Below are positions 1 to 64,000 of a stretch of DNA of 64,000 nucleotides, piece after piece (within the stretch, counting starts at the first letter, position 1; each line of letters opens with the position of its first letter). This stretch comes from a virus (lineage: Duplodnaviria; Heunggongvirae; Uroviricota; Caudoviricetes): the IMG/VR virus record IMGVR_UViG_3300033121_001869, positions 109,076-173,075 of that record, one strand, 5' to 3'. The translations under genes and the position numbers were made by a program. The notes below the pieces were generated by a model, which saw only the letters and a program-made list of their open reading frames with translations, had not been told where the DNA came from and did no database searches.

Positions 1-296
1 ATGTTTCAACCGAAAAAGGATTTAAAAGAGTAAAAGCTGTTGGTATAACAAGTGAAAATTCTGAAAAAATAAAAATCGAAACAAAAGATTTCGAATTGAT
101 CGGATCACCATTACATAGAGTAAAATACCTTAATGACTGGCTATATCTCAAGGATATTAAAATAGGCAATAAAATAAATACGAAAAATGGTATTCAAGAA
201 ATTACTAATGTTGATTTGGATAATAGAAGGGAAGATCTTTGGGACATAGAGGTAGATGGACACGAATACTACTCAAATGGGATTCTCAGCCATAAC
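1..296 (+). mobile_element. intein (C-terminal portion, Hint block F/G) inserted in the P-loop of the gp46-like ATPase
   Basis: The sequence ...DIEVDGHEYYSNGILSHN|S has the canonical intein C-terminal splice junction, with the terminal HN followed by a +1 Ser. The extein resumes with the Walker-A serine. Confidence 0.6.
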
Positions 297-1886
297 TCAT
301 CATTATTAGAATCATTCGAATATACATTATACGGTAAAGTTAAATCAGGTAAAAATAAAAAATGGTATAAACTATCAACACTACCAAATAGAATTAATAA
401 TGAATTATTAAACAGGATAAAATTTCAATCTAACTCAATAAATGTTGAAGTAAAAAGAGGTATAAATCCAAATACATTAGAATTGTGGGAAAATGGGGTT
501 CTAAACGATAGAGCCGGAAAAGGAAACATTGATGATAAAATTGAAGAATATATCGGAATGGATATTGAAACATTCAAATCATTTATATCCATGTCAATAA
601 ATGATTTTAAAAATTTTATTTCACTAAGTAATGAAGAAAAACAACTTCTATTAGATAAACTATTTAACCTAGAAGTTATTAATATTTTAAATTCAATTTT
701 AAAAGAATTAGTCAAGAACAATAAAATAAGAATGTCATCCTTGGATTCCGAGATTAATACTCTAAATGAATCCATACAATCTATACAAAGATCTATTGAT
801 AAAGCCATTGAAAAGGAAAAAGAAAATACGCAAGTTGAAATAGACACTATTAAATCTGAAATGGAATCTAAGAAAGGAGATTACACTTCTCTTAAAGAAA
901 AAATGGATAAAATAAAAGCCAAAGAAAAAGAGTTATCAGATGAAATGGATTCTGAGAAAAGACAATTTATTATTATACAAACAGATATAAAAGGAGTACA
1001 ACGTGATATTGATTTATATGATTCAGGTAAATGTCCAACTTGCGCAACACCATTTAATTCAGAACACTTTGTTTCACTTAGAGAAACTTTGGTTAATAAG
1101 AAAGAATCCTTAGAGAAGATAAAAGTAGAATTGGAAAATAATATTAAAGCGGTAAAGGAAAAACAATCCAAATTAAATACTATCTCTGATAATATATCTA
1201 AAGCATTTAATGATGTGACATATTTTCTTAAAAATTGTAAATCACAAATTGAAAAACTGGAATTAAAAAATACAAAAAATGAATCCTCTGAAAATATAAC
1301 AGGATTCTATAAAACAATTGAAGAACTAAAAGACAAGAAAGAAGTCTCAACAGAAAATATTTTAATCTCCAAAGAAAAAGAACATTATTATAAAGAATTA
1401 AATAAGATATTCAGTGAGGATGGTGTAAAGAAATCAATAATATCCGGGATAATTAAGCCCATTAATCACTTCATAAATCAAAATATTAAGAAGATGGGAT
1501 TGTATTTTGAAGTACAATTAGATGATACATTTACAGCTGAAATCAAGCACTTAGGATCAACAATCGACTCTGAAAGTTTATCAACAGGGGAACACAAATT
1601 AACAAACATTTGTATATTAACCGCATACCTAATGTTAATCAGAACAAAAAAGTTTATTAATATTTTATTCTTAGATGAAGTATTCGCCTCCGTTGATTTG
1701 GATAACATACATAAAATACTAACACTACTAAAATCCTTTGCTAATGAATATAAAGTAAATATATTTGTTGTTCACCATGCGATATTAAATAATGAATCTT
1801 TTGATAGAATTATTAAAATTGATAAAAATATTTTCTCTTCGATAGAGGAATTCAATATGGAAGAGTATGAAGAATCAACTTTATAA
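1..1886 (+). CDS. gp46/SbcC/Rad50-like recombination ATPase, 5' truncated at window edge, contains an intein
   Basis: Frame 3 is open from nt 3 (no stop upstream of the TTG at 96). The C-terminal part has CPTC zinc-hook-like motif, D-loop/Walker B LFLDEVFASVDLDN and an H-loop HH, aligning to T4 gp46. The residues after the intein (SSLLESFEYTLYGK) align to gp46 just after the Walker-A GKS. Confidence 0.75.
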   Translation, partial: VSTEKGFKRVKAVGITSENSEKIKIETKDFELIGSPLHRVKYLNDWLYLKDIKIGNKINTKNGIQEITNVDLDNRREDLWDIEVDGHEYYSNGILSHNSSLLESFEYTLYGKVKSGKNKKWYKLSTLPNRINNELLNRIKFQSNSINVEVKRGINPNTLELWENGVLNDRAGKGNIDDKIEEYIGMDIETFKSFISMSINDFKNFISLSNEEKQLLLDKLFNLEVINILNSILKELVKNNKIRMSSLDSEINTLNESIQSIQRSIDKAIEKEKENTQVEIDTIKSEMESKKGDYTSLKEKMDKIKAKEKELSDEMDSEKRQFIIIQTDIKGVQRDIDLYDSGKCPTCATPFNSEHFVSLRETLVNKKESLEKIKVELENNIKAVKEKQSKLNTISDNISKAFNDVTYFLKNCKSQIEKLELKNTKNESSENITGFYKTIEELKDKKEVSTENILISKEKEHYYKELNKIFSEDGVKKSIISGIIKPINHFINQNIKKMGLYFEVQLDDTFTAEIKHLGSTIDSESLSTGEHKLTNICILTAYLMLIRTKKFINILFLDEVFASVDLDNIHKILTLLKSFANEYKVNIFVVHHAILNNESFDRIIKIDKNIFSSIEEFNMEEYEESTL

Positions 1887-1907
1887 TAAATAAAAATAAA
1901 AATAAAT

Positions 1908-2162
1908 ATGGAAATTATAAAATATAAGCTTGATGGTGATTTCGTAGAAGGAGAATTTTATGATATAACGGTTGATTCAACTCTATGTGTAAAAATTATA
2001 AGTTTAGATAATCCAGAAAATAGTGAAAATTTTCTAAATTCTATAAATGGACAAACCATACCAATGCAATATAAAGGAAAATCAAGAATTGATAATATGT
2101 CTATATTTGTTATTTCACCTACACAAGCATTGAGGGATTTAAAGCTGGGAAATATATTGTGA
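1908..2162 (+). CDS. hypothetical protein
   Basis: ORF of 84 aa, packed tightly after gp46. Confidence 0.4.
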   Translation: MEIIKYKLDGDFVEGEFYDITVDSTLCVKIISLDNPENSENFLNSINGQTIPMQYKGKSRIDNMSIFVISPTQALRDLKLGNIL

Positions 2163-2563
2163 TATACTTAATTACTGAAAATGAAAAAAGACAAATCATG
2201 GTATTTGATCTTAAAAGTTTTGATGGTTTTTCCTCACACCGAAGATCCGGACAACCATTTGCCCCATCAGAATTTGATACTCATTTAAAAATGACATTAC
2301 AACATCAAAGTGATTTCTGGACAATTATCAATGAATTATATCAATTTGATTATCAAAATTTGAAGTATATAAAAATTGATATTACAATATACAATGATGA
2401 GAATGAATCATCTTTTAATTATGCTGGATGTTCACTAAGATCATTTTCAATAGATTCTAATGAAATTGAGTTATCTAGTGATTATATGAATTATTCGGAT
2501 TCGGATTCTGATAGATTTAAAATGTTTCGTAGGAATAATAGATTAAAGTCCATTGGTATCTAA
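2159..2563 (+). CDS. hypothetical protein
   Basis: ORF of 134 aa with a 4-nt overlap to the upstream ORF. Confidence 0.45.
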   Translation: MIYLITENEKRQIMVFDLKSFDGFSSHRRSGQPFAPSEFDTHLKMTLQHQSDFWTIINELYQFDYQNLKYIKIDITIYNDENESSFNYAGCSLRSFSIDSNEIELSSDYMNYSDSDSDRFKMFRRNNRLKSIGI

Positions 2564-3175
2564 ATTTATTTTATACCCCAACATCGTTTCTAAATATTTT
2601 AATGTTACTTCCTTAGATTTAGAATCATCATCATTTTCAAAAATTAAAATATGTAATGTCTTATTTGTTTCTAAGTCAATAACAACTTTCCAACAATATT
2701 TTGGAATATAAACATTATCTCCAATTTTTTTACATTTTTCATTAAAAACACCACCACAAATAACTGCTATTTTTTTATTTTGTGAAATCTTCCTCAGAAT
2801 TCCTTCCCATTTCTTCCAAATTCCTCTATTTAAATTCGGAGTCTGTGGAAGACAATTATAATATCGAAATGTTTTTTCTTCTTTATAACAATCAAATGCG
2901 AAATCCTCAGCATTTGCCAAATGTCCAGCATCATATCCACTATTTAAATAGTCCTTATCTGTCGCACATTTCATTTTAATATCATTCTTAAATCGAAACT
3001 TCTCTCTGGTACATTCACCACCTGCCTTATACATATTATATGAAACATATAATGGACATTTATAATGATAAGAAAAATATGACTTATAAAAACCTGTATT
3101 AATAATAGTATCAACACTTTGTGAAAAGGAAGATAAATAAAATAAACAAAAACAGAAAGAGAGGAATAACCGCAT
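2543..3175 (-). CDS. secreted DNA/RNA non-specific endonuclease (EndoG/NucA-like, His-Me finger)
   Basis: N-terminal signal peptide MRLFLSFCFCLFYLSSFSQS. The motif SGYDAGHLANAEDF resembles the EndoG/NucA active site (F)DRGHLAAAAN. Confidence 0.5.
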   Translation of the reverse strand: MRLFLSFCFCLFYLSSFSQSVDTIINTGFYKSYFSYHYKCPLYVSYNMYKAGGECTREKFRFKNDIKMKCATDKDYLNSGYDAGHLANAEDFAFDCYKEEKTFRYYNCLPQTPNLNRGIWKKWEGILRKISQNKKIAVICGGVFNEKCKKIGDNVYIPKYCWKVVIDLETNKTLHILIFENDDDSKSKEVTLKYLETMLGYKINLDTNGL

Positions 3176-3452
3176 GAACTTTTTTATTATATATATCTAT
3201 AAATTAAAAACCAAAACAATGGCAATAGCTACTTATGATTTTAGTGATGTAACTAGTTCATCACTTACAATATCATCAATTCCATCACACAGACACAATG
3301 ATTTAATTTTAGAATCAGAAAAATTAATTGAATATATTGATTTTGCATTTAAAATAATGGGAATTGAAATAAGTTATTCGCAATTTCAAAAAATGAACGA
3401 ATTTGAAAAAAAATCATTTTTAAGAGATTTAAAAATTAATAAAATTATATGA
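3174..3452 (+). CDS. hypothetical protein
   Basis: ORF of 92 aa. Confidence 0.4.
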   Translation: MNFFIIYIYKLKTKTMAIATYDFSDVTSSSLTISSIPSHRHNDLILESEKLIEYIDFAFKIMGIEISYSQFQKMNEFEKKSFLRDLKINKII

Positions 3453-3649
3453 TAGAAATAAAAGTAGAAAGTAAAGACTCATTAGAAAGGTCTTTAAAAT
3501 TACTCAAAAGAAAATTTGATAGAATTGGTGTGGTTAAAGAACTACGAAGAAGAAAAACCTTTACAAAAAAATCTGTTGAGAGAAGAGAAGAAATTAGAAA
3601 AGCAATTAGGAAAAAAGACTGGATTAAAGATAATAACCTTGAAAAATAA
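3449..3649 (+). CDS. rpsU: ribosomal protein bS21 homolog
   Basis: The 66-aa protein IKV..SLERSLKLLKRKFDRIGVVKELRRRKTFTKKSVERREEIRKAIRK aligns along its length to bacterial S21 (IKV..FD.ALRRFKR..EKAGVL.EVRRREFYEKPT.ERKR). Confidence 0.8.
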   Translation: MIEIKVESKDSLERSLKLLKRKFDRIGVVKELRRRKTFTKKSVERREEIRKAIRKKDWIKDNNLEK

Positions 3650-3959
3650 AGCCCAACAATCTTTAAAAGAATTATTTAATAATTATAATTCAACAAATCC
3701 AGTTGTAAATAATATCCCAATTAATTATTATGTGAAAAATCACACTTGTCCAAAATGTGATAGCATAAACACAGGTGCTAGATTTTTAATTAGTATTCCA
3801 CTAATAGATAATAAACTAGAAACTACAAAGGGAATAACTAAAGCTAATAGTTTCTGCAAAGATTGTGGATACGAAGATGAATATGGCGGATTTGAAAAAA
3901 CACATAGACAAATTAATAGGGATAAAAAAATAAATTCTATTTTAGATGGGGTTTCATAA
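3638..3959 (+). CDS. zinc-ribbon protein (CPKC...CKDC); start uncertain
   Basis: Two CxxC pairs. The tracked ORF (3516..) overlaps bS21 and has no internal ATG. A TTG at 3638 is the first start after the bS21 stop. Confidence 0.35.
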
Positions 3960-4356
3960 AAGAAATATAACAAAAGAAATAATACTTTCTAATATTAATA
4001 ATATTGATTCTTTATTAAGTGCTGATGCCTTTGTATTAGATGATTGGTCATCCAAATTTATACATGATTTAGATATTAAAGAAAGAGAACTCAGAAAAAA
4101 AATCAAAGAGGAAAACAAACTATCATCTGTATCATGTCCAGATAAAAATCCAAATTATAAAGATCTAAAATCTCTATCAGAAACTCTAATTGGATTAATG
4201 ACAGATCCCGATTGGTTAGATATTCATTTCACACAAGATAAAATTGGAAGATTTGATGTTCCATTTGAAAGTCTAGGAGTGTTAGAAGATTTAAAAAAGA
4301 TAGCTACTGATAGAATTATAAAATATTATGATGATAATGATAATATTTGTGCTTAA
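3946..4356 (+). CDS. hypothetical protein
   Basis: ORF of 136 aa. Confidence 0.45.
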   Translation: MGFHKRNITKEIILSNINNIDSLLSADAFVLDDWSSKFIHDLDIKERELRKKIKEENKLSSVSCPDKNPNYKDLKSLSETLIGLMTDPDWLDIHFTQDKIGRFDVPFESLGVLEDLKKIATDRIIKYYDDNDNICA

Positions 4357-4467
4357 AGAACAAAATTAATATAATATATTTTACCAATGAAAATCTTTTA
4401 CCACCTGAATATTTGGCAGAAATTACATCAGATGTGAATATAATACTTGAAAAAATTAAAAAATATA

Positions 4468-5205
4468 ATGGAGTTAAAAAGTTTATTAAATAAAAATCTA
4501 TATCTTATTTTAAATGTGGATAAAAATTCTGAATTAAAAGTCATAAAATCATCATTTTATGCGCTCTCTAAAAAATTACACCCCGATGTGAATCACAATA
4601 TTAGAGAAAATGTTTTATTTCAAGAAATATCCGAAGCATGGTCAGTACTTGGCGATGATTCTCTAAAATCAGAATATGATAAAAAATCTAAGTTTGGAAA
4701 AGACTACAATGAAATTGAAGAATTGTTTAAAATCGACTTAGAATATAATCACAAAGAAACTGAACGAATTTATAATGAGACTAAAAATCGAGAGGTATTA
4801 GATATTATAATTAAAATTAATAAAGATGATTTTGATGGTAGTATTGAATATGCAAGATATGTTTTATGTAAAGAGTGTAAAGGAAGTGGAAAAGATACCT
4901 CAACCAAACTTGCAATCAAAAATGATAAAGGTGAGATAAGATATTTTGAGGCCGATGATGGTTGTGACTATTGTGAAGGCACTGGAAAATCTTGGACAGG
5001 TCAAGATTGTGGATATTGTAATGGGCAAGGAAAAGTTGGAATTAATCCATGTAAAACATGTAATGGCGAGAGAAGAATTTTAGGTAAACAAAAACTTAAT
5101 AATGTTAAACTTTCTGGTGAAGAAACCAAAGTAGAATCTATGGGACATTTAAGCTATTATGATAGAGGAAAATGCGGGAATTTAATACTTAAAACTAATA
5201 TATAA
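4468..5205 (+). CDS. DnaJ-like co-chaperone (J domain plus CxxCxGxG zinc-finger repeats)
   Basis: HPD motif (KLHPDVN) in an N-terminal J domain. Four CxxC(x)G repeats follow (CKECKGSG, CDYCEGTG, CGYCNGQG, CKTCNGER). The ATG at 4468 is preferred over the TTG at 4447. Confidence 0.75.
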   Translation: MELKSLLNKNLYLILNVDKNSELKVIKSSFYALSKKLHPDVNHNIRENVLFQEISEAWSVLGDDSLKSEYDKKSKFGKDYNEIEELFKIDLEYNHKETERIYNETKNREVLDIIIKINKDDFDGSIEYARYVLCKECKGSGKDTSTKLAIKNDKGEIRYFEADDGCDYCEGTGKSWTGQDCGYCNGQGKVGINPCKTCNGERRILGKQKLNNVKLSGEETKVESMGHLSYYDRGKCGNLILKTNI

Positions 5206-5311
5206 ATTATGAAATATCTTAAAAAAATCATCTTAAAGGAATCTATCGAAATGTTAGATTCTAATTATATAGGGGATTCTAAGAGATATAATTGATAATG
5301 ATTATAAAGTA

Positions 5312-5674
5312 TTGATTTTAACCCAATGGTCATCAACCAAAGGTGAAAATATGATAGATATAACTATACATGGAATTGAAGAAAATAGACAAAAGATAAT
5401 TTATTTAGATGATATTATACAACCTATACAATCTCTATGTAGCTATTTAAAAACTGAAGGATATTATCCTATCGAGGCTTCAAAAAATTTAATAGAACTA
5501 ATAGAAAATGTTTTAAATATTAAAAATCCAACACTTGCTGACATTTTAAAAACAAAAAAAGATAATCCTTATAATAAATATGTAGGCAATCTAACAGCAG
5601 AAGATGATAGATGGTGTTTTTTTTGGAAAAGTACCTATGAAAAAGGATTGGTTTTTGATTTTGAACAAATTTAA
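5312..5674 (+). CDS. hypothetical protein
   Basis: ORF of 120 aa. An internal ATG (MIDIT) is a possible alternative start. Confidence 0.4.
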   Translation: MILTQWSSTKGENMIDITIHGIEENRQKIIYLDDIIQPIQSLCSYLKTEGYYPIEASKNLIELIENVLNIKNPTLADILKTKKDNPYNKYVGNLTAEDDRWCFFWKSTYEKGLVFDFEQI

Positions 5675-6882
5675 ATATTATTAAATTTAATATCAATATT
5701 TTCAATTAGTGATGTTAAATATCTTCTCATGTTTTTAACATTATCATGTGATTTACTTGAAATATTTTTAAAACCCAATCCATCAATTATTTCACCTTCT
5801 TGATTAACTCCACTAATTATTGTTTCAATATTATATTGAAACTCACTCAATTCATTAAATAGGTAATGTAGTGAATCTTTAAGTCCTTTAGATATTGTTT
5901 CTATCTTACTTTCTATATTAATAAGTTCTAGAGTGTATTTTGGAACTTTTCCTAATTTTAACTTTGAAACACTTATTCCACTTTTTATTTCAAACTTCTT
6001 ATAATAATTATTTCTCCTAAAATCGTTTGATAATAAATAGATATCGATTTTATCTGAATATTTTAAAGCAATTAAATAAAAATTAACTTCTGCATTACTA
6101 ATTGGAACAGTGGATGAAATTCCACTACACAATTTAATTTGATATTTAACATTATCAGCAATAATATCAGCTTCACTATTATCCTCTACAACCTTAGCAT
6201 TGGGTATCATTCCTGCAATAAATGATTCGAATAAAAATCCTGATGATCCAGGTGTAAAAAAGTCTTTAATCTCATTAATATAATGTAATAAAATTATAGC
6301 TGACATTTCCTTTTGAATAGTTTCTCTGGCTCTTCTCCTCAATTGTAAACCAGAACTAATTCTTTCCAAATCCTCTATTTTACCTATAAGAGATTTAACA
6401 CCCGATTTATTATTACCCAATGATGCTGAATATCTTCTAACTCTCTTTAATACTTCCATATCAATTTTAACATTAACCCATCCAGTTGGTAATATTGGAA
6501 TTAATTTAATATAATCAATATTATCCTCCCAATTTTCTCCAAATTGAGACACTAATTTTTTAGGAATTTTTATCGGAAAATTTTCACCTTCAGGATAATT
6601 GGTATATAGAACACCATCAATAATATTTACACCAACTAACTGACCATTTTTATCAATACCACCTGGGTATGATTTACCATCAATTCCTATAATATCAACT
6701 ATAACATTTCGTTTAAAATTACGTCCATATTCTTCAATTGTAGATTTTTTTAAAACAATATTTCCCTTCATTAAAGGCCTACCAAATTTATTATTATAAA
6801 TATTCCCATCATTATCAATAAGGACATCCAGTGTTGGTATTCTAACATTTTCATTTATTTCAGAAAATTTCTTAATATTCAT
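5671..6882 (-). CDS. hypothetical protein (possible nuclease-like core, unconfirmed)
   Basis: ORF of 403 aa with no confident motif. A weak D...QxK pattern (ADNVKYQIK) is present. Confidence 0.5.
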   Translation of the reverse strand: MNIKKFSEINENVRIPTLDVLIDNDGNIYNNKFGRPLMKGNIVLKKSTIEEYGRNFKRNVIVDIIGIDGKSYPGGIDKNGQLVGVNIIDGVLYTNYPEGENFPIKIPKKLVSQFGENWEDNIDYIKLIPILPTGWVNVKIDMEVLKRVRRYSASLGNNKSGVKSLIGKIEDLERISSGLQLRRRARETIQKEMSAIILLHYINEIKDFFTPGSSGFLFESFIAGMIPNAKVVEDNSEADIIADNVKYQIKLCSGISSTVPISNAEVNFYLIALKYSDKIDIYLLSNDFRRNNYYKKFEIKSGISVSKLKLGKVPKYTLELINIESKIETISKGLKDSLHYLFNELSEFQYNIETIISGVNQEGEIIDGLGFKNISSKSHDNVKNMRRYLTSLIENIDIKFNNI

Positions 6883-6968
6883 TAGTTATATATTAATAAA
6901 AATCTTATATTTGTACAAATTATTTTAAAATATTTCACTATTTATTAGGAAAATCAAAAAATCCTCCT

Positions 6969-6976
6969 TATATTTG
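6969..6976 (+). promoter_or_regulatory. TAnnTTTG (-7-like) element upstream of the small lipoprotein gene
   Basis: TATATTTG lies 28 nt upstream of the ATG at 7005. A second copy sits at 6906..6913 inside the palindrome ATTTGTACAAAT. Confidence 0.35.
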
Positions 6977-7004
6977 TATATTAATTAATCAAAACAACTC
7001 AATT

Positions 7005-7157
7005 ATGAAACGAATTTTATCTATTTTATCAACATTTTTGTTTGCATTAGTGTTGACTTTAACATCTTGCACGAAAGAAAATTTACGAACATCCAACGAA
7101 TGTAATATTTGTGGAACTTGGAAACTAGATTCCATTGTTATCCCCAGATCAAATTGA
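7005..7157 (+). CDS. small putative lipoprotein (50 aa)
   Basis: MKRILSILSTFLFALVLTLTSC has a signal peptide with an LTSC lipobox. The ORF was not in the supplied track because it is shorter than 60 aa. Confidence 0.4.
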   Translation: MKRILSILSTFLFALVLTLTSCTKENLRTSNECNICGTWKLDSIVIPRSN

Positions 7158-7250
7158 TGGATGTGGAGACAGTCTTACAAAAGATTTTGATGTTTATACA
7201 TCCATATTGTGATAGAACAGAAATTTGGCACTTCACGAAAAATTAATGCC

Positions 7251-7280
7251 TACCAAACGTTTGTTTGGTAAATTTATTTT
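7251..7280 (+). terminator. intrinsic terminator hairpin plus T-run
   Basis: TACCAAACG/CGTTTGGTA-type inverted repeat followed by AATTTATTTT. Confidence 0.45.
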
Positions 7281-7290
7281 CAAATAATAT

Positions 7291-7313
7291 AAATGTTCCA
7301 CTTCGGAACATTT
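7291..7313 (-). terminator. intrinsic terminator for the tail-collar gene
   Basis: AAATGTTCC-ACTTC-GGAACATTT is a 9-bp stem immediately after the stop at 7321, with A/T runs on both sides. Confidence 0.5.
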
Positions 7314-7320
7314 ATATTAT

Positions 7321-8127
7321 TTATGATACACGAATAGCAAATGCTAAAATTGTCGTTGGTGGATTATAAAGCTGAGCATTACTTTGTAATTCTAAATAAC
7401 TATTAACATTACTTGTACCATCCAACGTATTAGAAGTAAAAGCATAAGTATTAGCAGGACCTGCTCCTCCCGAATGGTCTCCTAAATCTCCTGGATGATA
7501 CCAGCTATCTTGTCCTCCTCTTTCACCTCTTACAAATCCAGTACCATCTGCATTTGTTCCTAACCAACTCATATAAGCACCTATGTGATTATTATCTGAA
7601 TCTTGATTCGGCCATCCATCTGGCCATCCATCTGCTTCATCATTATGTGCATTTCCTCCTCCCCAGCCACCATCGTCTGGTGAAAACCAACTATATTTGT
7701 GAGCATGTGGTGGTAAATATTCTCTTGTAATAACGCCGTATGTAGCACCAGTAGCAAAGCCAGGGGTGGACCATCCTGGAATATCTTGTTTTGCTGCTTC
7801 AGGATTGATTGGTGATATTCCTGCATTTCCTACTACTGCAGCGGCTACAAATCGACCTCTAAGATCTGGACCACCATTTCGACCATCACAAAGCGCCCAT
7901 CCTTCCCATTCAGTACCATCCAATCCACGTCCAGTAGACTCATCAAAAAATGCACTTAGTGTAGCACCTATAGGATAGAACATCTTGATAGTTCCAATAG
8001 CATCTCTATTTATAACTGTAATTTGATGACCCAATCCATTAAAATATTCCTCTTTTGAGAGATCTGGTTTCTGCATTAAATTTTGGAAAGTATTTGCGAT
8101 AAATTGTCCTCGAAGATCATTTGACAT
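7321..8127 (-). CDS. phage tail collar domain protein (tail fiber tip, MdpB-like)
   Basis: GWALCDGR tail-collar motif, a Gly-rich middle and a C-terminal ...TTILAFAIRV typical of this family. Composition is visibly more G-rich than the surroundings. Confidence 0.7.
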   Translation of the reverse strand: MSNDLRGQFIANTFQNLMQKPDLSKEEYFNGLGHQITVINRDAIGTIKMFYPIGATLSAFFDESTGRGLDGTEWEGWALCDGRNGGPDLRGRFVAAAVVGNAGISPINPEAAKQDIPGWSTPGFATGATYGVITREYLPPHAHKYSWFSPDDGGWGGGNAHNDEADGWPDGWPNQDSDNNHIGAYMSWLGTNADGTGFVRGERGGQDSWYHPGDLGDHSGGAGPANTYAFTSNTLDGTSNVNSYLELQSNAQLYNPPTTILAFAIRVS

Positions 8128-8170
8128 AATTTATATTATTTTTATCCATTTTAATTTATATATTTATTTT

Positions 8171-11100
8171 TTACTCCGCCACACTACTAATATTTAAATT
8201 TGTTTCAGATATTGTAACATTGGCTGATTTTATATAGTTAAAATTAGAATCTCCATAATCAATATCAGGAGCTACGGCAACAAAAGGAGCATTGACGGAT
8301 TCATTGATATAACTCAAACATCCAGCACCAGCCCCTGTTAAATAAAAATTATCCCATGTTGGAAGTCCTTGAGAAGGTATAACTATCAAATTACCATCCA
8401 ATCCCGATGTTGTTGATGTTGAATCAACAGGAAGTGCTTGACCCCAAACACCTGCATAACCACTAACTCCAACTTGTGGATTAGACGGATCATCTACATT
8501 AAATCCTGGATCTCCTGGATTAACTAAAGGACCAACATATCCACCCTCCACACCAGGATTAAGAACAAGTGGTGTAGTGTCCCAAGTAGATATTGTTTTA
8601 AATAGAATACAATCATCTGCAATTTGTGTAAATGGAATCATATCTGTCTCTACGAATCTTATCTTTTTAAATCGTAGTGAGTAAGTAGGTCCTGAGAATA
8701 GTAACATTTTCAAATCTCTCTTATTAAAGAAATACTCTCTTTGTCTAACAACTGAAGGAGATGTTATTTGATTAATAGGTATTGTTATATCACTACCAGC
8801 AAATAATGTATTAATAGCGCCAATAGAATAAGTAGCTGGATAATTATTATAAAATACTATCGGATTAACAACACCATTTGATGATTGTGTAAATGATAAA
8901 TTATCTGCTTCAATTTCGATAAATGAGTATCTTAAATTATCAATTTCAACATTTGAATTATCAAATATATCAACAGTAAAGTTTACATTATCATCCAAAG
9001 GTATCACTTGTGGAGATCTTCTTCCACCTGTTAAATATAACCACTCTGATTCATAACTACCAATATTAGATATAATTGAATTTGTAGCTGGTGAGAATCC
9101 ATCCGATAAATAAGAGAATGTCCAACCATCAGCAATAAAATTACTAATTCCAAATCCTTGATTAGTATTATCAAAATTTGTATAAATTAATTCATTAATA
9201 TCAATAAACTCTCCATATCCATCTAAGAAATCAGTATATTCTTTCCACTTCCAACCTAATCTATAAGTCTGAGAATTTAAGTCAAATCCATTTCTAAATG
9301 TAGAGTTAGATTCCAATACATCGACAGTTGGATATCCATAAAAATTATTCTCAATAAATGATGCTGTAAATCCTAAAGAAGTTTGCTTATAAACATTATT
9401 AATTCTATTAATATTAACACCTTCAGACTCATAAAAATTAACATCTATCCAAGAATTATACTTGAATTGATAGGGTTGTCCGGAAACATTCTCATCATAA
9501 AAATCAAATTTCTGAATAAGTCCTGTGTGGTAAGATATGATATTATCATTATCATCTTCATAACTACTTGTCAATCCTCTAAAAATACCGCCTTTAAATA
9601 CACCATCAACCCATTGAGAGTCTATCATCTGAGTAATATATGGGTGTCCTTTAAATAAACCATTATTCCAAACCCCATTCATAAACATACCATTTAAAAA
9701 TGCACCATTTAGCCAGATATTCTTACTTACATAAATTAAGTGATACTCAGAATCTCTTTCAATGCTTCTAATTGGGAAATTAATGTTTACTTCTAAAGTA
9801 ATAGATGTTTTATTTGTAATATTATCATAATTAATATCAATTATTTCTAAATAATCTCTTATTAATCTTCGATTATTATTTATATCAATAGTTACAATAT
9901 TACCAACAGATACTTTATCACCAATATTAAAATCAGTAATTAGCCCTGGACTATTAGCACCAACATTCAAAACATTCAAATCAAATGTCCATGTCCAAAT
10001 ATTATTCTTATATGCTTTATTTTTTAAACTATTGTCAAATTGTGCCAAATTATCACAGAAGATAGTTGTCAAATCTTCTCTCCACCCTTCATTCCATATT
10101 CCATTTTCCCAAACACCGGAAAGAAAATATCCATTTCCAAATCTTGTTAAAACCTCACCGTAAATTGGATTATACCCATTAACTCCGGTTTGATTTTCAA
10201 AAACAAACCCATTATAAAGAACTAAATCATTAAATGTATAGGATCCCAATGGATTCCATTGGTAAACTCCACCACCGCCACTAAATGTCCAATTCACAGC
10301 ATCTAAATCAGGAGGTAATTGTGGATTGTTATTTCCAGTAGTATTAAAGTATAATAGATTATTATAAACTACAACACTATCAACAGGGTATTGCCCGGTT
10401 GAAGTCCAAGTTGTATATGATGATGTCCCATTAACCAAAAAGTAAGACCAATCATAATTCTCTGTTAATAGATCATATCCAATTATTGAAAATTCTTTCT
10501 TATATCCGACGCCTGTTGGTAGAGATAATGATGCAGTTATACCATATAAGTCATTATTATAATCAGAATAACTATTTGTTCCTAAAAATGAGTTATTAAT
10601 GTGTATCTTATCCCAATTTGAATATAAGGAATTAAATGAATTAGAAAATGATTGTGAGGCATATGTCGAAATATTCAATATAATATCACTTGTAAATCCT
10701 GGATAGACTACAACCCCAGAGTATGTCGCAGTTTGTGTAAATGGAGATCCATTCCAGTTACCATTCTTCCAAATACCATTTTCCCATAGAACATTATAAG
10801 CATTCATGTATTTTGCAATTCCATTTTTCCAAATAATACCCCAAGAATTTCCCTGAGTAGAATTTGCGTAAGAATCAAAAACACCTTGCTTCCATGTAGA
10901 ATAATAAAAATCCGATGAATAAGCTTCACCATTTTCCCAAATACAAGTTTCTCCTCTAAATCCACTTTGAGTCCCTGGATATAAAAATATTGATTTAATA
11001 TCAATAGATGTTCCCTGAATTATCAATTGGAATGATGTGGTATTAGATGCTGTCCATGAAACACTATAAATACCTGGACCATCTGTACTATCAACAACCT

Positions 11101-14100
11101 TATTAGCAGGATCTATAAAATCAACCCAAACATCTGAATTGTTATTTGATTTAACATCAATTGTAAATGTATAAGGAACACCGATTTCTATTGTGTTAAA
11201 TTGATAATATGTTTGTGTTCCGCTTATTTTATAAACATCATTAATTTTTGATATTCCAAAAATTCTTTCATCAATTAAATTAATATAAGGATTAAAAGCA
11301 GAATTGACAAAATATCCATCTTGGAAAGTACCATCTAACCAAATAGAATTATCCATCGTAGCATCAAAATTTGAGAATGTTCCAGAAAACCATAACATGT
11401 TTTTAAAGGATGTATCAGGTTTCTTTCTTCTCTTGGTTGATATTCTTTCTATTTCTGTATAGATTTTTTCATCTGTAATAAATCTATCTTTATTCTTACT
11501 AACAAATCCATCTTGCCAATATCCATAATAATACGCATTATAAGTTCTTATAAATTCATTATAGTTAGCAACATCTGTGTCTCCAACGTTAGTTCTTAAA
11601 TTAGAAGCATGTCCTTCAAATTGTCCTCTTGTGAATATACCATTTCTCCAATATTTACCCTTAAATTTACCACCATTAAATTCACCAGTGTACCAAGTCG
11701 AATTACTCTCTGTTGATCCAGATCCAAATTCACCACCATTAAATTTACCATTTTGCCAACTAAATTTATCAGATGTATATCCAAGATACATAAAAGGTGT
11801 TACGATCGATCCATCAAATAAATAATAATGTGAAGTAAATTTACCACCATTAAAAATACCATTTTTCCAAGATGCGACATCTGTAAATTCTCCGCCATTA
11901 AATATACCATCATACCATGTAGAGGAATAAGGATACGTATCATCATAAGTATTTAACATACTAACACCAAAAACACCCGCATTAAAAACACCATCTTTCC
12001 ATTCAATAGATGAATTGTTTGCAAAGTTTGATTGTGGATCCTCACATTTAAAATTCGCATTAATAACATTCACATTACTAAATGTTCCTGTCCATACTCT
12101 CGTATTTTTATATGGTATATTAGTTTTTCCAAAATTACCACCAGTAACCAACCCAGTTAAAAAGTTAGAATCATAGAAATTACCACCAACAAATGATCCA
12201 TATTCAAAATTACTTTTTTCAAAATCTCCATTTTTAAAAGTTCCATTTTTCCAAGACCACCTTGTTTTATTATCCACACCATTATTATCATAATAATAAG
12301 CATCATATGTTTGATCATAAACATTGGCATTTCCAGGCAAATTTGTTGTATTTTTATAGAATAATCCGTTTTCAAAAACACCATCATCCCAAGTACTATT
12401 TCTGAATATACCATTTTTAAATCCGCCGGATTTTAACCAATAATTACTTGAAGAAGTTGGTGATATTGAATAAGTAAAAGAAGATGTATTCCAATATCCA
12501 TTATGGAAAATCCCACCTGACCAAACATCACTTCCAGAAATGAAATGTGAGTATTGAACTAAACCACTCTTGATTGTATTTTTGTTGTTACTAAATATAA
12601 TATCAGATAGTAAAAGCTTTCTAAGATTAGATAAATTACTAAGTTCTCTATCCTTAACATCAAATTCAAAATTATCGACAACACAATTTTCAAAATAGGC
12701 TCTTCTAAAAATACCAGAAGATATTATTGAATTTTGGAACTTAACAGGATGCAAATAATTCCAAGAATTTTTGGCATTCATTGTCTTTAAATACTTCTGT
12801 GAACTAAAATCTGTAAATCCAGTAATAACAGATTGTGTATAAATATCCTGTAAGTAAATATTTCTCGAACTTGTTCCAGATGTAATTGAATTTATTTTAT
12901 AAGTATCTGGCATTGGAATTAAATTATCACCACCATTCAAATTAGAATCATAGTATAATCCATTAATAAAAGCTATATTAGAAACAGAATTAGTGCTGCC
13001 AATAATATCATTTCTTTTTTTACCACCAATTGGTAATGAAATTTCATTTGTAGATGATGTTACAGATGCAATATATCCATTTTTAGATTCAAATGAATAG
13101 TCGGCATTATAATTAAAGTAATTACCCGTTACCCATTTTGAGTTTTTAAATAATCCACTAACAAAATCAGAATCAAGTATATATGCTTTTGAGATGTCAA
13201 TAGTGTCTCCAATAAATGGTCTTGTTGAACTAGAAGATGTTCCATAATCAAAATCTTCACCTAAAGAAATAAAAATATCCAATGATGGTAGTGCAATATC
13301 ATTTGGAACTAATAATGTTGCCGTTCCAGAGATTATACCCGGAGAATTTCTATTCTCCTCCTTAGTTGATAATTGAACTAATACCTTACGTTCTGGTTTA
13401 GATCCCGGGATATCATAAGTTTGATTATAGTATCCTATTGAAAATTTATCATCAAAGAAGTTAAGTAATTCGGTACTCGGAATATTAATTCCAAGATCTT
13501 GGAAGTAAAAATTCTGAAATTCCCTCAATCTTAACCAATTAGTATCTGTCAAATAAAATTTGTACATTTTATAAGGAACATCCATATTTGAATCATACCA
13601 AATAATATTACTTTCCTCATATTCTTGAATCTTAACTATTTTATCTGATAACCAAGTTGAATCTAAAAATACAGAAGCGGCAATTTCTGAATTAACTGAT
13701 TTACACTTTTGTAATAATGAATTAAAAACATAAGAACTTATAATTGTCGAATTACTTATATTAGCAAATAATATATCGCTATTATAATAAACACCACCTC
13801 TTATATTTATTGAATATGTAGTAGAAGTATTAGTTAAGTAATCTTGTAAAACTGATGTTGTTACAGAATTTGTACCATAGACAACAGCCATATTAAATAT
13901 ATTACCATTAATTACATCACCTCCCGTAAAATTTGTATTGAAAATATAATTATACCCACTACCACCATTATTTGATGAATTTGCTCGTATTTGTGGAATC
14001 TCATATCTGTCAAAAACCGTAAAATATGAATTATTATTGACAATTGTAGAATCTAAAATTCCAGACTTCCAATCAACATTTAACGTGGACCCAAGATTCC

Positions 14101-15109
14101 ATTTTATATTATCTCCAACATAGGATATTCTTTCCTCATGTTGTCCAAGAAGTCCTTGATTATATGTTCCACTTTTTAAAAAGCCTCTCCTAAAATGTTG
14201 TTCAGTGATAATAGTTGGTAAATATGTTTTATCTATTTTCCACTTACTTTCTAGTGTATCAAAATAATAAATATATTCATTCTTAAATTTAACTCCACCA
14301 CTCTCAAAATTTCCATTCATTATTCTCAACTTTCCGTTGTTATAAAATCCTGATAACGACTGAGTCCATCCAGAATTTAAATAAGGAATAATGTTATTTG
14401 ATATAACATCTGATGTTATGTTTACAAAATAGTTATTTGATGATGTATTTCCACGAACAACAAATGAATTACCCAAAGATGAATATGTACCTGATAATGA
14501 AAAATCGGAAGCAAAAGATTGTAAGTTATACTCACCATCAACTATTGAAAAAGTCCCATTAAGAAATAGGAAATTATTAAATCCAATATCAAATTTATTT
14601 TGAATAACACCACTATCACTTCTCATTGATAAAACTTGACAATAATAGTCAAACTCATATTGATTAGACGCTACATATATTTTAACAAAATTATCTATTT
14701 CTTCTTCATTTGTCGGTAATTGACCAACATATTTTATATCTAAAACTATCTTACATCTATCAACATATAAAACTTTATATCCATCAACACCTTTTTTATA
14801 TCTATTATTAATAATAAAATTATCAGAATCATAAAATCCACCCTCAATGAAAACTCTATCTCCTAATTTATAATTATGATCTACCTCTGTATAAAAAAGT
14901 GAATAATCAACCCCAGAAATTCTATAAGGCTCAACCCATTTTTTCAATCGTATAGAGAATGTCTTTTTTGTAACATCGGATATTCTTTTTGTATCAATAG
15001 AAACAACACTATTTTCACTAATAGATGAAATATTCAATTGATCATTTTGAGTGATATTTGGCAGTTTTTTTCTTATAGTGACAAGAGGTGATTTACCTTG
15101 AATTTTCAT
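8171..15109 (-). CDS. giant tail fiber or host-recognition structural protein (2312 aa) with internal W-x-NG-x-F-NGG-x-F repeats
   Basis: Single uninterrupted ORF with a repeated motif block (WKDGVFNAGVF, WYDGIFNGGEF, WKNGIFNGGKF, WQNGKFNGGEF, WYTGEFNGGKF, WRNGIFTRGQF). It is immediately followed by the tail-collar gene. Confidence 0.7.
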   Translation of the reverse strand: MKIQGKSPLVTIRKKLPNITQNDQLNISSISENSVVSIDTKRISDVTKKTFSIRLKKWVEPYRISGVDYSLFYTEVDHNYKLGDRVFIEGGFYDSDNFIINNRYKKGVDGYKVLYVDRCKIVLDIKYVGQLPTNEEEIDNFVKIYVASNQYEFDYYCQVLSMRSDSGVIQNKFDIGFNNFLFLNGTFSIVDGEYNLQSFASDFSLSGTYSSLGNSFVVRGNTSSNNYFVNITSDVISNNIIPYLNSGWTQSLSGFYNNGKLRIMNGNFESGGVKFKNEYIYYFDTLESKWKIDKTYLPTIITEQHFRRGFLKSGTYNQGLLGQHEERISYVGDNIKWNLGSTLNVDWKSGILDSTIVNNNSYFTVFDRYEIPQIRANSSNNGGSGYNYIFNTNFTGGDVINGNIFNMAVVYGTNSVTTSVLQDYLTNTSTTYSINIRGGVYYNSDILFANISNSTIISSYVFNSLLQKCKSVNSEIAASVFLDSTWLSDKIVKIQEYEESNIIWYDSNMDVPYKMYKFYLTDTNWLRLREFQNFYFQDLGINIPSTELLNFFDDKFSIGYYNQTYDIPGSKPERKVLVQLSTKEENRNSPGIISGTATLLVPNDIALPSLDIFISLGEDFDYGTSSSSTRPFIGDTIDISKAYILDSDFVSGLFKNSKWVTGNYFNYNADYSFESKNGYIASVTSSTNEISLPIGGKKRNDIIGSTNSVSNIAFINGLYYDSNLNGGDNLIPMPDTYKINSITSGTSSRNIYLQDIYTQSVITGFTDFSSQKYLKTMNAKNSWNYLHPVKFQNSIISSGIFRRAYFENCVVDNFEFDVKDRELSNLSNLRKLLLSDIIFSNNKNTIKSGLVQYSHFISGSDVWSGGIFHNGYWNTSSFTYSISPTSSSNYWLKSGGFKNGIFRNSTWDDGVFENGLFYKNTTNLPGNANVYDQTYDAYYYDNNGVDNKTRWSWKNGTFKNGDFEKSNFEYGSFVGGNFYDSNFLTGLVTGGNFGKTNIPYKNTRVWTGTFSNVNVINANFKCEDPQSNFANNSSIEWKDGVFNAGVFGVSMLNTYDDTYPYSSTWYDGIFNGGEFTDVASWKNGIFNGGKFTSHYYLFDGSIVTPFMYLGYTSDKFSWQNGKFNGGEFGSGSTESNSTWYTGEFNGGKFKGKYWRNGIFTRGQFEGHASNLRTNVGDTDVANYNEFIRTYNAYYYGYWQDGFVSKNKDRFITDEKIYTEIERISTKRRKKPDTSFKNMLWFSGTFSNFDATMDNSIWLDGTFQDGYFVNSAFNPYINLIDERIFGISKINDVYKISGTQTYYQFNTIEIGVPYTFTIDVKSNNNSDVWVDFIDPANKVVDSTDGPGIYSVSWTASNTTSFQLIIQGTSIDIKSIFLYPGTQSGFRGETCIWENGEAYSSDFYYSTWKQGVFDSYANSTQGNSWGIIWKNGIAKYMNAYNVLWENGIWKNGNWNGSPFTQTATYSGVVVYPGFTSDIILNISTYASQSFSNSFNSLYSNWDKIHINNSFLGTNSYSDYNNDLYGITASLSLPTGVGYKKEFSIIGYDLLTENYDWSYFLVNGTSSYTTWTSTGQYPVDSVVVYNNLLYFNTTGNNNPQLPPDLDAVNWTFSGGGGVYQWNPLGSYTFNDLVLYNGFVFENQTGVNGYNPIYGEVLTRFGNGYFLSGVWENGIWNEGWREDLTTIFCDNLAQFDNSLKNKAYKNNIWTWTFDLNVLNVGANSPGLITDFNIGDKVSVGNIVTIDINNNRRLIRDYLEIIDINYDNITNKTSITLEVNINFPIRSIERDSEYHLIYVSKNIWLNGAFLNGMFMNGVWNNGLFKGHPYITQMIDSQWVDGVFKGGIFRGLTSSYEDDNDNIISYHTGLIQKFDFYDENVSGQPYQFKYNSWIDVNFYESEGVNINRINNVYKQTSLGFTASFIENNFYGYPTVDVLESNSTFRNGFDLNSQTYRLGWKWKEYTDFLDGYGEFIDINELIYTNFDNTNQGFGISNFIADGWTFSYLSDGFSPATNSIISNIGSYESEWLYLTGGRRSPQVIPLDDNVNFTVDIFDNSNVEIDNLRYSFIEIEADNLSFTQSSNGVVNPIVFYNNYPATYSIGAINTLFAGSDITIPINQITSPSVVRQREYFFNKRDLKMLLFSGPTYSLRFKKIRFVETDMIPFTQIADDCILFKTISTWDTTPLVLNPGVEGGYVGPLVNPGDPGFNVDDPSNPQVGVSGYAGVWGQALPVDSTSTTSGLDGNLIVIPSQGLPTWDNFYLTGAGAGCLSYINESVNAPFVAVAPDIDYGDSNFNYIKSANVTISETNLNISSVAE
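11570..12560 (-). repeat. imperfect tandem repeats encoding the W-x-NG-x-F-NGG-x-F beta-solenoid-like units
   Basis: The DNA motif (A)AATTTACCACCATTAAA and variants recur at about 11661, 11743, 11839 and 11886. The repeat is visible at protein level throughout. Confidence 0.5.
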
Positions 15110-15207
15110 TAATAGTTAAAGCTTTTAATTATATATTATTATAATAATATTTCTATCTTAAATTCACAAAATCAGCATTAAGATGTAAAAGATTAATATA
15201 TACAAAT

Positions 15208-15966
15208 ATGATAGGAGATAAATATGCAAATCTAATAGTGTTAGAAGAAGTAAACAAAAATAAAAGGAATGAAAGAATGTGGTTATGTCAATGTGATTGT
15301 GGCAATAAAAAAATTATTAAGGGATATAATCTCAAAATTGGCAAAACAAAATCTTGCGGATGTATTAAAACGGGAATTAAGCCAAAAAATAGGATCAATC
15401 TAAAATTAAATGACTTCATTTTAATCAAATTTATTGAAATGGATAAAAATAGAATATCCTTGTGGTTAGCTAAGTGTAAATGTGGGAAAGAAAAAATAAT
15501 TAGAAGTAATACTAGGGTAAAATCTTGCGGGTGTAGGAAGAAGGAAACTGATTCCAATCGAAGTGGTAAAAATAATCCTAGATACAATCCACTACTAAGT
15601 GATGAATCGAGAAATGATAAACGATTATATGAAGGTTATGATAAATGGAGATTTCAAATAAAAGAAAAATATCAATTTCAATGCATAGTCTGTGGAGATG
15701 ATCGCGGCGGAAATCTAATCAGTCATCATTTAAATTCCTATCATGATAACATAGATGAAAGACTAAGCACAAAAAATGGTGTCTGTCTATGTGAAATATG
15801 TCATAAAAAATTTCATAAAGAATATGGATATGGTAAAAATAATAAGTATCAATTCTTTGAATTTATGAAAAAATATTGTATTTTTGTAAAAAATAAAAAT
15901 CATAATGAGTCAGTGGAAAGTTTCAAAAGAGATAATAAGGATTTTTACACATCCATCAGCGGATAA
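15208..15966 (+). CDS. HNH homing endonuclease (free-standing) with N-terminal Cys-rich DNA-binding module
   Basis: N-terminal KYANLIVLEEV...WLCQCDCGNKKII...KTKSCGC module common in phage HNH endonucleases. C-terminal HHL..N..LC..CH..FH HNH motif. Confidence 0.7.
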   Translation: MIGDKYANLIVLEEVNKNKRNERMWLCQCDCGNKKIIKGYNLKIGKTKSCGCIKTGIKPKNRINLKLNDFILIKFIEMDKNRISLWLAKCKCGKEKIIRSNTRVKSCGCRKKETDSNRSGKNNPRYNPLLSDESRNDKRLYEGYDKWRFQIKEKYQFQCIVCGDDRGGNLISHHLNSYHDNIDERLSTKNGVCLCEICHKKFHKEYGYGKNNKYQFFEFMKKYCIFVKNKNHNESVESFKRDNKDFYTSISG

Positions 15967-16993
15967 TTTATCACTATGCAAAGTAGGATCATATCAAGTT
16001 GTTGTTCAGAAAGGATTATATAATGATGGTGATGAAGTAATTTTCGCCCCAGAAAAATCTATATTAACAGGCGATATCAAAAATGAATTTGAAAAATACC
16101 TTGCTGGTCCAACAAAAGACAGAGTAAAAGCAGTTCGTCTGCGTGGTGAAATTTCTTCTGGAATTATCATTCCGAAATTTCTTGTTCCTAATATGAATGA
16201 TTACCCAATTGGGTTAGACATTTCAGAATTATTGGGCATCACACATTACGAACCGCCAATTCCAACACAGTTAGCTGGTAAAGTTAAAACCTATGATATG
16301 CCATTCGTTGGATCTCATGATTGTGAGCACGTCGGTGTATATGTTAATGACTTAATTGATGGTGAAAGGGTTGTTATTACCGAAAAATTACATGGTAGTC
16401 AATTTATTTTAGCTCATAATGTTGATGTAAATGAAACAATTGTTTCTTCAAAAGGTCTTTTGAAGAATGGATTAACAATTGAAGAAAGTGATGATAATGC
16501 ATATTGGATTGCTTCAAAAAATGAAAATTTAATTGAAAAAATCAGACAAAATTTTGAATCTGGTGTAATTCAAATTTTTGGTGAAGTAATTCCAATTCAA
16601 AGTGGATATACATATGGTCAAACAAAGCCTACTGTAAGAATATTTGATGTTCGATTAAATGGTGAATCAATTCCATATGATGTAGTTCCAACTGATTTAA
16701 GAAATATTTGGGTCCCAGTTGTTTTTGATGGAAATATCAATTTAGATAAAAAGGAAATTGTTATATTTTCTGATCCTGAAAGAGGAATTCATAAAACTAA
16801 AATCGATTTCATTTTACCAACAAATATTGTTGAAATGTGCAAAGGAAAGGAATTGGTGTCTGGAAACGAATTACATATCCGAGAAGGTGTTGTTATTCGA
16901 CCATACATTGATAGAAATGCTAAAGATGGAACAAAACTTCGATTGAAAGTAATCAATCCAGCTTACAAAGAAACAGGTGAAGAAATTAACTAA
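15905..16993 (+). CDS. ATP-dependent RNA ligase, Rnl2 family (putative)
   Basis: Nucleotidyltransferase motifs in order: I VITEKLHGSQF (KxHG, as in T4 Rnl2 KIHGTN), III IFGEVI, IV RIFDV, V IREGVVIRP, and a C-terminal lysine motif KLRLKVINP. Confidence 0.55.
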   Translation: MSQWKVSKEIIRIFTHPSADNLSLCKVGSYQVVVQKGLYNDGDEVIFAPEKSILTGDIKNEFEKYLAGPTKDRVKAVRLRGEISSGIIIPKFLVPNMNDYPIGLDISELLGITHYEPPIPTQLAGKVKTYDMPFVGSHDCEHVGVYVNDLIDGERVVITEKLHGSQFILAHNVDVNETIVSSKGLLKNGLTIEESDDNAYWIASKNENLIEKIRQNFESGVIQIFGEVIPIQSGYTYGQTKPTVRIFDVRLNGESIPYDVVPTDLRNIWVPVVFDGNINLDKKEIVIFSDPERGIHKTKIDFILPTNIVEMCKGKELVSGNELHIREGVVIRPYIDRNAKDGTKLRLKVINPAYKETGEEIN

Positions 16994-16997
16994 TAGG

Positions 16998-17024
16998 TTC
17001 CATGCTTTTTAGCATGGAATTTTT
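16998..17024 (+). terminator. intrinsic terminator after the RNA ligase gene
   Basis: TTCCATGC-TTTTTA-GCATGGAA hairpin followed by TTTT. Confidence 0.55.
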
Positions 17025-17030
17025 ATATAT

Positions 17031-17549
17031 ATGAAAATGAAATATATTAAAGATATAGAGACATTCAATGAATCTTTAACTCCTAAAGATTATACAATTT
17101 TTAAAATAAGATATTATTCAGACGCAGTAAATGTAGTAAAAGGAAAATTTTCTGAAACAGATGAAGATAGACAACAAGCTTGGGATAGAGCTAAACAATA
17201 CAATGACTTTTTCTGGAAAATGGTCGAGAAAGTAACTGGAAATCCACATGAATATTGGTCATTAAAATACTTCCTATCATCAACAGATTGTGCTCGTGAA
17301 GAATTACATGAATTATATGATATAATAATTCCTGAATCAGAAGAATATTATTATTGGTATATTCCAAATACAATGACAGATTTAATTGAATGGATAAAAT
17401 CTGAATGTAAATTACCATTTCAAATTGTTCAAAGAGCCCCATATAACCGAGTTATTCAAGATAGAGAAAAAACAACTTGGAGAAGAGAAGAAGCAGAAAA
17501 GTTTGTAAAAAAACATATGCCAGAATTATCACAACATCAGACTAATTAA
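17031..17549 (+). CDS. hypothetical protein
   Basis: ORF of 172 aa lying between the RNA ligase and the sirtuin. Confidence 0.5.
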   Translation: MKMKYIKDIETFNESLTPKDYTIFKIRYYSDAVNVVKGKFSETDEDRQQAWDRAKQYNDFFWKMVEKVTGNPHEYWSLKYFLSSTDCAREELHELYDIIIPESEEYYYWYIPNTMTDLIEWIKSECKLPFQIVQRAPYNRVIQDREKTTWRREEAEKFVKKHMPELSQHQTN

Positions 17550-17563
17550 AAAATATAATTCTT

Positions 17564-18289
17564 ATGAAAAAGAAGATATTAGTATTTAGTGGTGCTGGAA
17601 TTTCAAAAGAAAGTGGAATTGACACTTTTAGAGATTCTGGTGGATTGTGGAACAATTATGATGTAATGAAAGTAGCACATATTGATGCTTGGAAAAAAGA
17701 TCCACAAACCGTCATAGATTTTTATAATTTTAGAAGAAAAGATGTGGGCTCAGTAAAACCAAATAAAGCTCATAAAATTTTGGCAGAATTGGAAAAATAT
17801 TTTGATGTTACAATAGCTACACAAAACGTCGATCCTTTACATGAAATGGCAGGTTCTACAAATGTAATACACCTACATGGTGAAATAACAAAACTAAGAA
17901 GTGAAAAAGATCCAAACTTAGTTGTTGAATGGAAAGAAGAATTAAAACTTGGACAATTAGCAGATGATGGAGAACAATTGAGACCTGATATTGTTTGGTT
18001 TGGTGAAGAATTAAACTATGATCGTGTTAACAAAGCTATGGATGCAGCAAAAAATGCTGATGTGTGTGTAATAGTAGGAACTTCAATGCAAGTAGCTCCA
18101 GCAAATCAAATACCATTTTTGATTCCAGAAACCGCATTAATATACTATGTCGACCCAGGAGACAAAGATTTTTACTTACCAAAAATGAGAGAATTTTTCT
18201 TCTATCATATTCAAAAAAATGCAACTGAAGGGATGCAAGAATTAAAAAAGGATTTATTTTCAACTTTTAAAATAAAAACGAATGCATAA
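17564..18289 (+). CDS. Sir2-family NAD-dependent deacylase or ADP-ribosyltransferase (sirtuin) lacking the zinc ribbon
   Basis: GAGISKESGIDTFR Rossmann motif, TQNVDPLHE, a catalytic His in IHLHGE and RPDIVWFGE. The Cys4 zinc-ribbon cysteines normally flanking this region are absent. Confidence 0.75.
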   Translation: MKKKILVFSGAGISKESGIDTFRDSGGLWNNYDVMKVAHIDAWKKDPQTVIDFYNFRRKDVGSVKPNKAHKILAELEKYFDVTIATQNVDPLHEMAGSTNVIHLHGEITKLRSEKDPNLVVEWKEELKLGQLADDGEQLRPDIVWFGEELNYDRVNKAMDAAKNADVCVIVGTSMQVAPANQIPFLIPETALIYYVDPGDKDFYLPKMREFFFYHIQKNATEGMQELKKDLFSTFKIKTNA

Positions 18290-19583
18290 TATTGAATCAT
18301 TAGCTCGAAAAGCTATTAATGAATTAAAATTATATAACTTACCAAAAAGGGGATTTTTGGCAGGAGGGAGTTTGGCAAATTTAGTGTGGGAATTTGCATC
18401 AGGAAATAAAGCCGTTATTAATGATATTGATATTTTTCAATTTGAAAGTATAATTGAAAAGAACGAAGTTAAAAATGATTGGTATGATAATAAAAAACTC
18501 TACTACCTCAAAAAGGAAATAAAATATTATGAAGATGATTATTCCGGATTTTCACATACATCCAATAATAAAGAATTTTACATAATAAATGATACTGAAA
18601 ATGAAGGAATATTTAATTATATAAACTATTCAGCTAATAGCACTGATCCTCAATTAATTATAAACTCATTTGATATAAATTGTACTCAAATTGGATATCT
18701 AATTGAAGAAGATAAATTCTACTACACCAAAGGATTTGAAGACTTTATTAATACTGGTGAATTAAAACTCACAAATATACTAAGTCCAGCCCACTCTGCC
18801 ATAAGACTTTTTAAAAAGAGTGATGAATTAAATGCAGCTCTAGATGAATTGGAAATTAAAATGTGCCAATATGTTCTTCATCGAAATATGACAGATATAA
18901 ATAGAAAGTGTTTCTCAGATAAGTATGCAAAAACATATAAAAAGTATGAGGATAAATTAAATAAATATTTCAAATTAGTTCTAAGTGAACAATTAACAAA
19001 GTTCTTTCAAGAAGAAAAAGGAGTTAATATAAAAATATATCATCTAGATTTTCCACAGGAAGAAAAAATTGAAATAAACCCATGTGATGAATTATTAATG
19101 AGTATTAGCTCAATTAATCACATCAAAATCTTTGATGATGATAATTTAAATAAAGTTTACAGAAGTGAAGATTTAATATTTTATATTCGTAGTATAAAAA
19201 ATTCCAATTCATTAGAACTTTGGAACAAACTACATTTAATTTTCAATAGAGAAGATTACTCAGATAATACCGAAGATCCTAATGATATTGAATTATTAAT
19301 GAGATTAATAACATATGCTCCCGAAACTATCAATAATTTCAAGTATTTAAAATTATCTGAGCAAATAAAAATAATGAAAACATTATTCAAAAAGTTTGAT
19401 TATGATCCTATCATAGCAATATCTGTTATGGAAAAAATAAAATTAGATCCTGAAACTGACTTAGATGAAGATGATTTATTATTATTGGAACTATCTGTTC
19501 GAAGACAAATAATAAATGATACAAATAATAAAGTAAATAAAGTATTATATGGAGAACCAGCAATTGTCACCAGATATTTTTAA
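18282..19583 (+). CDS. pol-beta-type nucleotidyltransferase, class II CCA-adding enzyme/poly(A) polymerase-like head domain (putative)
   Basis: GFLAGGSLANLV...NDIDIF matches GGxVRD...DxD motif A. NSFDINCTQIG resembles motif B (RDFTINA). GFEDFINTGELKL resembles motif C. SPAHSAIRLFKK resembles the EDPLRxLRAxRF motif D. Confidence 0.45.
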   Translation: MHNIESLARKAINELKLYNLPKRGFLAGGSLANLVWEFASGNKAVINDIDIFQFESIIEKNEVKNDWYDNKKLYYLKKEIKYYEDDYSGFSHTSNNKEFYIINDTENEGIFNYINYSANSTDPQLIINSFDINCTQIGYLIEEDKFYYTKGFEDFINTGELKLTNILSPAHSAIRLFKKSDELNAALDELEIKMCQYVLHRNMTDINRKCFSDKYAKTYKKYEDKLNKYFKLVLSEQLTKFFQEEKGVNIKIYHLDFPQEEKIEINPCDELLMSISSINHIKIFDDDNLNKVYRSEDLIFYIRSIKNSNSLELWNKLHLIFNREDYSDNTEDPNDIELLMRLITYAPETINNFKYLKLSEQIKIMKTLFKKFDYDPIIAISVMEKIKLDPETDLDEDDLLLLELSVRRQIINDTNNKVNKVLYGEPAIVTRYF

Positions 19584-19610
19584 TATATAATTAATAAAAA
19601 ATTAATAAAA

Positions 19611-20162
19611 ATGCAGGAAATATTAGATAAATGGGGAATTAAAGTAGATTATAATTTACTTTTAACAATGTGGAATGAATCTCAAAGATCTTATCACACA
19701 CAAAATCATTTATTAGATTTGATTGATCAGATCAATGAATATAAAGATAATCTAAGTCAGAAGGAATATGATAAATTAGTGCTTTGTGCTTTATTTCATG
19801 ATATAGTTTATGATCCAAAAAAACAAAACAACGAAGAAATGTCTGCTGATTTTTTCATAAACTCTTGCACTGATAAAAATAATCCAGATATTTTAGAAGT
19901 AAAGCAAATGATATTGGACACTAAAAACCATATTCCAAATACTCCGTTATCAGAAATATTTAATTCTTTTGATATGAAAATAGTTGAAAGAGATTATGAT
20001 AAGCTATTAGAATGGGAGCAAGGAATTTATAACGAGTTTGCATCCTATGGGGATTTATATAAAAAAGGCAGAATTGCATTTTTAGAAAAAATGTTGGATA
20101 AATATCCACACAATACACACAATCTACTAAAACTTATTGATTATGTAAAATCAAATTACTAA
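19611..20162 (+). CDS. HD-domain metal-dependent phosphohydrolase
   Basis: H...HD signature (HTQNHLLDL ... ALFHDIVYD), lying directly downstream of the NTase gene. Confidence 0.55.
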   Translation: MQEILDKWGIKVDYNLLLTMWNESQRSYHTQNHLLDLIDQINEYKDNLSQKEYDKLVLCALFHDIVYDPKKQNNEEMSADFFINSCTDKNNPDILEVKQMILDTKNHIPNTPLSEIFNSFDMKIVERDYDKLLEWEQGIYNEFASYGDLYKKGRIAFLEKMLDKYPHNTHNLLKLIDYVKSNY

Positions 20163-20211
20163 GTTAAATAACAGACCAAAAGATGATCCGAATAGATGGA
20201 ATTTTGGAGAA

Positions 20212-20682
20212 ATGCAAGAGTATGGCGTCTTATATGCCAGAGTTTGTTTTCCCAAAGATCATCGATTGAACTGGTTATCATACTGCAATTTATTTAATCT
20301 TTTACCAAAGGATTTGAAAGATGAAGTCATTAGATTAGCGGATCATATAAATCAAAAATATAAAGATGTTATAGTTGTCCCGATGGATAAGTCGATTATA
20401 CCAGGATGTGTAACAAAACCAGAGGCAATTGAGGAAATTGCTAAGGAAATATATGATGGAATGAATGAAATATTCAATAAACTAATCGGTGAAACCAATG
20501 TTATTAGATTAGTATATGGTATTGGAGAAATGAATAAAGAGTGGATAGAAAAAGAAACAACCACAACTCATGAAATAGGAAATTTTCCTATAATGGTTAA
20601 ATTAGGACATTTTCTTGATTATGGTGAAGCTGGCAAGAAATCTGGTATTATTTGCTATGATGTTGGGTTATATAAGGTCTAA
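20212..20682 (+). CDS. hypothetical protein
   Basis: ORF of 156 aa. Confidence 0.45.
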   Translation: MQEYGVLYARVCFPKDHRLNWLSYCNLFNLLPKDLKDEVIRLADHINQKYKDVIVVPMDKSIIPGCVTKPEAIEEIAKEIYDGMNEIFNKLIGETNVIRLVYGIGEMNKEWIEKETTTTHEIGNFPIMVKLGHFLDYGEAGKKSGIICYDVGLYKV

Positions 20683-20936
20683 ACCTTAGATATTTCATCA
20701 GCTTTTAATTTTTGTAATCCGCCTGATATTTTACAAACAAAAATAGCATTACCATCATCATCCTTCCAAATATGGTGAATTTTACCTACGATTTTAGATT
20801 CATCATTTTTTCTTATAATATTATCATCCTCTTTAAATCCACCAAAATTACTAACCATAGTTTTTCCTTGGAAATCCGGATCATCGTAATAACCCTCATT
20901 TAATGAGAATGAATTAAAATATTTCAAATGTTTCAT
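20679..20936 (-). CDS. hypothetical protein
   Basis: ORF of 85 aa. Confidence 0.4.
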   Translation of the reverse strand: MKHLKYFNSFSLNEGYYDDPDFQGKTMVSNFGGFKEDDNIIRKNDESKIVGKIHHIWKDDDGNAIFVCKISGGLQKLKADEISKV

Positions 20937-20946
20937 AAATTATATA

Positions 20947-21663
20947 TTAAGATTTTATAATCAGAAATTCCGTACCCATAACTTGTTTCTTGGAAACTAT
21001 TTTATGATCTTTATACCACTCTTTCATTTCTGGAAAATTATAAGAACTTAATATCCAATTAGATTTAACAGAAGATAAAAAATTAAAGAGCTCAAAATGT
21101 GAATCATCATCAAAATTATGAAATGTGTAATATTTTGAATAGCCTTTATAGGGCGGATCCAAATATATGAAAGTATCCGAGTCAGTATCATACTTTTGAA
21201 TTATTTTTTTATAATCCACATTATGGATTTCTAATCTATCAAAATATTCTTTATACCTTTTTATTTTATATTTAAAAATCTCAAAATTGGAACTACCGAT
21301 ATACTCACGACTCATTAGATCCTTCATATTAGAAGAACATAAAATTATTAACCAAGCTAGAGCTCTATCACTTTTAAATCTGGAATTAATATCCTCAAAA
21401 GACTTATTAAAAGTATCCTCATTTAGTGTTGTTGAATCCAACCTATTGATAAATTTCTGTGATTTTAATTGTTCAAAAAGATTTGAATTCAATGGGTTAA
21501 TATCATTATAAATAAATTTAGTATCTGGGTATTCCTTTAGATTCAAAGAAAAGTATAATCCCATCATACCACCAAATGGTTCTATCCAATATTTTGGATT
21601 TTTTGGGCAAAATGGCAAAATAAAATCTGATAACTCCAATTTATTTCCAATATATCGAATCAT
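20947..21663 (-). CDS. N6-adenine DNA methyltransferase, D12 class (Dam-like)
   Basis: N-terminal YIGNK...EPFGG (motif I) and DPPY (IYLDPPYKGY, motif IV). Confidence 0.8.
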   Translation of the reverse strand: MIRYIGNKLELSDFILPFCPKNPKYWIEPFGGMMGLYFSLNLKEYPDTKFIYNDINPLNSNLFEQLKSQKFINRLDSTTLNEDTFNKSFEDINSRFKSDRALAWLIILCSSNMKDLMSREYIGSSNFEIFKYKIKRYKEYFDRLEIHNVDYKKIIQKYDTDSDTFIYLDPPYKGYSKYYTFHNFDDDSHFELFNFLSSVKSNWILSSYNFPEMKEWYKDHKIVSKKQVMGTEFLIIKS

Positions 21664-21884
21664 TGTAGTAATTCCATTAATTTTTTATCTCTTTCATCAG
21701 AAAGATAAGAAGAATAAAGTTTCTCTATAATATGAGTACCAGCAATTATAAAATTGATATCAGAATCAGATTTACGTCCCTTAAGAATAGTGTTATCTAC
21801 AATCGACACATCCTCATATAATGTTATAACCACTCCATTATAATTCCAATCAAATATCTTTTTTATCATCGAGAATATCTTCAA
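21660..21884 (-). CDS. hypothetical protein
   Basis: ORF of 74 aa. Confidence 0.3.
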   Translation of the reverse strand: MKIFSMIKKIFDWNYNGVVITLYEDVSIVDNTILKGRKSDSDINFIIAGTHIIEKLYSSYLSDERDKKLMELLQ

Positions 21885-22080
21885 TTTTTAGATTTCTATT
21901 GTGTGGTAAATAATGTTTTTGAATTATATCTGAAAATTCGATTTTCATTTTTTTTCTATTTTGAGGAGTATCAAGCTCAAATACCCACTTCTCACCTATC
22001 TTATTTAATTTTTCTACTAATTCCTTATCATCTTTATTAAAAGACGGGAAGTCACTTTCATCTAGCCAAATAGATTGCAT
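21850..22080 (-). CDS. hypothetical protein
   Basis: ORF of 76 aa. Confidence 0.3.
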   Translation of the reverse strand: MQSIWLDESDFPSFNKDDKELVEKLNKIGEKWVFELDTPQNRKKMKIEFSDIIQKHYLPHNRNLKIEDILDDKKDI

Positions 22081-22140
22081 TATTTAAATTCTTTTTTATT
22101 ATTTCTGTATTTAATATATATTAAAAATATAGAAAAGATT

Positions 22141-22884
22141 ATGAAAAAATGCAAAAAATGCAATTTTGAAAAAAATGAAAAGGAATTCAGTAAAAATATA
22201 AAATATAAAGATGGATTACAATCTCATTGTAAAGATTGCTTCAAAGATTATTATAAAAATAATAAACACATCATTAAAAAAAACCACAACAATAGACGTG
22301 ATGAAATTAACAAGTATAATAAACATTATAAAAAATTAAATAAAAATAAAATAATAGAATATAATAATGTGTATCGAGATATAAATAAAGATAAAATCAA
22401 AGAAACTCGGAAAAACAATTACGATAAGAATAAAGAGGAAATACTAAAATATCAAAAAGAATATAGATCCAAAAATCCAATTAATAGAGAAATTATTAAA
22501 AAAAGATTCAATGAAAAGTATAATAATGATGAATTATTTAGACTTAGATATAGTATATCAACATTGATTAGAAAATCAATAAAAAAAGGAGGGTATTTAA
22601 AAAAATCAAAAACAATGGATATTTTAGGATGTTCGTTTAATGAATTATTAGATCATCTTAATAACAATTCATATGGATTTACATATAGTAACTCTTATGA
22701 CATTGACCATATAATACCTCTATGTACTGCAAAAAATGAAGAAGATATAATTAAATTAAACCACTATTCAAATTTACAATTATTACCATCAGAATATAAT
22801 AGAAAAATAAAAAGGTCAAACAGTTGGGATCCTCTCAATTTTGAAAACTATTTTGAAAATTCTTTTTTATCGCTTGAAATATAA
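22141..22884 (+). CDS. HNH homing endonuclease (free-standing)
   Basis: N-terminal CKKC...HCKDC zinc motif and C-terminal DIDHIIP...N...N..LL..N HNH_3-type motif. The ATG at 22141 is preferred over the upstream start. Confidence 0.6.
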   Translation: MKKCKKCNFEKNEKEFSKNIKYKDGLQSHCKDCFKDYYKNNKHIIKKNHNNRRDEINKYNKHYKKLNKNKIIEYNNVYRDINKDKIKETRKNNYDKNKEEILKYQKEYRSKNPINREIIKKRFNEKYNNDELFRLRYSISTLIRKSIKKGGYLKKSKTMDILGCSFNELLDHLNNNSYGFTYSNSYDIDHIIPLCTAKNEEDIIKLNHYSNLQLLPSEYNRKIKRSNSWDPLNFENYFENSFLSLEI

Positions 22885-23957
22885 AACTTGGAAAAATCAT
22901 AATTTTTTTCAAAAACATCTTTTATATCTTTTAACTTAATAGTGTCTAAAATATCATAAACGGACCATCCATCTGGAACAAGATACTTTCCAATACTACC
23001 ATATCTTAAAATTTCTTCCTTGTCTCGACGAGCCATATAATAATCTTTAACTAGATTAAATCTATCCTTATTTAGAAATTTATCTTTGTTTTTAAAAACC
23101 TTCTCAACAGCATCAATGACAGCATTAACATTTTTATTAGAAGTTTGTGTTGAAATATTTGTAATTCCTTGCAAATTATGTCTTGATTGATAGCAATGTA
23201 TAAAATATACTAATCCCTTTTCTTCTCTAACTTCTTGGTAAAGAGGAGATTTTAGTCCAAGTGATATCATTGAATTCAAAAAGTGTATTTTATTATTATC
23301 CTCATTCAAAACCGGACTTAACATGATTAAAGATGTCTTATCTTTAAATTGATTTCCGAGTTCAAAAGGAACATTATGATTTGAATATTCAATTGTCTTA
23401 TTTATTTTTCTATCAGAGAAGTCAATATCTAAATTTTTTAATTTTTTTGTTTTTGAAACATTAATGATCTTGGTTGGATTCATGTATTGAGTTTCAAAGA
23501 AATTCAAACAATCCATAAATTTTAAATTTTCCAAATCCTCTCTTAGACCAATAGGATCAAAATCATTAAATAATTTTCTATATAAATTTAGATAATGTGA
23601 TGAAGATTGTTCATTAAAACAATCTTCGTATTCAGATAAGACGATATTTCTTTCATTTTCAAATTGTTCCTTGGTAATATCAAAATTAGAAACTGCTTTT
23701 AAAATTTTATTTCGATACTTATCCAATTTTGATTCCAAACCAGTAAAATGGAAAATAATCTCATTAGTACTTGTACTTGCATTCCAGTCAATGCCATCTC
23801 TATCAAAATCCTCCAATAGGTGGAAAAATGTCTTGCACAAAAGGTGTTCCATGAGGTGAGACAAACCATACCATCCTGGTTTTTCTAAATTTGTTGAACC
23901 CTCATAAACTATATAAAATCCTGAAAGATCATTCTGACTTTTTAAATTAATTATCAT
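22848..23957 (-). CDS. M16 (pitrilysin/insulinase) family zinc peptidase-like protein
   Basis: Inverted zinc-binding motif HxxEH (SHLMEHLL) near the N-terminus. ATG at 23957 (MIINLK). The tracked start at 23966 is a TTG. Confidence 0.6.
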   Translation of the reverse strand: MIINLKSQNDLSGFYIVYEGSTNLEKPGWYGLSHLMEHLLCKTFFHLLEDFDRDGIDWNASTSTNEIIFHFTGLESKLDKYRNKILKAVSNFDITKEQFENERNIVLSEYEDCFNEQSSSHYLNLYRKLFNDFDPIGLREDLENLKFMDCLNFFETQYMNPTKIINVSKTKKLKNLDIDFSDRKINKTIEYSNHNVPFELGNQFKDKTSLIMLSPVLNEDNNKIHFLNSMISLGLKSPLYQEVREEKGLVYFIHCYQSRHNLQGITNISTQTSNKNVNAVIDAVEKVFKNKDKFLNKDRFNLVKDYYMARRDKEEILRYGSIGKYLVPDGWSVYDILDTIKLKDIKDVFEKNYDFSKFYISSDKKEFSK

Positions 23958-24114
23958 TTTCTTCAATATATTTTTTTATCAAGTATTCCAATAATCTTGA
24001 CTTTTTGTAAAATTTTTTAGATATCGCAATCTCTTGTAATTTTTTATTAAGATATGGATCAATACTTATTGATATTTTAATACGTTTATCCTCCTCTGGT
24101 ATCTTATTATTCAT
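23947..24114 (-). CDS. small ribbon-helix-helix (CopG-like) DNA-binding protein (putative)
   Basis: A 55-aa ORF (MNNKIPEEDKRIKISISIDPYLNKKLQEIAISKK...) with a beta-strand then two-helix pattern, placed directly upstream of the M16 peptidase gene. Confidence 0.3.
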   Translation of the reverse strand: MNNKIPEEDKRIKISISIDPYLNKKLQEIAISKKFYKKSRLLEYLIKKYIEENDN

Positions 24115-24187
24115 ATTTATTATATCAAATAATAAAAAAAAGTTAAAAAGGTATAGAGGAAAGTGGTATATTTTAATATATAAATTA

Positions 24188-25006
24188 ATGATATTAGAAA
24201 AAGAGGTAGAAATAAGAAATAACCCGAAAATTAAATCATTCTATAAAAACATAGGATTGGATGTAAGTGGTAAATACATAAAAGTCCCATTAGAATTATT
24301 ATCCAAAACATCTAAAGTAAAAATAACCGCTATTTGTGATGTGTGTACTTCAAAAGTAAGCATGTGTTACTATACATATATAATCCAGACAAAATATGAT
24401 GGACTAAAATATTGCGAAAAATGCTCCACGATTAAAAGAAAAAAAACTATAAAAGAAAAATACGGAGTTGAAAGTTATACTCAAACTCAAGAATTTAAAG
24501 AAAAAACTAAAATATCTTGTCTAAATCACTATGGGACGGAATTCTACCAATCATCAAATGATTACAAATCGAAAATTATTAAAACTTGCATTGAAAAATA
24601 TGGAGTTACCAATTATGCAATCACCGATGAGTGTAAATTAAAAATGGAAAAAACCAGAATTAAAAATGGAAATCAATTAATAAGTAGAAATAAAAAAGAC
24701 TATGAAATTTATCGGGATAAAGTTAGATTATTGACTAAAAAAATAAAAAATGAATTATTTGAGAAGTGGAATGGACATGATTTTTATGATGATGAATATA
24801 TTAAAGAAAATTTAAAAATTTATCATTTTAATTCAGAATTTTATCCAACAATTGATCATAAAATAAGTATTTATTATGGATATCAAAACAACATACCACT
24901 AGAAGAAATTGCAAATATTCAAAATTTATGTATAACTAAAAGAATTTTAAATAGTATTAAAAGAAAAGATTCATATTTTGACTCATACAATAAAATAAGA
25001 AATTAA
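24188..25006 (+). CDS. HNH-type homing endonuclease with duplicated KYGV(x)NY(T/A)QT..EFKEKTK DNA-binding repeats
   Basis: Two KYGVESYTQTQEFKEKTKIS / KYGVTNYAITDECKLKMEKTRI units. C-terminal TIDHKISIYYGY...IANIQNLC HNH-like motif. Confidence 0.55.
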   Translation: MILEKEVEIRNNPKIKSFYKNIGLDVSGKYIKVPLELLSKTSKVKITAICDVCTSKVSMCYYTYIIQTKYDGLKYCEKCSTIKRKKTIKEKYGVESYTQTQEFKEKTKISCLNHYGTEFYQSSNDYKSKIIKTCIEKYGVTNYAITDECKLKMEKTRIKNGNQLISRNKKDYEIYRDKVRLLTKKIKNELFEKWNGHDFYDDEYIKENLKIYHFNSEFYPTIDHKISIYYGYQNNIPLEEIANIQNLCITKRILNSIKRKDSYFDSYNKIRN

Positions 25007-25890
25007 TTCGATGAGATATTGTTTATATGAATATAAAGATACTCGCCGGTATCTTTTAATTGTAAATTATAAAAATTAGAAGTTTGCAATACAAAATCCA
25101 CTAATGTTTTTGTACCTATATCACTATTTAAAAAATTATTTAATTCATCCACAATGCTTTCATAGTAAACAAAACATCCATCATCATCATTAATAACATA
25201 TTTATCAATTACAGAGGGTAAAAACTGAGCATAATTAGATCCCAATTTATTATGATTTATATAATATGAAATATTTTCAATTAATTGATTTTTAATGTAT
25301 TCAGCGATTTTTGATCCGACCATTTCAATAAATTTCTCAGGAGTTAAATTAATTGTTTTTAGTAATAATTGGCCATATAGTGTATTATGATATCCATAAG
25401 AATATTTAATTATCCACTCTTCGGGACTATCATTTAGAGCTGATACCCAACCCTCACCACCAAGTGAACATGAATAATTTAAATTTAATTTATCATTTAA
25501 ATAATATAAATAAGTATCAACATACCCATTAACATCATTTAGATGAAATTCATCAATAAACATTTTGAAATCTTGTGAAATCAATTTAGATACTTTACTA
25601 TCAAAAAGTTTTTTTATTATATCCAATGTGTAACCAGTTACATCTAGTATCTTTTGCATATCAGAGAAATCCTCCTCTGGGTCTGAATCACCACTAGCTA
25701 AATTTGAAAAATATGATTCATAGTAGGATGATAATGATTTTATCTTTTTTGCTAAATCACTTCTGTGTCTTTTAAAATATGAAATTGTTAAAGAAACTTC
25801 ACCATCTGATAAGTTATCTATTTTATCCCAATTAGATAAAAATTTATTATCGAGCTTCTCATTTAGAAATTGAGAATATTTTTTTATCAT
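25003..25890 (-). CDS. hypothetical protein
   Basis: ORF of 295 aa. Confidence 0.5.
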   Translation of the reverse strand: MIKKYSQFLNEKLDNKFLSNWDKIDNLSDGEVSLTISYFKRHRSDLAKKIKSLSSYYESYFSNLASGDSDPEEDFSDMQKILDVTGYTLDIIKKLFDSKVSKLISQDFKMFIDEFHLNDVNGYVDTYLYYLNDKLNLNYSCSLGGEGWVSALNDSPEEWIIKYSYGYHNTLYGQLLLKTINLTPEKFIEMVGSKIAEYIKNQLIENISYYINHNKLGSNYAQFLPSVIDKYVINDDDGCFVYYESIVDELNNFLNSDIGTKTLVDFVLQTSNFYNLQLKDTGEYLYIHINNISSN

Positions 25891-26723
25891 GCTTTTCCAT
25901 ACTTTTTATAAATAGACATAAAAGATTCGAATTTCTTAACAACAGATCCCTGTCCATCTTTCTTATTCCAAACTTTATTTAAAAAAAGTAGTTTATTTTT
26001 ATCAATTTTACAATTTCTGTTAGAGATATTACCTTTATTAAAAAATCCTATCATTTCCTCCATACTCATAGTAGGATGATGTTTATCAAAATTAGGATCT
26101 GGATGTGACCACCCAAACTTAAATAACCAATTTAATAAAGCCTTTTTATTAAAATCCTTATAGTCCTCGGTTGTTCCATTTCCACTTCTTTTGGAAAGTT
26201 TTTTATTTCCCTCAAATAATAAACCAGCGTGTATTACCTCTGGAAACTTTTTCTCTCCCTCAACCTTACATATTTCCTCCCATACCTTTTCTTGCTTTGG
26301 CAAATTACTAATATGGTCAACTCCTCTTATTATATGTGTTATGTCATAATCATAGTCATCCAAAGTTGAGCAAAAGTTATAAGTTGGAAATCCATTTTTT
26401 CTAAGAATTACCATTTTATAAGATCCCATATCTAACTCTAATCCATTCTCACCTTCAATTCCTATTTTTTCAGCAACTTCTTTATATCTATCCAATCTTT
26501 CAGATTCACGGAAAGTTATATCATAATCCAATCCAAATTCATTCATTTGATCATAGATATAATCTATATACTCTTGTTTATTTCTTTCTTGATCCGTATC
26601 ATCAATACGAAGTATAAATTTACCATTATTAGCTCGAGCCATTAAATAATTTAATAAAGCCGTTCTTAATGTGCCTAAATGAAAAATCCCCGTTGGTGAA
26701 GGAGCCACTCTAGTAACTATCAT
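25887..26723 (-). CDS. truncated class I glutamyl-tRNA synthetase core (GluQ-RS/YadB-like, no anticodon-binding domain)
   Basis: VAPSPTGIFHLGTLRTALLNYL...FILRIDDTDQER carries the HIGH motif. KLSKRSG is the KMSKS motif. GFPTYNFCSTLDD is conserved. The protein ends where the catalytic domain ends, at about 278 aa. Confidence 0.7.
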   Translation of the reverse strand: MIVTRVAPSPTGIFHLGTLRTALLNYLMARANNGKFILRIDDTDQERNKQEYIDYIYDQMNEFGLDYDITFRESERLDRYKEVAEKIGIEGENGLELDMGSYKMVILRKNGFPTYNFCSTLDDYDYDITHIIRGVDHISNLPKQEKVWEEICKVEGEKKFPEVIHAGLLFEGNKKLSKRSGNGTTEDYKDFNKKALLNWLFKFGWSHPDPNFDKHHPTMSMEEMIGFFNKGNISNRNCKIDKNKLLFLNKVWNKKDGQGSVVKKFESFMSIYKKYGKA

Positions 26724-26757
26724 GTGTTTAGTTTTTTTATTATATATTAAATTTTAA

Positions 26758-27723
26758 TTAAAATTTTCTGTTTTGTAGATATTTAAGAAAATCAAACGAG
26801 TTATCATTTTTCTTATCTATCATACTTGTTGTAATCTTTACATATTCCAAATCATTCATACTCAAACCTTTCTCAAAGAAATGTTCTGAAGCATCTTTAC
26901 ATTCCTTAGACCTAATTGTGACAGATGGTATTCCAACTAAATTAAAAAATTTGTGCATTATAGCCCCAGTCTTTAGTCCGACTCTATCATTATCTGAAAA
27001 TATTATAATATTTTTAGGATTTTTGTTTAAAAGTTGGTAAAGTTGAATACCAGACCACATTGCCGAGGATGGAGAAACAGATTTAACACCAAAGTGCCTT
27101 AGAGTTATCATATCGAATAGTCCCTCACATATCCAAACCTCTTCATTTTCTACATCATCCAATCCCCAAACAGGAACATCTGGAACTGCCAAAGTATATT
27201 TTAATTTACCCACATCACTTAATCTTCTTATTGAGCAATTAACAAGCTTATTATCTTTAAATAGTGGTTGAACAATTCCACCCTCATCAATTCCATCCTC
27301 TAAAAATGTTTTTAATATAGGATGACAAGTAGCTCCTATTTTTACTAAATCATTTTTATTTTTAAAATTGGACAATCCAAGAAACTTCCACTCATTTACT
27401 AAATCTATTGGTATTTTTCTTTTTTGTAAAAAATCAATTTCGTTATCCGAATACTTTCCTGAATTTTCATGAAAAAAGTCAGATAAGTTTGAGAGATCAC
27501 TTTGTGTAATAACTTCATCATCAGCAGTCAAATCCAAAAGAGTAGTATTAATTTCGACCATTTTCTCTAAATTAGAATAAACAGACTTTGCCCAGTGAAA
27601 TTTCTTCTCAATTTCAATTAATTTAGTTGAATTTATATTAGGATCTAAGAAATTTTTAACAGTCCCATTAACTGAACGATTATTATATACAATAAATCCA
27701 ATATCTTCCGCCGAATATTTCAT
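26758..27723 (-). CDS. Toprim-domain protein, DnaG/T4 gp61 primase-like but without an N-terminal zinc finger
   Basis: Toprim motifs VWICEGLFDMITL (E..G..D) and IIIFSDNDRVG (DxD). No CxxC/CxxH zinc-binding module in the N-terminal 130 aa. Confidence 0.5.
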   Translation of the reverse strand: MKYSAEDIGFIVYNNRSVNGTVKNFLDPNINSTKLIEIEKKFHWAKSVYSNLEKMVEINTTLLDLTADDEVITQSDLSNLSDFFHENSGKYSDNEIDFLQKRKIPIDLVNEWKFLGLSNFKNKNDLVKIGATCHPILKTFLEDGIDEGGIVQPLFKDNKLVNCSIRRLSDVGKLKYTLAVPDVPVWGLDDVENEEVWICEGLFDMITLRHFGVKSVSPSSAMWSGIQLYQLLNKNPKNIIIFSDNDRVGLKTGAIMHKFFNLVGIPSVTIRSKECKDASEHFFEKGLSMNDLEYVKITTSMIDKKNDNSFDFLKYLQNRKF

Positions 27724-27728
27724 TTTTA

Positions 27729-27760
27729 TTTGGTTTTTTACATAATATTTATTAAATTTG
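27729..27760 (+). promoter_or_regulatory. candidate Bacteroidetes-type promoter TTTG-N20-TAAATTTG
   Basis: TTTG at 27729..27732 and TAAATTTG at 27753..27760. The ATG of the downstream gene is at 27770. Confidence 0.4.
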
Positions 27761-27769
27761 TACTTCTCT

Positions 27770-28459
27770 ATGGACTATAAATTATTAGACGTTGCCTTAA
27801 CTGGCTCAAGAAAATCAGGAAAACATGGTGTAGCTCAACTATTTAAGAAGTTAGGAGTTCCTATTTTTGATGCTGATACGGTACTTAAATACCTTTTAAA
27901 CTACAAACCTGAATTAATAAATTCTGTCCAAAAACAATTTGGCAAAGAATATGTATTTAATGGATATATAAATCCCATCGCTTTCGATACTGATGATAAA
28001 TTCAATCATCTAATAGATTTAGTGGAGTTTGAATTATTTGAAGCCTATGATAGATTCAAAAAGAAAACTGCTGAAAAAGAAAGTGGTTACCAATACACTA
28101 TGTTTTTATCCTCACTTATTTATGAGAGAAACTGGGTTAAAAAATTTGACAAAATAGTTTGTATTATGTCACCTAAACAAGATAGAATGTTTCGATATCA
28201 ACAAGAAACATTTGATGCTGTTTCGACAGTCAATGCCATTTTTGAAAATGAAATGAATGATTATAGAAAAAATCAAATGAGTGATTTCATTATTCACAAT
28301 TATGATGGATCAATAGAAGATATTTTAACTCAAATTCAAAAAATTGACGATAAATTAGTTGAAACATATTTACTTAAAAAAAGTAGAAATGTATTCAGCG
28401 ATACAGATAGATATGAAAGGGAAGATTATATAGATCTTAAAAATATTTTAACATTTTAA
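27770..28459 (+). CDS. CoaE-like (dephospho-CoA kinase family) P-loop kinase with a degenerate Walker A
   Basis: VALTGSRKSGKHGVAQLFKKLGVPIFDADTV parallels the CoaE N-terminus GLTGGIGSGKST...IDAD, but GK is followed by H rather than S/T. Confidence 0.45.
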   Translation: MDYKLLDVALTGSRKSGKHGVAQLFKKLGVPIFDADTVLKYLLNYKPELINSVQKQFGKEYVFNGYINPIAFDTDDKFNHLIDLVEFELFEAYDRFKKKTAEKESGYQYTMFLSSLIYERNWVKKFDKIVCIMSPKQDRMFRYQQETFDAVSTVNAIFENEMNDYRKNQMSDFIIHNYDGSIEDILTQIQKIDDKLVETYLLKKSRNVFSDTDRYEREDYIDLKNILTF

Positions 28460-28827
28460 TGAGTAAAACTATTGATATTATATTAAGCGGTGATAAATTT
28501 AAACCTAGTAGTCTATGTTTAGAAACTAAAATATTAGCAGAATATGGATCTATAAGTAAGAGAGGAAGATATAAAGGAAAGCCATCACCTTATGGATTAG
28601 CTTATATGATTATACCACTTGATTCTCTGACAGAAACTCTTGATAATTTAATAAGTAACATTAATGATTTAAAACAATCAGGTGTTAGTGATATTGAATT
28701 AGATTCTGTTTTTTGGGATGATGAAAAAAGTGATTTTTTAAATTATAAAAAATCAGAGAAAGTAACAAAATTACTCAACAAAATTAATAGTATATTAAAT
28801 GGAAACAGCTATAATAAGAGTGAATAG
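28459..28827 (+). CDS. hypothetical protein
   Basis: ORF of 122 aa. Confidence 0.45.
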   Translation: MSKTIDIILSGDKFKPSSLCLETKILAEYGSISKRGRYKGKPSPYGLAYMIIPLDSLTETLDNLISNINDLKQSGVSDIELDSVFWDDEKSDFLNYKKSEKVTKLLNKINSILNGNSYNKSE

Positions 28828-29260
28828 GGTTGGTGGACAAAAGTTACAATTTGTCAAATTGATTAAATCCACAACTGGATGGGGACTAAAAGAAGCTAAA
28901 GATTGGTGTGATAAGGTTAATGAATCTCCAGGTCAATACTTTTATATTCCTGTTTTCTCAGTAGAACAATTTAAAAAAGAAATTAAACTAAATGGTATTG
29001 ATGAAGATTACAATCTGACCATTGATGATAGAAATTCTATTAGAAACACTAATTTAGTATTATTGGGTCTTGGTGACAAATCTGATAAAATAAATTTGAT
29101 TTCAGAAAAATTATCCTTATCTTTGTATAATGAAATAAAAAATAATAATTCAAAATCTACCATCTATGAAATATGTAAAGCATTCACAGAAGATTTACTA
29201 GACGGCATAGATGAATTTAATCTCGACAAATTATTAACTAAAACACAAGAAAATGGCTAA
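28799..29260 (+). CDS. protein with N-terminal ribosomal bL12 (L7/L12) C-terminal-domain-like module fused to an unknown C-terminal domain
   Basis: AIIRVNRVGGQKLQFVKLIKSTTGWGLKEAKDWCDKVNESPG...EQFKKEIKLNGIDE aligns to the bL12 CTD [36 protein letters not shown]...EALKKALEEAGAEVE, with GLKEAKD identical. It has no bL12 N-terminal dimerisation or L10-binding domain. Confidence 0.55.
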   Translation: METAIIRVNRVGGQKLQFVKLIKSTTGWGLKEAKDWCDKVNESPGQYFYIPVFSVEQFKKEIKLNGIDEDYNLTIDDRNSIRNTNLVLLGLGDKSDKINLISEKLSLSLYNEIKNNNSKSTIYEICKAFTEDLLDGIDEFNLDKLLTKTQENG

Positions 29261-29651
29261 CGCTTGGAGGCACTCAAAATCATCAGCTTTAAAATTTGGT
29301 GGAACACCCGAAGATTATATGCCAATTCATGAAAAAATGGATTGTTCTAAGGCATATATCGCAGATAATCGACACAGAGCTCTAACACATAATATGTTTT
29401 GGGTAAAAGAAGTAATGATTCCAATTTTCGGATATATGTTTAAAAGACAATCTGATAATGTCGAAGTTTGCACAAAAGATATTTGTGAGCAACACATATT
29501 AGAGGATTTTGGAATGAAATTTATTCCAACTGCTCAAGACTATCTTGAAAATATGGAATTCAAAGATTGGATGCAAAATGGTATAATTGACTACCCATCG
29601 TCATTTAGAAAAATTAAAGAAAAAAGTTTTAAATCTGTAATTAAAGACTAA
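29253..29651 (+). CDS. hypothetical protein
   Basis: ORF of 132 aa. Confidence 0.45.
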   Translation: MANAWRHSKSSALKFGGTPEDYMPIHEKMDCSKAYIADNRHRALTHNMFWVKEVMIPIFGYMFKRQSDNVEVCTKDICEQHILEDFGMKFIPTAQDYLENMEFKDWMQNGIIDYPSSFRKIKEKSFKSVIKD

Positions 29652-30349
29652 TGCAAGTAATTTCTAAAAAAAATAGTAGAAAATTAATATCTGGACAAGT
29701 TTATGAGACAGATTATTTTCATAATGATCCAAATCAAAAAGGATATGGACTAGGTAGAATATCCATAAAAGGGAACGGGTACTATAAACTAGACAACTTT
29801 AAAATGGTTGATGGTAGTGATTTTCCGCAAATAATATATGATACAAGAACCTATGTAAGTTATAAGGCGGAAGACCTTAAAAAAGGTGATATAATTGTTT
29901 GTATTCGAGACAATCAATACAAATACCTTATAAGGGATGGAAAATATCGAATTCAGGATATAACTGAAAGAAAGACAAAATACTCAACTGAAAAACTAAT
30001 GAAACTTGAGGGTTATAATAAATGGCTTAAGTGTAACACCTGGTCATTTAGAAAATTAACTTTACAAGAAACAAGAGATTTAGCTTTATCTCAAATTTTT
30101 GATAAGGCTGAGAATTTCTCTGTCGAATTCAAAACAAAATATGAGCAATCTGACAATAAAGAAAAAATTCTTATTGAAACAATTGCATCTTCTATTTTAG
30201 ACCCATACAGACATCACTTCGATATTATTGACTGGGGGTTGCAAAAAATCAAAAAAGACTTTAAAATTGACAGAAAAGACTATGACCATCTGTTAGGATT
30301 GACATTAGGTGAAATACTATCCAAAGTCGAAAACTTTCCAAAGAAATAA
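29651..30349 (+). CDS. hypothetical protein
   Basis: ORF of 232 aa. Confidence 0.5.
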   Translation: MQVISKKNSRKLISGQVYETDYFHNDPNQKGYGLGRISIKGNGYYKLDNFKMVDGSDFPQIIYDTRTYVSYKAEDLKKGDIIVCIRDNQYKYLIRDGKYRIQDITERKTKYSTEKLMKLEGYNKWLKCNTWSFRKLTLQETRDLALSQIFDKAENFSVEFKTKYEQSDNKEKILIETIASSILDPYRHHFDIIDWGLQKIKKDFKIDRKDYDHLLGLTLGEILSKVENFPKK

Positions 30350-30420
30350 ACTATAACTAAACATAAATTATTAAAATGATATTTTTTTTGAAGAAGACTT
30401 TGAATTAAACTGGTAATAAA

Positions 30421-31020
30421 ATGGAAAAAGAAGGAAAAATGATTACAGATTGGTTAGACCAAAATGGTGATCCGGAAGTAGAACAGTTCATCGAAAAAAA
30501 CCTGGACATTACAGAAAAAGTGCGCTTGGCGCTCGACGAAATTATTCAAGAAGTAAAATCAAAACAGAAAGAAATTCAAGTTTTGAAAAAAGAATTACAA
30601 AAAAAATCTCAAGAAGCATTCTTCAAAGGAGCGAAAGAAATATTTAATACTTGTCCGGATTTTAAGTCAATATCTTGGACACAATACACACCATATTTCA
30701 ATGATGGTGATGAGTGTAAATTCTCCGCAAACATTGACTATCCAGAGATTAACGAAGATGTTGATGGTTTTAATGAAAAATCGCTAAATCCAAATTTAGT
30801 AGTTAATCAAGGTAACTGGAATAGAAACCTAAGAACATATGAAGGAAGGGTAGAGAAACCAAATCCTGATTATAATGTATCTTTATCCAAAGCTGTTGAT
30901 TCAATGTCAAAATTTCTTCAAGTATTTGATCAAGATTTCTATAAAGAACAATTTGGTGATCACGTCAAAGTTACAATAACTCCCGAAGGTGTAAGTACCG
31001 AAGAGTATGAACACGAATAA
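30421..31020 (+). CDS. hypothetical protein (compositionally atypical, GC-richer)
   Basis: ORF of 199 aa with GC-rich stretches (for example gcgcttggcgctcgacgaa) that are unusual for this window. Confidence 0.5.
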   Translation: MEKEGKMITDWLDQNGDPEVEQFIEKNLDITEKVRLALDEIIQEVKSKQKEIQVLKKELQKKSQEAFFKGAKEIFNTCPDFKSISWTQYTPYFNDGDECKFSANIDYPEINEDVDGFNEKSLNPNLVVNQGNWNRNLRTYEGRVEKPNPDYNVSLSKAVDSMSKFLQVFDQDFYKEQFGDHVKVTITPEGVSTEEYEHE

Positions 31021-31060
31021 CAATATTTTTTAACAACTAAACAAATAAAATTTTTTAACA

Positions 31061-32956
31061 ATGATTCAAACATTAATTTCTTTTTGGTGGGTAATTCCAA
31101 TTTTACTTTCACTAGTTTTTTACAAACTCATTTTCCGTCTTTTTGGTATCGTTATCATACCAGAAGATAAAATTGGATTGGTAACCAAGAAATTCGTTCT
31201 TTTTGGAGCCAATAAGCAACTTGATGATGATCGTATCATCGCAACAAAGGGCGAAGCAGGTTTTCAAGCTAAGACACTAGCACCCGGTATTCATTATTGG
31301 TATTGGCCTTGGCAATATGAGATTGATCAACAATCCTTCACTATTATTCCTGAAGGACACATCGGTCTTATTAACTCTAAAGATGGTGCTATTATTAAAA
31401 CAGGTCGAATCCTTTCACGAAAAGTGGAATGTAACAACTTCCAAGATGCTGAGGCGTTTTTGAATAACGGTGGTCAAAAAGGTCGTCAATCAGCTTTTAT
31501 CCCAAATGGTGTTTATAAAATCAACACTTTATTATTTGAAGTCTCAACTGTGCCACAAGTACAAATTCAAGATAATATGGTTGGTATTATTACAACCTTG
31601 GATGGTGAACCACTTGAACCTGGTACGATTGCTGGTAAATTGGTTGATAATGCTAAACACAACAACTTCCAAAATTTTGATGAATTTCTTAACGAAGGTG
31701 GTAATCGTGGTTTACAACAACAAATTATCCAAGCAGGTTCTTACAACTTAAACCCTTGGGCTATTCAAGTTGAAGAATTACCTATGACAGAAGTACCAAT
31801 TGGTAATGTTGGTGTTGTTATGTCTTATTATGGTGATGAAGGTGTTGATGTTACAGGTACCAACTTCAAACATGGTAACCTTGTATCAAAAGAACAAAAA
31901 GGTGTTTGGGCGGACCCTTTAAATCCTGGTAAATATGCCATCAATAAATACACCACAAAAGTTGAGGTTGTTCCAACAACAAACTTGGTTCTTAACTGGG
32001 CAAATGCTCGTAACGAATCTCACAATTTGGATAAAAACCTTAACACAATCACTGTTCGTTCAAAAGATGGTTTCACATTTAATTTGGACGTATCACAAAT
32101 TATTCACATTCCCATGAATGAAGCTCCTAAAGTTATCGCTCGATTTGGAAATATGAATAACCTTGTATCACAAGTTCTTGAGCCGACAATTGGAAACTAT
32201 TTCCGTAACTCAGCACAAGGATCTGATGCTATCTCTTTCTTAACTTCACGTCAAGAAAGACAAACTGAGGCTAAAGCTCACATTTCAAAAGTATTGGAAG
32301 AATATAACGTTTACGCCGTAGATACTTTGATTGGTGACATTACGCCTCCCGCAGCCCTAATGGAAACATTAACCTCTCGTAAAATTGCACAAGAGCAAAT
32401 CATTACGTTTGAGAATCAGAAAAAAGCACAAGTTCAACGTCAATCTCTTGAAAAAGAAACTGCAATTGCAGAAATGCAAAGAGAGGTTGTAAAAGCCGAA
32501 CAAGGTGTTATGATTTCTGAAAGAACTGCTGACGCAGTTGTTAAGAAACAAAGAGGTGATTCTGACGCTATCAAAATCGCAGCTGAAGCAGATGCACAAG
32601 CCACTGAATTGAGAGCAAAAGCTGAATCCACTCGTATCGCCCTTACCGGTCAAGCAGAATCTGAAAAGATTTTGGCAATTGGTAAAGCAAACGCTGAATC
32701 TTATGAATTAGCTGTTAAAGCAATGGGTAAAGAAAACTTCACCAGCTACAAAATCACCGAAGAGATTGGAAAATCTGGTATCCAATTAATGCCACAAGTA
32801 TTAATCGGTGGTAGTGGAGAAGGCGGTGTCAATGGAACTATGAATGGACTGTTGGCATACGAAATGTTGAACACTGTTAAAAAATCAATTCAATCTACTA
32901 CGGCAGAAATTGTCACACCAACAACTGAGCCTAAAAAGGATGAAAAAAAGAAATAA
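31061..32956 (+). CDS. flotillin-like SPFH/band-7 domain protein (YqiK-like)
   Basis: N-terminal TM helix, tandem SPFH-like segments, and a C-terminal Ala/Glu-rich coiled coil (AEADAQATELRAKAEST...). Codon usage is visibly GC3-richer than in neighbouring genes. Confidence 0.75.
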   Translation: MIQTLISFWWVIPILLSLVFYKLIFRLFGIVIIPEDKIGLVTKKFVLFGANKQLDDDRIIATKGEAGFQAKTLAPGIHYWYWPWQYEIDQQSFTIIPEGHIGLINSKDGAIIKTGRILSRKVECNNFQDAEAFLNNGGQKGRQSAFIPNGVYKINTLLFEVSTVPQVQIQDNMVGIITTLDGEPLEPGTIAGKLVDNAKHNNFQNFDEFLNEGGNRGLQQQIIQAGSYNLNPWAIQVEELPMTEVPIGNVGVVMSYYGDEGVDVTGTNFKHGNLVSKEQKGVWADPLNPGKYAINKYTTKVEVVPTTNLVLNWANARNESHNLDKNLNTITVRSKDGFTFNLDVSQIIHIPMNEAPKVIARFGNMNNLVSQVLEPTIGNYFRNSAQGSDAISFLTSRQERQTEAKAHISKVLEEYNVYAVDTLIGDITPPAALMETLTSRKIAQEQIITFENQKKAQVQRQSLEKETAIAEMQREVVKAEQGVMISERTADAVVKKQRGDSDAIKIAAEADAQATELRAKAESTRIALTGQAESEKILAIGKANAESYELAVKAMGKENFTSYKITEEIGKSGIQLMPQVLIGGSGEGGVNGTMNGLLAYEMLNTVKKSIQSTTAEIVTPTTEPKKDEKKK

Positions 32957-32978
32957 TCTAAACAATTAGTTTCTTTCA

Positions 32979-33007
32979 ACCCCGATGAAATCATCGGGGT
33001 TTTTTTA
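32979..33007 (+). terminator. strong intrinsic terminator
   Basis: ACCCCGATGA-AA-TCATCGGGGT perfect hairpin followed by TTTTTTT. Confidence 0.8.
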
Positions 33008-33017
33008 TATATATTAG

Positions 33018-33524
33018 ATGATGAAAAAATTTTCTAAATTGAATGAATCTATAAATAAAAAAATTTTAGATTGGTCACCCAATGATATTTTAGATTATTT
33101 AAATAAAATACCGGATTGTAAAGTCAGTTATAAATCAACACAGTTTGTTTTTCGTGATGATGGACATGAAATATGCACATTAGAAGAGATAAGTAGGGGT
33201 TCTATAAAAACATCTTGGAGTGAAATGGCTTTAGAATCAGATAATGAATACCATTTCCAATATACCTTTATACTCGATTTTGGCAATCTAATCGGCAGTG
33301 GCAACTATCTACTATTTGAACATGAGAAAGAACTTTCAATGGAAGAATTTATACCAATTAGTAAATTAACTAAAATATTTGCAGATATTGAGAATAATCT
33401 AACTACTCTTAGAAATGACTTCTATATTCATTTATATAATGAATCGAATTTGGATCTAAAATCACTATCATTTGAAATAGATTTCACATATAAAGACAGT
33501 GTGGAAAAAGAATATTTAATATGA
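33018..33524 (+). CDS. hypothetical protein
   Basis: ORF of 168 aa. Confidence 0.45.
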   Translation: MMKKFSKLNESINKKILDWSPNDILDYLNKIPDCKVSYKSTQFVFRDDGHEICTLEEISRGSIKTSWSEMALESDNEYHFQYTFILDFGNLIGSGNYLLFEHEKELSMEEFIPISKLTKIFADIENNLTTLRNDFYIHLYNESNLDLKSLSFEIDFTYKDSVEKEYLI

Positions 33525-33625
33525 AATACTTAAATAAATTTAGAATTTATGAGGCATCAAATTGGTGGGAGGAGAAATTAAAGGATTATGAATTAAAGCA
33601 TGATTATATATCCATTGGATGTAAC

Positions 33626-34042
33626 TTAATCCTCAGTCGGATCAATTATTTTACCAACAGACCATTGTCTCCATAAATCCTTATCACGAGTTGAAGTATT
33701 AGACAGGAATTTATTGACTATACTATCAATATTAATTAATATTTTATTTGTATAATATTCTTCTAAAATAGATACCCACTTATTTAACAAATCAATATCT
33801 TCAAAAACCAAATAATTTTCCCATTGTCCAATTTCAATACATTGATTTCTTGTATCAAAAACTATGGATAGTTCTTTTGAAGATTCACCGGTAGTTCCCA
33901 TTGTATTTGTAGATACTTTATCATATCGCAAATGCATAGTCAGATAATAATATCTATATCCATATTTCATTTTCTTAGTTAGAATAATTCTATCACCATC
34001 AATATTGAGATATACAAATGAAATAAATTTATCTATATTCAT
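33626..34042 (-). CDS. hypothetical protein
   Basis: ORF of 138 aa. Confidence 0.45.
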   Translation of the reverse strand: MNIDKFISFVYLNIDGDRIILTKKMKYGYRYYYLTMHLRYDKVSTNTMGTTGESSKELSIVFDTRNQCIEIGQWENYLVFEDIDLLNKWVSILEEYYTNKILINIDSIVNKFLSNTSTRDKDLWRQWSVGKIIDPTED

Positions 34043-34077
34043 AATCTATTTATAAAATAATCACAGTCCCAAGCAAT

Positions 34078-34107
34078 AAAAAATCCCACACTTTTGTGGG
34101 ATTTTTT
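34078..34107. terminator. bidirectional-type hairpin terminator downstream of the S1-like gene
   Basis: AAAAATCCCACA-CTTT-TGTGGGATTTTTT. Confidence 0.55.
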
Positions 34108-34123
34108 ATGATTTTTGGATAAT

Positions 34124-35236
34124 TTAAATCGAGGTAAGGAATATCTTTCGATTAGTTCTATCAATCGCTAAAACTTTAACTCTTATTTCTTGATCAGGTA
34201 GAAATTTTCTACCCAATTTTTCCAATTCAGATGAGTGTATTAAACCCATTGTCTCGTCATCCAATAAGATTAAGGTTCCAAAGTTTTTATTATCTTTAAC
34301 CCTACCATCAATAACTTGTCCAATTTTAATATTATCCCATAGTGATTCACGAATAACTTGTGTTAGGATAATTTTGTCTTTAATAATTTCCTTAACATAG
34401 AAGTCAATTTCCATACCAGGTCGTATATCAGAAATTCTTTCTCTCCAATCAGACTGAATATTAGCCTTATGAATCATTCCTGTTAGACACTCATTAAATT
34501 CAACAAAAACACCAAATGGAGTTGTACCCGTAACATGACCATTATATACCGTTCCTGTCTTCAGTTCTTCAATTGCTTGTGGTATAAGTGTTTTTAAATA
34601 CTTTCTACGGCTAACAATATAAGTTCCTTCTTGGTCAGAATATGATTCAATCATAGCTTCGATTTCCTTCCCGACAATTGAATTTGGATCGTATAATTTA
34701 TTTATACCCGCCAAAGTATTTGGCATAAATCCCGGTAATGTAATACCATCATGTAAAATATCAACGTCATATCCAGCTGGATTCAAATTTTTAATTTGAA
34801 TCATAACAACTAAATCTTCGTCTAGTGATTTTAAATGTTCATGAGCTCTTGACTCATAAATACCACAAATAGATCCTTGTAAATAGTAATTTTCCTCATT
34901 AACTGAAACAAGTAAAATATCAATTCTATCACCAATTTGTGTATTTTTTAAATACTTAACCTCACTGATTCTATTTTCAATATAAACATCATCTTTAAAT
35001 CCATCAATGGAAAAAACATGTTGATTAGCAGAAATTCCCTTGTATATCCCCGAAACAATTTCATTCTCTACGGGTTGGTTAATTTGTACGTTGGTTAGTA
35101 ATTTTAATAAATTTTGGTATTCGGGTGTGTTGGGATATTTAACTTTACGACCTCGACTTTTCCTTTTTTGATCCTGTAATATTAGATCGTCCCAAAATTG
35201 TTTTTCATCAATTTCAATTGATTTATTTTCTATCAT
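34124..35236 (-). CDS. ribosomal protein bS1-like protein with multiple S1 RNA-binding domains (truncated relative to bacterial S1)
   Basis: Several S1 OB-fold repeats. Domain 1 GIYKGISANQHVFSIDGFKDDVYIE...ESRAHEHL parallels E. coli S1 GTVVAIDKDVVLVDAGLKSE...REKAKRHEAW. Later domains carry G.V.G....FG.FV...L.G.IH signatures. Confidence 0.7.
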   Translation of the reverse strand: MIENKSIEIDEKQFWDDLILQDQKRKSRGRKVKYPNTPEYQNLLKLLTNVQINQPVENEIVSGIYKGISANQHVFSIDGFKDDVYIENRISEVKYLKNTQIGDRIDILLVSVNEENYYLQGSICGIYESRAHEHLKSLDEDLVVMIQIKNLNPAGYDVDILHDGITLPGFMPNTLAGINKLYDPNSIVGKEIEAMIESYSDQEGTYIVSRRKYLKTLIPQAIEELKTGTVYNGHVTGTTPFGVFVEFNECLTGMIHKANIQSDWRERISDIRPGMEIDFYVKEIIKDKIILTQVIRESLWDNIKIGQVIDGRVKDNKNFGTLILLDDETMGLIHSSELEKLGRKFLPDQEIRVKVLAIDRTNRKIFLTSI

Positions 35237-35286
35237 TTTTTAAATTTTTAAAGTTCTTTGTTTATAGAATAAGAGTATTATGAAGT

Positions 35287-35709
35287 TTAAAATTTTGAAA
35301 GATTATTTGTCTTCATATAATCTCTTATACGAGCTGCCTCTTCATAATCCTCCATCTCAATTGACTTTTTTAGCTTGAAATTTAATTCTATTTCTAATTC
35401 ATCTTTGGTTTTTTTACGTCTTAAATTTTCTAGATCATCAATTATAGATGAGTAATACTTATTCATATCTGAAATAGAATTAAAATGTAATTGCTTATCA
35501 CTAACCCCATTTACCGACATATCAGATAGTGTATCATTATCATTTATTTTTTTCAAAAAATCTGGATTTATTGCTTTATTTTCTATCAGAAATTTTGATA
35601 AATGATAAGGCCTATTTTTAAATAGTTTTAAAATAACTAGAAAATTATCAAATTCATGATTCATATTATTTTTAAATTTTTTCATAGAACAATTTAAAGA
35701 AATAATCAA
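35287..35709 (-). CDS. hypothetical protein with C-terminal UVR-like motif
   Basis: C-terminal EMEDYEEAARIRDYMK resembles the UvrB/UvrC UVR-domain consensus (..EEAA.LRD.I..). Confidence 0.4.
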   Translation of the reverse strand: MIISLNCSMKKFKNNMNHEFDNFLVILKLFKNRPYHLSKFLIENKAINPDFLKKINDNDTLSDMSVNGVSDKQLHFNSISDMNKYYSSIIDDLENLRRKKTKDELEIELNFKLKKSIEMEDYEEAARIRDYMKTNNLSKF

Positions 35710-36397
35710 AGCAAAATTCTGAACTTTTCTTCTCCTGTGAAAATGTTATAACAGTGGACGAATAATCAAATTCCGTTTGACTTTGAAATTTCTTTAATTG
35801 ATATTGTGACGTTCCAATATCAGCTGGTAAGGATGATGTTCTATACTCATTTGAATATCCAGCCCAAAGATTATCAAATTTTAAAATATTTTGACTTTGT
35901 ATATCAATATACTTCAAATATAATTCAACCCTATTGAGTTTATATCTATCAATTACATTTTTTAAAATATACTCTCGCATAGCAAAATCAATATCTCCAT
36001 TCTTTGTCATATCATTTCTAACACCCTCAAATGTTCTCCATCTTTTCAAAGTAGCAAAAATATAATTCGACAATATTGTTTTTAAATCTATTGTTAGGAT
36101 ATATTGTGTATTTGAATCTCTTTGTGATGCTGATTGCGAAGGATCTATTACTAAAGTATGATTAACTCTTTTATCCTCAGATGATGAATACGAGATAGGA
36201 GTTAAAGAAGATTCAATTGTTAAATCTAATTGCTCCTTAGTTGAAGATTGAAAGTAGACTAAACTTTGATCATCAATAATGATGGTATCATCTATTTCCA
36301 ACATTTTAGATCCAAAAATAGAAGATTCCTCTTTCATATTGAAAGTGCCATATATTCTAGAATAATCATATTCGGGGCTTATATATGTTCTACGCAT
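35672..36397 (-). CDS. hypothetical protein
   Basis: ORF of 241 aa. Confidence 0.45.
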   Translation of the reverse strand: MRRTYISPEYDYSRIYGTFNMKEESSIFGSKMLEIDDTIIIDDQSLVYFQSSTKEQLDLTIESSLTPISYSSSEDKRVNHTLVIDPSQSASQRDSNTQYILTIDLKTILSNYIFATLKRWRTFEGVRNDMTKNGDIDFAMREYILKNVIDRYKLNRVELYLKYIDIQSQNILKFDNLWAGYSNEYRTSSLPADIGTSQYQLKKFQSQTEFDYSSTVITFSQEKKSSEFCFDYFFKLFYEKI

Positions 36398-36762
36398 TAG
36401 ATACTATTATATTTTTTAACTATACTTTGTATATAAAGTGTCTGATATATATTTTGTAAAGTTGGAACAGATGATATTTGCGGTCTGTTAACCTCTAAGT
36501 GATATTCAAAATCCCAAGTTGATTTGAAGATAAAAAAATCAGCAACCATATATCCATATTCATCTAGCATCGGATAGATAGAATCGTAAGTTTCATTATT
36601 TCTCAATTTTAAGATATTCTCCTTACGATTAACCTTAGATAAAACTCTTTGTTTCATTACACCAAAAAGAGATAAATTAGTATCAAAAACATAATTACCT
36701 GATCTCATATAAAATGATTGAGTCGGAAATTGTGTATATATTGTTTGTGCAAAAAATCCCAT
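36397..36762 (-). CDS. hypothetical protein
   Basis: ORF of 121 aa. Confidence 0.45.
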   Translation of the reverse strand: MGFFAQTIYTQFPTQSFYMRSGNYVFDTNLSLFGVMKQRVLSKVNRKENILKLRNNETYDSIYPMLDEYGYMVADFFIFKSTWDFEYHLEVNRPQISSVPTLQNIYQTLYIQSIVKKYNSI

Positions 36763-36776
36763 TAAAATATATATTA

Positions 36777-39700
36777 TTAACCAGTTGTTACATAATAAGT
36801 TGTTACATAATAATTATCTTCATCACAATATATCTTCAATCCATTTCTAAAGATAGAACCCAATAATGATACTTGGTTAGAATTAACCAACAAGATTAGC
36901 TCATACAATTCGGATAATATCCCCGGGCTACCATATTGACCAATTCCATTAGCTAGTGATGCTGGAATAAGTGAGTATATATCGTCAAAAGCATTATCAA
37001 ATTCAGAGTCACTTGTTAATGTTAAAGAATTTAATGATAGATAAGATTCAAAATTACTCCAATTAGGTGAACTACCAGTGGCAGATATCGAACAAGTTCC
37101 AGATATATCCGTAAGAAAATCAGAAAATGGAGTTTTAATGATAAATGCATTAGATGGACCTATCTTATATTGTAGATAGGAAACAAATTGTGGTCCACAA
37201 TCTGGACAACAAAGATTTTGCTCAGATTTTGGAATTGTTAATCCATATGTAATACTACCTAAAATATCCTCAGCATCATAATTATTAATTTCAAATAAAT
37301 ATCGTAAAATTGACTTACAAGATACTTTTTGACTAGCTCCTATTTTAACATCACAAACATCTGATTGATATTTAACTGACAATACATAATGACCCTCTTC
37401 AATTTGAGTATGTATATTTTCATCTCCGGGCGGATATACTCTAAAAATAAAATTTTTACTTAAAAAGATATCTTGTGATAATATTATATCGATTATTTGC
37501 TGATAATAATCTTCCCAATCCTGTTGTGTATTCCCACTTGGAACATCTAATATAGCATCAAAATCAACTGTTACATCGCCAGATTGGAAATGGAATGTTA
37601 TTTCACTACCATCTGTTTCCAATATAAATTGAACATCACATAAATTACCCGTGTCGTATAAAGATGAATTAGTGAATAATTCAATATCATAAAACAAAGG
37701 CATATAATATCCACTATGTCGAAAGAATTTTTTAAAAACATTTGATTTTTGATTATTTAAATTTTTCAAAATTTTATCATCCTTCTTTATATTGAATATT
37801 TCAACACCAAGTGGTAAATCATTATAAAAATCAATCTTCTCAAGATTGTCTATCTGACCATTGATTAAATACCTATATGGTTTTAAATTGGTTTTATCTA
37901 TTGTGTTTGGTTTATATATGAGTGAATTATTTTTTAAATTAAAAGAATCTGGCTCTTCACAGATTAAAATATATGGTAGATTTTCCAAATTATTGCGGAA
38001 GCTGTATTTAGAAATAGATCCATTTTCCTCAATAATAACATATGAGGTATAATCAACAAACCCATACAATGAATCTAAATCATTTATTTGTCTTATAAAA
38101 TTGGCAGCTGTCAATCTGCCATTTGTTTCCTTATATAAATAATCTCTTTCAATATTTTTGGTTTCATCCATGATATTATCATTACCTAAAATTGTATTAT
38201 CATTAATACTTATATTAACTAAAATATTTTTCCATTTTTTATTGATGAATATAGTAATACCACTATCAATAGTCAAATCTGGATTAAATTTACAATAGTA
38301 ATAACAGTCATTTATCTTAATAATTGAATTATCATCAGGTTGATAATTATAAGTTGTATCGGGAACAAAACTATAAATTCTTCTCCAAGATGTAGATTCT
38401 CCCGGTATTTCATCCGAATTTGTACCTATATCAGTAAAATATAAAACATCATTATAACAAACAAATGTATTTGGATCATAAATAGGAAGATTTTTATCCC
38501 ACAATTGAACAGGTATCCATTTTGGGTAAGAACTTCCAACTCCTACTTGAGAAGAAACCTCTGACCAATAATTTGTGACACTTGATGATTGTATTTTTCG
38601 ATTATATGTTAACGGACGAATACCAGATGGGACAGAATAATTAGACATGTAAAATCTATTATTGTAGATAACATATGTTCCGCTTGAATATGTCGTTCCT
38701 GGATTCCAAAAATCAAAACCACTTGGGTTATAATTATAGTAATATTCGTCGAATTTATAAACCCAAGATGATGTTGATCCAGATGTATTATAAGATGACA
38801 CAGAATTCCAAAATTGATTAAATGTAGTTTCAATTTGATAGTTTGTTGATAATGTCGTAGGATTATCATAAGGATTTGATATAGAATCTCCAATAATAAC
38901 TCTAAAAATTATACCTTCATAAAAAACAAAATCATTAATTTGATATTGCTTATCATGCTCCCAATTTTTAATTACATCCCATTGCATTTTCTTTCTCCAT
39001 ATGCCTGGTTGAGCATAAGATGATGTATGATACATTTTATCTAAAACAACACCATATCCAGCAGTTTGTAATGCGCCATATGTTGCAACAATTGATGCAG
39101 TTGCTTGATATTGTGGTGTCACATAAGGATAGAACTGATCTATTTCTAAATAATCACCAATATTGAAAACTGATGGTGTAGCTGAATATGATGTTAATAA
39201 TGATAATTTATTATTAGATTTTGTCGTATCAATAAAATAATCCCATTCATATGGTTTATATAGTCCACCACTATCAGATACCATCCAATCATTACTACTC
39301 AAAAGTATAGAAAATTTATAATCTTGAAATTTATTACTGGACACCAAATTAATATTCTCAATAAATGTTGAATTATATTTAATGTTATCAACTTCGAAAA
39401 GTCTAAATTTTAATCCTCTAAATAATGTAGTATTTGGAATAACATTGTCACCTGTTTCGAACCAAGAATATTTCTTTCGATTCATTACTATCTCACCATC
39501 AATAAATGACTGTGTAGTTGAAAAAAATAAATCAAAATAATTAAAATCATATGAATAATCTAATCCAGAAAGTGAGTAAGATCCAAGTTCTAAATATTTA
39601 TCAATCTCAAATCTATATGAGGAATCTTGAAATTGTCCGAAATTTTTCTCAACATGTAAAGAGTGGAATAAATATGAAGTAGTTCCCGAATTAACTGTAT

Positions 39701-41711
39701 AGAAATAATCTAAATTTCTAGATGTCCTATCAGGAATTAGATTTTGAGTATCGACAGTTCTATTAAATTGCTCATGAATATCATTATTATTCAATAAATA
39801 TGGATAATCATATGATGATAATGAATTTTGATATACCCATCGAGTATGTATTGGATTCTTCCTCCAAATATCGGAAAGCTTTTTATCCAAAATTCTAAAA
39901 GTTTCCCAATTTGCTGTATAATCAGAAGCTACCGGAACATTTTCAGTTTTTCCCTTAAATATAAAATCATCAAAATCTTGTGGTGAGGAAGAACTTCTTA
40001 AATCTGTTAACATCATTTTAGATTCCTCAGTTTTATTTAAATCATTTCTCTTTTCATATTCAAATCTAGAAAATTCAGTGTCTATGATATTTGTATCAAA
40101 ATCTTTAATATCGCTAAATTTAGCTCGATATATTTTAAAATTTTTCGGTGGATTATTAGTTTTTATTAAAAGATCAATAGAGTTTGTATATCCATCTTCT
40201 CCTGAATTAGTATAATATGTAAATTTACTATTTATGGCATATTTAAATCCATAATCCGAGACAACCTTAACATAACCATCTTCAATAATTAAATTGTGAT
40301 AAATACCATCAATATCAATAATATTAACATCAGCAAATGTAAAATCTGATATTTCATATGGGGTGCCATCTATTTTGACTATTTGATTTTGTTCATTAAT
40401 ATAACAAGTTTTTTGATTCAAGTAAGATTGCTGTCCTGATAAATTTATATCTGATATAATTCTATATTTTGTAACAACTGGATTATTAACACTATCAATT
40501 ACTACCTTTTTATTATTAGAACCTTTACTAACTGCACTAACCGATGTCTCTAATGTTTCTTCGAATTTTTTAACTATATAAAAATCACCATTGTATTCAA
40601 CCCACATATCTATATCAGATCTATACCCATCAACAAAAGGATCTCCATGAGAATCACTTGAAATAATATTTCCAGATCCTGTTGGACCATAAATAGTCAC
40701 ATCATTATGTAATCTTGGTAAGACAAAAGGAGTTATTTTATCAATAACTTCTAATTCATCTAAATAAAATCCAGAATATCGATTTAAAGACCATTTTCTT
40801 ATTGAAGTTGGAGATGAAGGGGTATCATCAAAAAGATAACTAATATTTAAAATATGTGGAAATATGACTTTATTAACTCTGAATCCATCCAAAAACATTT
40901 TCTCAAAGTCAAATAAATTATTTTCATTTTCTAAATTCTCATCTAAATAGAAAGATTTTGAAACATATCCACCACTATCATAATCAATGCCATTCCACTT
41001 ACTAAATTCTAATTCATTAAAATCAATCTCTAAAGGAGCAACTGGAAAATTAGCATTATTAGAGAAATTATTATAAATCCACTCACCAAATAAAGTATTT
41101 TTAGTTAAGTCAAATATCTTAACTGTTTTTAATTTTTGTAAAAATTCAGTTCTGAAGTTCTCTCTTGTCAAATTTATAAGTCCAGGACCATCAACTCTAA
41201 AAATAATAAAGTATTTGGGAATGGAATGTTTAAAAACATACAATGGCGCAAAATATTCAAATTCTTCTTTATAATTTTTATTATCAATTATATTTCGAGC
41301 ACCTGATAAATATGTATCATCATATTGTGATGCAAAATCTGTTGACATATTATCATTATCATTATCATATTTTATAGATAATGCCAAATCAATAGGGAAA
41401 TCCTTAAAAAAGTAAGGAATTAATTCATCCAAATAATTGTTTTTATTGAACTGTACCTTCTTAAATCGAGTTGACGATAACTCAGGCGCTGAATCAATGC
41501 TCTCCATATAAAAATTATATTGAGAATCAACCATAATTTTTATATTACCTGTTAATCCAGTATTTGTTCTTAATATTGAGAAACTTCGCAACTTAAAATG
41601 TTTTTTAAATATATATTTAAAAGTTAATGGCTTAATGAGATTTATAAAAAGAATAAATGAATTATCAGATAATAGAATAGATTTTCTTTGGGATTTTTTC
41701 ATTGAAGCCAA
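36777..41711 (-). CDS. large virion structural protein (1644 aa; tail or baseplate-associated); true start probably internal
   Basis: Long uninterrupted ORF. The first about 60 codons are Lys/Phe-rich and look like AT-rich non-coding. M60 (nt 41534) or M69 (nt 41507) is a more plausible start. Confidence 0.65.
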   Translation of the reverse strand: MASMKKSQRKSILLSDNSFILFINLIKPLTFKYIFKKHFKLRSFSILRTNTGLTGNIKIMVDSQYNFYMESIDSAPELSSTRFKKVQFNKNNYLDELIPYFFKDFPIDLALSIKYDNDNDNMSTDFASQYDDTYLSGARNIIDNKNYKEEFEYFAPLYVFKHSIPKYFIIFRVDGPGLINLTRENFRTEFLQKLKTVKIFDLTKNTLFGEWIYNNFSNNANFPVAPLEIDFNELEFSKWNGIDYDSGGYVSKSFYLDENLENENNLFDFEKMFLDGFRVNKVIFPHILNISYLFDDTPSSPTSIRKWSLNRYSGFYLDELEVIDKITPFVLPRLHNDVTIYGPTGSGNIISSDSHGDPFVDGYRSDIDMWVEYNGDFYIVKKFEETLETSVSAVSKGSNNKKVVIDSVNNPVVTKYRIISDINLSGQQSYLNQKTCYINEQNQIVKIDGTPYEISDFTFADVNIIDIDGIYHNLIIEDGYVKVVSDYGFKYAINSKFTYYTNSGEDGYTNSIDLLIKTNNPPKNFKIYRAKFSDIKDFDTNIIDTEFSRFEYEKRNDLNKTEESKMMLTDLRSSSSPQDFDDFIFKGKTENVPVASDYTANWETFRILDKKLSDIWRKNPIHTRWVYQNSLSSYDYPYLLNNNDIHEQFNRTVDTQNLIPDRTSRNLDYFYTVNSGTTSYLFHSLHVEKNFGQFQDSSYRFEIDKYLELGSYSLSGLDYSYDFNYFDLFFSTTQSFIDGEIVMNRKKYSWFETGDNVIPNTTLFRGLKFRLFEVDNIKYNSTFIENINLVSSNKFQDYKFSILLSSNDWMVSDSGGLYKPYEWDYFIDTTKSNNKLSLLTSYSATPSVFNIGDYLEIDQFYPYVTPQYQATASIVATYGALQTAGYGVVLDKMYHTSSYAQPGIWRKKMQWDVIKNWEHDKQYQINDFVFYEGIIFRVIIGDSISNPYDNPTTLSTNYQIETTFNQFWNSVSSYNTSGSTSSWVYKFDEYYYNYNPSGFDFWNPGTTYSSGTYVIYNNRFYMSNYSVPSGIRPLTYNRKIQSSSVTNYWSEVSSQVGVGSSYPKWIPVQLWDKNLPIYDPNTFVCYNDVLYFTDIGTNSDEIPGESTSWRRIYSFVPDTTYNYQPDDNSIIKINDCYYYCKFNPDLTIDSGITIFINKKWKNILVNISINDNTILGNDNIMDETKNIERDYLYKETNGRLTAANFIRQINDLDSLYGFVDYTSYVIIEENGSISKYSFRNNLENLPYILICEEPDSFNLKNNSLIYKPNTIDKTNLKPYRYLINGQIDNLEKIDFYNDLPLGVEIFNIKKDDKILKNLNNQKSNVFKKFFRHSGYYMPLFYDIELFTNSSLYDTGNLCDVQFILETDGSEITFHFQSGDVTVDFDAILDVPSGNTQQDWEDYYQQIIDIILSQDIFLSKNFIFRVYPPGDENIHTQIEEGHYVLSVKYQSDVCDVKIGASQKVSCKSILRYLFEINNYDAEDILGSITYGLTIPKSEQNLCCPDCGPQFVSYLQYKIGPSNAFIIKTPFSDFLTDISGTCSISATGSSPNWSNFESYLSLNSLTLTSDSEFDNAFDDIYSLIPASLANGIGQYGSPGILSELYELILLVNSNQVSLLGSIFRNGLKIYCDEDNYYVTTYYVTTG

Positions 41712-41952
41712 AGATGATGGATTAGATGTAAATATTGATTATAGTTCGGATAGAAAGCTAATTGTAGTAAAAATAAAAGATCCTTTGGAAATTTACGGAC
41801 ATTTATATGTTTTAGAACATAAAAAAGAAATGAGGGAAATGATTGATAGATTATTATCTATTGATAATAATATAATCTCATCTAAACTATATACAAGTGA
41901 TAAATCTCTAATACTGTATATTCGAGTGGATAAACTTGATAAAATTATTTAA
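41635..41952 (+). CDS. hypothetical protein (opposite strand, between two large structural genes)
   Basis: A 105-aa ORF filling the gap between the minus-strand genes. It conflicts with the extended N-terminus of the 1644-aa ORF. Confidence 0.25.
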   Translation: MRFIKRINELSDNRIDFLWDFFIEAKDDGLDVNIDYSSDRKLIVVKIKDPLEIYGHLYVLEHKKEMREMIDRLLSIDNNIISSKLYTSDKSLILYIRVDKLDKII

Positions 41953-44900
41953 CAATTGTGCTATAATTCTTAGGCTTAGATGCGTATGTAACTTTGTTTC
42001 GATTCAAATTAAATGTTAGTGTAAAAACAAACGGCTTATTTTCAGCTTCATTTTCCAAAAAGAAAATAAGCTTCTTAATATGTTTAACTGTCTGTGTTTG
42101 TTTATTCAAATTAATATATTCATAATTTACACCCGTCTGTGTATTATCTAAAGCATTCATTTTAAAATAAATATTAATTGGAATAACAATTTCCCCACCA
42201 CCATCAAGTGTTTTTACCTTATCCTGATTTGTTTCAGTAATATCATCAATTTCATTAATAACTGGATGTATAGTAGTTAAAAATTTAGTTGTAGATCCAA
42301 CTGATAATGTTGTATCTCTCCATTTACTATTATCTAATAATGAGTTATTGCTAGAAACAAATGAGAGTGGTTGATTCTCAGAATATCCAACATTATACTC
42401 ATTTAAACTCAGAATATTTGTTATCGAGTTATTATTCAATGAAGTGAAACTATTCCCAATATTTTCTGATAATCGAGTCACAACATTAGTCTGACTAGTA
42501 ACTGCTTCGTAGTTCACTAACCAAATGAATTGATTATTAACTTGCGTCTTACTAACACCAGAAACATCAGAAAATATTAATTCATCTTGATTATTAACCC
42601 AGAATGACTGAGGAACACCAGTATTATAAACATCAGAATTATTAGCATATGTTCGGTTAGATAGGAGTCCCAATACAGAATCAACAGATTTATTTCTAAC
42701 TCTCAAAGCAAAATCCTTAATAACATAAATATTATTTGAATAAACTCTTCCCGTTGGAATTCCTGTTCCTGTAAAAGGTTCTAAATAGTCTTCACACTCA
42801 ACATTAAAAGTTGTTTCAGAATTATTACCGATAACAAATTCTTGATTATTTCTAATAATAATAATTTCCAATTCTCCCTTGGCTCTTTTGATTTTTTCTT
42901 CTAATGATTTAACTCTTGTTTCTAATTTCTGCAAATATTCAAATAAATCCAAAGCAGTTCCATTCTCATCCTTAAATCCGGATAACATCCTATCTGATGA
43001 ACTTGTGTACACCTTATTATTAATAGTGACGATGTCTGCTAATAAATCGTTCAGACCATTAGCCACCAAATCGTTCTGAACGCTAACTTTTAGATCCTCC
43101 TTAGATGCCTCATTCAATATAAAATCAGTATCATTTAGTACATTGTTCAAATCATCTGGGAAATCGACAGATAAAATTTCAGACCAGTCAGATTCAACAG
43201 GTGATTCCGGCCAACCAACCTCGGATATACTTTTAATTCTCAATTCTACTCTCTCACCAGAATTAATCGCAATATCAATTTGATTAATATTTGGAGTGTC
43301 AGCATTTTCAATATCCTCAATCTGCCATGTATATGTGTTATTAGATTTGTCAAAAACTCTTTTACGGACATCAGTTTTAAATTCATTCCAATTTGAAAAA
43401 GCTGCTGTCTTTTGTTGATTATTTTCCGTAACATTAAATGTTTCAACACTTGGCTCTTTACCATCCTTCGATGTATATCTATATTGAATTCTGAATTGAA
43501 CAATCTCTTGGGGTAAAGTGCCTCTTGTTGAAACAGCTTCTGGCATATTCCAGAATCCTCTTAGTCTGTATTTAGGATCTATTTTTGTTGTACTTTGACG
43601 ACTTAAATCAATAATTTCCTGAACAGTCGTTGATAATAATTTTGATTTTGATACCTTCTTTTTATTCAAATCATCAATTTCTAATTCAAATTTTTTCCGT
43701 TCAGAAGAGGATGTAAACTTAGTTATTTTTAATTTTTTATTTCTATCATCAAGAGCTTCTTGTATTTGTCTAATTTCATTTTTAAGCGAAATCTGATAAT
43801 TGTGTTTATTTTTCAACAAATTAGAATCCGGCGTATCTGTCAAATGTTTATTAACTTGGACCACTTTAAAATTATTAGGATCTAAAACAACAATATTTGG
43901 AGATCCTGAAAGCTTATTTGGAGTTTTTTTCGCAACCAAATCTTGCAAAACTAATCCATAATCATAAACAACATCAACATAAAATTGTTCCATTGTTTGT
44001 CCATTATAAGAATCATTAGATGATACTCTCAAATCATTAGTATAATATCCTGTTCCAAGTGACCAATCTTTAGCTACTAAATTATTATCAGCATTAACCG
44101 GTTTAATAAAAGTAACATTTCTCTCATTATAGCCAATACTTATTCTAACCTTCTTAGTATAAATAACCGGAGAATAGATTTTTAAAGTTCCAATTCCAAC
44201 TGGTATTGGCTGCAATCCCTCAATTCTTTCCAATCTAACTCTTGGATTTGATTCACTTGTAGATATTTCAACAATTCGGTATCTTGTATTAGATATTGCT
44301 TGGTTTATAATCAACTCATTACCAATAGATAATTGTTTTACCTCGGATGTTTCATTTATTAAAAAATCTAATGTATTTAAATGGTACCATAGTTTTCTAT
44401 TAAGTGTATCTTCTTCAATTTTAATAACATTAAAAACACCATCATATAATAGAGTATTTGGCTCTAAATCAAAAACCTGCTCATCATATTTTGGAAAAAT
44501 TGGATCAACAATTCCCGGTGTTGTTTTGTACCATCTTTCAAATTCTTGAATGTCAATATTATTCTTTTGCTTATAAAGAGAATTGAAGCTGTCTAAAGCA
44601 CTTTGTCCTAAATTGGTAAAATTACCATCAGCATCCTTTGAAAATTCAACAATATATCTTCTAACTAAACATTTACGAACATTGTTTTCAATTTTATCAC
44701 TTAGATCAAATTCTATTTTCAAAATTGGATTTAATAAACCATCAAAAAACCAATTCTTCTCAGATTTAAACTGACCAACAATAGATAATGTATCAATAGC
44801 ATTTGGTTCTCTATTTAAATCAACTGTAATTATCTTCTTAAATTGATTTTGTGATGTTGTTTGTATCAAAGCACCAGTTGTATCAATACTATAAAGTGAA

Positions 44901-45118
44901 TTTATAGAATTATTAAGTCTTTCAATTTCCCCCTTAAGATAGGTAAAAGATGGTAATGAGTATGTATTTATCACACCATTAGCATCAAATATGCGAACAT
45001 CAACAGAGGGATCGACTGTGGTTGACAATGAATTTATTTTAGATAGTATCTCAGTAATATTTTTATTATAAGATATTACTTGTTCAGCAACAGTTGCAAA
45101 AGAACTCTGAATTGGCAT
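41945..45118 (-). CDS. large virion structural protein (1057 aa; baseplate or tail)
   Basis: Long ORF in the structural block. The size is similar to T4 baseplate wedge gp7, but no motif-level identification was possible. Confidence 0.65.
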   Translation of the reverse strand: MPIQSSFATVAEQVISYNKNITEILSKINSLSTTVDPSVDVRIFDANGVINTYSLPSFTYLKGEIERLNNSINSLYSIDTTGALIQTTSQNQFKKIITVDLNREPNAIDTLSIVGQFKSEKNWFFDGLLNPILKIEFDLSDKIENNVRKCLVRRYIVEFSKDADGNFTNLGQSALDSFNSLYKQKNNIDIQEFERWYKTTPGIVDPIFPKYDEQVFDLEPNTLLYDGVFNVIKIEEDTLNRKLWYHLNTLDFLINETSEVKQLSIGNELIINQAISNTRYRIVEISTSESNPRVRLERIEGLQPIPVGIGTLKIYSPVIYTKKVRISIGYNERNVTFIKPVNADNNLVAKDWSLGTGYYTNDLRVSSNDSYNGQTMEQFYVDVVYDYGLVLQDLVAKKTPNKLSGSPNIVVLDPNNFKVVQVNKHLTDTPDSNLLKNKHNYQISLKNEIRQIQEALDDRNKKLKITKFTSSSERKKFELEIDDLNKKKVSKSKLLSTTVQEIIDLSRQSTTKIDPKYRLRGFWNMPEAVSTRGTLPQEIVQFRIQYRYTSKDGKEPSVETFNVTENNQQKTAAFSNWNEFKTDVRKRVFDKSNNTYTWQIEDIENADTPNINQIDIAINSGERVELRIKSISEVGWPESPVESDWSEILSVDFPDDLNNVLNDTDFILNEASKEDLKVSVQNDLVANGLNDLLADIVTINNKVYTSSSDRMLSGFKDENGTALDLFEYLQKLETRVKSLEEKIKRAKGELEIIIIRNNQEFVIGNNSETTFNVECEDYLEPFTGTGIPTGRVYSNNIYVIKDFALRVRNKSVDSVLGLLSNRTYANNSDVYNTGVPQSFWVNNQDELIFSDVSGVSKTQVNNQFIWLVNYEAVTSQTNVVTRLSENIGNSFTSLNNNSITNILSLNEYNVGYSENQPLSFVSSNNSLLDNSKWRDTTLSVGSTTKFLTTIHPVINEIDDITETNQDKVKTLDGGGEIVIPINIYFKMNALDNTQTGVNYEYINLNKQTQTVKHIKKLIFFLENEAENKPFVFTLTFNLNRNKVTYASKPKNYSTIVK

Positions 45119-45217
45119 ATTTATAGTTTATTTTGTTTATATATTATTTTATAATTTTTTCCAATAAAAAATTTTGAATTTTAATAATAAAATATTATTT
45201 TACATAGAAATTATTCT

Positions 45218-45454
45218 ATGTTAAAGTTATGGAAAGTCACATTTAATGATGGTGGTTGGCATGAAAGCTTACCGACATATCAAGTAGTTGCAGAAACTTC
45301 CGAAGAAGCTAAAAAAATGGTATTAGAAGAACATAAATATTACAAAGACTGGGACTGTTGGACAACTGAGTTTAAAATAAAGGGTTATATCATCGAGATA
45401 TATGATGAAAAAACATATATGAGAGAAAAAAACCTTGGTAATTTGGTAAAATAA
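45218..45454 (+). CDS. hypothetical protein
   Basis: ORF of 78 aa. Confidence 0.4.
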   Translation: MLKLWKVTFNDGGWHESLPTYQVVAETSEEAKKMVLEEHKYYKDWDCWTTEFKIKGYIIEIYDEKTYMREKNLGNLVK

Positions 45455-45457
45455 CCG

Positions 45458-45465
45458 TATCTTTG
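45458..45465 (+). promoter_or_regulatory. TATCTTTG (-7-like) element 4 nt before the ligA ATG (possible leaderless transcript)
   Basis: TAnnTTTG match. A partial -33-like CTTG sits 20 nt upstream. Confidence 0.3.
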
Positions 45466-45469
45466 TCAA

Positions 45470-47338
45470 ATGATTACTGAATTAATAGAAAAAATAGAAT
45501 CTGCCAATATTGCCTATCGATTAGGCAAACCTATTATGTCAGATTCACAATACGATATTTTAGTTGATGAACTAAAACAATTAGATCCACACAACCCAAT
45601 ACTCACAAAAGTTGGTCATGCTATAATCGATGAAAGTCGTAAAAGAAGATTGCCTATTGAAATGGCATCAATGAATAAAGTCAAGACAATTGATGAAATT
45701 ATTGATTGGTGTCGATTAAAAGGCATTAATACCAACCAAACAGTTGTTATTACTCCAAAATATGATGGACTTTCACTATGTGTTAATGAATTAACTGATG
45801 AAGCATGGACAAGAGGTGATGGAGAATTTGGACAAAAATCTGATGAACATTATAAATTAATCAAAAATCATTTAGAAAAATTACCAAATCCTTGGCCTAA
45901 CGCAGGTGGATTTAAATTCACATATGGTGAGGTAATGATGCCTAAAAAAGTATTCGTTGATAAATATTCAAATGATTATGCCAATCCTCGAAATTTAGTT
46001 GCTGGACTTTTAAATTCCAAAGATATTAATGAATTTTTAAAGGACACTGTGTATATTAAATATGGTGGTGTTCTCGAAGATGAATTTCAAGGATCCTTTA
46101 ACACAAAAAGTGATTTACTCAAATCCTTAAATGATGGACAAGATATTAAAGTTCCATTTGAGGTTATGCCTATCAAAAATATAACTCATGAAATTTTATT
46201 TGATTTATTTAAATCTTGGTCACAAGATTTTGAAATTGATGGGTTAATTATCGAAATAGATTTTTTACAAACTCAAGAAGTTTTAGGACGAGAAACATCT
46301 TCAAATAATCCTTGTTGGGCAAGGGCATATAAATCTCCAGATTTTGAACAGGTTGCTGAAACAACAATAATAGGAATTTCATGGAATATATCCAAACAAG
46401 GATATCTTAAACCGACATTACATGTTAGTCCAATAAAGCTGGATGGTGTCACAATATCTAATGTAACGGGCAATAACGCGAGATTTGTTAAAGATATGGG
46501 TCTCGGAATCGGAGCTAAAGTTCTAATTAAGAGAAGTGGAATGGTTATTCCTGTAATTTATGATGTTATTGAAAAGGTTGATTTTGTCATACCAAATATA
46601 CCAAATATTGACTGGAGTGATTCTGGAGTAGAACTCATAACTCTTTCCGAAACAGATGAACAAAGATTTAAACAAGCTGTATCTTTCTTTAAAATATTAG
46701 AAGTTGATAACGTTGGAGAAGGAGTTGTAAAACAGCTATGGGATGCTGGTTTTAACTCTATACAATCAATACTAGAATTAACACCGGATAAACTTTCTAA
46801 GTTAGATGGGTTTGGAAAGAGAAAGTCAATGATTGTTTATAATTCTATTCAATCAAAAATTAAAAACATACAATTATCAAAATTACAACATGCTACAGGA
46901 CTTTTCAAGGGCCTTGGAAGTAAAAAATTAGCATTATTAGAACACTTTACTTCCAAACCAACATTAGAAGAAGTTTCTTCAATAGAAGGTTTTGCAGAAA
47001 CATTAGCAAAATCCTACTTGGAATCTTATGATAAATTTTTTGATTTTCTAAATCAAATTCCGGTAACAATTGCAAAAAAAGTAGAAGTTGAGAAAGAATC
47101 AAACGATTTAGATGGTAAATCATTTGTTTTTACTGGCATAAGAGTCCCAAAATATGAGGAATTTATTACTGAAAATGGTGGAAAAGTAAGTTCCACAGTA
47201 TCTAAAAATACTACATACTTAGTAATGAAGAGTAAGGGGAGTGGAAGTAGTAAGGAGAAAAAAGCTATAGATCTCGGAGTTAAGATTTTAGAAATAAAGG
47301 ACTTAGAAGATATAATATATACTATTAAAAATAAATAG
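45470..47338 (+). CDS. ligA: NAD-dependent DNA ligase (LigA family) with C-terminal BRCT domain
   Basis: N-terminal Ia domain (SDSQYDILVDELKQL), an adenylation lysine motif KYDGLS, OB, zinc-finger-less HhH region, and a C-terminal BRCT-like segment (GKSFVFTG...TYLVMKSKGSGSSKEKKA). Confidence 0.85.
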   Translation: MITELIEKIESANIAYRLGKPIMSDSQYDILVDELKQLDPHNPILTKVGHAIIDESRKRRLPIEMASMNKVKTIDEIIDWCRLKGINTNQTVVITPKYDGLSLCVNELTDEAWTRGDGEFGQKSDEHYKLIKNHLEKLPNPWPNAGGFKFTYGEVMMPKKVFVDKYSNDYANPRNLVAGLLNSKDINEFLKDTVYIKYGGVLEDEFQGSFNTKSDLLKSLNDGQDIKVPFEVMPIKNITHEILFDLFKSWSQDFEIDGLIIEIDFLQTQEVLGRETSSNNPCWARAYKSPDFEQVAETTIIGISWNISKQGYLKPTLHVSPIKLDGVTISNVTGNNARFVKDMGLGIGAKVLIKRSGMVIPVIYDVIEKVDFVIPNIPNIDWSDSGVELITLSETDEQRFKQAVSFFKILEVDNVGEGVVKQLWDAGFNSIQSILELTPDKLSKLDGFGKRKSMIVYNSIQSKIKNIQLSKLQHATGLFKGLGSKKLALLEHFTSKPTLEEVSSIEGFAETLAKSYLESYDKFFDFLNQIPVTIAKKVEVEKESNDLDGKSFVFTGIRVPKYEEFITENGGKVSSTVSKNTTYLVMKSKGSGSSKEKKAIDLGVKILEIKDLEDIIYTIKNK

Positions 47339-47339
47339 T

Positions 47340-48224
47340 ATGAGAAAATTAACAAATGATGAATTTATAAGAAAAGCAATATCTATACACGGTGAAAAAT
47401 ATGATTACTCATTGGTGGAGTACATAAATTCTAAAAAAAAGATTAAAATAATTTGTGGAAAGCATGGTATATTTGAACAGCAACCATTTAATCATATTTT
47501 AGGTAAGGGGTGTAATATTTGTAATCCTAGTTTTGGACCTAAAATAGAATTAGAAGATTTTATTTTAAGGAGTAATAAAATTCATAACTTTGAATATGAT
47601 TACTCACTGGTTGATTATGTAAATAATAAGACGAAAGTAAAAATAATTTGCAAAAAGCATGGTATTTTTGAACAAGAACCAAGAGGTCATTTATCTGGAT
47701 TGAAATGTTCAATCTGTCAAGGTAATAAAAAAATGACTACACAAGATTTTATTGATAGATGTTCAGTAATATTTCAAAATAAATATGAGTATTCAATATC
47801 TAAAATAAATGGAACAAAGAAAAAAACTAAAATTTTGTGTCCAAAGCATGGTGAATTCTCACAAACTGTCGAGTCACACCTACGAGGACATGGTTGTCCG
47901 AGGTGTAATGACTCAAAGGGTGAAAAAATAATCTCTTGGTTTTTAGATAAGAATAATATTGAATATGAAACTCAAAAAACATTCGAAGGGTGTAAAGATG
48001 TTAGAAAACTAAGATTTGATTTTTTTATACCTGCACTTAATACCTGTATTGAATTTGATGGAAAGCACCATTTTGATATAATTGAATTTGGAGAGGAAAA
48101 ACTAAAAGATACTCTTAAAAAAGATAAGATTAAAAATGAATTTTGTGATGAAAATCAAATAAATTTGATAAGAATATCTTACAAGGAAAACATATTTGAA
48201 CAATTAGAAAAAATATTAAAATGA
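47340..48224 (+). CDS. putative homing endonuclease: three tandem ~55-aa zinc-ribbon repeats plus C-terminal PD-(D/E)xK (Vsr/DUF559-like) nuclease domain
   Basis: Three repeats of the form EFIRKAISIHGEKYDYSLVEYINSKKKIKIICGKHGIFEQQPFNHILGKGCNIC. The C-terminus FDFFIPALNTCIEFDGKHH...D..K is an endonuclease-like fold. It abuts the ligA stop. Confidence 0.6.
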   Translation: MRKLTNDEFIRKAISIHGEKYDYSLVEYINSKKKIKIICGKHGIFEQQPFNHILGKGCNICNPSFGPKIELEDFILRSNKIHNFEYDYSLVDYVNNKTKVKIICKKHGIFEQEPRGHLSGLKCSICQGNKKMTTQDFIDRCSVIFQNKYEYSISKINGTKKKTKILCPKHGEFSQTVESHLRGHGCPRCNDSKGEKIISWFLDKNNIEYETQKTFEGCKDVRKLRFDFFIPALNTCIEFDGKHHFDIIEFGEEKLKDTLKKDKIKNEFCDENQINLIRISYKENIFEQLEKILK

Positions 48225-48511
48225 AAAAAGAATTAAATAATGAATATGACATTGATGTTAGAAACATGAATGACATAGTAGAAGAAATAGGCGGATTTAA
48301 AATAACGGATGGGAAATTCATGATTCCGACCAAAAAATATGATCCTGATAATTTCTTAATAAAGAAAATACTTGTAAAAGAATGTACAGGGGGAGACTCA
48401 CATCATCTTGAACAAATTTTCCTAATGAAAGATGGAAAATTTATTTTAGAAGTTGATAATGGTGAGACTTGTGAGTATTTTTATTCGGAAAATTTAAAAG
48501 ATTTAATATAA
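48221..48511 (+). CDS. hypothetical protein
   Basis: ORF of 96 aa. Confidence 0.4.
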   Translation: MKKELNNEYDIDVRNMNDIVEEIGGFKITDGKFMIPTKKYDPDNFLIKKILVKECTGGDSHHLEQIFLMKDGKFILEVDNGETCEYFYSENLKDLI

Positions 48512-48936
48512 TGGAAAAAAAATTAAACTCATTTACTGAATTAACCAAACCAGGACAATTACTTTTGGTTGATAATCCTCTTATAAAAGATGATTTGGTT
48601 GTTTTTTCAACAAAACATAAAACACATAAATACCCAATTACAGATTCCAATGGCAGAAAGCTAAGAAATGTTAGTCAATCTACCGGCGGAATTGCACCGA
48701 TATATGCTGATACTGTTGGTGATACAGGTGATGAAATGATATGGCAATATGGTTTCGAGTCAAGTACAGCTGGATCCTACACATTTGATGAAACTGATTC
48801 TCCCAAAGGATGGAATTTCAGGATTATTGATGAGAATCATCCAAAGTATGACAAAAAATTTGCATCATATGGAAATATGATGAATAATGTAATGAAAATG
48901 GCGGCTAAAATGTTTGGAGAAAGCGACTTAATTTAA
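48511..48936 (+). CDS. hypothetical protein
   Basis: ORF of 141 aa. Confidence 0.45.
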   Translation: MEKKLNSFTELTKPGQLLLVDNPLIKDDLVVFSTKHKTHKYPITDSNGRKLRNVSQSTGGIAPIYADTVGDTGDEMIWQYGFESSTAGSYTFDETDSPKGWNFRIIDENHPKYDKKFASYGNMMNNVMKMAAKMFGESDLI

Positions 48937-48940
48937 AAAT

Positions 48941-49684
48941 ATGAAAAAGATAGAATTTTATAATGCAATGGTTGATGTCTACCAAAAAACAGGTCAAGGA
49001 GTCCCGTATTTCCTAAAAAATAGATTACCTAATCCAAGAATAGTTGACGATTTAATAAAAGATGGTCTCGTTAAAATTGTAACTACTCATTATTCAACTT
49101 TACCAGATGATAAAACACTATGTCTAACAAAAGGATATTGTGTAGAAGAAGATATAAGTAATAGAGATAGCCAAGCCCTTTCTTATATAAGAATGTATTT
49201 AGATATAGATCCTATTATTAGCTTAGGGAGTATCCAGTTATCTATTGATGATGCAAAAAATAATCCAGACTTTATGGATGGTTACAACGAATGGTTGGCA
49301 GAAAACAAAGATAAATTGGATGAAATGAAAAATGTTACACACTTAAAAGATGGTGATATTAGTGAATTTAAAGCTGAAGATTTGAGCGAGGAAGAATCAG
49401 ATTACCTAAAAACTAGATTTTGGTATAAAAAAAATAAAACCATTAAAGAGTGTTTGATGAATCTTAATGAGGGTAATAATGACATAGAAAAACTACTCAA
49501 GAATTACAAACAAATGATAGATTTAAAATATTCATCTAAATCTGAAAATCATTTAAAAACCGTAAAAAAAGATGAGGAAGAATTTTCTAAGTTGAAAAAA
49601 GAACAAGAAATAAGATCAAAAATTGAACTTTTTCTTCTTTCAATAGAGGATAAAAGTGAACTAATTCAAAATATTATAAATTAA
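48941..49684 (+). CDS. hypothetical protein
   Basis: ORF of 247 aa. Confidence 0.5.
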   Translation: MKKIEFYNAMVDVYQKTGQGVPYFLKNRLPNPRIVDDLIKDGLVKIVTTHYSTLPDDKTLCLTKGYCVEEDISNRDSQALSYIRMYLDIDPIISLGSIQLSIDDAKNNPDFMDGYNEWLAENKDKLDEMKNVTHLKDGDISEFKAEDLSEEESDYLKTRFWYKKNKTIKECLMNLNEGNNDIEKLLKNYKQMIDLKYSSKSENHLKTVKKDEEEFSKLKKEQEIRSKIELFLLSIEDKSELIQNIIN

Positions 49685-49689
49685 TAATC

Positions 49690-50073
49690 ATGTTTACAAC
49701 AATAATTATTGCAATTCTGTGTTTTATTTTTGGATTTTTTATTGGAAAAATAACTGAAAATTCAAAAAAAGTCGAACCTCAATATCTGAGAAGAGGAATC
49801 TCTGATAAAGTATATACTTTATATCGTGATGGTATAAAAAGAGAGGATGTTCATGTGCAAATTGAAGTTGGTGAAATTGAAAGAACCAATACAAAATCCA
49901 AAATAGTATCACTCAATTTAATATTTGATGATTCCTCACACAATAGTTATGGGAATAAAGAAAAGATAAAATCTCTTATGGATAATAGTTGGGTCGAATC
50001 AAATTCAATAGAATGGATTGAAGATAATCTAAACGATAAAAGAAATCAAAAAATTGATCAAATATTAAAATAA
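49690..50073 (+). CDS. hypothetical membrane-anchored protein
   Basis: N-terminal hydrophobic helix FTTIIIAILCFIFGFFIG. Confidence 0.45.
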   Translation: MFTTIIIAILCFIFGFFIGKITENSKKVEPQYLRRGISDKVYTLYRDGIKREDVHVQIEVGEIERTNTKSKIVSLNLIFDDSSHNSYGNKEKIKSLMDNSWVESNSIEWIEDNLNDKRNQKIDQILK

Positions 50074-50150
50074 AAATTATTTATAAATTAGTTAAAAATA
50101 AAGAATTAGAATTTTCCAAGCATCTTTGTTATATTGGGGATGACCCATTA

Positions 50151-50369
50151 TTGGAACGATTCAAGAGATATATTCTAGTAGAATGTGAATACTCAGGAGA
50201 TAACAAAAAAGAAAAAGTATTTCTAATTCATGACATAATGAAAAATAAAACAATTACAAGAAACGATGATCCGAATAAACCATTACATGCAAATTTAGAG
50301 GATTTCACAGATGATTTGGATATTTGGATATTAAATAACAGACATAAAAAATTAAATTCACTATTATGA
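50151..50369 (+). CDS. hypothetical protein
   Basis: ORF of 72 aa with a TTG start in the track. Confidence 0.3.
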   Translation: MERFKRYILVECEYSGDNKKEKVFLIHDIMKNKTITRNDDPNKPLHANLEDFTDDLDIWILNNRHKKLNSLL

Positions 50370-50566
50370 AAACCCAAAAATTACTGAAAAAATTAGGATA
50401 TGGATATTCTATATCATATAACGAATACACAAAAAAATACTTTGTGTATAAAAATGGAGACTGGTCACTTGGAACCGAAATAAAACCTGACTCGAAGATT
50501 TCCTATCATAAAAAATTAAAAAAATCTATAAAATTATATTTAAAAAGGTTTAAAAAATCCACATAA
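50366..50566 (+). CDS. hypothetical protein
   Basis: ORF of 66 aa, Lys-rich. Confidence 0.3.
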   Translation: MKTQKLLKKLGYGYSISYNEYTKKYFVYKNGDWSLGTEIKPDSKISYHKKLKKSIKLYLKRFKKST

Positions 50567-50667
50567 GATAACAAAACTTTTTGAATATATATTTTATAAT
50601 ATTAATTGTGCTATTGTGTAAAACAACACACAAATTTAAGTGCAAATAAAAAAAAATAAACGGCAAT

Positions 50668-51279
50668 ATGACATCGAAGGCAATTTTTTTCCCAGAACAA
50701 GAACAATTTTTTAAAGAAAGAACAGGTAAGGATTTTATATTTTTTTATCAAAAATACTATCCAAAACTACTTTACTACACATCAAAGATGTGTTTATCAG
50801 CTAAAATGGATTCTGCTAAAGCAGAGGACATCTCCACAGATTCATTTCTAATCGCATTTGAAAAAATCGATAAATATGAAAAAGAAAAAGCTCAATTCTC
50901 AACATGGCTATTTACGATAGCTAGAAATCTTATGCTACAAGAAATAAAAAACAATGGCAAAACAATGTCAATGGATATTGAAGTAGATGATGAGGGAACA
51001 ACAATGAAAGATTTTCTAAAAGAGGCAGAATCGGAGCAACCAAGACAAAATCTAATTGAGAAAAAAGCAGAAATAATGCTTAAACATATTTCTCAACTAA
51101 AAGAACCCTATAAACAAGTAATTGAAATGAGGGAAATTAAAAAAATGGCATATAAAGATATTGCCAGTCATTTAGGCAAAAACCTATCTACAATTAAATC
51201 GCAAATAAGAAACGGTAGAGCTATTCTAATTGCAGAATCTGAAAAGGAATTCGCACAACTTGAAGAAATGTATCTATAA
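50668..51279 (+). CDS. RNA polymerase sigma-70 family factor (ECF-like: regions 2 and 4)
   Basis: Region 2 FSTWLFTIARNLMLQEIK and a region 4 helix-turn-helix YKDIASHLGKNLSTIKSQIRNGRAIL. Confidence 0.7.
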   Translation: MTSKAIFFPEQEQFFKERTGKDFIFFYQKYYPKLLYYTSKMCLSAKMDSAKAEDISTDSFLIAFEKIDKYEKEKAQFSTWLFTIARNLMLQEIKNNGKTMSMDIEVDDEGTTMKDFLKEAESEQPRQNLIEKKAEIMLKHISQLKEPYKQVIEMREIKKMAYKDIASHLGKNLSTIKSQIRNGRAILIAESEKEFAQLEEMYL

Positions 51280-51296
51280 AAAAATAATAAAATAAA

Positions 51297-51608
51297 ATGG
51301 CAGTTAAAGTAACAGATGAAAATTTTAAAGACTTCACATCAAATGGTGTGGCTTTAGTGGATATTTATGCAGAATGGTGCGGACCTTGTAAAGTCGTTGG
51401 ACCAATTGTTGAACAATTATCCAATGAGTATGATAACGTGAAAATTGGAAAATTAGATGCAGACGAAAATAAAGAGACAACACTTGAATTAGGAGTTCGT
51501 AGTATTCCAACAATACTAATCTATAAAAATGGTGAAATCGTTGAAAAACATGTTGGAGCAGCATCCAAATCACATTTAAAATCATTAATTGATAAACATT
51601 TGATTTAA
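51297..51608 (+). CDS. trxA: thioredoxin
   Basis: WCGPCK active site in the expected thioredoxin fold, about 103 aa. Confidence 0.85.
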   Translation: MAVKVTDENFKDFTSNGVALVDIYAEWCGPCKVVGPIVEQLSNEYDNVKIGKLDADENKETTLELGVRSIPTILIYKNGEIVEKHVGAASKSHLKSLIDKHLI

Positions 51609-52195
51609 TGTATGTTATTGATAGAATATTAAATTCTAATACTACGCTAATAGGACATGATGCCCGAAATGAAATTTCAGTTGAAAAAATACTAAATTCC
51701 ATTCCGGGCATTGTTTCTTTTGGAAAAGATACAGAAATAACCGATCACGAAATACTAAATTATTTTGATTCGGTTTCACATATTCGAAATTATAAAATTT
51801 CACTACTTAAGAACGAAAACATAATAATATCAGTATATTTAAATAATCTTATCTTTGAAAAAGATGATAACTTAGTAATGGGATTCCCAGAATTTAAATC
51901 GAAAAAAATGAAGAATTTTTTATCAACTCTTCAAAGTAGGATTTATCTATTAAGTTGTGAAAATTCAATTAAAATTAAATTGGTTTTAGTAACTTCTGTT
52001 AATAAAACATTTCTTCCCTCTGGTCAATCAATAGTACTAAAAGGAGGTGACTTTATGTTATATATGTGTGATGTAGCTATACAAATAATTGAAGATAAAA
52101 TTCAAATAATTAAGGATAGACAATATTCTGAAAAAAATTTTCATCTAAAAGAAGAAATAAGAGAATTATCAATTAATCAAATATTAAATGAATAA
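51608..52195 (+). CDS. hypothetical protein
   Basis: ORF of 195 aa. Confidence 0.45.
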   Translation: MYVIDRILNSNTTLIGHDARNEISVEKILNSIPGIVSFGKDTEITDHEILNYFDSVSHIRNYKISLLKNENIIISVYLNNLIFEKDDNLVMGFPEFKSKKMKNFLSTLQSRIYLLSCENSIKIKLVLVTSVNKTFLPSGQSIVLKGGDFMLYMCDVAIQIIEDKIQIIKDRQYSEKNFHLKEEIRELSINQILNE

Positions 52196-52838
52196 ATCAC
52201 AAGTAGAAATATTATCAAAAATAAATATTAAGTCTGATATAAAAACCTCGGGATTTATATGGTTAAATGATGATATAAAATATAAAATTATACAGAATGT
52301 GACCATGACTGAAATATCTAACTTATATCCAAAGATATTAGTAGATCTTTTTAAAAATGGATTAATTCCACAATCTGAATTTGATAATATATCAAAAGTA
52401 AATTTTATATTAAATAATAAAGAACTTCTAAAAAAAACAGAAGATTGGCAAAATCTTAAATTTTTTGTAAATTCTTATTACGGAAAATTATCGGATCCTT
52501 TTAATAATATAAATGAAAAATATGAAGGTATAATATCAACCAAACGACTACAAAAATATATTGAAATGGAATATACTAATCTATTAAGCCTAAATAATAA
52601 TATTTTATATATTGATACTGATATTATATTTAGCCAAGGTGATATTATTACAAACAATATATTCGATATACAACCAATAAAAGAAAATGCAAATATATTT
52701 CTAATCGAATCAATTAAGAAATATTTCTATCATGATGGAGATAATTATGTAATAAGAGGCAAAATAGATATAAACAAATATAAACCCGAAATACAATCTA
52801 TATTTAGAGATCAAAAACTAAATAAATTAGGAGTATGA
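52188..52838 (+). CDS. hypothetical protein
   Basis: ORF of 216 aa. Confidence 0.45.
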   Translation: MNKSQVEILSKINIKSDIKTSGFIWLNDDIKYKIIQNVTMTEISNLYPKILVDLFKNGLIPQSEFDNISKVNFILNNKELLKKTEDWQNLKFFVNSYYGKLSDPFNNINEKYEGIISTKRLQKYIEMEYTNLLSLNNNILYIDTDIIFSQGDIITNNIFDIQPIKENANIFLIESIKKYFYHDGDNYVIRGKIDINKYKPEIQSIFRDQKLNKLGV

Positions 52839-53083
52839 AAATAATCTGTACAGATAATGTTGAAAGATTAGGAGGTATGGGATTTAGACATAGTGATGTT
52901 ACTATCGGTAAAACCTATGATTGTATATTAATTGAAGAAATATTATCTACCGATAACACCTTCACCTATTTGAAATATAAAATAAAAAATGATGATGGTA
53001 GATTAGTATCTAAACCTACTGAGCTTTTTGATACCATTGAGGAAAATCGTAATAAAAAATTATGTCAATTGGATATAATTTAG
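52835..53083 (+). CDS. hypothetical protein
   Basis: ORF of 82 aa. Confidence 0.4.
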   Translation: MKIICTDNVERLGGMGFRHSDVTIGKTYDCILIEEILSTDNTFTYLKYKIKNDDGRLVSKPTELFDTIEENRNKKLCQLDII

Positions 53084-53091
53084 TATCTTTG
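53084..53091 (+). promoter_or_regulatory. TATCTTTG (-7-like) element upstream of the structured smpB leader
   Basis: TAnnTTTG match immediately 5' of the structured element. Confidence 0.3.
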
Positions 53092-53093
53092 TG

Positions 53094-53155
53094 AAAAGTA
53101 GGAAGTAGGTGTGGCGCAACCTGTAAACGGCAGAACCTGTTTACCCTACTTTTTT
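53094..53155 (+). ncRNA. structured leader or attenuator-like RNA element upstream of smpB (or terminator of the upstream operon)
   Basis: Direct repeat GTAGG-AA-GTAGG gives two alternative partners for the downstream CCTAC. Inner hairpin GTAAAC-ggcagaacct-GTTTAC. Duplicated AACCTGT. A U6 run follows. Confidence 0.35.
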
Positions 53156-53167
53156 AATAGAAATAAA

Positions 53168-53611
53168 ATGAAAATAGTTAATAGAAAAGCATATTATGAT
53201 TATCATGTACTCGATGAATTTATCGCCGGTATTATGCTTTCTGGATCTGAAGTAAAGTCATTAAGACAAAGTGATGTTAATTTTAATGATGCATATATTA
53301 TTTTCAGTAAAGGCGAATTATTCATAAAAAATATGAGAATAGCATCGTATAAAGATGCAACATATAATAATCATGATGAAAAGCGTGATAAGAAAATCCT
53401 CTTAAAAAAGAGAGAGATAAATAAGATTTCAAGAGAGATAAGTGAGAAAGGAATATCTGTTATACCACTTGAAATTTTCATGATAAAGAATCGTTTTAAA
53501 ATAAAAATTGGAATTTGTCGTGGTAAAAAGAATTGGAATAAAAAGGAAATTATAAAAACAAAAGATATTGAAAGAGATATAAAAAGAAATGAGGGTTTAA
53601 AATTAAAATAA
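53168..53611 (+). CDS. smpB: SsrA-binding protein SmpB
   Basis: YHVLDEFIAGIMLSGSEVKSLRQSDVNFNDAYIIFSKGELFIKNMRIASYK...HDEKRDKKILLKKREINKI...KGISVIPLEIFMIKNRFKIKIGICRGKK aligns along its length with bacterial SmpB. The ATG at 53168 is preferred over the GTG at 53111. Confidence 0.8.
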   Translation: MKIVNRKAYYDYHVLDEFIAGIMLSGSEVKSLRQSDVNFNDAYIIFSKGELFIKNMRIASYKDATYNNHDEKRDKKILLKKREINKISREISEKGISVIPLEIFMIKNRFKIKIGICRGKKNWNKKEIIKTKDIERDIKRNEGLKLK

Positions 53612-53716
53612 ATTTGTGGTAATACATAGTAAGTTAATAAGTTATTAGTAGAATCTCCTTGATAAACCTTACGAATCCACACTTAAATTAATATAATAAT
53701 AAATGAAGGAGAATAT

Positions 53717-53740
53717 GGTCGGATTTATCCGACCTTTTTT
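53717..53740 (+). terminator. intrinsic terminator after smpB
   Basis: GGTCGGAT-TT-ATCCGACC followed by TTTTTT. Confidence 0.7.
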
Positions 53741-53780
53741 ATTTTATATTTTTAATATATAAGTAAATAAAAATTTTTAA

Positions 53781-54056
53781 ATGAGAAATATTCGTGATTT
53801 TAAATCCTTCATAAATGAATCATCTGACAATATTGATGATGAATTTACACAAATAGTTAATAAATCAATAGAATTGGGACCAATTCGTGATGATGATAAA
53901 GAATCATTTAAAAAATATATTACCGACTTCAAAAATTCTGATTCTAATGGAAAAAATAAAATATTATCTTCATTCTCAGAGGATTTAGAGTGGGCATATG
54001 AAGATATTTATGATGAAGTATCTGATTTAATTAACTCTCTTGCTAAAAAGATATAA
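53781..54056 (+). CDS. hypothetical protein
   Basis: ORF of 91 aa, acidic. Confidence 0.4.
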   Translation: MRNIRDFKSFINESSDNIDDEFTQIVNKSIELGPIRDDDKESFKKYITDFKNSDSNGKNKILSSFSEDLEWAYEDIYDEVSDLINSLAKKI

Positions 54057-54089
54057 ATTTTTAGTATATTTACATAAAATTTATAAAAA

Positions 54090-54494
54090 ATGACTCTTAA
54101 AGAAAAAATTAATGCTGACTTCATGACAGCATTTAAGGAGAAAAGATTTGAAGTAAAATCTTTACTTGGTACAATTAAAGGTGAAATCCAAACCACAGAA
54201 AAAAATCTAAGAATAGAAAATCTTTCTGATGAGGAAGTATCTAAAATTCTTAACAAATTTGTCAAGAATTTAAAAGAAAATATAAAATTGGTTAATGATG
54301 ATAAATCAAAATTTGAGCTTGAAATTATTGAATCATACTTGCCAAAAAATCTTTCAGAAGAGGAAATTGAAATTAAAATCAACTCACTTGTTAATTCAGG
54401 TATTAAAAATATTGGATTAATAATGAAAGAATTTTCTAATTTGCCTGTTGATAAAAAATTAGTATCTGATATAGCCAAAAAGCTAATTTCATGA
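54090..54494 (+). CDS. GatB/YqeY-domain protein
   Basis: MTLKEKINADFMTAFKEK...EIIESYLPKNLSEEEIEIKINSLV parallels YqeY MSLKEQI..DLK.AMKAKD...ILEEYLPQQLSEEEI. Confidence 0.7.
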   Translation: MTLKEKINADFMTAFKEKRFEVKSLLGTIKGEIQTTEKNLRIENLSDEEVSKILNKFVKNLKENIKLVNDDKSKFELEIIESYLPKNLSEEEIEIKINSLVNSGIKNIGLIMKEFSNLPVDKKLVSDIAKKLIS

Positions 54495-54709
54495 AAATAG
54501 ATACAAATGATGTCAGGACATGGCTTCGATATATTCATGAATATCTGATAGTCCGCAATGATGGAAGAACTTCCCAAATAAGGGAAGTTCTTTATTCAGA
54601 TCAAAAAGTAATTGAGGTGTATCGAAATCCATCTAAATTCATAGAATTTTACAATGATGCCTACCCTAATATTAAAACATTAGAGGAGTTTATACGTGAA
54701 CATAAATAA
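54491..54709 (+). CDS. hypothetical protein
   Basis: ORF of 72 aa. Confidence 0.35.
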   Translation: MKIDTNDVRTWLRYIHEYLIVRNDGRTSQIREVLYSDQKVIEVYRNPSKFIEFYNDAYPNIKTLEEFIREHK

Positions 54710-54732
54710 GATTTTTGAATAATATATAAAAA

Positions 54733-55863
54733 GTGAAGCATATAAAAAAATATAATGAATCGACATCATCGATTAAAATGCTTAGTATCTCAAATAGTAT
54801 TCTAAGCTTAATACCAAACCATAAAGTTGTCAATGATGAAGTTATTGTTGATGGTAATGTTGAGTTACAAGGTAAGAAGATAGATTCTATACCATTCAAA
54901 TTTTCAAAAATTAATGGGTATATAAATGTTAGAAACAATAATTTAACTTCATTTGAATTTTTACCAGAAGAATGTTCGGACTATATTATTTCTAAAAATC
55001 CAGGAGTAAAAAGTGGAATATTGGGAGATATATTCAATTTAATGTCAGACTATAATAATGAAATAAAAGGAGTATATAAATCACTATTTAATCTTTTTAT
55101 AAAAAAGTGTGTTCAATATGATTCTTGGCATAATGGAGAAAGTAATGATGTTGCCATTGAATGTGCTTGGATAGATACCAAAATCGAAAAATATAACATA
55201 AATAAGGATTCAATAATTTTTGGAATGCCTGAAATTCTCAATTTAGAAGATGAATATATTCTAAAGGATTTTTTTGAAATTAAAACTAAAAATTGGATAT
55301 CCGAACTGGTTGAGGATTTGGTAAATAAAATTAAATCAAACTCAGAGGATAAAGATGATGTAAGTGAGAAAATACCATTTTTTAAAATACTATACTATCT
55401 AATAAAAGATGATTTCGATAAGCAAATTGAAAAGATAGTTATTGATAAATATGATTTATCAGATATTTATAAAAAAATGGATAAAATACCACATATGAAT
55501 CCAAAAGAACTAAATGAATTTGTTTATTTAATGGGTAAAAAAATAATTAGAACAGATGATATAAAAGACAGAGACAACAATAATGATCTGTTTGTTTTCA
55601 TAGCCAAAGATAAATTCGTAAAATCTGGAGAAGCTTATAGAAAAACAATTGAAATTGAAAATTTATTAAAAATTGATTTATACGACCAATCAGATCTTGA
55701 ACAGGTTAATATGATGAGACTTCGATCTAGAATGAATGCATCAGATTTATATATGATAAGAATGCCAAAAGGTGTCTTTGATGAAGAGAAGGATTCATAT
55801 AGTGAAGATGAAATACCAGAATGGCTTTTAGATTTAATCGATAAAAAAAAGACAAAAATCTAA
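54733..55863 (+). CDS. hypothetical protein
   Basis: ORF of 376 aa. Confidence 0.5.
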   Translation: MKHIKKYNESTSSIKMLSISNSILSLIPNHKVVNDEVIVDGNVELQGKKIDSIPFKFSKINGYINVRNNNLTSFEFLPEECSDYIISKNPGVKSGILGDIFNLMSDYNNEIKGVYKSLFNLFIKKCVQYDSWHNGESNDVAIECAWIDTKIEKYNINKDSIIFGMPEILNLEDEYILKDFFEIKTKNWISELVEDLVNKIKSNSEDKDDVSEKIPFFKILYYLIKDDFDKQIEKIVIDKYDLSDIYKKMDKIPHMNPKELNEFVYLMGKKIIRTDDIKDRDNNNDLFVFIAKDKFVKSGEAYRKTIEIENLLKIDLYDQSDLEQVNMMRLRSRMNASDLYMIRMPKGVFDEEKDSYSEDEIPEWLLDLIDKKKTKI

Positions 55864-55873
55864 TATATAGAAC

Positions 55874-56311
55874 ATGGAACATTTGAAACTCTTTGAAGAT
55901 TTTAAAAATATAACTGAAGAAGAAATTGAAAATTACTTAAAAAGTAATTTCTCCTCAGATTGGTTTGATTCGGAATTGTCTGAGAGGGTATATGATTATA
56001 TCAGTGAAGATGAAGCTGAGGACTATGACGGTAATTTTGAAGAGGCTTATAAAAACTTATCAACTGGCGGTGCTATTGAGTATGACTTACTAAAAGTGAT
56101 GTCTGATGAAACATCATCACACTTTAAAATATCATCAGAAGAAAAAATAGATAAAAGAAGTATATCTGATATTTGTCATGATCATTTAATGGAAACTTGT
56201 GAGTGGTATGATAAATTTGTATTTAATAGGAAATCAACCGAACCATATAAAAGCTTCTTTGGAAATTTAGATTTAAATTTTGATAAAACCGATGATGGAA
56301 TTCAATTATAA
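55874..56311 (+). CDS. hypothetical acidic protein
   Basis: ORF of 145 aa, rich in Asp and Glu. Confidence 0.45.
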   Translation: MEHLKLFEDFKNITEEEIENYLKSNFSSDWFDSELSERVYDYISEDEAEDYDGNFEEAYKNLSTGGAIEYDLLKVMSDETSSHFKISSEEKIDKRSISDICHDHLMETCEWYDKFVFNRKSTEPYKSFFGNLDLNFDKTDDGIQL

Positions 56312-56317
56312 TTTTAT

Positions 56318-56325
56318 TATATTTG
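56318..56325 (+). promoter_or_regulatory. TATATTTG (-7-like) element 4 nt before the ATG of the membrane protein gene (possible leaderless mRNA)
   Basis: Exact TAnnTTTG match. Confidence 0.3.
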
Positions 56326-56329
56326 CTTA

Positions 56330-56686
56330 ATGAAAGATAAAATTGGAATTTGGACATCAATTATTTGCTTGATACATTGTTTAGTATTCCCAATACTTGC
56401 AACATCATTCCCAATATTTCTAAAACTTGATGCAAAGGTTGAAATTACACTATTTGTAATAGCATTTATCATAGGATCCTTATCATTTATTGATAATATA
56501 GTCAAACACAAATATTATCTATCGCTATTATTTTTCATAATAGGATTTATGTTAATATTCGTATCACTTTTTACATATCACCCTTTAACATATCCTGGAT
56601 TGCTATCATTAATAATGGCACATTATCTAAATTATAAAAAAATAAAAGAAAATGATGGATGTCACCCACATGGATGTAAACACTAA
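56330..56686 (+). CDS. small polytopic membrane protein with Cys/His-rich C-terminal tail (possible metal-binding or transport)
   Basis: Three to four hydrophobic helices, CLIHC in TM1, and a C-terminal DGCHPHGCKH. Confidence 0.5.
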   Translation: MKDKIGIWTSIICLIHCLVFPILATSFPIFLKLDAKVEITLFVIAFIIGSLSFIDNIVKHKYYLSLLFFIIGFMLIFVSLFTYHPLTYPGLLSLIMAHYLNYKKIKENDGCHPHGCKH

Positions 56687-56697
56687 AATTTAAAAAA

Positions 56698-57093
56698 ATG
56701 TCACACTGCATATCAATATACATCTTAAAAAAAGAAGAAATAAGAAATGAAAAAATCGATTCTATAATCGATGATAAGAAAAATCAAATTAAATTCACCG
56801 AAATGGATGAGGGTTTATTAGCAACAACTTATATACCAAATATTAAAAACTTCGCATCTAATAAAACAATTGCTAAAATTGAAACAGACTACTTTGGAGG
56901 ATTTGGAGATCAATCAGCAACACTATATGAAAATGGTGTAAAAGTGTTTGAAAAATCAGATCAAGTAGATAGATCATCCGAACCAATAAATGAAGTATTA
57001 AGAATTTTAGGTGTCAAAAAGAAAAATAATATGGATGAATTTGATACAATTGGACTAGGAAAGTATAGAACCAATCAAGATTTTAAACATTAA
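56698..57093 (+). CDS. hypothetical protein
   Basis: ORF of 131 aa. Confidence 0.45.
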   Translation: MSHCISIYILKKEEIRNEKIDSIIDDKKNQIKFTEMDEGLLATTYIPNIKNFASNKTIAKIETDYFGGFGDQSATLYENGVKVFEKSDQVDRSSEPINEVLRILGVKKKNNMDEFDTIGLGKYRTNQDFKH

Positions 57094-57127
57094 TCAAAAC
57101 TTAAAATATAATAGTATTATTAAAAGA

Positions 57128-57655
57128 ATGGCAAAAAAGATTTTCAAGAAAGAAAGAAAACATCGGATTAACAACGAAGTTAAATTTCCACAAGTTAGAA
57201 TTATAGGTGATTTTAACGGTGTGATAATGTCCTCATACGAGGCATATCAGATAGCACAGGATGAAGAAAAAGATTTAATTTTAATAAACGAAAACGCTAA
57301 TCCACCAGTTGTCAGAATTGAAGATTATGGAAAATTCATCTATGATCAAGAAAAAAAGGAAAAAGAGGCTAAAAAAATATCCAAAAAAACTGAATTAAAA
57401 GAAATATCATTATCTCTGACAATAGCAGATCATGACTTAGGAATTAAAGCTAAAAAAGCCAATGAATTTTTGGTGGATGGTGATAAAGTCAAACTTTCAC
57501 TCTTAATGAAGGGAAGACAAAACACAATGAAAGAGCAAGGAGAATTGGTTATGTTAAAATTTGCAACACTTGTTGAAAATCACGGAATTCCTGAAGCAAT
57601 GCCAAGGCTAGAAGGAAATAGATGGCACATGATTCTAAAACCAAAGAAAAAATGA
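57128..57655 (+). CDS. infC: translation initiation factor IF-3
   Basis: RINNEVKFPQVRIIGDFNGVIMSSYEAYQIAQDEEKDLILINENANPPVVRIEDYGKFIYD aligns to E. coli IF3 [63 protein letters not shown]. The C-terminal domain ends ...ILKPKKK. Confidence 0.8.
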   Translation: MAKKIFKKERKHRINNEVKFPQVRIIGDFNGVIMSSYEAYQIAQDEEKDLILINENANPPVVRIEDYGKFIYDQEKKEKEAKKISKKTELKEISLSLTIADHDLGIKAKKANEFLVDGDKVKLSLLMKGRQNTMKEQGELVMLKFATLVENHGIPEAMPRLEGNRWHMILKPKKK

Positions 57656-58071
57656 AAACATCCAGTGGCGTATTAATTACATTTAATAATAAAATATTAT
57701 TATGTCACCCAACTAATGCCTCTCATATAAGCACTTATTCACCACCAAAAGGACTGATAAATGAGGGTGAAAATCTAATAGATGCCGCAATAAGAGAATG
57801 TTTTGAAGAGACATCAATTAAATTAGACAAATCATTGATTGGTGATAGAGTATATGTGCCCTACTACAAGGGAAGTAAAATCTATAAAGAAGTTTTCCTA
57901 TTTAAGGTAAAAATAAACTCTCTTTCGGAAATTGGATTAGAAAATCTAATAATAGATAAAAATAAACTTCAACTTGATGAAGTAGATTGGGCTGGATTTA
58001 TTGATAAAAAGTCAGCTGAAAATAAAATATTCCATCGATTTAAACATATTTTACATGAAATTCTCGATTAA
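57652..58071 (+). CDS. Nudix hydrolase
   Basis: Nudix box GLINEGENLIDAAIRECFEETSI (Gx5Ex7REUxEExGU). The ATG overlaps the infC stop as ATGA. Confidence 0.65.
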   Translation: MKTSSGVLITFNNKILLCHPTNASHISTYSPPKGLINEGENLIDAAIRECFEETSIKLDKSLIGDRVYVPYYKGSKIYKEVFLFKVKINSLSEIGLENLIIDKNKLQLDEVDWAGFIDKKSAENKIFHRFKHILHEILD

Positions 58072-58315
58072 CATAGATGTTGAATTAACAAAAATTGAAA
58101 TTTCTTTTATAAAAAAACACTTTGTCAATAATAAAAAAACACATAACAGATTTTTCTTTTCAACTAATAATGAAGATAGAAGAACATTAGACAATTTATC
58201 CAAACATGAAGTGGTGTATTTTGATAATATGGGTAATATACATCTAACAATAATTGGAAATAATATTGTAGATATGTTAGACAGGGATAAAAAAATTAAT
58301 GATATACTAAAATGA
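58001..58315 (+). CDS. hypothetical protein (start uncertain)
   Basis: A 104-aa ORF overlapping the Nudix 3' end. An internal Met (MKFSINID) may be the real start. Confidence 0.3.
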   Translation: MIKSQLKIKYSIDLNIFYMKFSINIDVELTKIEISFIKKHFVNNKKTHNRFFFSTNNEDRRTLDNLSKHEVVYFDNMGNIHLTIIGNNIVDMLDRDKKINDILK

Positions 58316-58644
58316 ATTTAGATTTAAATAATCCAATATTTGTTCTATACATAAATGTTCATGGAATGTCAAGACAAAGAGCTGAAGAAGCTGCAGCTCA
58401 AATGTTAAAAAATATTAATTATGATAATATAACTACATGGTGCATTCCAATAGAAAATCAAGATTCCAGAATTGAATTGATATGGAAGGGACATCAATAT
58501 GAAATAGGATTGAGAAATCCATCAGAAATATCAAAAATTGAAGATAGAATCAAAATGATAATTGATATTACATCAAAAGGAGCATCGGAAATAGACATAA
58601 AGCAAAGACTACGAGAAATTTTAATTGGTGATATAATAGATTAA
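58312..58644 (+). CDS. hypothetical protein
   Basis: ORF of 110 aa. Confidence 0.4.
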   Translation: MNLDLNNPIFVLYINVHGMSRQRAEEAAAQMLKNINYDNITTWCIPIENQDSRIELIWKGHQYEIGLRNPSEISKIEDRIKMIIDITSKGASEIDIKQRLREILIGDIID

Positions 58645-58658
58645 TTTTTATATTAAAA

Positions 58659-58690
58659 TTTGGATTTTCACAAAAGAATCCGTATATTTG
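58659..58690 (+). promoter_or_regulatory. candidate Bacteroidetes-type promoter TTTG-N20-TATATTTG
   Basis: TTTG at 58659..58662 and TATATTTG at 58683..58690. The palindrome TTTGTAT-TAA-ATACAAA overlaps. A 44-aa ORF starts at 58707. Confidence 0.4.
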
Positions 58691-58706
58691 TATTAAATAC
58701 AAAGAT

Positions 58707-58841
58707 ATGACAAACAACCAATTATCCATTGAACAAGTTCGTGAAAATACACAATTTACAAGTGATAATCAATATGCGGCATTTAATCAAATGTCCGAAG
58801 ACTTCTTATTTCGTCAGTTAATTGAAGAAATTAATTCTTAA
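58707..58841 (+). CDS. small hypothetical protein (44 aa)
   Basis: MTNNQLSIEQVRENTQFTSDNQYAAFNQMSEDFLFRQLIEEINS. It follows the candidate promoter and is below the track size cutoff. Confidence 0.25.
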   Translation: MTNNQLSIEQVRENTQFTSDNQYAAFNQMSEDFLFRQLIEEINS

Positions 58842-59193
58842 ATTTATTATCAATAAATTCATAAATTTCTTTCTTTAGTAATTGTGAACAATCTAACTCT
58901 CGTCGCTCACCATTTTGTGAAATAAAAATCTCAAAAGAATCTTTAGGATACCCCATAAAATTAGAATCCTTTTTCTTTTTTAAAGAAATGGTTTTATCTT
59001 TAAATATCACAGAATATCCCGTTAAATGTCTACCAATAGAATAATTTGAGTTATTCTTAATGGTGTTAATTAATTCTTTAGCAAAAGCAGAATCACTTGT
59101 TTTACTTTTAAAATTCCAAAATTCGTTTAATTCTCTCAATTCACCAATAGTTTTAATTTTGGTTTTTCCATCTTTATTTAAAATAGCCTTCAA
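58831..59193 (-). CDS. hypothetical protein
   Basis: ORF of 120 aa. Confidence 0.45.
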   Translation of the reverse strand: MKAILNKDGKTKIKTIGELRELNEFWNFKSKTSDSAFAKELINTIKNNSNYSIGRHLTGYSVIFKDKTISLKKKKDSNFMGYPKDSFEIFISQNGERRELDCSQLLKKEIYEFIDNKFKN

Positions 59194-59365
59194 TCCATCC
59201 GGAAAATTTAAAATGTAGTTTTTACAATCTACATCTTTAAATTCAGAAACAGAATCAATAATATCTATTAATAAGAAAGAATGTTTAGTTCCTTATATGC
59301 CTCATGATATTCAACTTTTTAAAGTATATCTTATATATTAACTATAAAATTTAAATTACTTAAAA

Positions 59366-60061
59366 ATGAATACTGGATTATCAAAAAAAGATATAAACAA
59401 ATATATGGATAACATAAAAGGATTAACTCCATATATTCTAGAAGAAAGAGAATTAAGAGCAACTCAAATTGATGTTTTTAGTAGGCTATTAAGAGATAGA
59501 ATAATCTGGGTATCAGGAGTTGTTGATCAACACATGTCAGATATTGTGCAAGCTCAATTGTTATTCTTAGATTCAGTTGAAACTAAAGATATTACATTAT
59601 ACATAAATTCACCTGGCGGATCTGTACTATGTGGATTGGGAATAATTGATCTTATGAATTATATTTCATCTGATGTAGCAACAGTTAATATAGGTATGTG
59701 TGCCTCTATGGGTTCTGTTTTACTTTCATCGGGAACAAAGGGTAAAAGATCATCACTACTATATTCAAAAGTAATGACTCATCAGGTTTCACACGGAACA
59801 GAAGGAAATATACAAGATACAAGAATTAATCAAATGGAAGCAGAAAAATACAACTATCTTTTATTTAAAATTCTTGCACAAAATTGTGGTAAAACAGTCG
59901 ATGAAGTTTTAGATTTCTCCAGAAGAGACAGATGGTATAACTCCGATGAAGCACTTTCATTTGGTTTAATTGATGAGGTAATAGGATCAGATAAAATAAC
60001 AATAACCTCAATGTTAGAGGGATTTGATGACTATTATAATAAAGAAGTTCTGAAAAAATAA
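59366..60061 (+). CDS. clpP: ATP-dependent Clp protease proteolytic subunit ClpP
   Basis: Catalytic Ser in GMCASMGS, His in MTHQ, and the conserved RIIWVSG...YINSPGGSV core. Confidence 0.85.
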   Translation: MNTGLSKKDINKYMDNIKGLTPYILEERELRATQIDVFSRLLRDRIIWVSGVVDQHMSDIVQAQLLFLDSVETKDITLYINSPGGSVLCGLGIIDLMNYISSDVATVNIGMCASMGSVLLSSGTKGKRSSLLYSKVMTHQVSHGTEGNIQDTRINQMEAEKYNYLLFKILAQNCGKTVDEVLDFSRRDRWYNSDEALSFGLIDEVIGSDKITITSMLEGFDDYYNKEVLKK

Positions 60062-60088
60062 TCTGCATATTTATTTAATATATAAAGC

Positions 60089-60664
60089 ATGCAAAAATTT
60101 ACCAACCTAAAGACAAATGTTGATTTAACAGATAGTGATAAAGATGAGATTTTATATAAAAATGAATATGTATCACTTATAAAGTATGAAGATTGGACTA
60201 TAATAAAAGAATCTGATTTTGTAGTCTGTATAATTTATCTAATTGAAGAAAATCAATTCATATTAAGGAATGAATACATCCCAACATTTAAATATGTTGA
60301 TGGTCAAGAATATCATCTAACTGTATTAAGTGGATGTGTTAAAAAAGGAGAAATGAATGAAAGGGCTCTTTTAAGGGAAATTGAAGAAGAGGCTGGAATT
60401 GTTATCGATCCGAATTTCAAAATAGAATTTTTAAAGCCTTTATTTGTATCAAAAGGACATGCTTCAAAATATTATCCAGCAATAATACAATTAACTCAAA
60501 AAGATTATCACGAAGTTGTTGCAAAAGGTGATGGATCTAAATCTGAAAAAATGAGCCAATGTGTTAAACTTGATATTAAATATATCAATTCTGTTAATAC
60601 ATCTGATTTAATAACTGATTATATGATTGAAAAATTCAAAAACTATTTAAATATCTATTCGTGA
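60089..60664 (+). CDS. Nudix hydrolase (ADP-ribose pyrophosphatase-like)
   Basis: Nudix box SGCVKKGEMNERALLREIEEEAGIVI. Confidence 0.65.
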   Translation: MQKFTNLKTNVDLTDSDKDEILYKNEYVSLIKYEDWTIIKESDFVVCIIYLIEENQFILRNEYIPTFKYVDGQEYHLTVLSGCVKKGEMNERALLREIEEEAGIVIDPNFKIEFLKPLFVSKGHASKYYPAIIQLTQKDYHEVVAKGDGSKSEKMSQCVKLDIKYINSVNTSDLITDYMIEKFKNYLNIYS

Positions 60665-61059
60665 AAAAGTTTAGTAAAATAAATGAAGAAATAAAATTTG
60701 GAAGAAATGAAATTCCAGAAAAGGATATCTTATATCAAGATTCGGATTTTTTTATCAAATTTGATGGATATCCAGTTAGTCCAGGTCATATATTAATAAT
60801 CACAAAAGGCGAAGAAGTAACCTATTTTGATTTATCAGATTCTAAAAAGAATAAATTATCAGTCCTACTAAATAAAGCAAAAGAAATAATTGAATCAAAT
60901 CATAATCCAGATGGATACAATATTGGTATGAATTGTGGAGAAGCTTCTGGTCAAACCATAATGCAATTTCACTGCCACTTAATTCCAAGGTATAAAGGCG
61001 ATGTTGAAAATCCAAGAGGTGGTGTTCGACACTCTGTGATCGGAAAGGGATTTTACTAA
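60661..61059 (+). CDS. HIT (histidine triad) family nucleotide hydrolase or transferase
   Basis: HxHxHxx motif QFHCHLIP near the C-terminus. Overlaps the upstream Nudix stop. Confidence 0.75.
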   Translation: MKKFSKINEEIKFGRNEIPEKDILYQDSDFFIKFDGYPVSPGHILIITKGEEVTYFDLSDSKKNKLSVLLNKAKEIIESNHNPDGYNIGMNCGEASGQTIMQFHCHLIPRYKGDVENPRGGVRHSVIGKGFY

Positions 61060-61517
61060 TCTAATAGTTTAACAAACTTAAATTCTTCAGAATAATACCC
61101 ATTACTTGTTCCAAAGAATCGAAGATCTACATAACCCTTAATTGTTGCAAATGTATAAAATGTCCAAGTAAAACTATCATCTACAGATCCCTTTTTTGGC
61201 TTATCACCCTCATTATAATTAGTTTTTACTTCAGCTTTTAATATTGGAGGCCCAATTAAATCATCTAAATCTCCAATAATATCTTCCAACCAACAAGATT
61301 CGCAACAATCCTGATCATGGAAGAAAACATATCTTTCCTCATCATTATCTGTTGATACAACAAATAACATCTCATAATCTGAGTATTTTATATCATATAT
61401 TCTTTTTCCAAGTAGATCAGTTACTTGTGCCTCCTCATATGACCCAGTTAATAAAGAGTCATCAGTTTTAAATTCACTATTATCTTCAAGAGATTCAAAT
61501 TTCTTCAAATATTTCAT
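61056..61517 (-). CDS. hypothetical acidic protein
   Basis: ORF of 153 aa. Confidence 0.45.
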   Translation of the reverse strand: MKYLKKFESLEDNSEFKTDDSLLTGSYEEAQVTDLLGKRIYDIKYSDYEMLFVVSTDNDEERYVFFHDQDCCESCWLEDIIGDLDDLIGPPILKAEVKTNYNEGDKPKKGSVDDSFTWTFYTFATIKGYVDLRFFGTSNGYYSEEFKFVKLLD

Positions 61518-61533
61518 ATTTTATATATTAAAA

Positions 61534-61555
61534 AAGGAGTCTAAAAAGACTCCTT
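61534..61555 (-). terminator. intrinsic terminator after the SHOCT-domain gene
   Basis: AAGGAGTC-TAAAAA-GACTCCTT hairpin flanked by A/T runs. Confidence 0.55.
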
Positions 61556-61567
61556 GATAGCTGTTCA
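61556..61567. repeat. left arm of the 12-bp inverted repeat ATAGCTGTTCAA flanking the SHOCT-domain gene
   Basis: Perfect reverse complement of 62587..62598 (TTGAACAGCTAT). Confidence 0.5.
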
Positions 61568-61576
61568 ATTATTTTT

Positions 61577-62503
61577 TTAAATTCTAGAAAGAATTTCTTT
61601 CTTTTTCATTTGAAATTCTTCATCTGTCAATATGCCACCATCTTTTAAATCTTTCAATTTAATTAATAAATCAGCTGCTTGATGGCTACTAGTAAGTGAT
61701 TTTTTCTCAACCTCAACTGGTTTTCTTGATGTTGGTAATAAATTATATACAATATGATGAATATAATTTTTTTCAAAATCCATATCAACTTCCATAAATT
61801 GTTGTTGAGATGGAAGCCCTTTTTCCACTCTACCGGTTTCAATACTATCAGATGTGGTAAACTCTCCAGTGCTGGAATTAAAAGAGCAATTTGTCAGATT
61901 TAAATCTGATGTTCCAGATGTAAGTGTAAATGAATTTGAATAATTAGAATTGGTGGAATTACAAGTTGTCAAATTACCACCAAGTGTTGTGGAAGAGTAA
62001 GATATTGTAGTTCCGGTTGTTCCATACCACCAAGGATTATAAGGATTCCAGGGATTTCTTGGATACCACCAAGGGTATGCAGGATAATATTCTCTAACAA
62101 TGACTTCTTTATACTTATCTCGCCAATTGTTAATAGATACTGCTTGTTCCTTATAAAAGAAAACTTCCATCACTCCATTATTTTCAATAGATTCAAGTGT
62201 TGTTTCATTATTTTCAACTTGATAGGTCTGAAATATAAATTTCTTTTTATCATCAACAAAACAATCTAGGTAGAATCTTTGTCCTGGTTTAACAATAAGT
62301 CCTGTTTTTGATATTGATTGGCCATTTAGTCTTATATCTGCCAATATACATTCTTTAAGTGGATTAAATAATTCTATTTGGAACTCCTCATTGTTTTCCA
62401 AATAAATGTTACTATCACTTTTAATTGATTTTCTGCCTTTATCTTTTGGATTTACTATCCATGCGCCTGGCAAATTAGCGCCTTTTTTCGCTTGTACTTT
62501 CAT
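61577..62503 (-). CDS. hypothetical protein with C-terminal SHOCT domain and Pro/Trp/Tyr-rich low-complexity segment
   Basis: C-terminal ADLLIKLKDLKDGGILTDEEFQMKKKEIL matches the SHOCT pattern. Middle segment YPAYPWWYPRNPWNPYNPWWY. Confidence 0.5.
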   Translation of the reverse strand: MKVQAKKGANLPGAWIVNPKDKGRKSIKSDSNIYLENNEEFQIELFNPLKECILADIRLNGQSISKTGLIVKPGQRFYLDCFVDDKKKFIFQTYQVENNETTLESIENNGVMEVFFYKEQAVSINNWRDKYKEVIVREYYPAYPWWYPRNPWNPYNPWWYGTTGTTISYSSTTLGGNLTTCNSTNSNYSNSFTLTSGTSDLNLTNCSFNSSTGEFTTSDSIETGRVEKGLPSQQQFMEVDMDFEKNYIHHIVYNLLPTSRKPVEVEKKSLTSSHQAADLLIKLKDLKDGGILTDEEFQMKKKEILSRI

Positions 62504-62586
62504 ACTATTCTTTTATTTTTTGTCCTATATCTTTGAATTCTTTCAAATTCTTAAAGTATCACAAGAATACTCGACATAAGATGGCT

Positions 62587-62598
62587 TGAACAGCTATA
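62587..62598. repeat. right arm of the 12-bp inverted repeat (TTGAACAGCTAT)
   Basis: Perfect reverse complement of 61556..61567. Confidence 0.5.
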
Positions 62599-62609
62599 TT
62601 ATATATTGA

Positions 62610-63494
62610 TTATTTAATCTCTTGTTGTACAAAAATATCATTCCATTTAAAATTTAAATTGAGTTCCTCCAAGACATTACTTATTTCTTCTTTAACGCTT
62701 GTTTTATCTAATCTTTTATGGTTTGTGATTCGTGTGGTATCATACTTATTATGTGATAATCTAAATATTAAATTACTCGAATTATACAATTTTTTAAAAA
62801 AATAGGGAGTTATATCAAAAATAAATTGCTTATCCAAATTCATTGGCATTCTTATAGAATCTGCACTGATAGGATCTAATATCCTATCTTCTTTTTTATA
62901 TCCTGAAAATATATCAAAATCCCAATCTCCATGTCTTCGACAAAATGCATCAAAATAATGTTTAACAAATACATTTGGATCTATAGATGAAACATAATCA
63001 ATAATTTCAGATTTATTTTTATCATAAGAATAAATCAAATCATCATAGATATTTTTCTTATAGAAAGGAATAACAATTTTTATACCACTCATTTCCTTTG
63101 GTGTTCCATTATAGAAACTAAAATATTCATCAATATCAATTTCCTTTTTAAAATAGATAATATTATTATTTAGCTTTAAATATCCACTATTATCAATTAG
63201 TTTTTTAACTAATCTATATAAATGTATTTTCATATCATCATTATATTTAGGATCAAAAAATATATCATATTTTATATTAGATCCAGTACGATCATTTTCA
63301 AATTCATGAATAATGAATTTATTTTTAGATATCTTTTCTAATTCTTCCTTGGACGATCTAGCTGCAACTACCTGCTGAGATATATCATTATAATAAACCT
63401 TCACAATATCAAAACTATCACATATCTCATCAATATATTCATCAATATTCGATAAATCCTCATAATATGACTCGAAAATTTTTAAAATTCTCAT
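62610..63494 (-). CDS. hypothetical protein
   Basis: ORF of 294 aa. Confidence 0.5.
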   Translation of the reverse strand: MRILKIFESYYEDLSNIDEYIDEICDSFDIVKVYYNDISQQVVAARSSKEELEKISKNKFIIHEFENDRTGSNIKYDIFFDPKYNDDMKIHLYRLVKKLIDNSGYLKLNNNIIYFKKEIDIDEYFSFYNGTPKEMSGIKIVIPFYKKNIYDDLIYSYDKNKSEIIDYVSSIDPNVFVKHYFDAFCRRHGDWDFDIFSGYKKEDRILDPISADSIRMPMNLDKQFIFDITPYFFKKLYNSSNLIFRLSHNKYDTTRITNHKRLDKTSVKEEISNVLEELNLNFKWNDIFVQQEIK

Positions 63495-63555
63495 GTGTTA
63501 TATATTAAACTTTATGTCAATTATCAAATACAACTAAAAATATAATTATCAAAAA

Positions 63556-63972
63556 ATGATACAAAAAGGAAACACGGTAAAAGTTCATTATACCGGAAAA
63601 TTAGAAGACAATAAAGTATTTGATTCTTCTGCTGGAAGACAGCCAATTGAATTTCAAGTTGGAAATCAACAAGTAATTGAGGGATTTGAATCTGCAGTTT
63701 TAGGATTAAATAAAGGAGACAAAACAACCATCACAATTGATCCTGATAAAGCATATGGTGACATTCGTCCAGAATTAATAATGGCTGTTCCAAAAAATCA
63801 AGTCCCACAAGATGTTAAAGTTGGAGTTCAACTTCAAGGAGTTGGTCAAAATGGAGAGCCATTCAATGTAACAGTTCGAGAAATAAATGAATCAACTGTA
63901 ACATTAGATGCTAATCACCCATTAGCGGGAAAGAAATTAATCTTCGATATTGAAGTTGTGGATGTTGTGTAA
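63556..63972 (+). CDS. FKBP-type peptidyl-prolyl cis-trans isomerase (SlyD/FkpB-like)
   Basis: VKVHYTGKLEDNKVFDSS...PIEFQVG.QQVIEGFE.AVLGL.KGDK motifs of the FKBP fold. Confidence 0.8.
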   Translation: MIQKGNTVKVHYTGKLEDNKVFDSSAGRQPIEFQVGNQQVIEGFESAVLGLNKGDKTTITIDPDKAYGDIRPELIMAVPKNQVPQDVKVGVQLQGVGQNGEPFNVTVREINESTVTLDANHPLAGKKLIFDIEVVDVV

Positions 63973-64000
63973 TGAAAAGGTTATCACTAAATATAAATTT

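Follow-up and report, generated by a model that had tools for sequence, protein, structure and literature searches.

Al-Shayeb et al. (2020) reported that huge phages encode IF1, IF3, S4, S1, S21 and L7/L12, as well as up to 15 aminoacyl-tRNA synthetases (aaRS), tmRNA, SmpB, RF and RRF, and already proposed a model in which the phage redirects host translation (PMC7162821). Among these phages, genomes of the Mahaphage clade above 634 kb were predicted to infect Bacteroidetes, including LR745206 (635 kb) and LR756502 (642 kb) (PMC7162821). In Bacteroidia, bS21 shapes the mRNA selectivity of the ribosome (PMC9976891), and replacement of the host bS21 by a phage bS21 has been proposed (PMC9723584).

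Here, we analyzed a stretch of 64,000 nucleotides from a Caudoviricetes record, hereafter the window, in which seven translation-related genes had been predicted (Table 1). In our assessment, the window probably comes from the genome of a huge phage of the Mahaphage type, whose host most likely belongs to the Bacteroidota and which carries scattered, intact and selectively maintained translation genes. The original prediction described the toolkit as unusually broad, implying novelty. This did not hold: a set of this kind was listed for huge phages in 2020 (PMC7162821), the window's relatives hold most of it, and its breadth is typical of the Mahaphage clade.

Table 1. Features of the window, with positions counted from its first nucleotide.
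Feature	Position	Strand	Basis or remark
bS21 homolog, 66 aa, Bacteroidia-like	3449..3649	+	Pfam Ribosomal_S21, TIGR00030
Mini-GluRS, 278 aa, GluRS catalytic core	25887..26723	-	tRNA-synt_1c
L12-CTD-like domain (aa 1-78) and helical tail (aa 79-153)	28799..29260	+	Pfam L12 CTD, AF2/Foldseek
S1-domain protein, 370 aa, four S1-type domains	34124..35236	-	Pfam S1, E. coli bS1 alignment
1644-aa protein, function unknown	36777..41711	-	Clade marker
SmpB, 147 aa, full length with C-terminal tail	53168..53611	+	Pfam SmpB, NF003843
Stand-alone YqeY / GatB-tail-like domain protein, 134 aa	54090..54494	+	Pfam YqeY
IF3, 175 aa; N-domain, lysine-rich linker, C-domain	57128..57655	+	IF3_N, IF3_C, TIGR00168
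NUDIX hydrolase, not a translation factor	57622..58071	+	Pfam NUDIX 5.6e-10
ClpP	59366..60061

Phage context and host

About 45 kb of the window is syntenic with the “uncultured phage” genomes LR745206 and LR756502, in which the 1644-aa protein and ~30 other window proteins occur in conserved order. In tblastn searches, the 1644-aa protein was 45% identical over 80% of its length in LR756502 and 43% identical in LR745206, and its N-terminal part also matched LR756501, LR756504 and Lak phages. Compared with these Mahaphage genomes, the window is alike in its low GC content and Shine-Dalgarno-poor style, with protein identities of 29-79%, and yet represents a distinct lineage with almost no DNA similarity. 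The assignment to the clade is based on synteny with, and homology to, published genomes because no terminase or capsid gene, nor a portal gene, was identified within the window. Searches against PHROG placed a 1057-aa protein in a phage-only family and recovered a homing HNH endonuclease and a weak tail-fibre match; insertions of GIY-YIG endonucleases vary from strain to strain.

The absence of identified capsid, portal and terminase genes would also fit a large plasmid or the low-GC genome of a cellular organism (a CPR bacterium or a reduced symbiont), whose translation genes would be ordinary housekeeping genes, and analogous genes do occur on some large plasmids according to Al-Shayeb et al. 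(PMC7162821). We consider such a source highly unlikely. The syntenic genomes were curated as huge phages and published as such, and neither an rRNA gene nor a ribosomal-protein operon was identified in the window, whose divergent translation genes occur singly and scattered. Homing endonucleases, giant ORFs with matches to a phage-only PHROG and the tail-fibre match argue in the same direction, as does the mini-GluRS, which had no close relative among the 185,579 species genomes of bacteria and archaea that were scanned (best 28-35% identity). The phage context is supported by the synteny.

Besides the predicted hosts of the clade, the host assignment draws on the bS21, whose closest similarity is to the F. 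johnsoniae-type protein, and on Shine-Dalgarno motifs, which are almost wholly missing upstream of the window's genes: the core was found at -20 to -4 in 2 of 80 genes, versus a background of 7.8%, a scarcity likewise noted in S1-carrying huge phages (PMC7162821). As in published Mahaphage genomes, the phage has a tRNA array, which begins ~500 bp past the right edge of the window (L001). On a 226-kb contig from a close relative, SmpB, YqeY and IF3 appear in the same order, and 18 tRNAs and additional aaRS genes come after them.

Integrity, selection and co-occurrence

Pfam matches were judged by the gathering cut-off of each family and NCBIfam matches by equivalog cut-offs. All seven predicted ORFs were found at the positions given for them, and all reached the Pfam thresholds, with S21, S1, L12 CTD (marginally), IF3_N and IF3_C, SmpB, YqeY and tRNA-synt_1c recovered. 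The equivalog cut-offs were passed by S21, IF3 and SmpB and were not reached for the S1, L12, GluRS and GluQRS models. Every reading frame is intact, and none of the genes is a disrupted fragment. The family assignments of the original prediction were therefore essentially right, while some of its labels needed revision, as did its view of the set's breadth. Rather than forming one operon, the genes are spread over both strands in four or more distinct sites.

In population or relative comparisons, dN/dS was 0.026 for IF3, 0.068 for SmpB (against relative L019), 0.097 for YqeY, 0.05 for S1 and 0.02-0.09 for the mini-GluRS, figures that are approximate because dS is near saturation. These five genes are under purifying selection. 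The L12-like gene evolves fast (0.3-0.9), and S21 has no value, all retrieved copies being identical. These data bear on the idea that the phage took up the genes from hosts only recently and that they are decaying as functionless passengers, to which the truncated GluRS, the partial and relaxed L12-like domain and the changed critical residues of S21 and SmpB could point. Selection and conservation have largely refuted this idea, which we regard as extremely improbable: dN/dS lies at 0.03-0.10 for the five constrained genes in relatives near synonymous saturation, orthologs hold syntenic positions in phages sharing only 45-60% protein identity, the truncated GluRS architecture is conserved across more than 120 sequence clusters, and the genome scan for the mini-GluRS found no close cellular donor.

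The co-occurrence of these genes in related phages was also examined. LR745206 carries S21, S1, SmpB, YqeY and the same mini-GluRS, and LR756502 carries S1, SmpB, YqeY and an L12-like gene, so that six of the seven are present in the two combined; LR756504 and LR756501 both have IF3, SmpB, S1, YqeY and GluRS. The categories shared with these four genomes are IF3, S1, S21, L7/L12-like, SmpB and aaRS. All seven together were not shown for any single record searched. The window's phage differs in having IF3 alongside both the mini-GluRS and the L12-like gene, since IF3 was not found in LR745206 or LR756502, its two closest complete genomes.

bS21, IF3, SmpB and YqeY

The bS21 homolog scored 44.8 bits against Pfam (cut-off 27; 1e-11) and 37.9 bits against TIGR00030 (cut-off 28.95). 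Its best two matches among solved structures, at 43 and 40 bits, were both to bS21 chains, including one from F. johnsoniae (7jil_z), compared with ~23 bits for E. coli bS21, and the syntenic LR745206 ortholog is 49% identical. It is short and basic, like its counterparts in phages that infect Bacteroidetes (Chen et al. 2022, PMC9723584; Mizuno et al. 2019), and lacks the N-terminal extension of many S21 proteins in Al-Shayeb et al. (PMC7162821). Its resemblance to Bacteroidia bS21 and the chaperone and protease genes nearby (DnaJ, FKBP, ClpP) also recall the phages of Chen et al. However, an aromatic residue occupies the position of F. johnsoniae Tyr54 in all phage bS21 proteins analyzed there (PMC9723584), whereas the window's protein has Arg, with a Trp four residues on; the LR745206 ortholog retains Tyr.

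IF3 can be aligned over its whole length with solved IF3 structures (IF3_N 76.8 bits, 1.4e-21; IF3_C 85.5 bits, 2.5e-24; TIGR00168 152 bits, cut-off 60). It falls among more than 120 clusters at 63-91% identity, on contigs of up to 444-480 kb, and is present in LR756500 and LR756511 in addition to LR756504 and LR756501. Its 3' end is overlapped by 34 nt by the start of the NUDIX hydrolase gene, as in relative L019; the predicted toolkit extended to 58071 because this hydrolase ends there.

SmpB scored 165.5 bits in Pfam (9.2e-49) and 166 bits against NF003843 (cut-off 130), and its alignment to solved SmpBs extends through the tail. A GTG start at 53111 is possible; the ATG at 53168 agrees with independent metagenome gene calls and the profile alignment. 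The tail reads GKKNWNKK, and LR745206 and LR756502 keep GKKxYDKR. The window yielded no tmRNA. YqeY (57 bits, cut-off 27; 3.1e-15) has orthologs of 52-53% identity in the same two genomes, syntenic and downstream of SmpB.

Proteins that may act outside canonical translation

It is possible, though we hold it doubtful, that several of the seven proteins were exapted outside canonical translation, which would overlap with a translational role of the set and not exclude it. The S1 protein, for instance, might serve as a general RNA-binding or RNA-chaperone subunit. It had been labeled a truncated bS1; it carries four S1-type domains, collinear with domains 1-4 of E. coli bS1 (residues 53-342), a point against exaptation. 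Pfam S1 gave 74.4 bits (cut-off 22; 9.3e-21) with two clear domains (aa 225-288 and 305-362). The rpsA profiles aligned over aa 38-367, and the NCBIfam score of 106 bits fails the equivalog cut-off of 624, which is compatible with exaptation. Identity to the orthologs is 56-60% for LR745206 and LR756502 and drops to 39-41% for LR756501 and LR756504.

The L12-like protein could act as a decoy for translational GTPases or as a ClpS-like adaptor. Its Pfam match is marginal (27.5 bits, cut-off 25.9), covering aa 8-41 only, and NCBIfam gave 20.9 bits against a cut-off of 84.4. The motif KLQFVKLIKSTTGWGLKEAKD is similar to bL12 helices. Single-sequence AF2 modeled aa 1-78 with a pLDDT of 70-87 in the beta-alpha-alpha-beta-alpha-beta topology of the bL12 CTD and ClpS folds, including the TG(L/W/F)GLKEAKD helix signature; the additional ~75-aa tail is unrelated and has no match. 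Foldseek ranked T. maritima L12 first (E 9e-3, 24% identity) and ClpS next (11%). The fast evolution, the ClpS match, the ClpP gene in the window and the missing bL12 N-terminal domain favor exaptation, against which domain identity favors L12 (22-26%) over ClpS (8-13%). A bL12 ortholog was rejected, there being no N-terminal dimerisation/bL10-binding domain and no hinge. The predicted CTD-like domain was confirmed, and since it is the only bL12 domain present, the protein cannot be a stalk protein; in our favored explanation, too, it is more likely to function away from the ribosome, for example by binding translational GTPases. The syntenic LR756502 homolog keeps TGFGLKEAKD, and a single sequence cluster was found among 5.8 billion proteins.

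GluQRS (YadB) is a truncated GluRS paralog that glutamylates the queuosine of tRNA-Asp. The mini-GluRS, called GluQ-RS-like in the original prediction, shares with it a GluRS-type core of ~280-300 aa and the lack of an anticodon-binding domain. The truncated tRNA-synt_1c core was recovered (172.4 bits), but the GluQ-RS-like label was not upheld, as GluRS scored higher by both sequence and fold: NCBIfam gave 229 bits for GluRS (cut-off 290) and 118 for GluQRS (cut-off 256), and an ortholog of GluQRS was rejected at 118 bits against model cut-offs of 250-277, with YadB at 63 bits and GluRS structures at ~152. Furthermore, GluQRS keeps the zinc-binding (pZBD) insertion (PMC4381286), which is deleted here. 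Full-length bacterial GluRS naturally without this domain exist in Verrucomicrobia, Tenericutes and Planctomycetes (Chongdar et al. 2015, PMC4381286); these retain the anticodon-binding domain, whereas the mini-GluRS stops after the stem-contact region.

If exapted, the mini-GluRS would, like GluQRS, transfer glutamate to a tRNA base or some other acceptor, or otherwise modify it. Both tRNA-recognition modules are missing, Q replaces the first His of HIGH in some family members, and LR745206 has a second GluRS-like gene beside the mini form, all of which would fit such a role. Conversely, KLSKR, RIDDTD, PTYNF and RGxDH are invariant in 36 sequences, in keeping with an enzyme that adenylates glutamate, and the natural pZBD-less enzymes also weigh against it. 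In our favored explanation, too, the mini-GluRS probably does not work as a standard enzyme for charging tRNA-Glu.

Discussion

Returning to a translational role of the set, homology suggests that the phage bS21, the four-domain S1 protein and IF3 would act on host 30S subunits during infection, steering Shine-Dalgarno-independent initiation to phage mRNAs with their A/U-rich leaders. SmpB may sustain ribosome recycling with the host tmRNA or a phage tmRNA encoded elsewhere, and YqeY, the mini-GluRS and the tRNA array may service the tRNA pool. Against this explanation stand the S21 Arg54 and SmpB NKK substitutions, at residues functionally critical in model systems, and the S1 score well under the bS1 equivalog cut-offs together with the ubiquity of S1 domains. 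Also counted against it are the missing tmRNA and the dispersal of the genes, so that the coordinated strategy of the original prediction is at most a possibility. With the kind of toolkit described since 2020, the most interesting remainder is the ~275-aa mini-GluRS family, highly conserved and absent from the scanned cellular genomes.

Genome context

The window has a GC content of ~27% and a coding density of 95% under the standard code, with 62 TAA, 12 TGA and 6 TAG stop codons. A megablast search of 25 kb of it against 50,697 phage records returned a single 689-bp match at 72% and revealed no close DNA relatives, so protein-level searches were needed. The 1644-aa protein matched two genomes deposited as “uncultured phage”, LR756502 (642 kb, 45% identity) and LR745206 (635 kb), and its N-terminal part also matched LR756501/3 (735 kb), LR756504, and the Lak megaphages. 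In a local tblastn comparison, 80 window proteins queried against segments of 50 kb from LR745206 and LR756502 gave ~30 orthologs whose order is kept, extending from ~0.1 to 54.5 kb of the window. Both genomes were described by Al-Shayeb et al. (2020), in whose classification all genomes >634 kb fall, with the Lak phages, into the Mahaphage clade, with predicted Bacteroidetes hosts (PMC7162821). Homology and synteny with these published members identify the sequence as a Mahaphage-type huge phage; neither terminase nor capsid genes were found inside the window. Identical copies of the window proteins were found on numerous metagenome contigs, drawn from different samples, and the assembly is not chimeric, since such contigs independently span most of the window. 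Larger contigs, of 182-444 kb, also encode proteins that are identical or 91% identical.

The remaining gene content is consistent with a large phage. Genes of DNA and RNA metabolism encode an SbcC-like ATPase, a non-specific endonuclease, an RNA ligase, a SIR2 protein, a Dam methylase, a primase, an NAD-dependent DNA ligase, an HNH homing endonuclease whose gene adjoins that of the ligase, and NUDIX and HIT proteins. A sigma-70-type factor represents transcription, and DnaJ, an M16 peptidase, thioredoxin, ClpP, and FKBP represent protein folding and turnover; CoaE and a Band_7 protein complete the identified set. None of the three giant ORFs contains a Pfam domain, and PHROGs and Pfam searches with these ORFs and their small neighbors gave almost no matches. 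Lak phages, Sphingomonas phage PAU, and Tenacibaculum phages PTm1/PTm5 share the N-terminal ~300 aa of the 1644-aa protein. The 1057-aa protein, found at 67% identity in both relatives, has a match to phrog_29329 (unknown function). In the co-directional run of four genes, the 433-aa protein has a weak nucleotidyltransferase match; it and the SIR2-family protein have orthologs in both relatives, that of the 433-aa protein lying elsewhere in the fetched regions. This run may be an RNA repair or counter-defense module.

Features of the window and of related metagenome contigs (L001 runs past the right edge of the window; L019 is a related 226-kb contig; L004 and L016 are further contigs). E-values refer to Pfam profiles.
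Feature	Sequence	Coordinates	Strand	Description
bS21 homolog	window	3449..3649	+	Ribosomal_S21, 1e-11
DnaJ-like	window	4447..5205		
Giant ORF	window	8171..15109	-	2312 aa
Co-directional run	window	15905..19583	+	RNA ligase (RNA_ligase and PHA02142 OB domain), 172-aa ORF, SIR2-family protein, 433-aa protein
M16 peptidase	window	22848..23966		
Mini-GluRS	window	25887..26723	-	278 aa; tRNA-synt_1c, 1.4e-50
L12-CTD-like protein	window	28799..29260	+	Ribosomal_L12 CTD, 4e-6
S1 protein	window	34124..35236	-	S1, 9e-21
Giant ORF	window	36777..41711	-	1644 aa
Giant ORF	window	41945..45118	-	1057 aa
HNH homing endonuclease	window	47340..48224	+	
SmpB	window	53168..53611	+	147 aa; 9e-49
YqeY	window	54090..54494	+	134 aa; 3e-15
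IF3	window	57128..57655	+	IF3_N, 1e-21; IF3_C, 2.5e-24
IF3/NUDIX overlap	window	57622..57655		34 nt
IF3/NUDIX overlap	L019	10495..10528		
ClpP	window	59366..60061		
FKBP-type prolyl isomerase	window	63556..63972		
GIY-YIG/NUMOD endonuclease	L001	3246..3959		
GIY-YIG/NUMOD endonuclease	L001	13297..14364		
GIY-YIG/NUMOD endonuclease	L004	2751..3464		
tRNA array	L001	18855..20163		after FKBP gene
tRNA array	L019	16183..18816		after FKBP gene
tRNA array	L016	47554..49023		after FKBP gene

Seven translation-related genes

The original prediction had placed seven translation-related genes in this region from motifs in the translated ORFs. ORFs are present at all seven positions, and profile searches recovered every family above its Pfam gathering score. 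The genes occupy both strands and are spread over four or more loci. At the stricter level of the NCBIfam equivalog cut-offs, S21, IF3, and SmpB score above, and the S1, L12, GluRS, and GluQRS models are matched below.

IF3 is complete, with a basic linker connecting its IF3_N and IF3_C domains. It can be aligned with solved IF3 from one end to the other and covers positions 2-170 of 170 of TIGR00168 at 152 bits (cut-off 60). It belongs to a phage-type family of >120 clusters (63-91% identity) on contigs of up to 444-480 kb. The ORF of the NUDIX hydrolase overlaps its 3′ end, an arrangement kept in L019; in the gene calls of some strains the NUDIX start lies later, leaving a 4-nt overlap.

SmpB, whose ATG start agrees with independent gene calls, likewise exceeds its equivalog thresholds (NF003843, 166 bits against 130; TIGR00086, 165 against 119) and is complete with its C-terminal tail. 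The tail motif is GKKNWNKK, not of the GKKxYDKR type, both here and in L019; LR745206 and LR756502 carry the canonical GKKL(Y/W)DKR. Mutagenesis of E. coli SmpB indicates that the DKR tail residues matter for tagging. ARAGORN and Rfam searches detected no tmRNA, the partner of SmpB, in the window; one supplied by the host could act instead. YqeY (57 bits against 27; profile positions 1-124 of 143) is a stand-alone protein with no GatB catalytic domains. Beside these translation genes, the window also holds a folding and turnover set comprising the DnaJ-like protein, the M16 peptidase, ClpP, and FKBP. The location of clpP near smpB is suggestive of a role in handling tagged proteins.

Residues 38-367 of the S1 protein align to rpsA profiles, and residues 90-365 are collinear with residues 53-342 of E. 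coli bS1, corresponding to its tandem S1/OB domains 1-4; the first ~40 aa had no profile match. Its scores fall well short of the bS1 equivalogs (106 bits against 624 for the best rpsA-containing model, and 82 against 368 for a 391-position S1 model).

Selection on these genes was assessed from comparisons among relatives and from population variants. The dN/dS values, which are approximate because synonymous sites are near saturation, were 0.026 for IF3 (91% identical), 0.068 for SmpB, and 0.097 for YqeY against L019, 0.094 for the mini-GluRS against LR745206, and 0.05 for the S1 protein; their direction is unambiguous. The L12-like gene is the exception among the genes tested, at 0.3-0.9. 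IF3 is the most constrained member of the set. Population variants comprised 40 synonymous and 9 non-synonymous changes in the S1 gene, 3:0 in smpB, and 13:1 and 18:0 in the mini-GluRS gene. All retrieved copies of the S21 gene were identical.

bS21 and L12-like proteins

The bS21 homolog scores 44.8 bits against PF01165 (cut-off 27) and 37.9 bits against TIGR00030 (cut-off 28.95), and its residues 3-56 span the entire profile, i.e., the full ~55-aa domain. It is closest to bS21 of the F. johnsoniae type. In Bacteroidia, Tyr54 of bS21 stacks on A1534 of the 16S rRNA and helps to sequester the anti-Shine-Dalgarno tail (PMC9976891, PMC9723584). When aligned without gaps to 7jil_z and 9i5v_9, the phage protein has Arg54, and no aromatic residue, at this position, and Trp58 follows four residues later. 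The syntenic ortholog in LR745206 retains the tyrosine. We also asked whether the ORF upstream of S21, which is preceded by a Shine-Dalgarno-like motif, might preserve an echo of rpsU autoregulation; this was rejected, as the motif lies 5′ of the start used by other gene callers and is not conserved in LR745206.

The L12-like protein passes the Pfam cut-off only just (27.5 bits against 25.9) over residues 8-41, half of the domain, and reaches 20.9 bits against 84.4 for TIGR00855 with only profile positions 64-95 matched. The helix signature of bL12 is present as KLQFVKLIKSTTGWGLKEAKD, and the syntenic homolog in LR756502 retains TGFGLKEAKD. A single-sequence model predicts a beta-alpha-alpha-beta-alpha-beta domain for residues 1-78, and the best structural match of this predicted fold was T. 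maritima L12 (Foldseek E 9e-3, 24% identity), followed by ClpS (11%). The CTD-like domain begins at residue 1, without the N-terminal dimerization and bL10-binding (stalk-binding) domain and without the flexible hinge, and is followed by an unmatched tail of ~75 aa. The protein forms only one cluster among 5.8 billion proteins. Strain differences in this gene are far more often non-synonymous than synonymous (e.g., 11 vs 3), unlike those in every other gene tested, and the non-synonymous changes cluster at residues 5-24 and near the C-terminus.

For both S21 and the L12-like protein, tblastn against the whole phage collection returned nothing at E 1e-3. These negatives reflect query length and database size rather than absence, because local tblastn against the fetched relatives found homologs of both.

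A truncated GluRS

The synthetase-like protein had been described as GluQ-RS-like. This description holds in that the protein has no anticodon-binding domain, but it is derived from GluRS and is not a GluQRS ortholog. It scored 229 bits against gltX_bact (below the cut-off of 290), compared with 76-118 bits against the GluQRS (YadB) models, whose cut-offs are 250-453; similarly, PDB searches gave ~152 bits for GluRS chains and 63 for YadB. Moreover, E. coli GluRS residues ~94-169, the putative zinc-binding, acceptor-positioning domain, which GluQRS retains, are reduced to ~12 aa. The C-terminus corresponds to about residue 320-330 of E. coli GluRS, and the whole anticodon-binding region is missing.

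The catalytic core bears the class I motifs, HIGH as FHLGT and KMSKS as KLSKR, together with residues of the glutamate pocket. Across 36 family members, R5, S9, RIDDTD, PTYNF, and RGxDH are invariant; in the family alignment, the first His of HIGH is replaced by Gln in a minority (MQ(L/I)GN vs FHLGT), with K-x-SKR and RIDDTD kept in all. The family comprises >120 clusters of 250-284 aa (65-100% identity) on contigs of up to 348 kb. LR745206 encodes an ortholog 79% identical as well as a second GluRS-like match. A scan of the genomes of 185,579 species of bacteria and archaea turned up no relative closer than 28-35% identity.

Full-length bacterial GluRS enzymes that naturally lack the zinc-binding domain exist (PMC4381286), so loss of this domain alone need not abolish charging. 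The unusual point is its combination with loss of the anticodon-binding domain, and in the literature searched we found no description of a truncated phage GluRS of this architecture. We raise, as a tentative and rather doubtful suggestion, that these ~275-aa proteins are an undescribed, phage-restricted class of aaRS-like enzymes, built on a GluRS core that has lost both modules, whose substrate is something other than ordinary tRNA-Glu charging. The acceptor of glutamate might then be a modified base or a phage-specific RNA, or the enzyme might rely on a separate RNA-binding partner. YqeY was considered as a tRNA-binding partner acting in trans; this candidate is weakened by the precedent of Deinococcus GlnRS, in which the YqeY domain works in cis only (PMC1865053), and by LR756502, which has YqeY and no mini-GluRS.

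Co-occurrence and tRNA arrays

Different subsets of these genes recur in the relatives. LR745206 has S21, S1, SmpB, YqeY, and the mini-GluRS, and LR756502 has S1, SmpB, YqeY, the L12-like protein, and a GluRS of full-length type; in both, IF3 is lacking or was not found. Matches to IF3, SmpB, S1, YqeY, and GluRS occur in LR756504 and LR756501/3, and the Lak phages have SmpB and part of S1. Counts by organism in the phage collection were not taken at face value, and suspect records were disregarded for IF3, SmpB, and GluRS. Judged by gene content, many “phage” records matching these three look like mislabeled bacterial contigs carrying full-length housekeeping infC, smpB, gltX, and yadB, for example “Listeria phage LM 4-11-1”, “Staphylococcus phage SA 1306 Kay”, “Acinetobacter phage MD-2021a”, and “Bacteriophage sp.” (human feces). 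Taken uncritically, such records would overstate how many translation genes phages encode.

In L019, the gene order sigma70, thioredoxin, SmpB, YqeY, MerC-like protein, IF3, NUDIX, ClpP, and FKBP is kept, and 18 tRNAs plus additional aaRS genes lie beyond this block. No tRNA, tmRNA, or Rfam family was detected inside the window, and the tRNAs of the present phage start ~500 bp past its right edge. Several predicted tRNAs of the arrays, for Asn, Lys, Val, Cys, and Thr, are of unusual length for these types (82-88 nt), and a two-base anticodon was called in one case, suggesting introns or atypical structures. GIY-YIG/NUMOD endonuclease genes present in the contigs of some strains are missing from the corresponding sites of the window, e.g., between the sigma factor and thioredoxin; homing endonucleases are thus polymorphic at the strain level.

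A described gene set in a new lineage

A Shine-Dalgarno core precedes two of the 80 window genes, compared with a background of 7.8%, and leaders are A/T-rich. This scarcity fits SD-independent initiation of the Bacteroidia type, and agrees with the report that huge phages carrying S1 rarely have Shine-Dalgarno sequences (PMC7162821). The best-supported reading of the gene set, as judged from homology, is the published hijack model. The phage bS21, S1, and IF3 would act on host 30S subunits and favor phage mRNAs, SmpB would maintain ribosome recycling, and the tRNAs, aaRS-like proteins, and YqeY would support the tRNA pool.

The original prediction took the addition of an initiation factor, SmpB, and an aaRS as a step beyond established knowledge. 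This premise was incorrect, because Al-Shayeb et al. list IF1, IF3, S4, S1, S21, L7/L12, up to 15 aaRS, tmRNA, SmpB, RF, and RRF, and had already drawn the hijack model (PMC7162821). Phage bS21 in Bacteroidetes hosts has likewise been discussed by Chen et al. 2022 (PMC9723584) and McNutt et al. 2023 (PMC9976891). The window is a new lineage carrying an already described huge-phage gene set; as a whole, the set reconfirms a published feature in a further lineage and has catalog value rather than being a surprise.

The newest elements are the mini-GluRS architecture, the Arg54 variant of S21, and the free L12-CTD-like domain. The mini-GluRS, strongly conserved, seemingly phage-restricted, and devoid of both tRNA-recognition modules, is a tractable candidate for biochemistry. 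A bS21 without the anti-SD-sequestering tyrosine is directly relevant to whether phage bS21 re-specifies initiation, as has been proposed, and a free L12-CTD-like domain might interfere with translational GTPases. Each of the three offers a concrete handle on the proposed re-programming of ribosomes by huge phages.

Follow-up and report, generated by a model that had tools for sequence, protein, structure and literature searches.

[quoted passage not shown] We refer to its product as mini-GluRS, and consider it probable that it represents an undescribed, widespread phage family of catalytic-domain-only GluRS, which would act either as an anticodon-blind tRNA glutamylase or in a new glutamyl transfer to a non-canonical acceptor. 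With the catalytic centre intact and the anticodon-reading part gone, the enzyme probably has a novel way of attaching glutamate to some target.

A GluRS catalytic core without zinc insertion or anticodon-binding domain

The gene, its motifs and the neighbouring ORFs discussed below lie at the following window positions:

25887..26723, minus strand: mini-GluRS coding sequence, 278 aa plus stop, ATG start, a single ORF filling exactly these coordinates
26670..26681, minus strand: HIGH-type ATP-binding motif H15-L16-G17-T18, identified by sequence
26418..26462, minus strand: pZBD remnant of ~15 residues, without a Cys motif, placed by alignment with E. coli GluRS
26187..26201, minus strand: KMSKS-type motif K175-L-S-K-R179, identified by sequence
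25968..26147, minus strand: GluRS-type helical region after KMSKS, residues 193-252, covering the last part of the N-domain and the first part of the stem-contact region
25890..25967, minus strand: lysine-rich C-terminal helix tail, residues 253-278 (pI 9.9; pLDDT 76-88)
25003..25890, minus strand: downstream 295-aa helical ORF, its start and the mini-GluRS stop overlapping by 4 nt
26758..27723, minus strand: upstream, co-oriented Toprim/DnaG-like primase gene (PF13155, 3.6e-07; PHROG DNA primase families)
54090-54494: YqeY-domain ORF

The original prediction, made from the sequence alone, had read this ORF as a GluRS catalytic core, and domain, fold and family evidence bears this out. Pfam family PF00749 (class I Glu/Gln-tRNA synthetase catalytic domain) matches mini-GluRS in two stretches with E=1.4e-50 and 172.4 bits, above the Pfam gathering threshold of 23.4 bits, an AlphaFold (AF2) model reaches a pLDDT of 94.4, and homologues of the same architecture form a family (see below). 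The proposed KMSKS motif, KLSKR, is present at K175-R179. A HIGH motif is present as well, but the register given for it ('FHLG') is one residue off, the true motif being H15-L-G-T18; the form H-phi-G-X with X=T is accepted as a HIGH motif in bacterial GluRS (PMC3927822).

Alignment with E. coli GluRS and coverage of the bacterial GluRS profile (TIGR00464 gltX_bact; positions 1-88 and 173-332 of 470) agreed with the proposal that the zinc insertion and the ABD are missing. In the pairwise alignment, the 79-residue insertion of E. coli GluRS is reduced to 16 residues in mini-GluRS, a net loss of ~63, and DSSP assigns strands to residues 89-91, 94-98 and 103-108 in this part of the model; the only cysteines of the protein are residues 118, 152 and 238. 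The natural 'pZBD-deleted' class of GluRS keeps 10-17 residues (PMC4381286), which the size of the remnant fits, and a remnant equally small occurs in P0193, a 403-aa GluRS that contains an ABD. Since 7 of 212 bacterial GluRSs lack pZBD and are presumed to be working enzymes (PMC4381286), the loss of pZBD is compatible with tRNA charging and is by itself no bar to membership among bacterial GluRSs, and only the loss of the ABD is exceptional in mini-GluRS. The protein ends ~75-100 residues past KMSKS, and a profile search of the ORF detected no ABD (PF19269).

Between KMSKS and the C-terminus, residues 193-252 align to residues 287-345 of the GluRS 5h4v and 267-308 of 8i9i in a PDB sequence search, and to the 'LGWSH...DKLLWLN' segment of E. 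coli GluRS, which is missing from E. coli GluQ-RS. This region holds a family-specific insert, PDPNFDK (residues 208-214), together with K244-L245 (K302/L303 of E. coli GluRS), which are invariant or near-invariant in the mini-GluRS family and canonical GluRS alike. The C-terminal tail that follows is not conserved, being variable or missing in relatives.

Descent from bacterial GluRS

Whereas the core was read correctly, the further assignment of the protein to GluQ-RS (YadB) failed in profile, sequence and fold comparisons. Mini-GluRS scored 229.1 bits against TIGR00464, below the cut-off of 289.95, and 77-118 bits against the five GluQ-RS models, all far below their cut-offs: 116 bits for TIGR03838 (cut-off 276.7), 118 for NF004314 (256), 106 for NF004315 (250), 84 for NF004313 (380) and 77 for NF004312 (453). 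The PDB sequence search gave E~1e-43 for GluRS and 2e-16 for YadB, and sequence identity was 41% to E. coli GluRS and 30% to E. coli GluQ-RS (reference genes from NC_000913.3). Foldseek query-normalised TM-scores (TMq) ranged over 0.75-0.84 for GluRS and 0.58-0.64 for GluQ-RS, with bacterial GluRS as the top matches; the best score, 0.84, was to 8jpv, the GluRS of Methylacidiphilum fumariolicum, which is naturally pZBD-deleted (PMC4381286). A neighbour-joining tree, drawn without support values, nests mini-GluRS among full-length GluRS lineages. On these comparisons, mini-GluRS descends from a bacterial-type GluRS and not from GluQ-RS, and it appears to be a truncation of GluRS independent of GluQ-RS.

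The two proteins do share several features, as both are stand-alone GluRS-type catalytic domains (~280-300 aa in the case of GluQ-RS/YadB) without an ABD, both coexist with a full GluRS, and both have lost the acidic residue of RGEDH. The absence of the zinc insertion had been counted among these likenesses, mistakenly: E. coli GluQ-RS binds zinc via CxCx11Yx3C, and the motif (CxCx11-28Yx3C) is carried by 46 of 61 GluQ-RS sequences (PMC4381286). Thus most GluQ-RS keep a zinc-bearing pZBD, unlike mini-GluRS, which in turn retains the GluRS-type post-KMSKS region. GluQ-RS has been reported from proteobacteria, cyanobacteria and actinobacteria, whereas mini-GluRS has been found only in phages.

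Several kinds of GluRS resemble mini-GluRS in part. Canonical bacterial GluRS (TIGR00464) is the best match in sequence, profile and fold and shares all of its catalytic residues, differing by the possession of an ABD. The pZBD-deleted bacterial enzymes (group V of Chongdar et al. 2015: Methylacidiphilum, Akkermansia, phytoplasmas) have the same insertion cut to a beta-hairpin of 10-17 residues, but only mini-GluRS stops so soon after KMSKS. Short GluRSs of the CPR type (Saccharibacteria, 384 aa; Vogelbacteria, 445 aa) have RIDDTDQER and FHLGT in common with it. As a bare catalytic domain, corresponding to T. thermophilus residues 1-322 minus pZBD, mini-GluRS also resembles engineered C-truncated GluRS, class I urzymes and the hypothetical primordial N-domain-only GluRS, the form from which GluRS has been suggested to have arisen (PMC3927822); in contrast to such a relic, mini-GluRS is, by the tree, a derived and secondarily reduced phage gene.

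A large phage family under purifying selection

Relatives of mini-GluRS were seen on viral contigs only, in agreement with the prediction of a phage-borne gene, and together make up a large family restricted to phages of huge and large size. The same architecture, at a length of 250-285 aa throughout, recurs in more than 120 protein clusters that share 65-92% identity with mini-GluRS, and the broader ABD-less family comprises thousands of same-length homologues (at least 8000 candidates listed); the nearest cellular relatives reach only 32-35% identity. Besides the ABD, the subfamily to which mini-GluRS belongs has lost pZBD too. Where members are longer, the additional sequence is low-complexity, disordered or unassigned and contains no Pfam domain. 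At a dN/dS of ~0.05-0.13, the family evolves under strong purifying selection, and by these sequence criteria mini-GluRS is a functional gene and no pseudogene.

We compared 147 family sequences spanning 36-92% identity. Invariant throughout are R5, S9, G17 of the HIGH motif, D41, T43, Y115, D122, D123, R133, G134, D136, H137, N140, H165, S177, K178 and R179, and conservation exceeds 99% at D44 and R47. K175 of the KMSKS motif is present in 146 of the 147 members and H15 of the HIGH motif in 138 (94%), with Q in the remainder. We took the active-site residues to correspond to the glutamate, ATP and A76 contacts of T. thermophilus GluRS (1J09/1N78), and on this mapping all glutamate-, ATP- and tRNA-3'-end-proximal residues examined are retained in mini-GluRS. 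Two departures from the canonical active site stand out. The first HIGH histidine is replaced by Q ('QIGN') in 22 of 120 close clusters, where adenylation may be weaker, and the glutamate of the canonical RG-E-DH gives way to V, T, S or N in the mini-GluRS family, just as E. coli GluQ-RS has Ala there (RGADL), a replacement that hints at an altered activation mechanism.

The window derives from a huge phage of the Mahaphage clade, which infects Bacteroidota, and matches known phages at the protein level, with no match at the nucleotide level. In the complete 634-kb phage genome LR745206.1, a mini gene (23401-24195) occurs together with a gene for a full GluRS of 492 aa. The mini form of that phage is therefore a paralogue, not its sole GluRS, as expected from the original suggestion of a paralogue with a likely non-standard role. 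The gene is missing from the sister genome LR756502, and is therefore accessory and not core translation equipment. At least one source (JGI) already annotates the family as 'glutamyl-tRNA synthetase'; a literature search found no earlier description of phage mini-GluRS, and the BFVD viral structure library held no protein of this architecture.

Variable gene neighbourhoods

The window contains genes for S1, L7/L12-like, IF3, SmpB and YqeY proteins, to which mini-GluRS had been tentatively linked. None of them adjoins mini-GluRS, and its neighbours vary among relatives, leaving a direct link to the translation genes unsupported. Upstream, the primase gene ends 34 nt ahead of the mini-GluRS start. 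Reading related loci within +/-10 kb of each mini-GluRS gene (LR745206.1 in part), we found ~9 distinct gene contexts and no universal neighbour. RNA ligase genes lie 1-3 genes downstream in six related loci, all of one group, and 8 of 19 loci have tRNA genes at a distance of up to 10 kb; in the 64-kb window itself, no tRNA, tmRNA or Rfam element was found.

Possible functions of mini-GluRS

Our preferred, though tentative, reading of these features is that mini-GluRS is an anticodon-blind auxiliary glutamyl-tRNA synthetase, a GluRS-derived catalytic domain that works free-standing. The enzyme would bind glutamate and ATP, form glutamyl-AMP and then hand the glutamate on to an acceptor, no anticodon being read in the process. 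Our guess is that this acceptor may be a tRNA docked in the canonical manner, its acceptor arm and D-arm lying against both the Rossmann fold and the region retained after KMSKS. The substrates could be phage or host tRNAs that normal GluRS handles poorly, such as hypomodified, damaged and repaired, or anticodon-altered ones, and such charging would be set during the takeover of host translation.

In line with canonical docking, the post-KMSKS region with K244/L245 is retained here and lost in GluQ-RS, and the identity elements of tRNA-Glu include the acceptor stem and the augmented D-helix besides the anticodon (PMC9976931). Weak contextual support for tRNA charging comes from the nearby RNA ligases, the tRNA genes and the translation-rich window. 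On the other side, GluRS normally needs tRNA to activate glutamate, and the strongest identity determinants of tRNA-Glu lie in the anticodon loop (PMC9976931), so that an ABD-less enzyme is expected to be slow and unspecific. The QIGN variants, the RG-E-DH change, the lack of a conserved neighbour, the absence of tRNA genes from the window and the accessory status of the gene also argue against tRNA charging. To our knowledge, three of the four other ABD-less aminoacyl-tRNA synthetase (aaRS) paralogues, namely EpmA/PoxA, the amino acid:carrier-protein ligases and MshC, aminoacylate no RNA, GluQ-RS being the fourth.

These three have kept an adenylating aaRS core while losing the tRNA-recognition module and changing the acceptor, and mini-GluRS might likewise be a ligase that forms Glu-AMP on the retained Rossmann core and transfers glutamate to something other than RNA (the side chain of a protein, a carrier protein, a small molecule or a DNA base), an alternative that we regard as somewhat unlikely. 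With both ABD and pZBD gone, the active site is open, the gene is a paralogue beside a full GluRS and an accessory, cassette-like one with variable neighbours, and a glutamine synthetase-like gene lies three genes off in one context (L024). The precedents (review PMC9437257) belong to other aaRS classes and families, however, and no homologous partner or acceptor gene was found beside mini-GluRS; more generally, it has no conserved adjoining partner or carrier gene, and the longer family members contain no informative domain fusion. Furthermore, the post-KMSKS region is conserved, as are D44 and R47, which we take to be the equivalents of positions near the tRNA 3' end in GluRS, and a small-molecule ligase has less reason to conserve either.

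An RNA acceptor of a different kind is implied if mini-GluRS is a GluQ-RS-like modifier that activates glutamate without tRNA and esterifies queuosine-34 of tRNA-Asp or another internal RNA site, convergent with YadB, which we judge unlikely. The parallels of build set out above, namely an ABD-less protein with an intact active site, the coexisting full GluRS and the RGEDH acidic residue lost as in E. coli GluQ-RS, favour such a modifier. Moreover, huge phages have been reported to carry QueC/D/F (PMC7162821), and at one related locus (L039) a tRNA-Asp(GTC) gene lies within an upstream tRNA array. Yet in sequence and fold mini-GluRS is nearer to GluRS, with the five GluQ-RS models far below their cut-offs and below the GluRS model; it is missing the pZBD that most GluQ-RS keep with its zinc motif, and it keeps the post-KMSKS region that GluQ-RS has lost. 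The search for queuosine-pathway genes suggested with the original prediction also came back negative: Pfam searches of the 64-kb window turned up neither tgt nor queC/D/E/F families, and no queuosine gene was seen in the called-gene tables or among the tested neighbour proteins of related loci, apart from one unassigned radical-SAM gene (L008/L009).

A HipA-type kinase phosphorylates the KLSKR serine of GltX, and S177, the serine of this motif, is invariant in the family. Mini-GluRS could thus be imagined as a non-catalytic binder or decoy that sequesters tRNA-Glu, glutamate/ATP or a GluRS-targeting host factor such as a HipA-type kinase, befitting an accessory gene of phages that wage translation warfare, and the QIGN replacement in close clusters points the same way. 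We hold this to be quite improbable, given that the full glutamate- and ATP-binding set is invariant at 36-92% identity, as catalysis demands and beyond what a decoy needs, that the HIGH histidine is present in 94% of members, and that PADLOC defence-system models gave no match.

Some GlxRS enzymes carry an appended YqeY domain, and the window offers two places where a detached tRNA-binding module might be sought, the YqeY-domain ORF and the downstream ORF, which overlaps the mini-GluRS stop and is all-helical like an ABD. That mini-GluRS is a truncated pseudogene, or a split GluRS with its ABD encoded by one of these ORFs, nevertheless has almost nothing to recommend it: family size, constant length and dN/dS rule out a truncation remnant; ABD remnants downstream, the refuting evidence named with the original prediction, were looked for by running 16 ABDs through tblastn against every frame of the window, which found nothing near the gene and no ABD remnant elsewhere in the window; hhalign of the GluRS profile gave probabilities below 1% for both ORFs and no ABD similarity in YqeY; the downstream ORF is missing in most contexts and persists without mini-GluRS in one (L125); and the YqeY domain of Deinococcus GlnRS functions in cis alone and has no effect in trans (PMC1865053).

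Implications

Huge-phage tRNA synthetases are known and are usually counted as ordinary copies, whereas the present one is a conserved minimal paralogue that would be unable to read an anticodon. The family fits neither of the labels available to it, GluRS or GluQ-RS, and its annotation should be corrected accordingly. Since mini-GluRS is small and predicted to be well folded, it is amenable to straightforward biochemical assays.

If the protein proves to be a tRNA glutamylase, it would show in living form the architecture proposed for the primordial GluRS, charging tRNAs that normal synthetases reject, and offer a natural test of how much of the specificity and catalysis of GluRS is lodged in its N-domain alone, a long-standing question that bears on the origin of GluRS and GlnRS and on tRNA-dependent glutamate activation. 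Such charging would also point to a phage strategy in which tRNAs are kept charged under host attack. If instead something else is glutamylated during infection, be it a modified nucleoside, a protein or a metabolite, mini-GluRS would be a new phage modification enzyme.

A phage-encoded GluRS catalytic domain without its anticodon-binding domain

The ATG-initiated, 278-aa mini-GluRS ORF (25887..26723, - strand) matches the class I Glu/Gln-tRNA synthetase catalytic domain in two stretches (PF00749, E=1.4e-50), and of the 470 positions in the NCBIfam bacterial GluRS (gltX) model it covers 1-88 and 173-332 alone. When aligned with E. coli GluRS (from NC_000913.3), 16 residues replace the 79 of the zinc-binding/CP insertion (pZBD), and the protein ends ~100 residues past its KMSKS-equivalent (K175-L-S-K-R179), without an anticodon-binding domain (ABD). 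The original prediction of a phage GluRS core with HIGH and KMSKS motifs, lacking zinc insertion and ABD, is thus correct, apart from the placement of the HIGH motif one residue off, at FHLG instead of H15-L-G-T18.

Scoring conservation over 147 members with 36-92% identity to the window protein, we found R5, S9, D41, T43, Y115, D122, D123, R133, G134, D136, H137, N140, H165, S177, K178 and R179 to be invariant, and A7, D44, R47 and K175 to be at least 99% conserved. These conserved residues presumably correspond to the glutamate, ATP and 3'-adenosine contacts of T. thermophilus GluRS (1J09/1N78), which we take to be R5, A7, S9, E41, D44, R47, Y187, R205, E208 and W209. The glutamate of the canonical RG-E-DH motif is V, T, S or N in the family and Ala in E. 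coli GluQ-RS. In 22 of 120 close clusters HLGT has become QIGN, the first HIGH histidine being replaced by glutamine; this sub-lineage (library protein P0118 and loci L018, 1481-2239; L034, 724-1539; L039, 4906-5664) keeps KxSKR and all glutamate-binding residues.

A large, phage-specific family under purifying selection

Searching 5.8 billion proteins gave over 120 mini-GluRS clusters at 65-92% identity, every one 250-285 aa long, and a profile built from more distant relatives without an ABD drew at least 8000 candidates, the best 120 of which are almost all 270-330 aa. When 20 distinct genes of the family were compared in pairs, dN/dS was 0.05-0.13 (median 0.11 where dS<2). In three near-identical contigs this gene varies at synonymous positions only, and the AlphaFold2 model based on the 147-sequence alignment is confident (mean pLDDT 94.4, pTM 0.89). 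A truncated pseudogene with ABD remnants in another frame had been raised as the outcome that would overturn the original prediction; tblastn with 16 full GluRSs and isolated ABDs found no ABD remnant in any window frame, the mini-GluRS ORF being the sole match. We therefore reject a pseudogene, given the size and constant length of the family, its low dN/dS, the confident fold and the missing remnant; pseudogene and split gene together have next to no probability.

The window has a G+C content of ~27% and no DNA-level match among known phages. No Shine-Dalgarno-like sequence precedes the mini-GluRS start (window 26724-26757, aaaaaaactaaacacATG), an absence consistent with Bacteroidota-type, S1-dependent initiation and fitting Bacteroidetes hosts; the same phage encodes an S1-domain protein of its own. 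The 1057-aa window ORF (41945-45118) has counterparts at 67% identity in LR745206.1 and LR756502.1, curated 'uncultured phage' genomes of 634 kb and 642 kb, and at 26-28% identity in the jumbo phages Lak (Prevotella), Tenacibaculum PTm1/PTm5 and Sphingomonas PAU. Genomes of at least 634 kb fall into the Mahaphage clade of Al-Shayeb et al., with predicted Bacteroidetes hosts (PMC7162821).

Among 50,697 phage records, the sole close relative of mini-GluRS lies in the metagenomic genome LR745206.1 (79% identity), and 24 loci were found in IMG/VR (57-83% identity, contigs up to 483 kb), some with an adjoining T4-type portal gene. In a set of 185,579 bacterial and archaeal species, each represented by a single genome, nothing comes closer than the full GluRSs of Saccharibacteria and Vogelbacteria at 32-35% identity, and so the family is phage-specific. 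The PHROG profiles that it matches are all long (493 and 553 positions) and have no annotated function, and BFVD contains no viral protein built in this way. The full GluRSs of these CPR bacteria are unusually short (384 aa in Saccharibacteria, L042 5989-7143; 445 aa in Vogelbacteria, L043 5986-7323) and share the motif RIDDTDQER with the phage family, as well as FHLGT in Vogelbacteria; as its nearest cellular relatives they hint at a possible shared origin, or at a comparable trend towards reduction.

Mini-GluRS descends from GluRS and not from GluQ-RS

The original prediction of a GluQ-RS/YadB-like identity was not borne out, as the evidence favours bacterial GluRS as the relative. Mini-GluRS scores below the NCBIfam cut-offs of both families, with 229 bits for GluRS (cut-off 290) and 77-118 bits for GluQ-RS (cut-offs 250-453), and lies nearer GluRS in PDB sequence search (~1e-43, versus 2e-16 for YadB), identity to the E. 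coli enzymes (41% versus 30%) and Foldseek query-normalised TM-score (0.75-0.84 versus 0.58-0.64). In alignment, residues 193-252 match the GluRS segment 'LGWSH...DKLLWLN', which is missing from E. coli GluQ-RS. The likening of the lost zinc insertion to YadB was also mistaken, since E. coli GluQ-RS binds zinc via CxCx11Yx3C, a motif present in 46 of 61 GluQ-RS sequences (PMC4381286).

Loss of the zinc domain is inside the natural range of functional GluRSs. The highest Foldseek query TM-score is to 8jpv, a Methylacidiphilum GluRS of a naturally pZBD-deleted class, and a 403-aa GluRS (P0193) with an equally small insertion remnant has a detectable ABD. Across the representative search, deleted, short and full insertions occur in combination with a present or absent ABD. 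In a rough neighbour-joining tree without support values, most ABD-less proteins cluster together, and the insertion-deleted subfamily of the window nests within ABD-less, short-insertion proteins. The exceptional feature of mini-GluRS is its loss of the ABD, which appears to have arisen independently of GluQ-RS, the nearest analogue among truncated aaRS paralogues. Some ABD-less family members (P0178, P0214, P0156) carry Pro/Gln/Glu-rich, apparently disordered C-terminal extensions of 100-170 residues with recurring 'RNGW'-like motifs and no likeness to any ABD.

In LR745206.1 a mini-GluRS (23401-24195) is encoded alongside an intact GluRS of 492 aa that includes the ABD (395798-397276; loci L001 and L123), while the similarly related LR756502.1 has the full GluRS only, and mini-GluRS is therefore an accessory paralogue and no replacement for GluRS. 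By tblastn, a third place in LR745206.1 also matches E. coli GluRS.

Genomic context of mini-GluRS

Genes around mini-GluRS in the window
24188-25006 (+), DUF7487 ORF, beside the operon
25003..25890 (-), ORF295 (295 aa), overlapping the mini-GluRS stop by 4 nt
34 nt upstream of mini-GluRS, Toprim/primase-like gene

Close relatives share the order Toprim - mini-GluRS - ORF295, as does locus L124. The more distant L125 keeps Toprim ... ORF295 in synteny but has an unrelated 195-aa ORF without a Pfam family (4402-4989) in the mini-GluRS slot, which suggests a hot spot for accessory cassette exchange. ORF295 has a confident helical model (pLDDT 87) that matches only generic helical repeats, and no relation to GluRS or its ABD was detected (hhalign 0.2%). 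In a comparison of the window with L002, L003 and L004, the DUF7487 ORF is present in some near-identical contigs and missing from L003, and in L004 another ORF, of 317 aa, stands in its place. It has relatives in 10 of the collected loci; judged from this distribution, it behaves like a putative mobile insertion of the homing-endonuclease type.

Over 36 loci we counted about nine distinct mini-GluRS contexts, with no neighbour common to all. One group of related loci has RNA ligase 1-3 genes downstream and HD-domain and ClpB-like genes upstream; in another, a glutamine synthetase-like gene lies three genes from mini-GluRS, with a T4-type portal adjacent (L024 11564-12646, 6537-8234). The nearby RNA ligase and glutamine synthetase-like genes, each limited to one group of related loci, might be functional hints. 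Eight of 19 loci have tRNA genes within 10 kb of mini-GluRS, which is unremarkable for huge phages.

Neighbours in locus L029
6625-7215, HD-domain (HD_4, SpoT-like) protein
7777-9837, ClpB-like AAA+ protein
10914-11558, RNA ligase

The window has a notable set of translation-related genes (L7/L12-like, S1-domain, SmpB, YqeY and IF3), scattered 2-30 kb from mini-GluRS. SmpB is encoded, yet ARAGORN and Rfam searches detected no tmRNA within the 64 kb, nor any tRNA or Rfam element; defence-system matches were likewise absent from the window.

Other window genes
4447-5205 (+), DnaJ-like protein
8171-15109 (-), 2312-aa giant ORF, no Pfam or PHROG match
15905-16993 (+), RNA ligase (PHA02142/RNA_ligase)
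17564-18289 (+), SIR2-family protein
22848-23966 (-), M16 peptidase
28799-29260 (+), L7/L12 C-terminal-domain-like ORF
31061-32956 (+), SPFH/Band-7 protein
34124-35236 (-), S1-domain protein
36777-41711 (-), 1644-aa giant ORF, no PHROG match, marginal CBM_5_12 Pfam match
41945-45118 (-), 1057-aa giant ORF, phrog_29329, kept from Mahaphages to Lak, PTm1/5 and PAU
45470-47338 (+), NAD-dependent DNA ligase with BRCT domain
53111-53611 (+), SmpB
54090-54494 (+), free-standing YqeY-domain protein
57128-57655 (+), IF3
59366-60061 (+), ClpP

A possible route for glutamate transfer

Mini-GluRS is a GluRS-derived Rossmann core that lacks anticodon recognition and in which purifying selection has kept all substrate-binding residues. 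Such an enzyme would form glutamyl-AMP and then pass the glutamate to an acceptor selected without anticodon reading. We tentatively favour a tRNA docked in the canonical manner as this putative acceptor, at somewhat less than even chances, because the residues beside the tRNA 3' end are conserved and the GluRS-type region after KMSKS is retained, including K244/L245 (equivalent to E. coli K302/L303), both lost in GluQ-RS. In addition, pZBD-less GluRSs are presumed still to charge tRNA (PMC4381286), and tRNA-Glu identity also resides in acceptor and augmented D-helix elements, away from the anticodon (PMC9976931).

A ligase acting on a putative non-RNA acceptor has good precedent in ABD-less aaRS paralogues; set beside these tRNA-docking features, we consider it rather unlikely. 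A convergent, GluQ-RS-like RNA modifier is improbable; the queuosine-pathway genes that the original prediction proposed to look for were not found within the 64-kb window. Still more doubtful is a non-catalytic decoy, a reading to be weighed with the QIGN replacement in one sub-lineage and the substrate-binding residues conserved throughout the family.

In the searchable literature we came across no account of an ABD-less GluRS paralogue in phages. Huge-phage papers count tRNA synthetases, one including a GluRS tree of full-length enzymes (PMC7162821), and the genome survey of the Basu group explicitly threw out 'N-domain only' sequences of ~280-330 aa (PMC3927822). The mini-GluRS family, whose function we infer, is large, conserved and readily assayed, and touches the old question of what a lone GluRS catalytic domain is capable of.

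Follow-up and report, generated by a model that had tools for sequence, protein, structure and literature searches.

We know of no phage bL12-head protein with a demonstrated function. Phage proteins that have only the C-terminal domain (CTD) of bL12, either alone or inside larger proteins, were reported, with some experimental tests, by Mizuno et al. in 2019 (PMC6375957), with examples from Ralstonia phage RSB3 (98 aa), Dinoroseobacter phage DFL12phi1 (106 aa) and Salmonella phage FSL SP-076 (418 aa). In these proteins, the factor-contact residues were retained, the fusions were variable and the acquisitions were independent, and an interface with translation factors was proposed (PMC6375957). 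The bL12-domain protein of Salmonella phage FSL SP-076 co-purified with high-salt-washed E. coli 70S ribosomes, where it was identified by mass spectrometry from one peptide; a tagged phage bL12-domain protein was unusable for ribosome pull-down (PMC6375957). Among cultivated phages, bL12 was found only in genomes smaller than 80 kb, from phages with Proteobacteria as hosts (PMC6375957). L7/L12 is also given among the translation genes of huge phages, as an annotation only (Al-Shayeb et al. 2020, PMC7162821), and the portion of that source considered here holds no discussion of domain architecture, of a missing anchor or of a C-terminal domain. Phage proteins with the bL12 CTD only, and L7/L12 in huge phages, are hence already known.

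Here, we describe a protein encoded in a 64-kb stretch of viral DNA, which was analyzed over its full length and is called the window below (Table 1). It is representative of a distinct two-domain family, whose definition is new. Also new are its constant genomic position within a clade of large to huge phages, the Bacteroidota-type residues in helix 4 of its bL12-like head and the conserved motif of its C-terminal domain (C-domain). We found no paper describing the architecture of a head followed by a four-helix domain. The protein carries a PF00542 domain without a bL12 N-terminal domain (NTD) in a viral genome, which places it in the class of Mizuno et al., and it shares with those proteins, found in varied contexts and with their contact residues kept, the make-up of a CTD without NTD. 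The present family differs from them in being confined to a syntenic block in the genomes of large to huge phages, whose hosts are probably Bacteroidota, and in having a conserved C-terminal domain of its own. A tblastn search with the protein against 50,697 phage records matched LR756502.1 alone; the protein is therefore not close to the published examples.

Table 1. Positions in the window of the two-domain protein, its parts, its gene block and translation-related genes
Feature	Positions	Strand	Basis
Coding sequence of the whole protein (153 aa), with a bL12-CTD-like head and a family-specific helical domain	28799..29260 (stop codon included)	+	ORF list, sequence
N-terminal domain, aa 2-76, complete bL12 CTD fold b-a-a-b-a-b	28802..29026	+	Pfam, profile, hhalign, AlphaFold2, Foldseek
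Helix 4, turn and helix 5 (aa 15-42), KLQFVKLIKSTTGWGLKEAKDWCDKVNE; equivalent of the bL12 GTPase-binding surface	28841..28924	+	family conservation
C-terminal domain, aa 77-153, four-helix, without detectable relatives	29027..29257	+	
Conserved C-domain motif R82-x2-(K)L-x2-L-G-L-G-D-x2-D-x-I98, here RNTNLVLLGLGDKSDKI	29042..29092	+	family alignment
Co-directional gene block with the bL12-head gene	27758..32956	+	ORFs, Pfam
Terminator-like hairpin closing the block (10-bp stem, 6 G-C pairs, T run)	32978..33001	+	terminator scan
IF3 (window gene)	57128-57655		
SmpB (window gene)	53111-53611		
Four-S1-domain protein	34124-35236	-	
GluRS/GluQRS-like catalytic core	25887-26723	-	

Gene and genomic context

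The coding sequence starts with an ATG directly 3' of a TAA stop codon, and the stop-to-stop segment itself begins at 28799. Because the ATG adjoins the preceding TAA, an in-frame extension of the protein at its N terminus is impossible. The co-directional block consists, in this order, of a CoaE-like kinase, ORF122, the bL12-head gene, DUF6915, ORF232, ORF199 and an SPFH/Band-7 protein. Start and stop codons overlap on either side of the bL12-head gene, by 29 nt with the upstream ORF and by 8 nt with the downstream gene. A promoter scan gave no result above chance, and the Rfam and tRNA scans of the 64-kb window returned no matches. The neighbouring genes are also shared by 7 metagenomic contigs that encode a 95%-identical protein (P0001). 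The possibility that the upstream ORF (28459-28827) encodes a bL12 NTD split off from the head was considered as well. It was rejected, as the ORF had no Pfam, PHROG or NTD-HMM match and is not conserved in LR756502.1.

The head is a complete bL12 CTD

Pfam PF00542 (Ribosomal_L12, C-terminal domain) matched aa 8-41 with 27.5 bits (E 3.9e-6), which exceeds the gathering cut-off of 25.9. The top matches of phmmer against all PDB sequences were bL12 chains only, with T. maritima L12 at E 1e-3 over aa 10-63. When a profile of the 46-member family was used, the match spanned the whole CTD (profile positions 5-74), with E values of 3e-10 for T. maritima bL12 and 5e-9 for E. coli bL12. Furthermore, hhalign aligned the N-domain of the family with the CTDs of 77 real bacterial bL12s over 68 columns (98.6% probability, E 4e-15); these 77 genes were taken from a scan of bacterial genomes, an E. 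coli bL12 query having yielded enterobacterial sequences only. When every six-frame segment of the 64-kb window was searched with a bL12-CTD HMM, ORF 28799-29260 was the only match (E 7e-12).

The AlphaFold2 model built on the family alignment (pLDDT 82) has strands at 2-8, 47-52 and 73-76 and helices at 15-26, 30-42 and 55-64, followed by four further helices. With this model, Foldseek matched only ClpS and the bL12 CTD in the PDB, at 22-26% identity for bL12. Residues 2-76 form a full bL12 CTD. The core T26-G-W-G-L-K-E-A-K-D35 equals E. coli T76-G-L-G-L-K-E-A-K-D85 save for W in place of L, and K65, V66, I69, K70 and R73 of E. coli bL12 are K15, L16, V19, K20 and K23 here. The phage head thus has in common with the bL12 CTD the fold and the helix 4-turn-helix 5 motif TGxGLKEAKD, and it keeps the basic and hydrophobic factor-contact positions, Bacteroidota bL12 being the closest. 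In contrast, helix 6 and the 'EEAGA-VE-K' end, which make up the second half of the CTD, have diverged. The first-pass annotation had assigned the first ~70 aa to the bL12 CTD, with a TGxGLKEAKD core, and had named profile searches and a comparison with AlphaFold and Foldseek as the way to check this. The PF00542 and hhalign matches, the whole-CTD match of the family profile, the b-a-a-b-a-b topology and the bL12 CTD matches of Foldseek are all in agreement with that assignment.

ClpS, the N-degron adaptor of ClpAP, has an alpha/beta fold in common with the head and was the top Foldseek match (E 0.011), because ClpS and the bL12 CTD have a common fold. Identity to ClpS was only 9-13%, the conserved phage residues are those of bL12, and Pfam gave no match to ClpS (PF02617) at E <= 1. 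We therefore rejected homology to ClpS, the Pfam result and the low identity leaving a likeness at the level of the fold only.

The anchor and the hinge of bL12 are missing

ORF 28799-29260 begins at strand 1 of the CTD and does not contain the N-terminal dimerisation and uL10-binding domain (PF16320). A bL12-NTD HMM found nothing significant across the 64-kb window (best E 0.07). The 153-aa sequence also has no Ala/Gly/Pro-rich segment that could be a flexible hinge; going by the title of Oleinikov et al. 1993, as cited in PMC6753160, such a hinge is needed for bL12 activity. In the AlphaFold2 model, strand 73-76 leads directly into helix 78-88, and the two domains are joined by 1-2 residues. 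Finally, the NCBIfam equivalog model for bL12, TIGR00855, matched aa 9-40 only and failed with 20.9 bits against a cut-off of 84.4. Three defining features of bL12 (NTD, hinge and equivalog match) were tested and are absent, and the phage protein is not a bL12. It differs from bL12 in lacking the NTD, the hinge and the rplJL operon context, and in being fused to an unrelated four-helix domain. Since both the dimerisation and uL10-binding domain and the hinge are missing, the protein cannot take a seat on the stalk in the manner of bL12. The claims made beforehand from the sequence, that the bL12 N-terminal domain and hinge are absent and that the usual seating on the stalk is impossible, both hold.

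A four-helix C-domain with a conserved motif

Residues 77-153, modelled alone, gave a confident four-helix domain with a pLDDT of 93.5 and a pTM of 0.71. A fold search of the BFVD with this C-domain gave no match (best E 2.6), and searches of Pfam and of the PDB sequences gave no meaningful match. The first-pass annotation had already noted that the head is fused to ~80 aa that it could not assign to a fold. A profile search with the C-domain returned 7 proteins only, all of family size (127-147 aa), and in 5 of the 7 the precomputed Pfam column listed PF00542. This suggests that the C-domain may occur in fusion with the head only, although its absence elsewhere is weakly supported because so few proteins were returned.

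The motif RxxKLxxLGLGDxxD is conserved across the C-domains of the family. R82 is invariant, position 90 is a glycine wherever it is occupied (44 sequences, with a gap in one), and K85, L89, G92 and D96 are nearly invariant (n=45 sequences). Altogether, the near-fixed patch comprises R82, K85, L86, L89, G90, L91, G92, D93, D96 and I98, with a helix-hairpin-helix-like turn.

Two possible origins of the C-domain within bL12 itself were considered and rejected. The first was a circular permutation, in which the C-domain would be the bL12 NTD. The hhalign probability was 0.03% against the 77 bL12 NTDs, and the C-domain is therefore not a permuted bL12; it was 0.04% against full-length bL12. Pfam scans of 37 C-domains of the family gave no match to Ribosomal_L12_N, and a profile search of the PDB lent the permutation no support either. 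The second was an internal duplication, with the LGLGD hairpin as a degenerate second head motif. Here, hhalign of the C-domain against its own N-domain gave 0.07%, and the C-domain is therefore not a duplication. By eye, the stretch '...LDxEQLDKLL' looks like 'LTVxELxELVK' of the NTD, a resemblance that is lost under hhalign.

The family occupies one locus in large phage genomes

An exhaustive search of 1.84 billion representatives gave 394 matches, among which ~45 are full-length relatives of 127-183 aa (50%-identity clusters). With blastn, the window matched two records only, LR756502.1 (642 kb) and LR745206.1 (635 kb), both of them genomes of uncultured phages. LR756502.1 has a syntenic orthologue of 170 aa, and the gene order of the block is repeated in this genome and in 12 IMG/VR contigs (69-476 kb). 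On one further contig of 518 kb (L024), there is a head-like match alone, with none of the neighbours shared. Across the syntenic contigs, the bL12-head protein is 28-40% identical, compared to 60-74% for its neighbours.

Relative to the closest relative, dN/dS is 0.32 for the whole gene. It is 0.61 for the head and 0 for the C-domain, a contrast drawn from one pair with 8.5 non-synonymous versus 3.5 synonymous changes. All 7 amino acid differences lie in the head, and 4 of them, including K23Y, lie in or beside helix 4. The ~45 full-length relatives, the synteny and the overall dN/dS indicate, at the level of sequence, that the gene is real and maintained.

Besides the genes listed in Table 1, the window encodes a YqeY-like protein, ClpP, DnaJ and FKBP. 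A tblastn search of uncultured huge-phage records, the two closest complete genomes included, with an EF-Tu probe (E 1e-5) detected no GTPase of the EF-Tu family. Any GTPase partner of the protein would therefore be that of the host.

The factor-binding patch is conserved and carries Bacteroidota residues

Identity within the family is only about 26-40%, yet the entropy table revealed two patches that are nearly fixed, namely the C-domain patch described above and one in the head. The near-fixed residues of the head are K15, L16, F18, V19, K20, I22, K23, T26, G27, G29, L30 and K31 (in E. coli K65, V66, V68, I69, K70, V72, R73, T76, G77, G79, L80 and K81), and E32, A/S33, K34, D35 and D38 (in E. 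coli E82, A83, K84, D85 and E88). The top conserved columns of the family are K15, L16, V19, K20, K23, G29, L30, K31, K34, D35 and D38, and the rest of the head is highly variable. In bL12, IF2, EF-Tu, EF-G and RF3 all bind at helices 4 and 5, a site that is conserved and positively charged (PMC6753160). Judged on the family alignment, selection across the family has demonstrably kept the helix 4/5 patch, the shared GTPase site in bL12. Part of this conservation is structural.

The first-pass annotation had proposed that the surface contacting the factors is retained, and had singled out the equivalents of K65, V66, I69, K70 and R73 as the residues whose conservation should be checked. These positions are among the most conserved columns of the family. 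Conservation in the family peaks at the contact positions of helices 4 and 5, which carry variants specific to Bacteroidota, and the surface thus appears to be retained as proposed.

To place the head among bacterial bL12s, we scored these with an HMM of the family N-domain. Bacteroidota bL12s made up 19 of the 20 best and had a mean of 51.7 bits versus 45.1 (Mann-Whitney p 5.5e-9), in a bL12 sample preselected by similarity to the query, which should weaken the contrast between phyla rather than create it. In helix 4, Bacteroidota bL12s have L66, V69 and K73, whereas the other sampled phyla have I/V66, I69 and R73. The phage family follows the former pattern, with L in 43, V in 39 and K in 44 of 45 sequences at positions 66, 69 and 73 (here L16, V19 and K23). 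Read from these alignments, the helix 4/5 patch clearly bears host-phylum-specific residues.

Huge-phage genomes above 634 kb belong to the Mahaphage clade, with predicted Bacteroidetes hosts, according to Al-Shayeb et al. (2020, PMC7162821). The sizes of LR756502.1 (642 kb) and LR745206.1 (635 kb) fit those of the largest Mahaphages, and the accession has 0 occurrences in that text. Additionally, a Shine-Dalgarno core was present upstream of only 1 of the 52 window genes, and few such cores agree with initiation of the Bacteroidia type as outlined in PMC9976891. The phage clade carrying the family probably infects Bacteroidota.

Possible roles of the two-domain protein

Based on the conserved residues, we tentatively favour a reading that is quite possible without being firmly held: the head would bind host ligands of the bL12 head, most plausibly translational GTPases, and the C-domain would provide a tether or avidity. 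The head would have been captured from an rplL of the Bacteroidota type and then retained in a clade of large to huge phages. During infection, its helix 4/5 patch would bind host translational GTPases, or another bL12-head ligand, in trans. The four-helix domain with its R82/G90 motif would replace the contribution of the missing NTD, either as a tether to the ribosome or to a phage partner, or by a self-association that raises avidity. The net outcome would be a re-tuning of host translation, beside the IF3, SmpB, S1-repeat protein and GluRS-like core of the window. The protein may thus be part of a translation-takeover toolkit in which factors are withheld (decoy) or concentrated (recruiter), a choice that sequence cannot decide.

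Contacts between the bL12 head and factors are weak and transient, and they act through several tethered copies. A soluble monomeric head would therefore compete poorly if the C-domain did not add avidity. K23Y and the three other changes in or near helix 4 of the closest relative would fit poorly with an invariant partner such as EF-Tu or EF-G. Moreover, the bL12 head is widely reused in non-ribosomal bacterial proteins, some of them membrane-anchored and some apparently secreted, and the presence of a head alone therefore does not imply a role in translation. Several of these bacterial proteins (P0004, P0005, P0011; P0009, P0012, P0016) have the motif TG(L/W)GLKEAKD, including the W variant seen here. 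They differ from the phage family in having 2-7 tandem heads or half-heads, which in many cases follow a signal or transmembrane segment, and in lacking, without exception, the C-terminal domain of the family.

The compact four-helix C-domain is, in the model, about the size of the NTD dimer, and its invariant motif resembles a binding site. These features could suit a ribosome-bound substitute stalk element, in which the C-domain docks on the host ribosome and phage heads replace or supplement the host heads. Such an element would be a single-chain stand-in for the NTD-dimer bundle of bL12 on the C-terminal helix of uL10, or it would sit near the GTPase-associated centre. The finding of a phage bL12-domain-only protein in high-salt-washed 70S ribosomes offers a precedent, but the tagged pull-down of this precedent protein failed (PMC6375957). 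The alignment of the C-domain with the bL12 NTD at 0.03%, the absence of Ribosomal_L12_N from all 37 C-domains, the missing flexible hinge and the tight joint of 1-2 residues in the model further speak against this role, which we regard as unlikely.

It is also improbable that the protein reuses the bL12 fold as a general adaptor apart from translation factors, for instance in a ClpS-like manner for the phage ClpP, or as a scaffold. The top rank of ClpS in Foldseek and the ClpP gene of the window would fit this idea, and so would the frequency of bL12-head modules and two-helix half-modules in non-ribosomal bacterial proteins and the widely differing proteins and contexts in which phage bL12 domains occur (Mizuno et al., PMC6375957). 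However, the sequence signal is that of bL12, with no ClpS match in Pfam and the higher identity on the side of bL12, and ClpP lies 30 kb away in another transcription unit. The conservation of the factor-binding motif of bL12, with residues specific to the host phylum, also argues against it.

A role in anti-defence was also considered. The gene evolves much faster than its neighbours, and the 7 changes from the closest relative are confined to the head, with 4 located in or beside helix 4 and a dN/dS of 0.61 versus 0, a pattern that would suit a conflict interface. A free head might soak up effectors of the host or of competitors that grasp the bL12 head to reach the ribosome, such as the type III CRISPR RNase Cami1, and thereby protect translation of phage mRNA. 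Cami1 cuts mRNA at the A site (PMC11229360) and has been counted among L12-mediated interactions (PMC12179292), and one of the Foldseek matches, PDB 8phj, shows cA4-bound Cami1 and a bL12 CTD chain together on the 70S ribosome. This case is purely circumstantial. The dN/dS contrast comes from the few changes of a single pair, and the helix 4/5 residues are strongly conserved across the family rather than diversifying. We consider such a decoy very unlikely. Lastly, a functionless, decaying remnant of a captured rplL, as its shorter length than bL12 and its fast divergence might suggest, is strongly disfavoured and hardly credible, given the intact frame in ~45 divergent clusters, the synteny, the invariant residues in both domains, a dN/dS below 1 and the 0 amino acid changes in the C-domain relative to the closest relative.

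Implications for phage biology

Pieces of the ribosome carried by viruses are a live topic, and the two-domain family described here offers a small and clean test case. Within a clade of the largest phages known, it keeps to a single locus, with the factor patch preserved and with a second conserved motif. It is decidedly unlikely, from the sequence features, that the C-domain represents a new type of module that docks on the ribosome or on factors and installs a phage stalk head, or that the head disarms Cami1-like nucleases; if true, either of the two would be an undescribed viral manipulation of the GTPase-associated centre. Should the head not bind EF-G, EF-Tu, IF2 or a defence effector, the many non-ribosomal bacterial modules with a bL12 head would need a different explanation. 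If, on the other hand, the head binds one of these partners and the C-domain tethers it, this would reveal an intervention of huge phages at the GTPase-associated centre, and the same result would also explain the repeated capture of the head module.

Comparison of the bL12-head gene with its 95%-identical relative

We compared the bL12-head gene with its 95%-identical relative in the related phage contig L001. All seven amino acid differences between the two proteins fell in the bL12-like head (window positions 28799-29026 versus L001:10001-10228), and four of them (Q14K, L21V, K23Y, and S24T) were located within or adjoining helix 4, which belongs to the part of the head equivalent to the bL12 factor-binding surface. 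The dN/dS ratio was 0.61 for the head, 0 for the C-domain, and 0 to 0.07 for the neighboring genes, all of these values being derived from small counts.

The DUF6915 gene that follows is the most conserved of the seven-gene block, with 70 to 74% identity across the clade. In several relatives, it is found directly after the bL12-head gene or one gene further downstream, and it is not at the position after the bL12-head gene in L012, L013, L014, L017, L019, and L023. The block ends with a strong intrinsic-terminator-like hairpin directly 3' of the SPFH/Band-7 gene.

Gene content of the window and host

Besides the genes listed in the table, the window has a gene at 15905-16993, which is the sole open reading frame (ORF) long enough in this interval to account for the Pfam RNA_ligase match of the window. 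In the related contig L010, the homologue of this gene is split into two ORFs (1224-2012 and 3003-3713). Since the first of these gave a weak intein-splicing Pfam match, this suggests an intein or another insertion. Despite the presence of an SmpB gene, scans of the 64-kb window detected neither a tRNA nor a tmRNA, nor any Rfam match. A GGAG/GAGG/AGGA core was detected within 20 bases upstream of only 1 of 52 window genes, and the G+C content was 25 to 30% throughout, which is consistent with a Bacteroidota host not using Shine-Dalgarno pairing.

Features of the window
Feature	Position	Strand	Remarks
DnaJ-like protein	4447-5205	+
Very large ORF	8171-15109		2312 aa
Sir2-family protein	17564-18289	+
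GluRS/GluQRS-like catalytic core	25887-26723	-	277 aa; anticodon-binding domain absent
DUF6915 gene	29253-29651	+	immediately downstream of bL12-head gene, 8-nt overlap
Terminator-like hairpin	32978-33001	+	10-bp stem, 6 G-C pairs, T run
Protein resembling rpS1	34124-35236	-	369 aa; about four S1 domains
Very large ORF	36777-41711		1644 aa
Very large ORF	41945-45118		1057 aa
NAD-dependent DNA ligase	45470-47338	+
Sigma-70 family factor	50668-51279	+	regions 2 and 4
SmpB	53111-53611	+
IF3, full	57128-57655	+	N and C domains both present
ClpP protease	59366-60061	+	phage-encoded

bL12-head modules outside the ribosome

Among the proteins matched in the exhaustive search, many bacterial or metagenomic ones carry two to seven bL12 heads in tandem, while others harbor only the two-helix 'KIEAVKLVREATGWGLKEAKDYVD' half of the head (tandem-head and half-head examples are P0009, P0012, P0016, P0019, and P0042; P0004, P0005, P0011, and P0049). 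In these proteins, the head or half-head modules are often preceded by an N-terminal hydrophobic segment. The use of the bL12-head module outside the ribosome is large and apparently uncharacterized.
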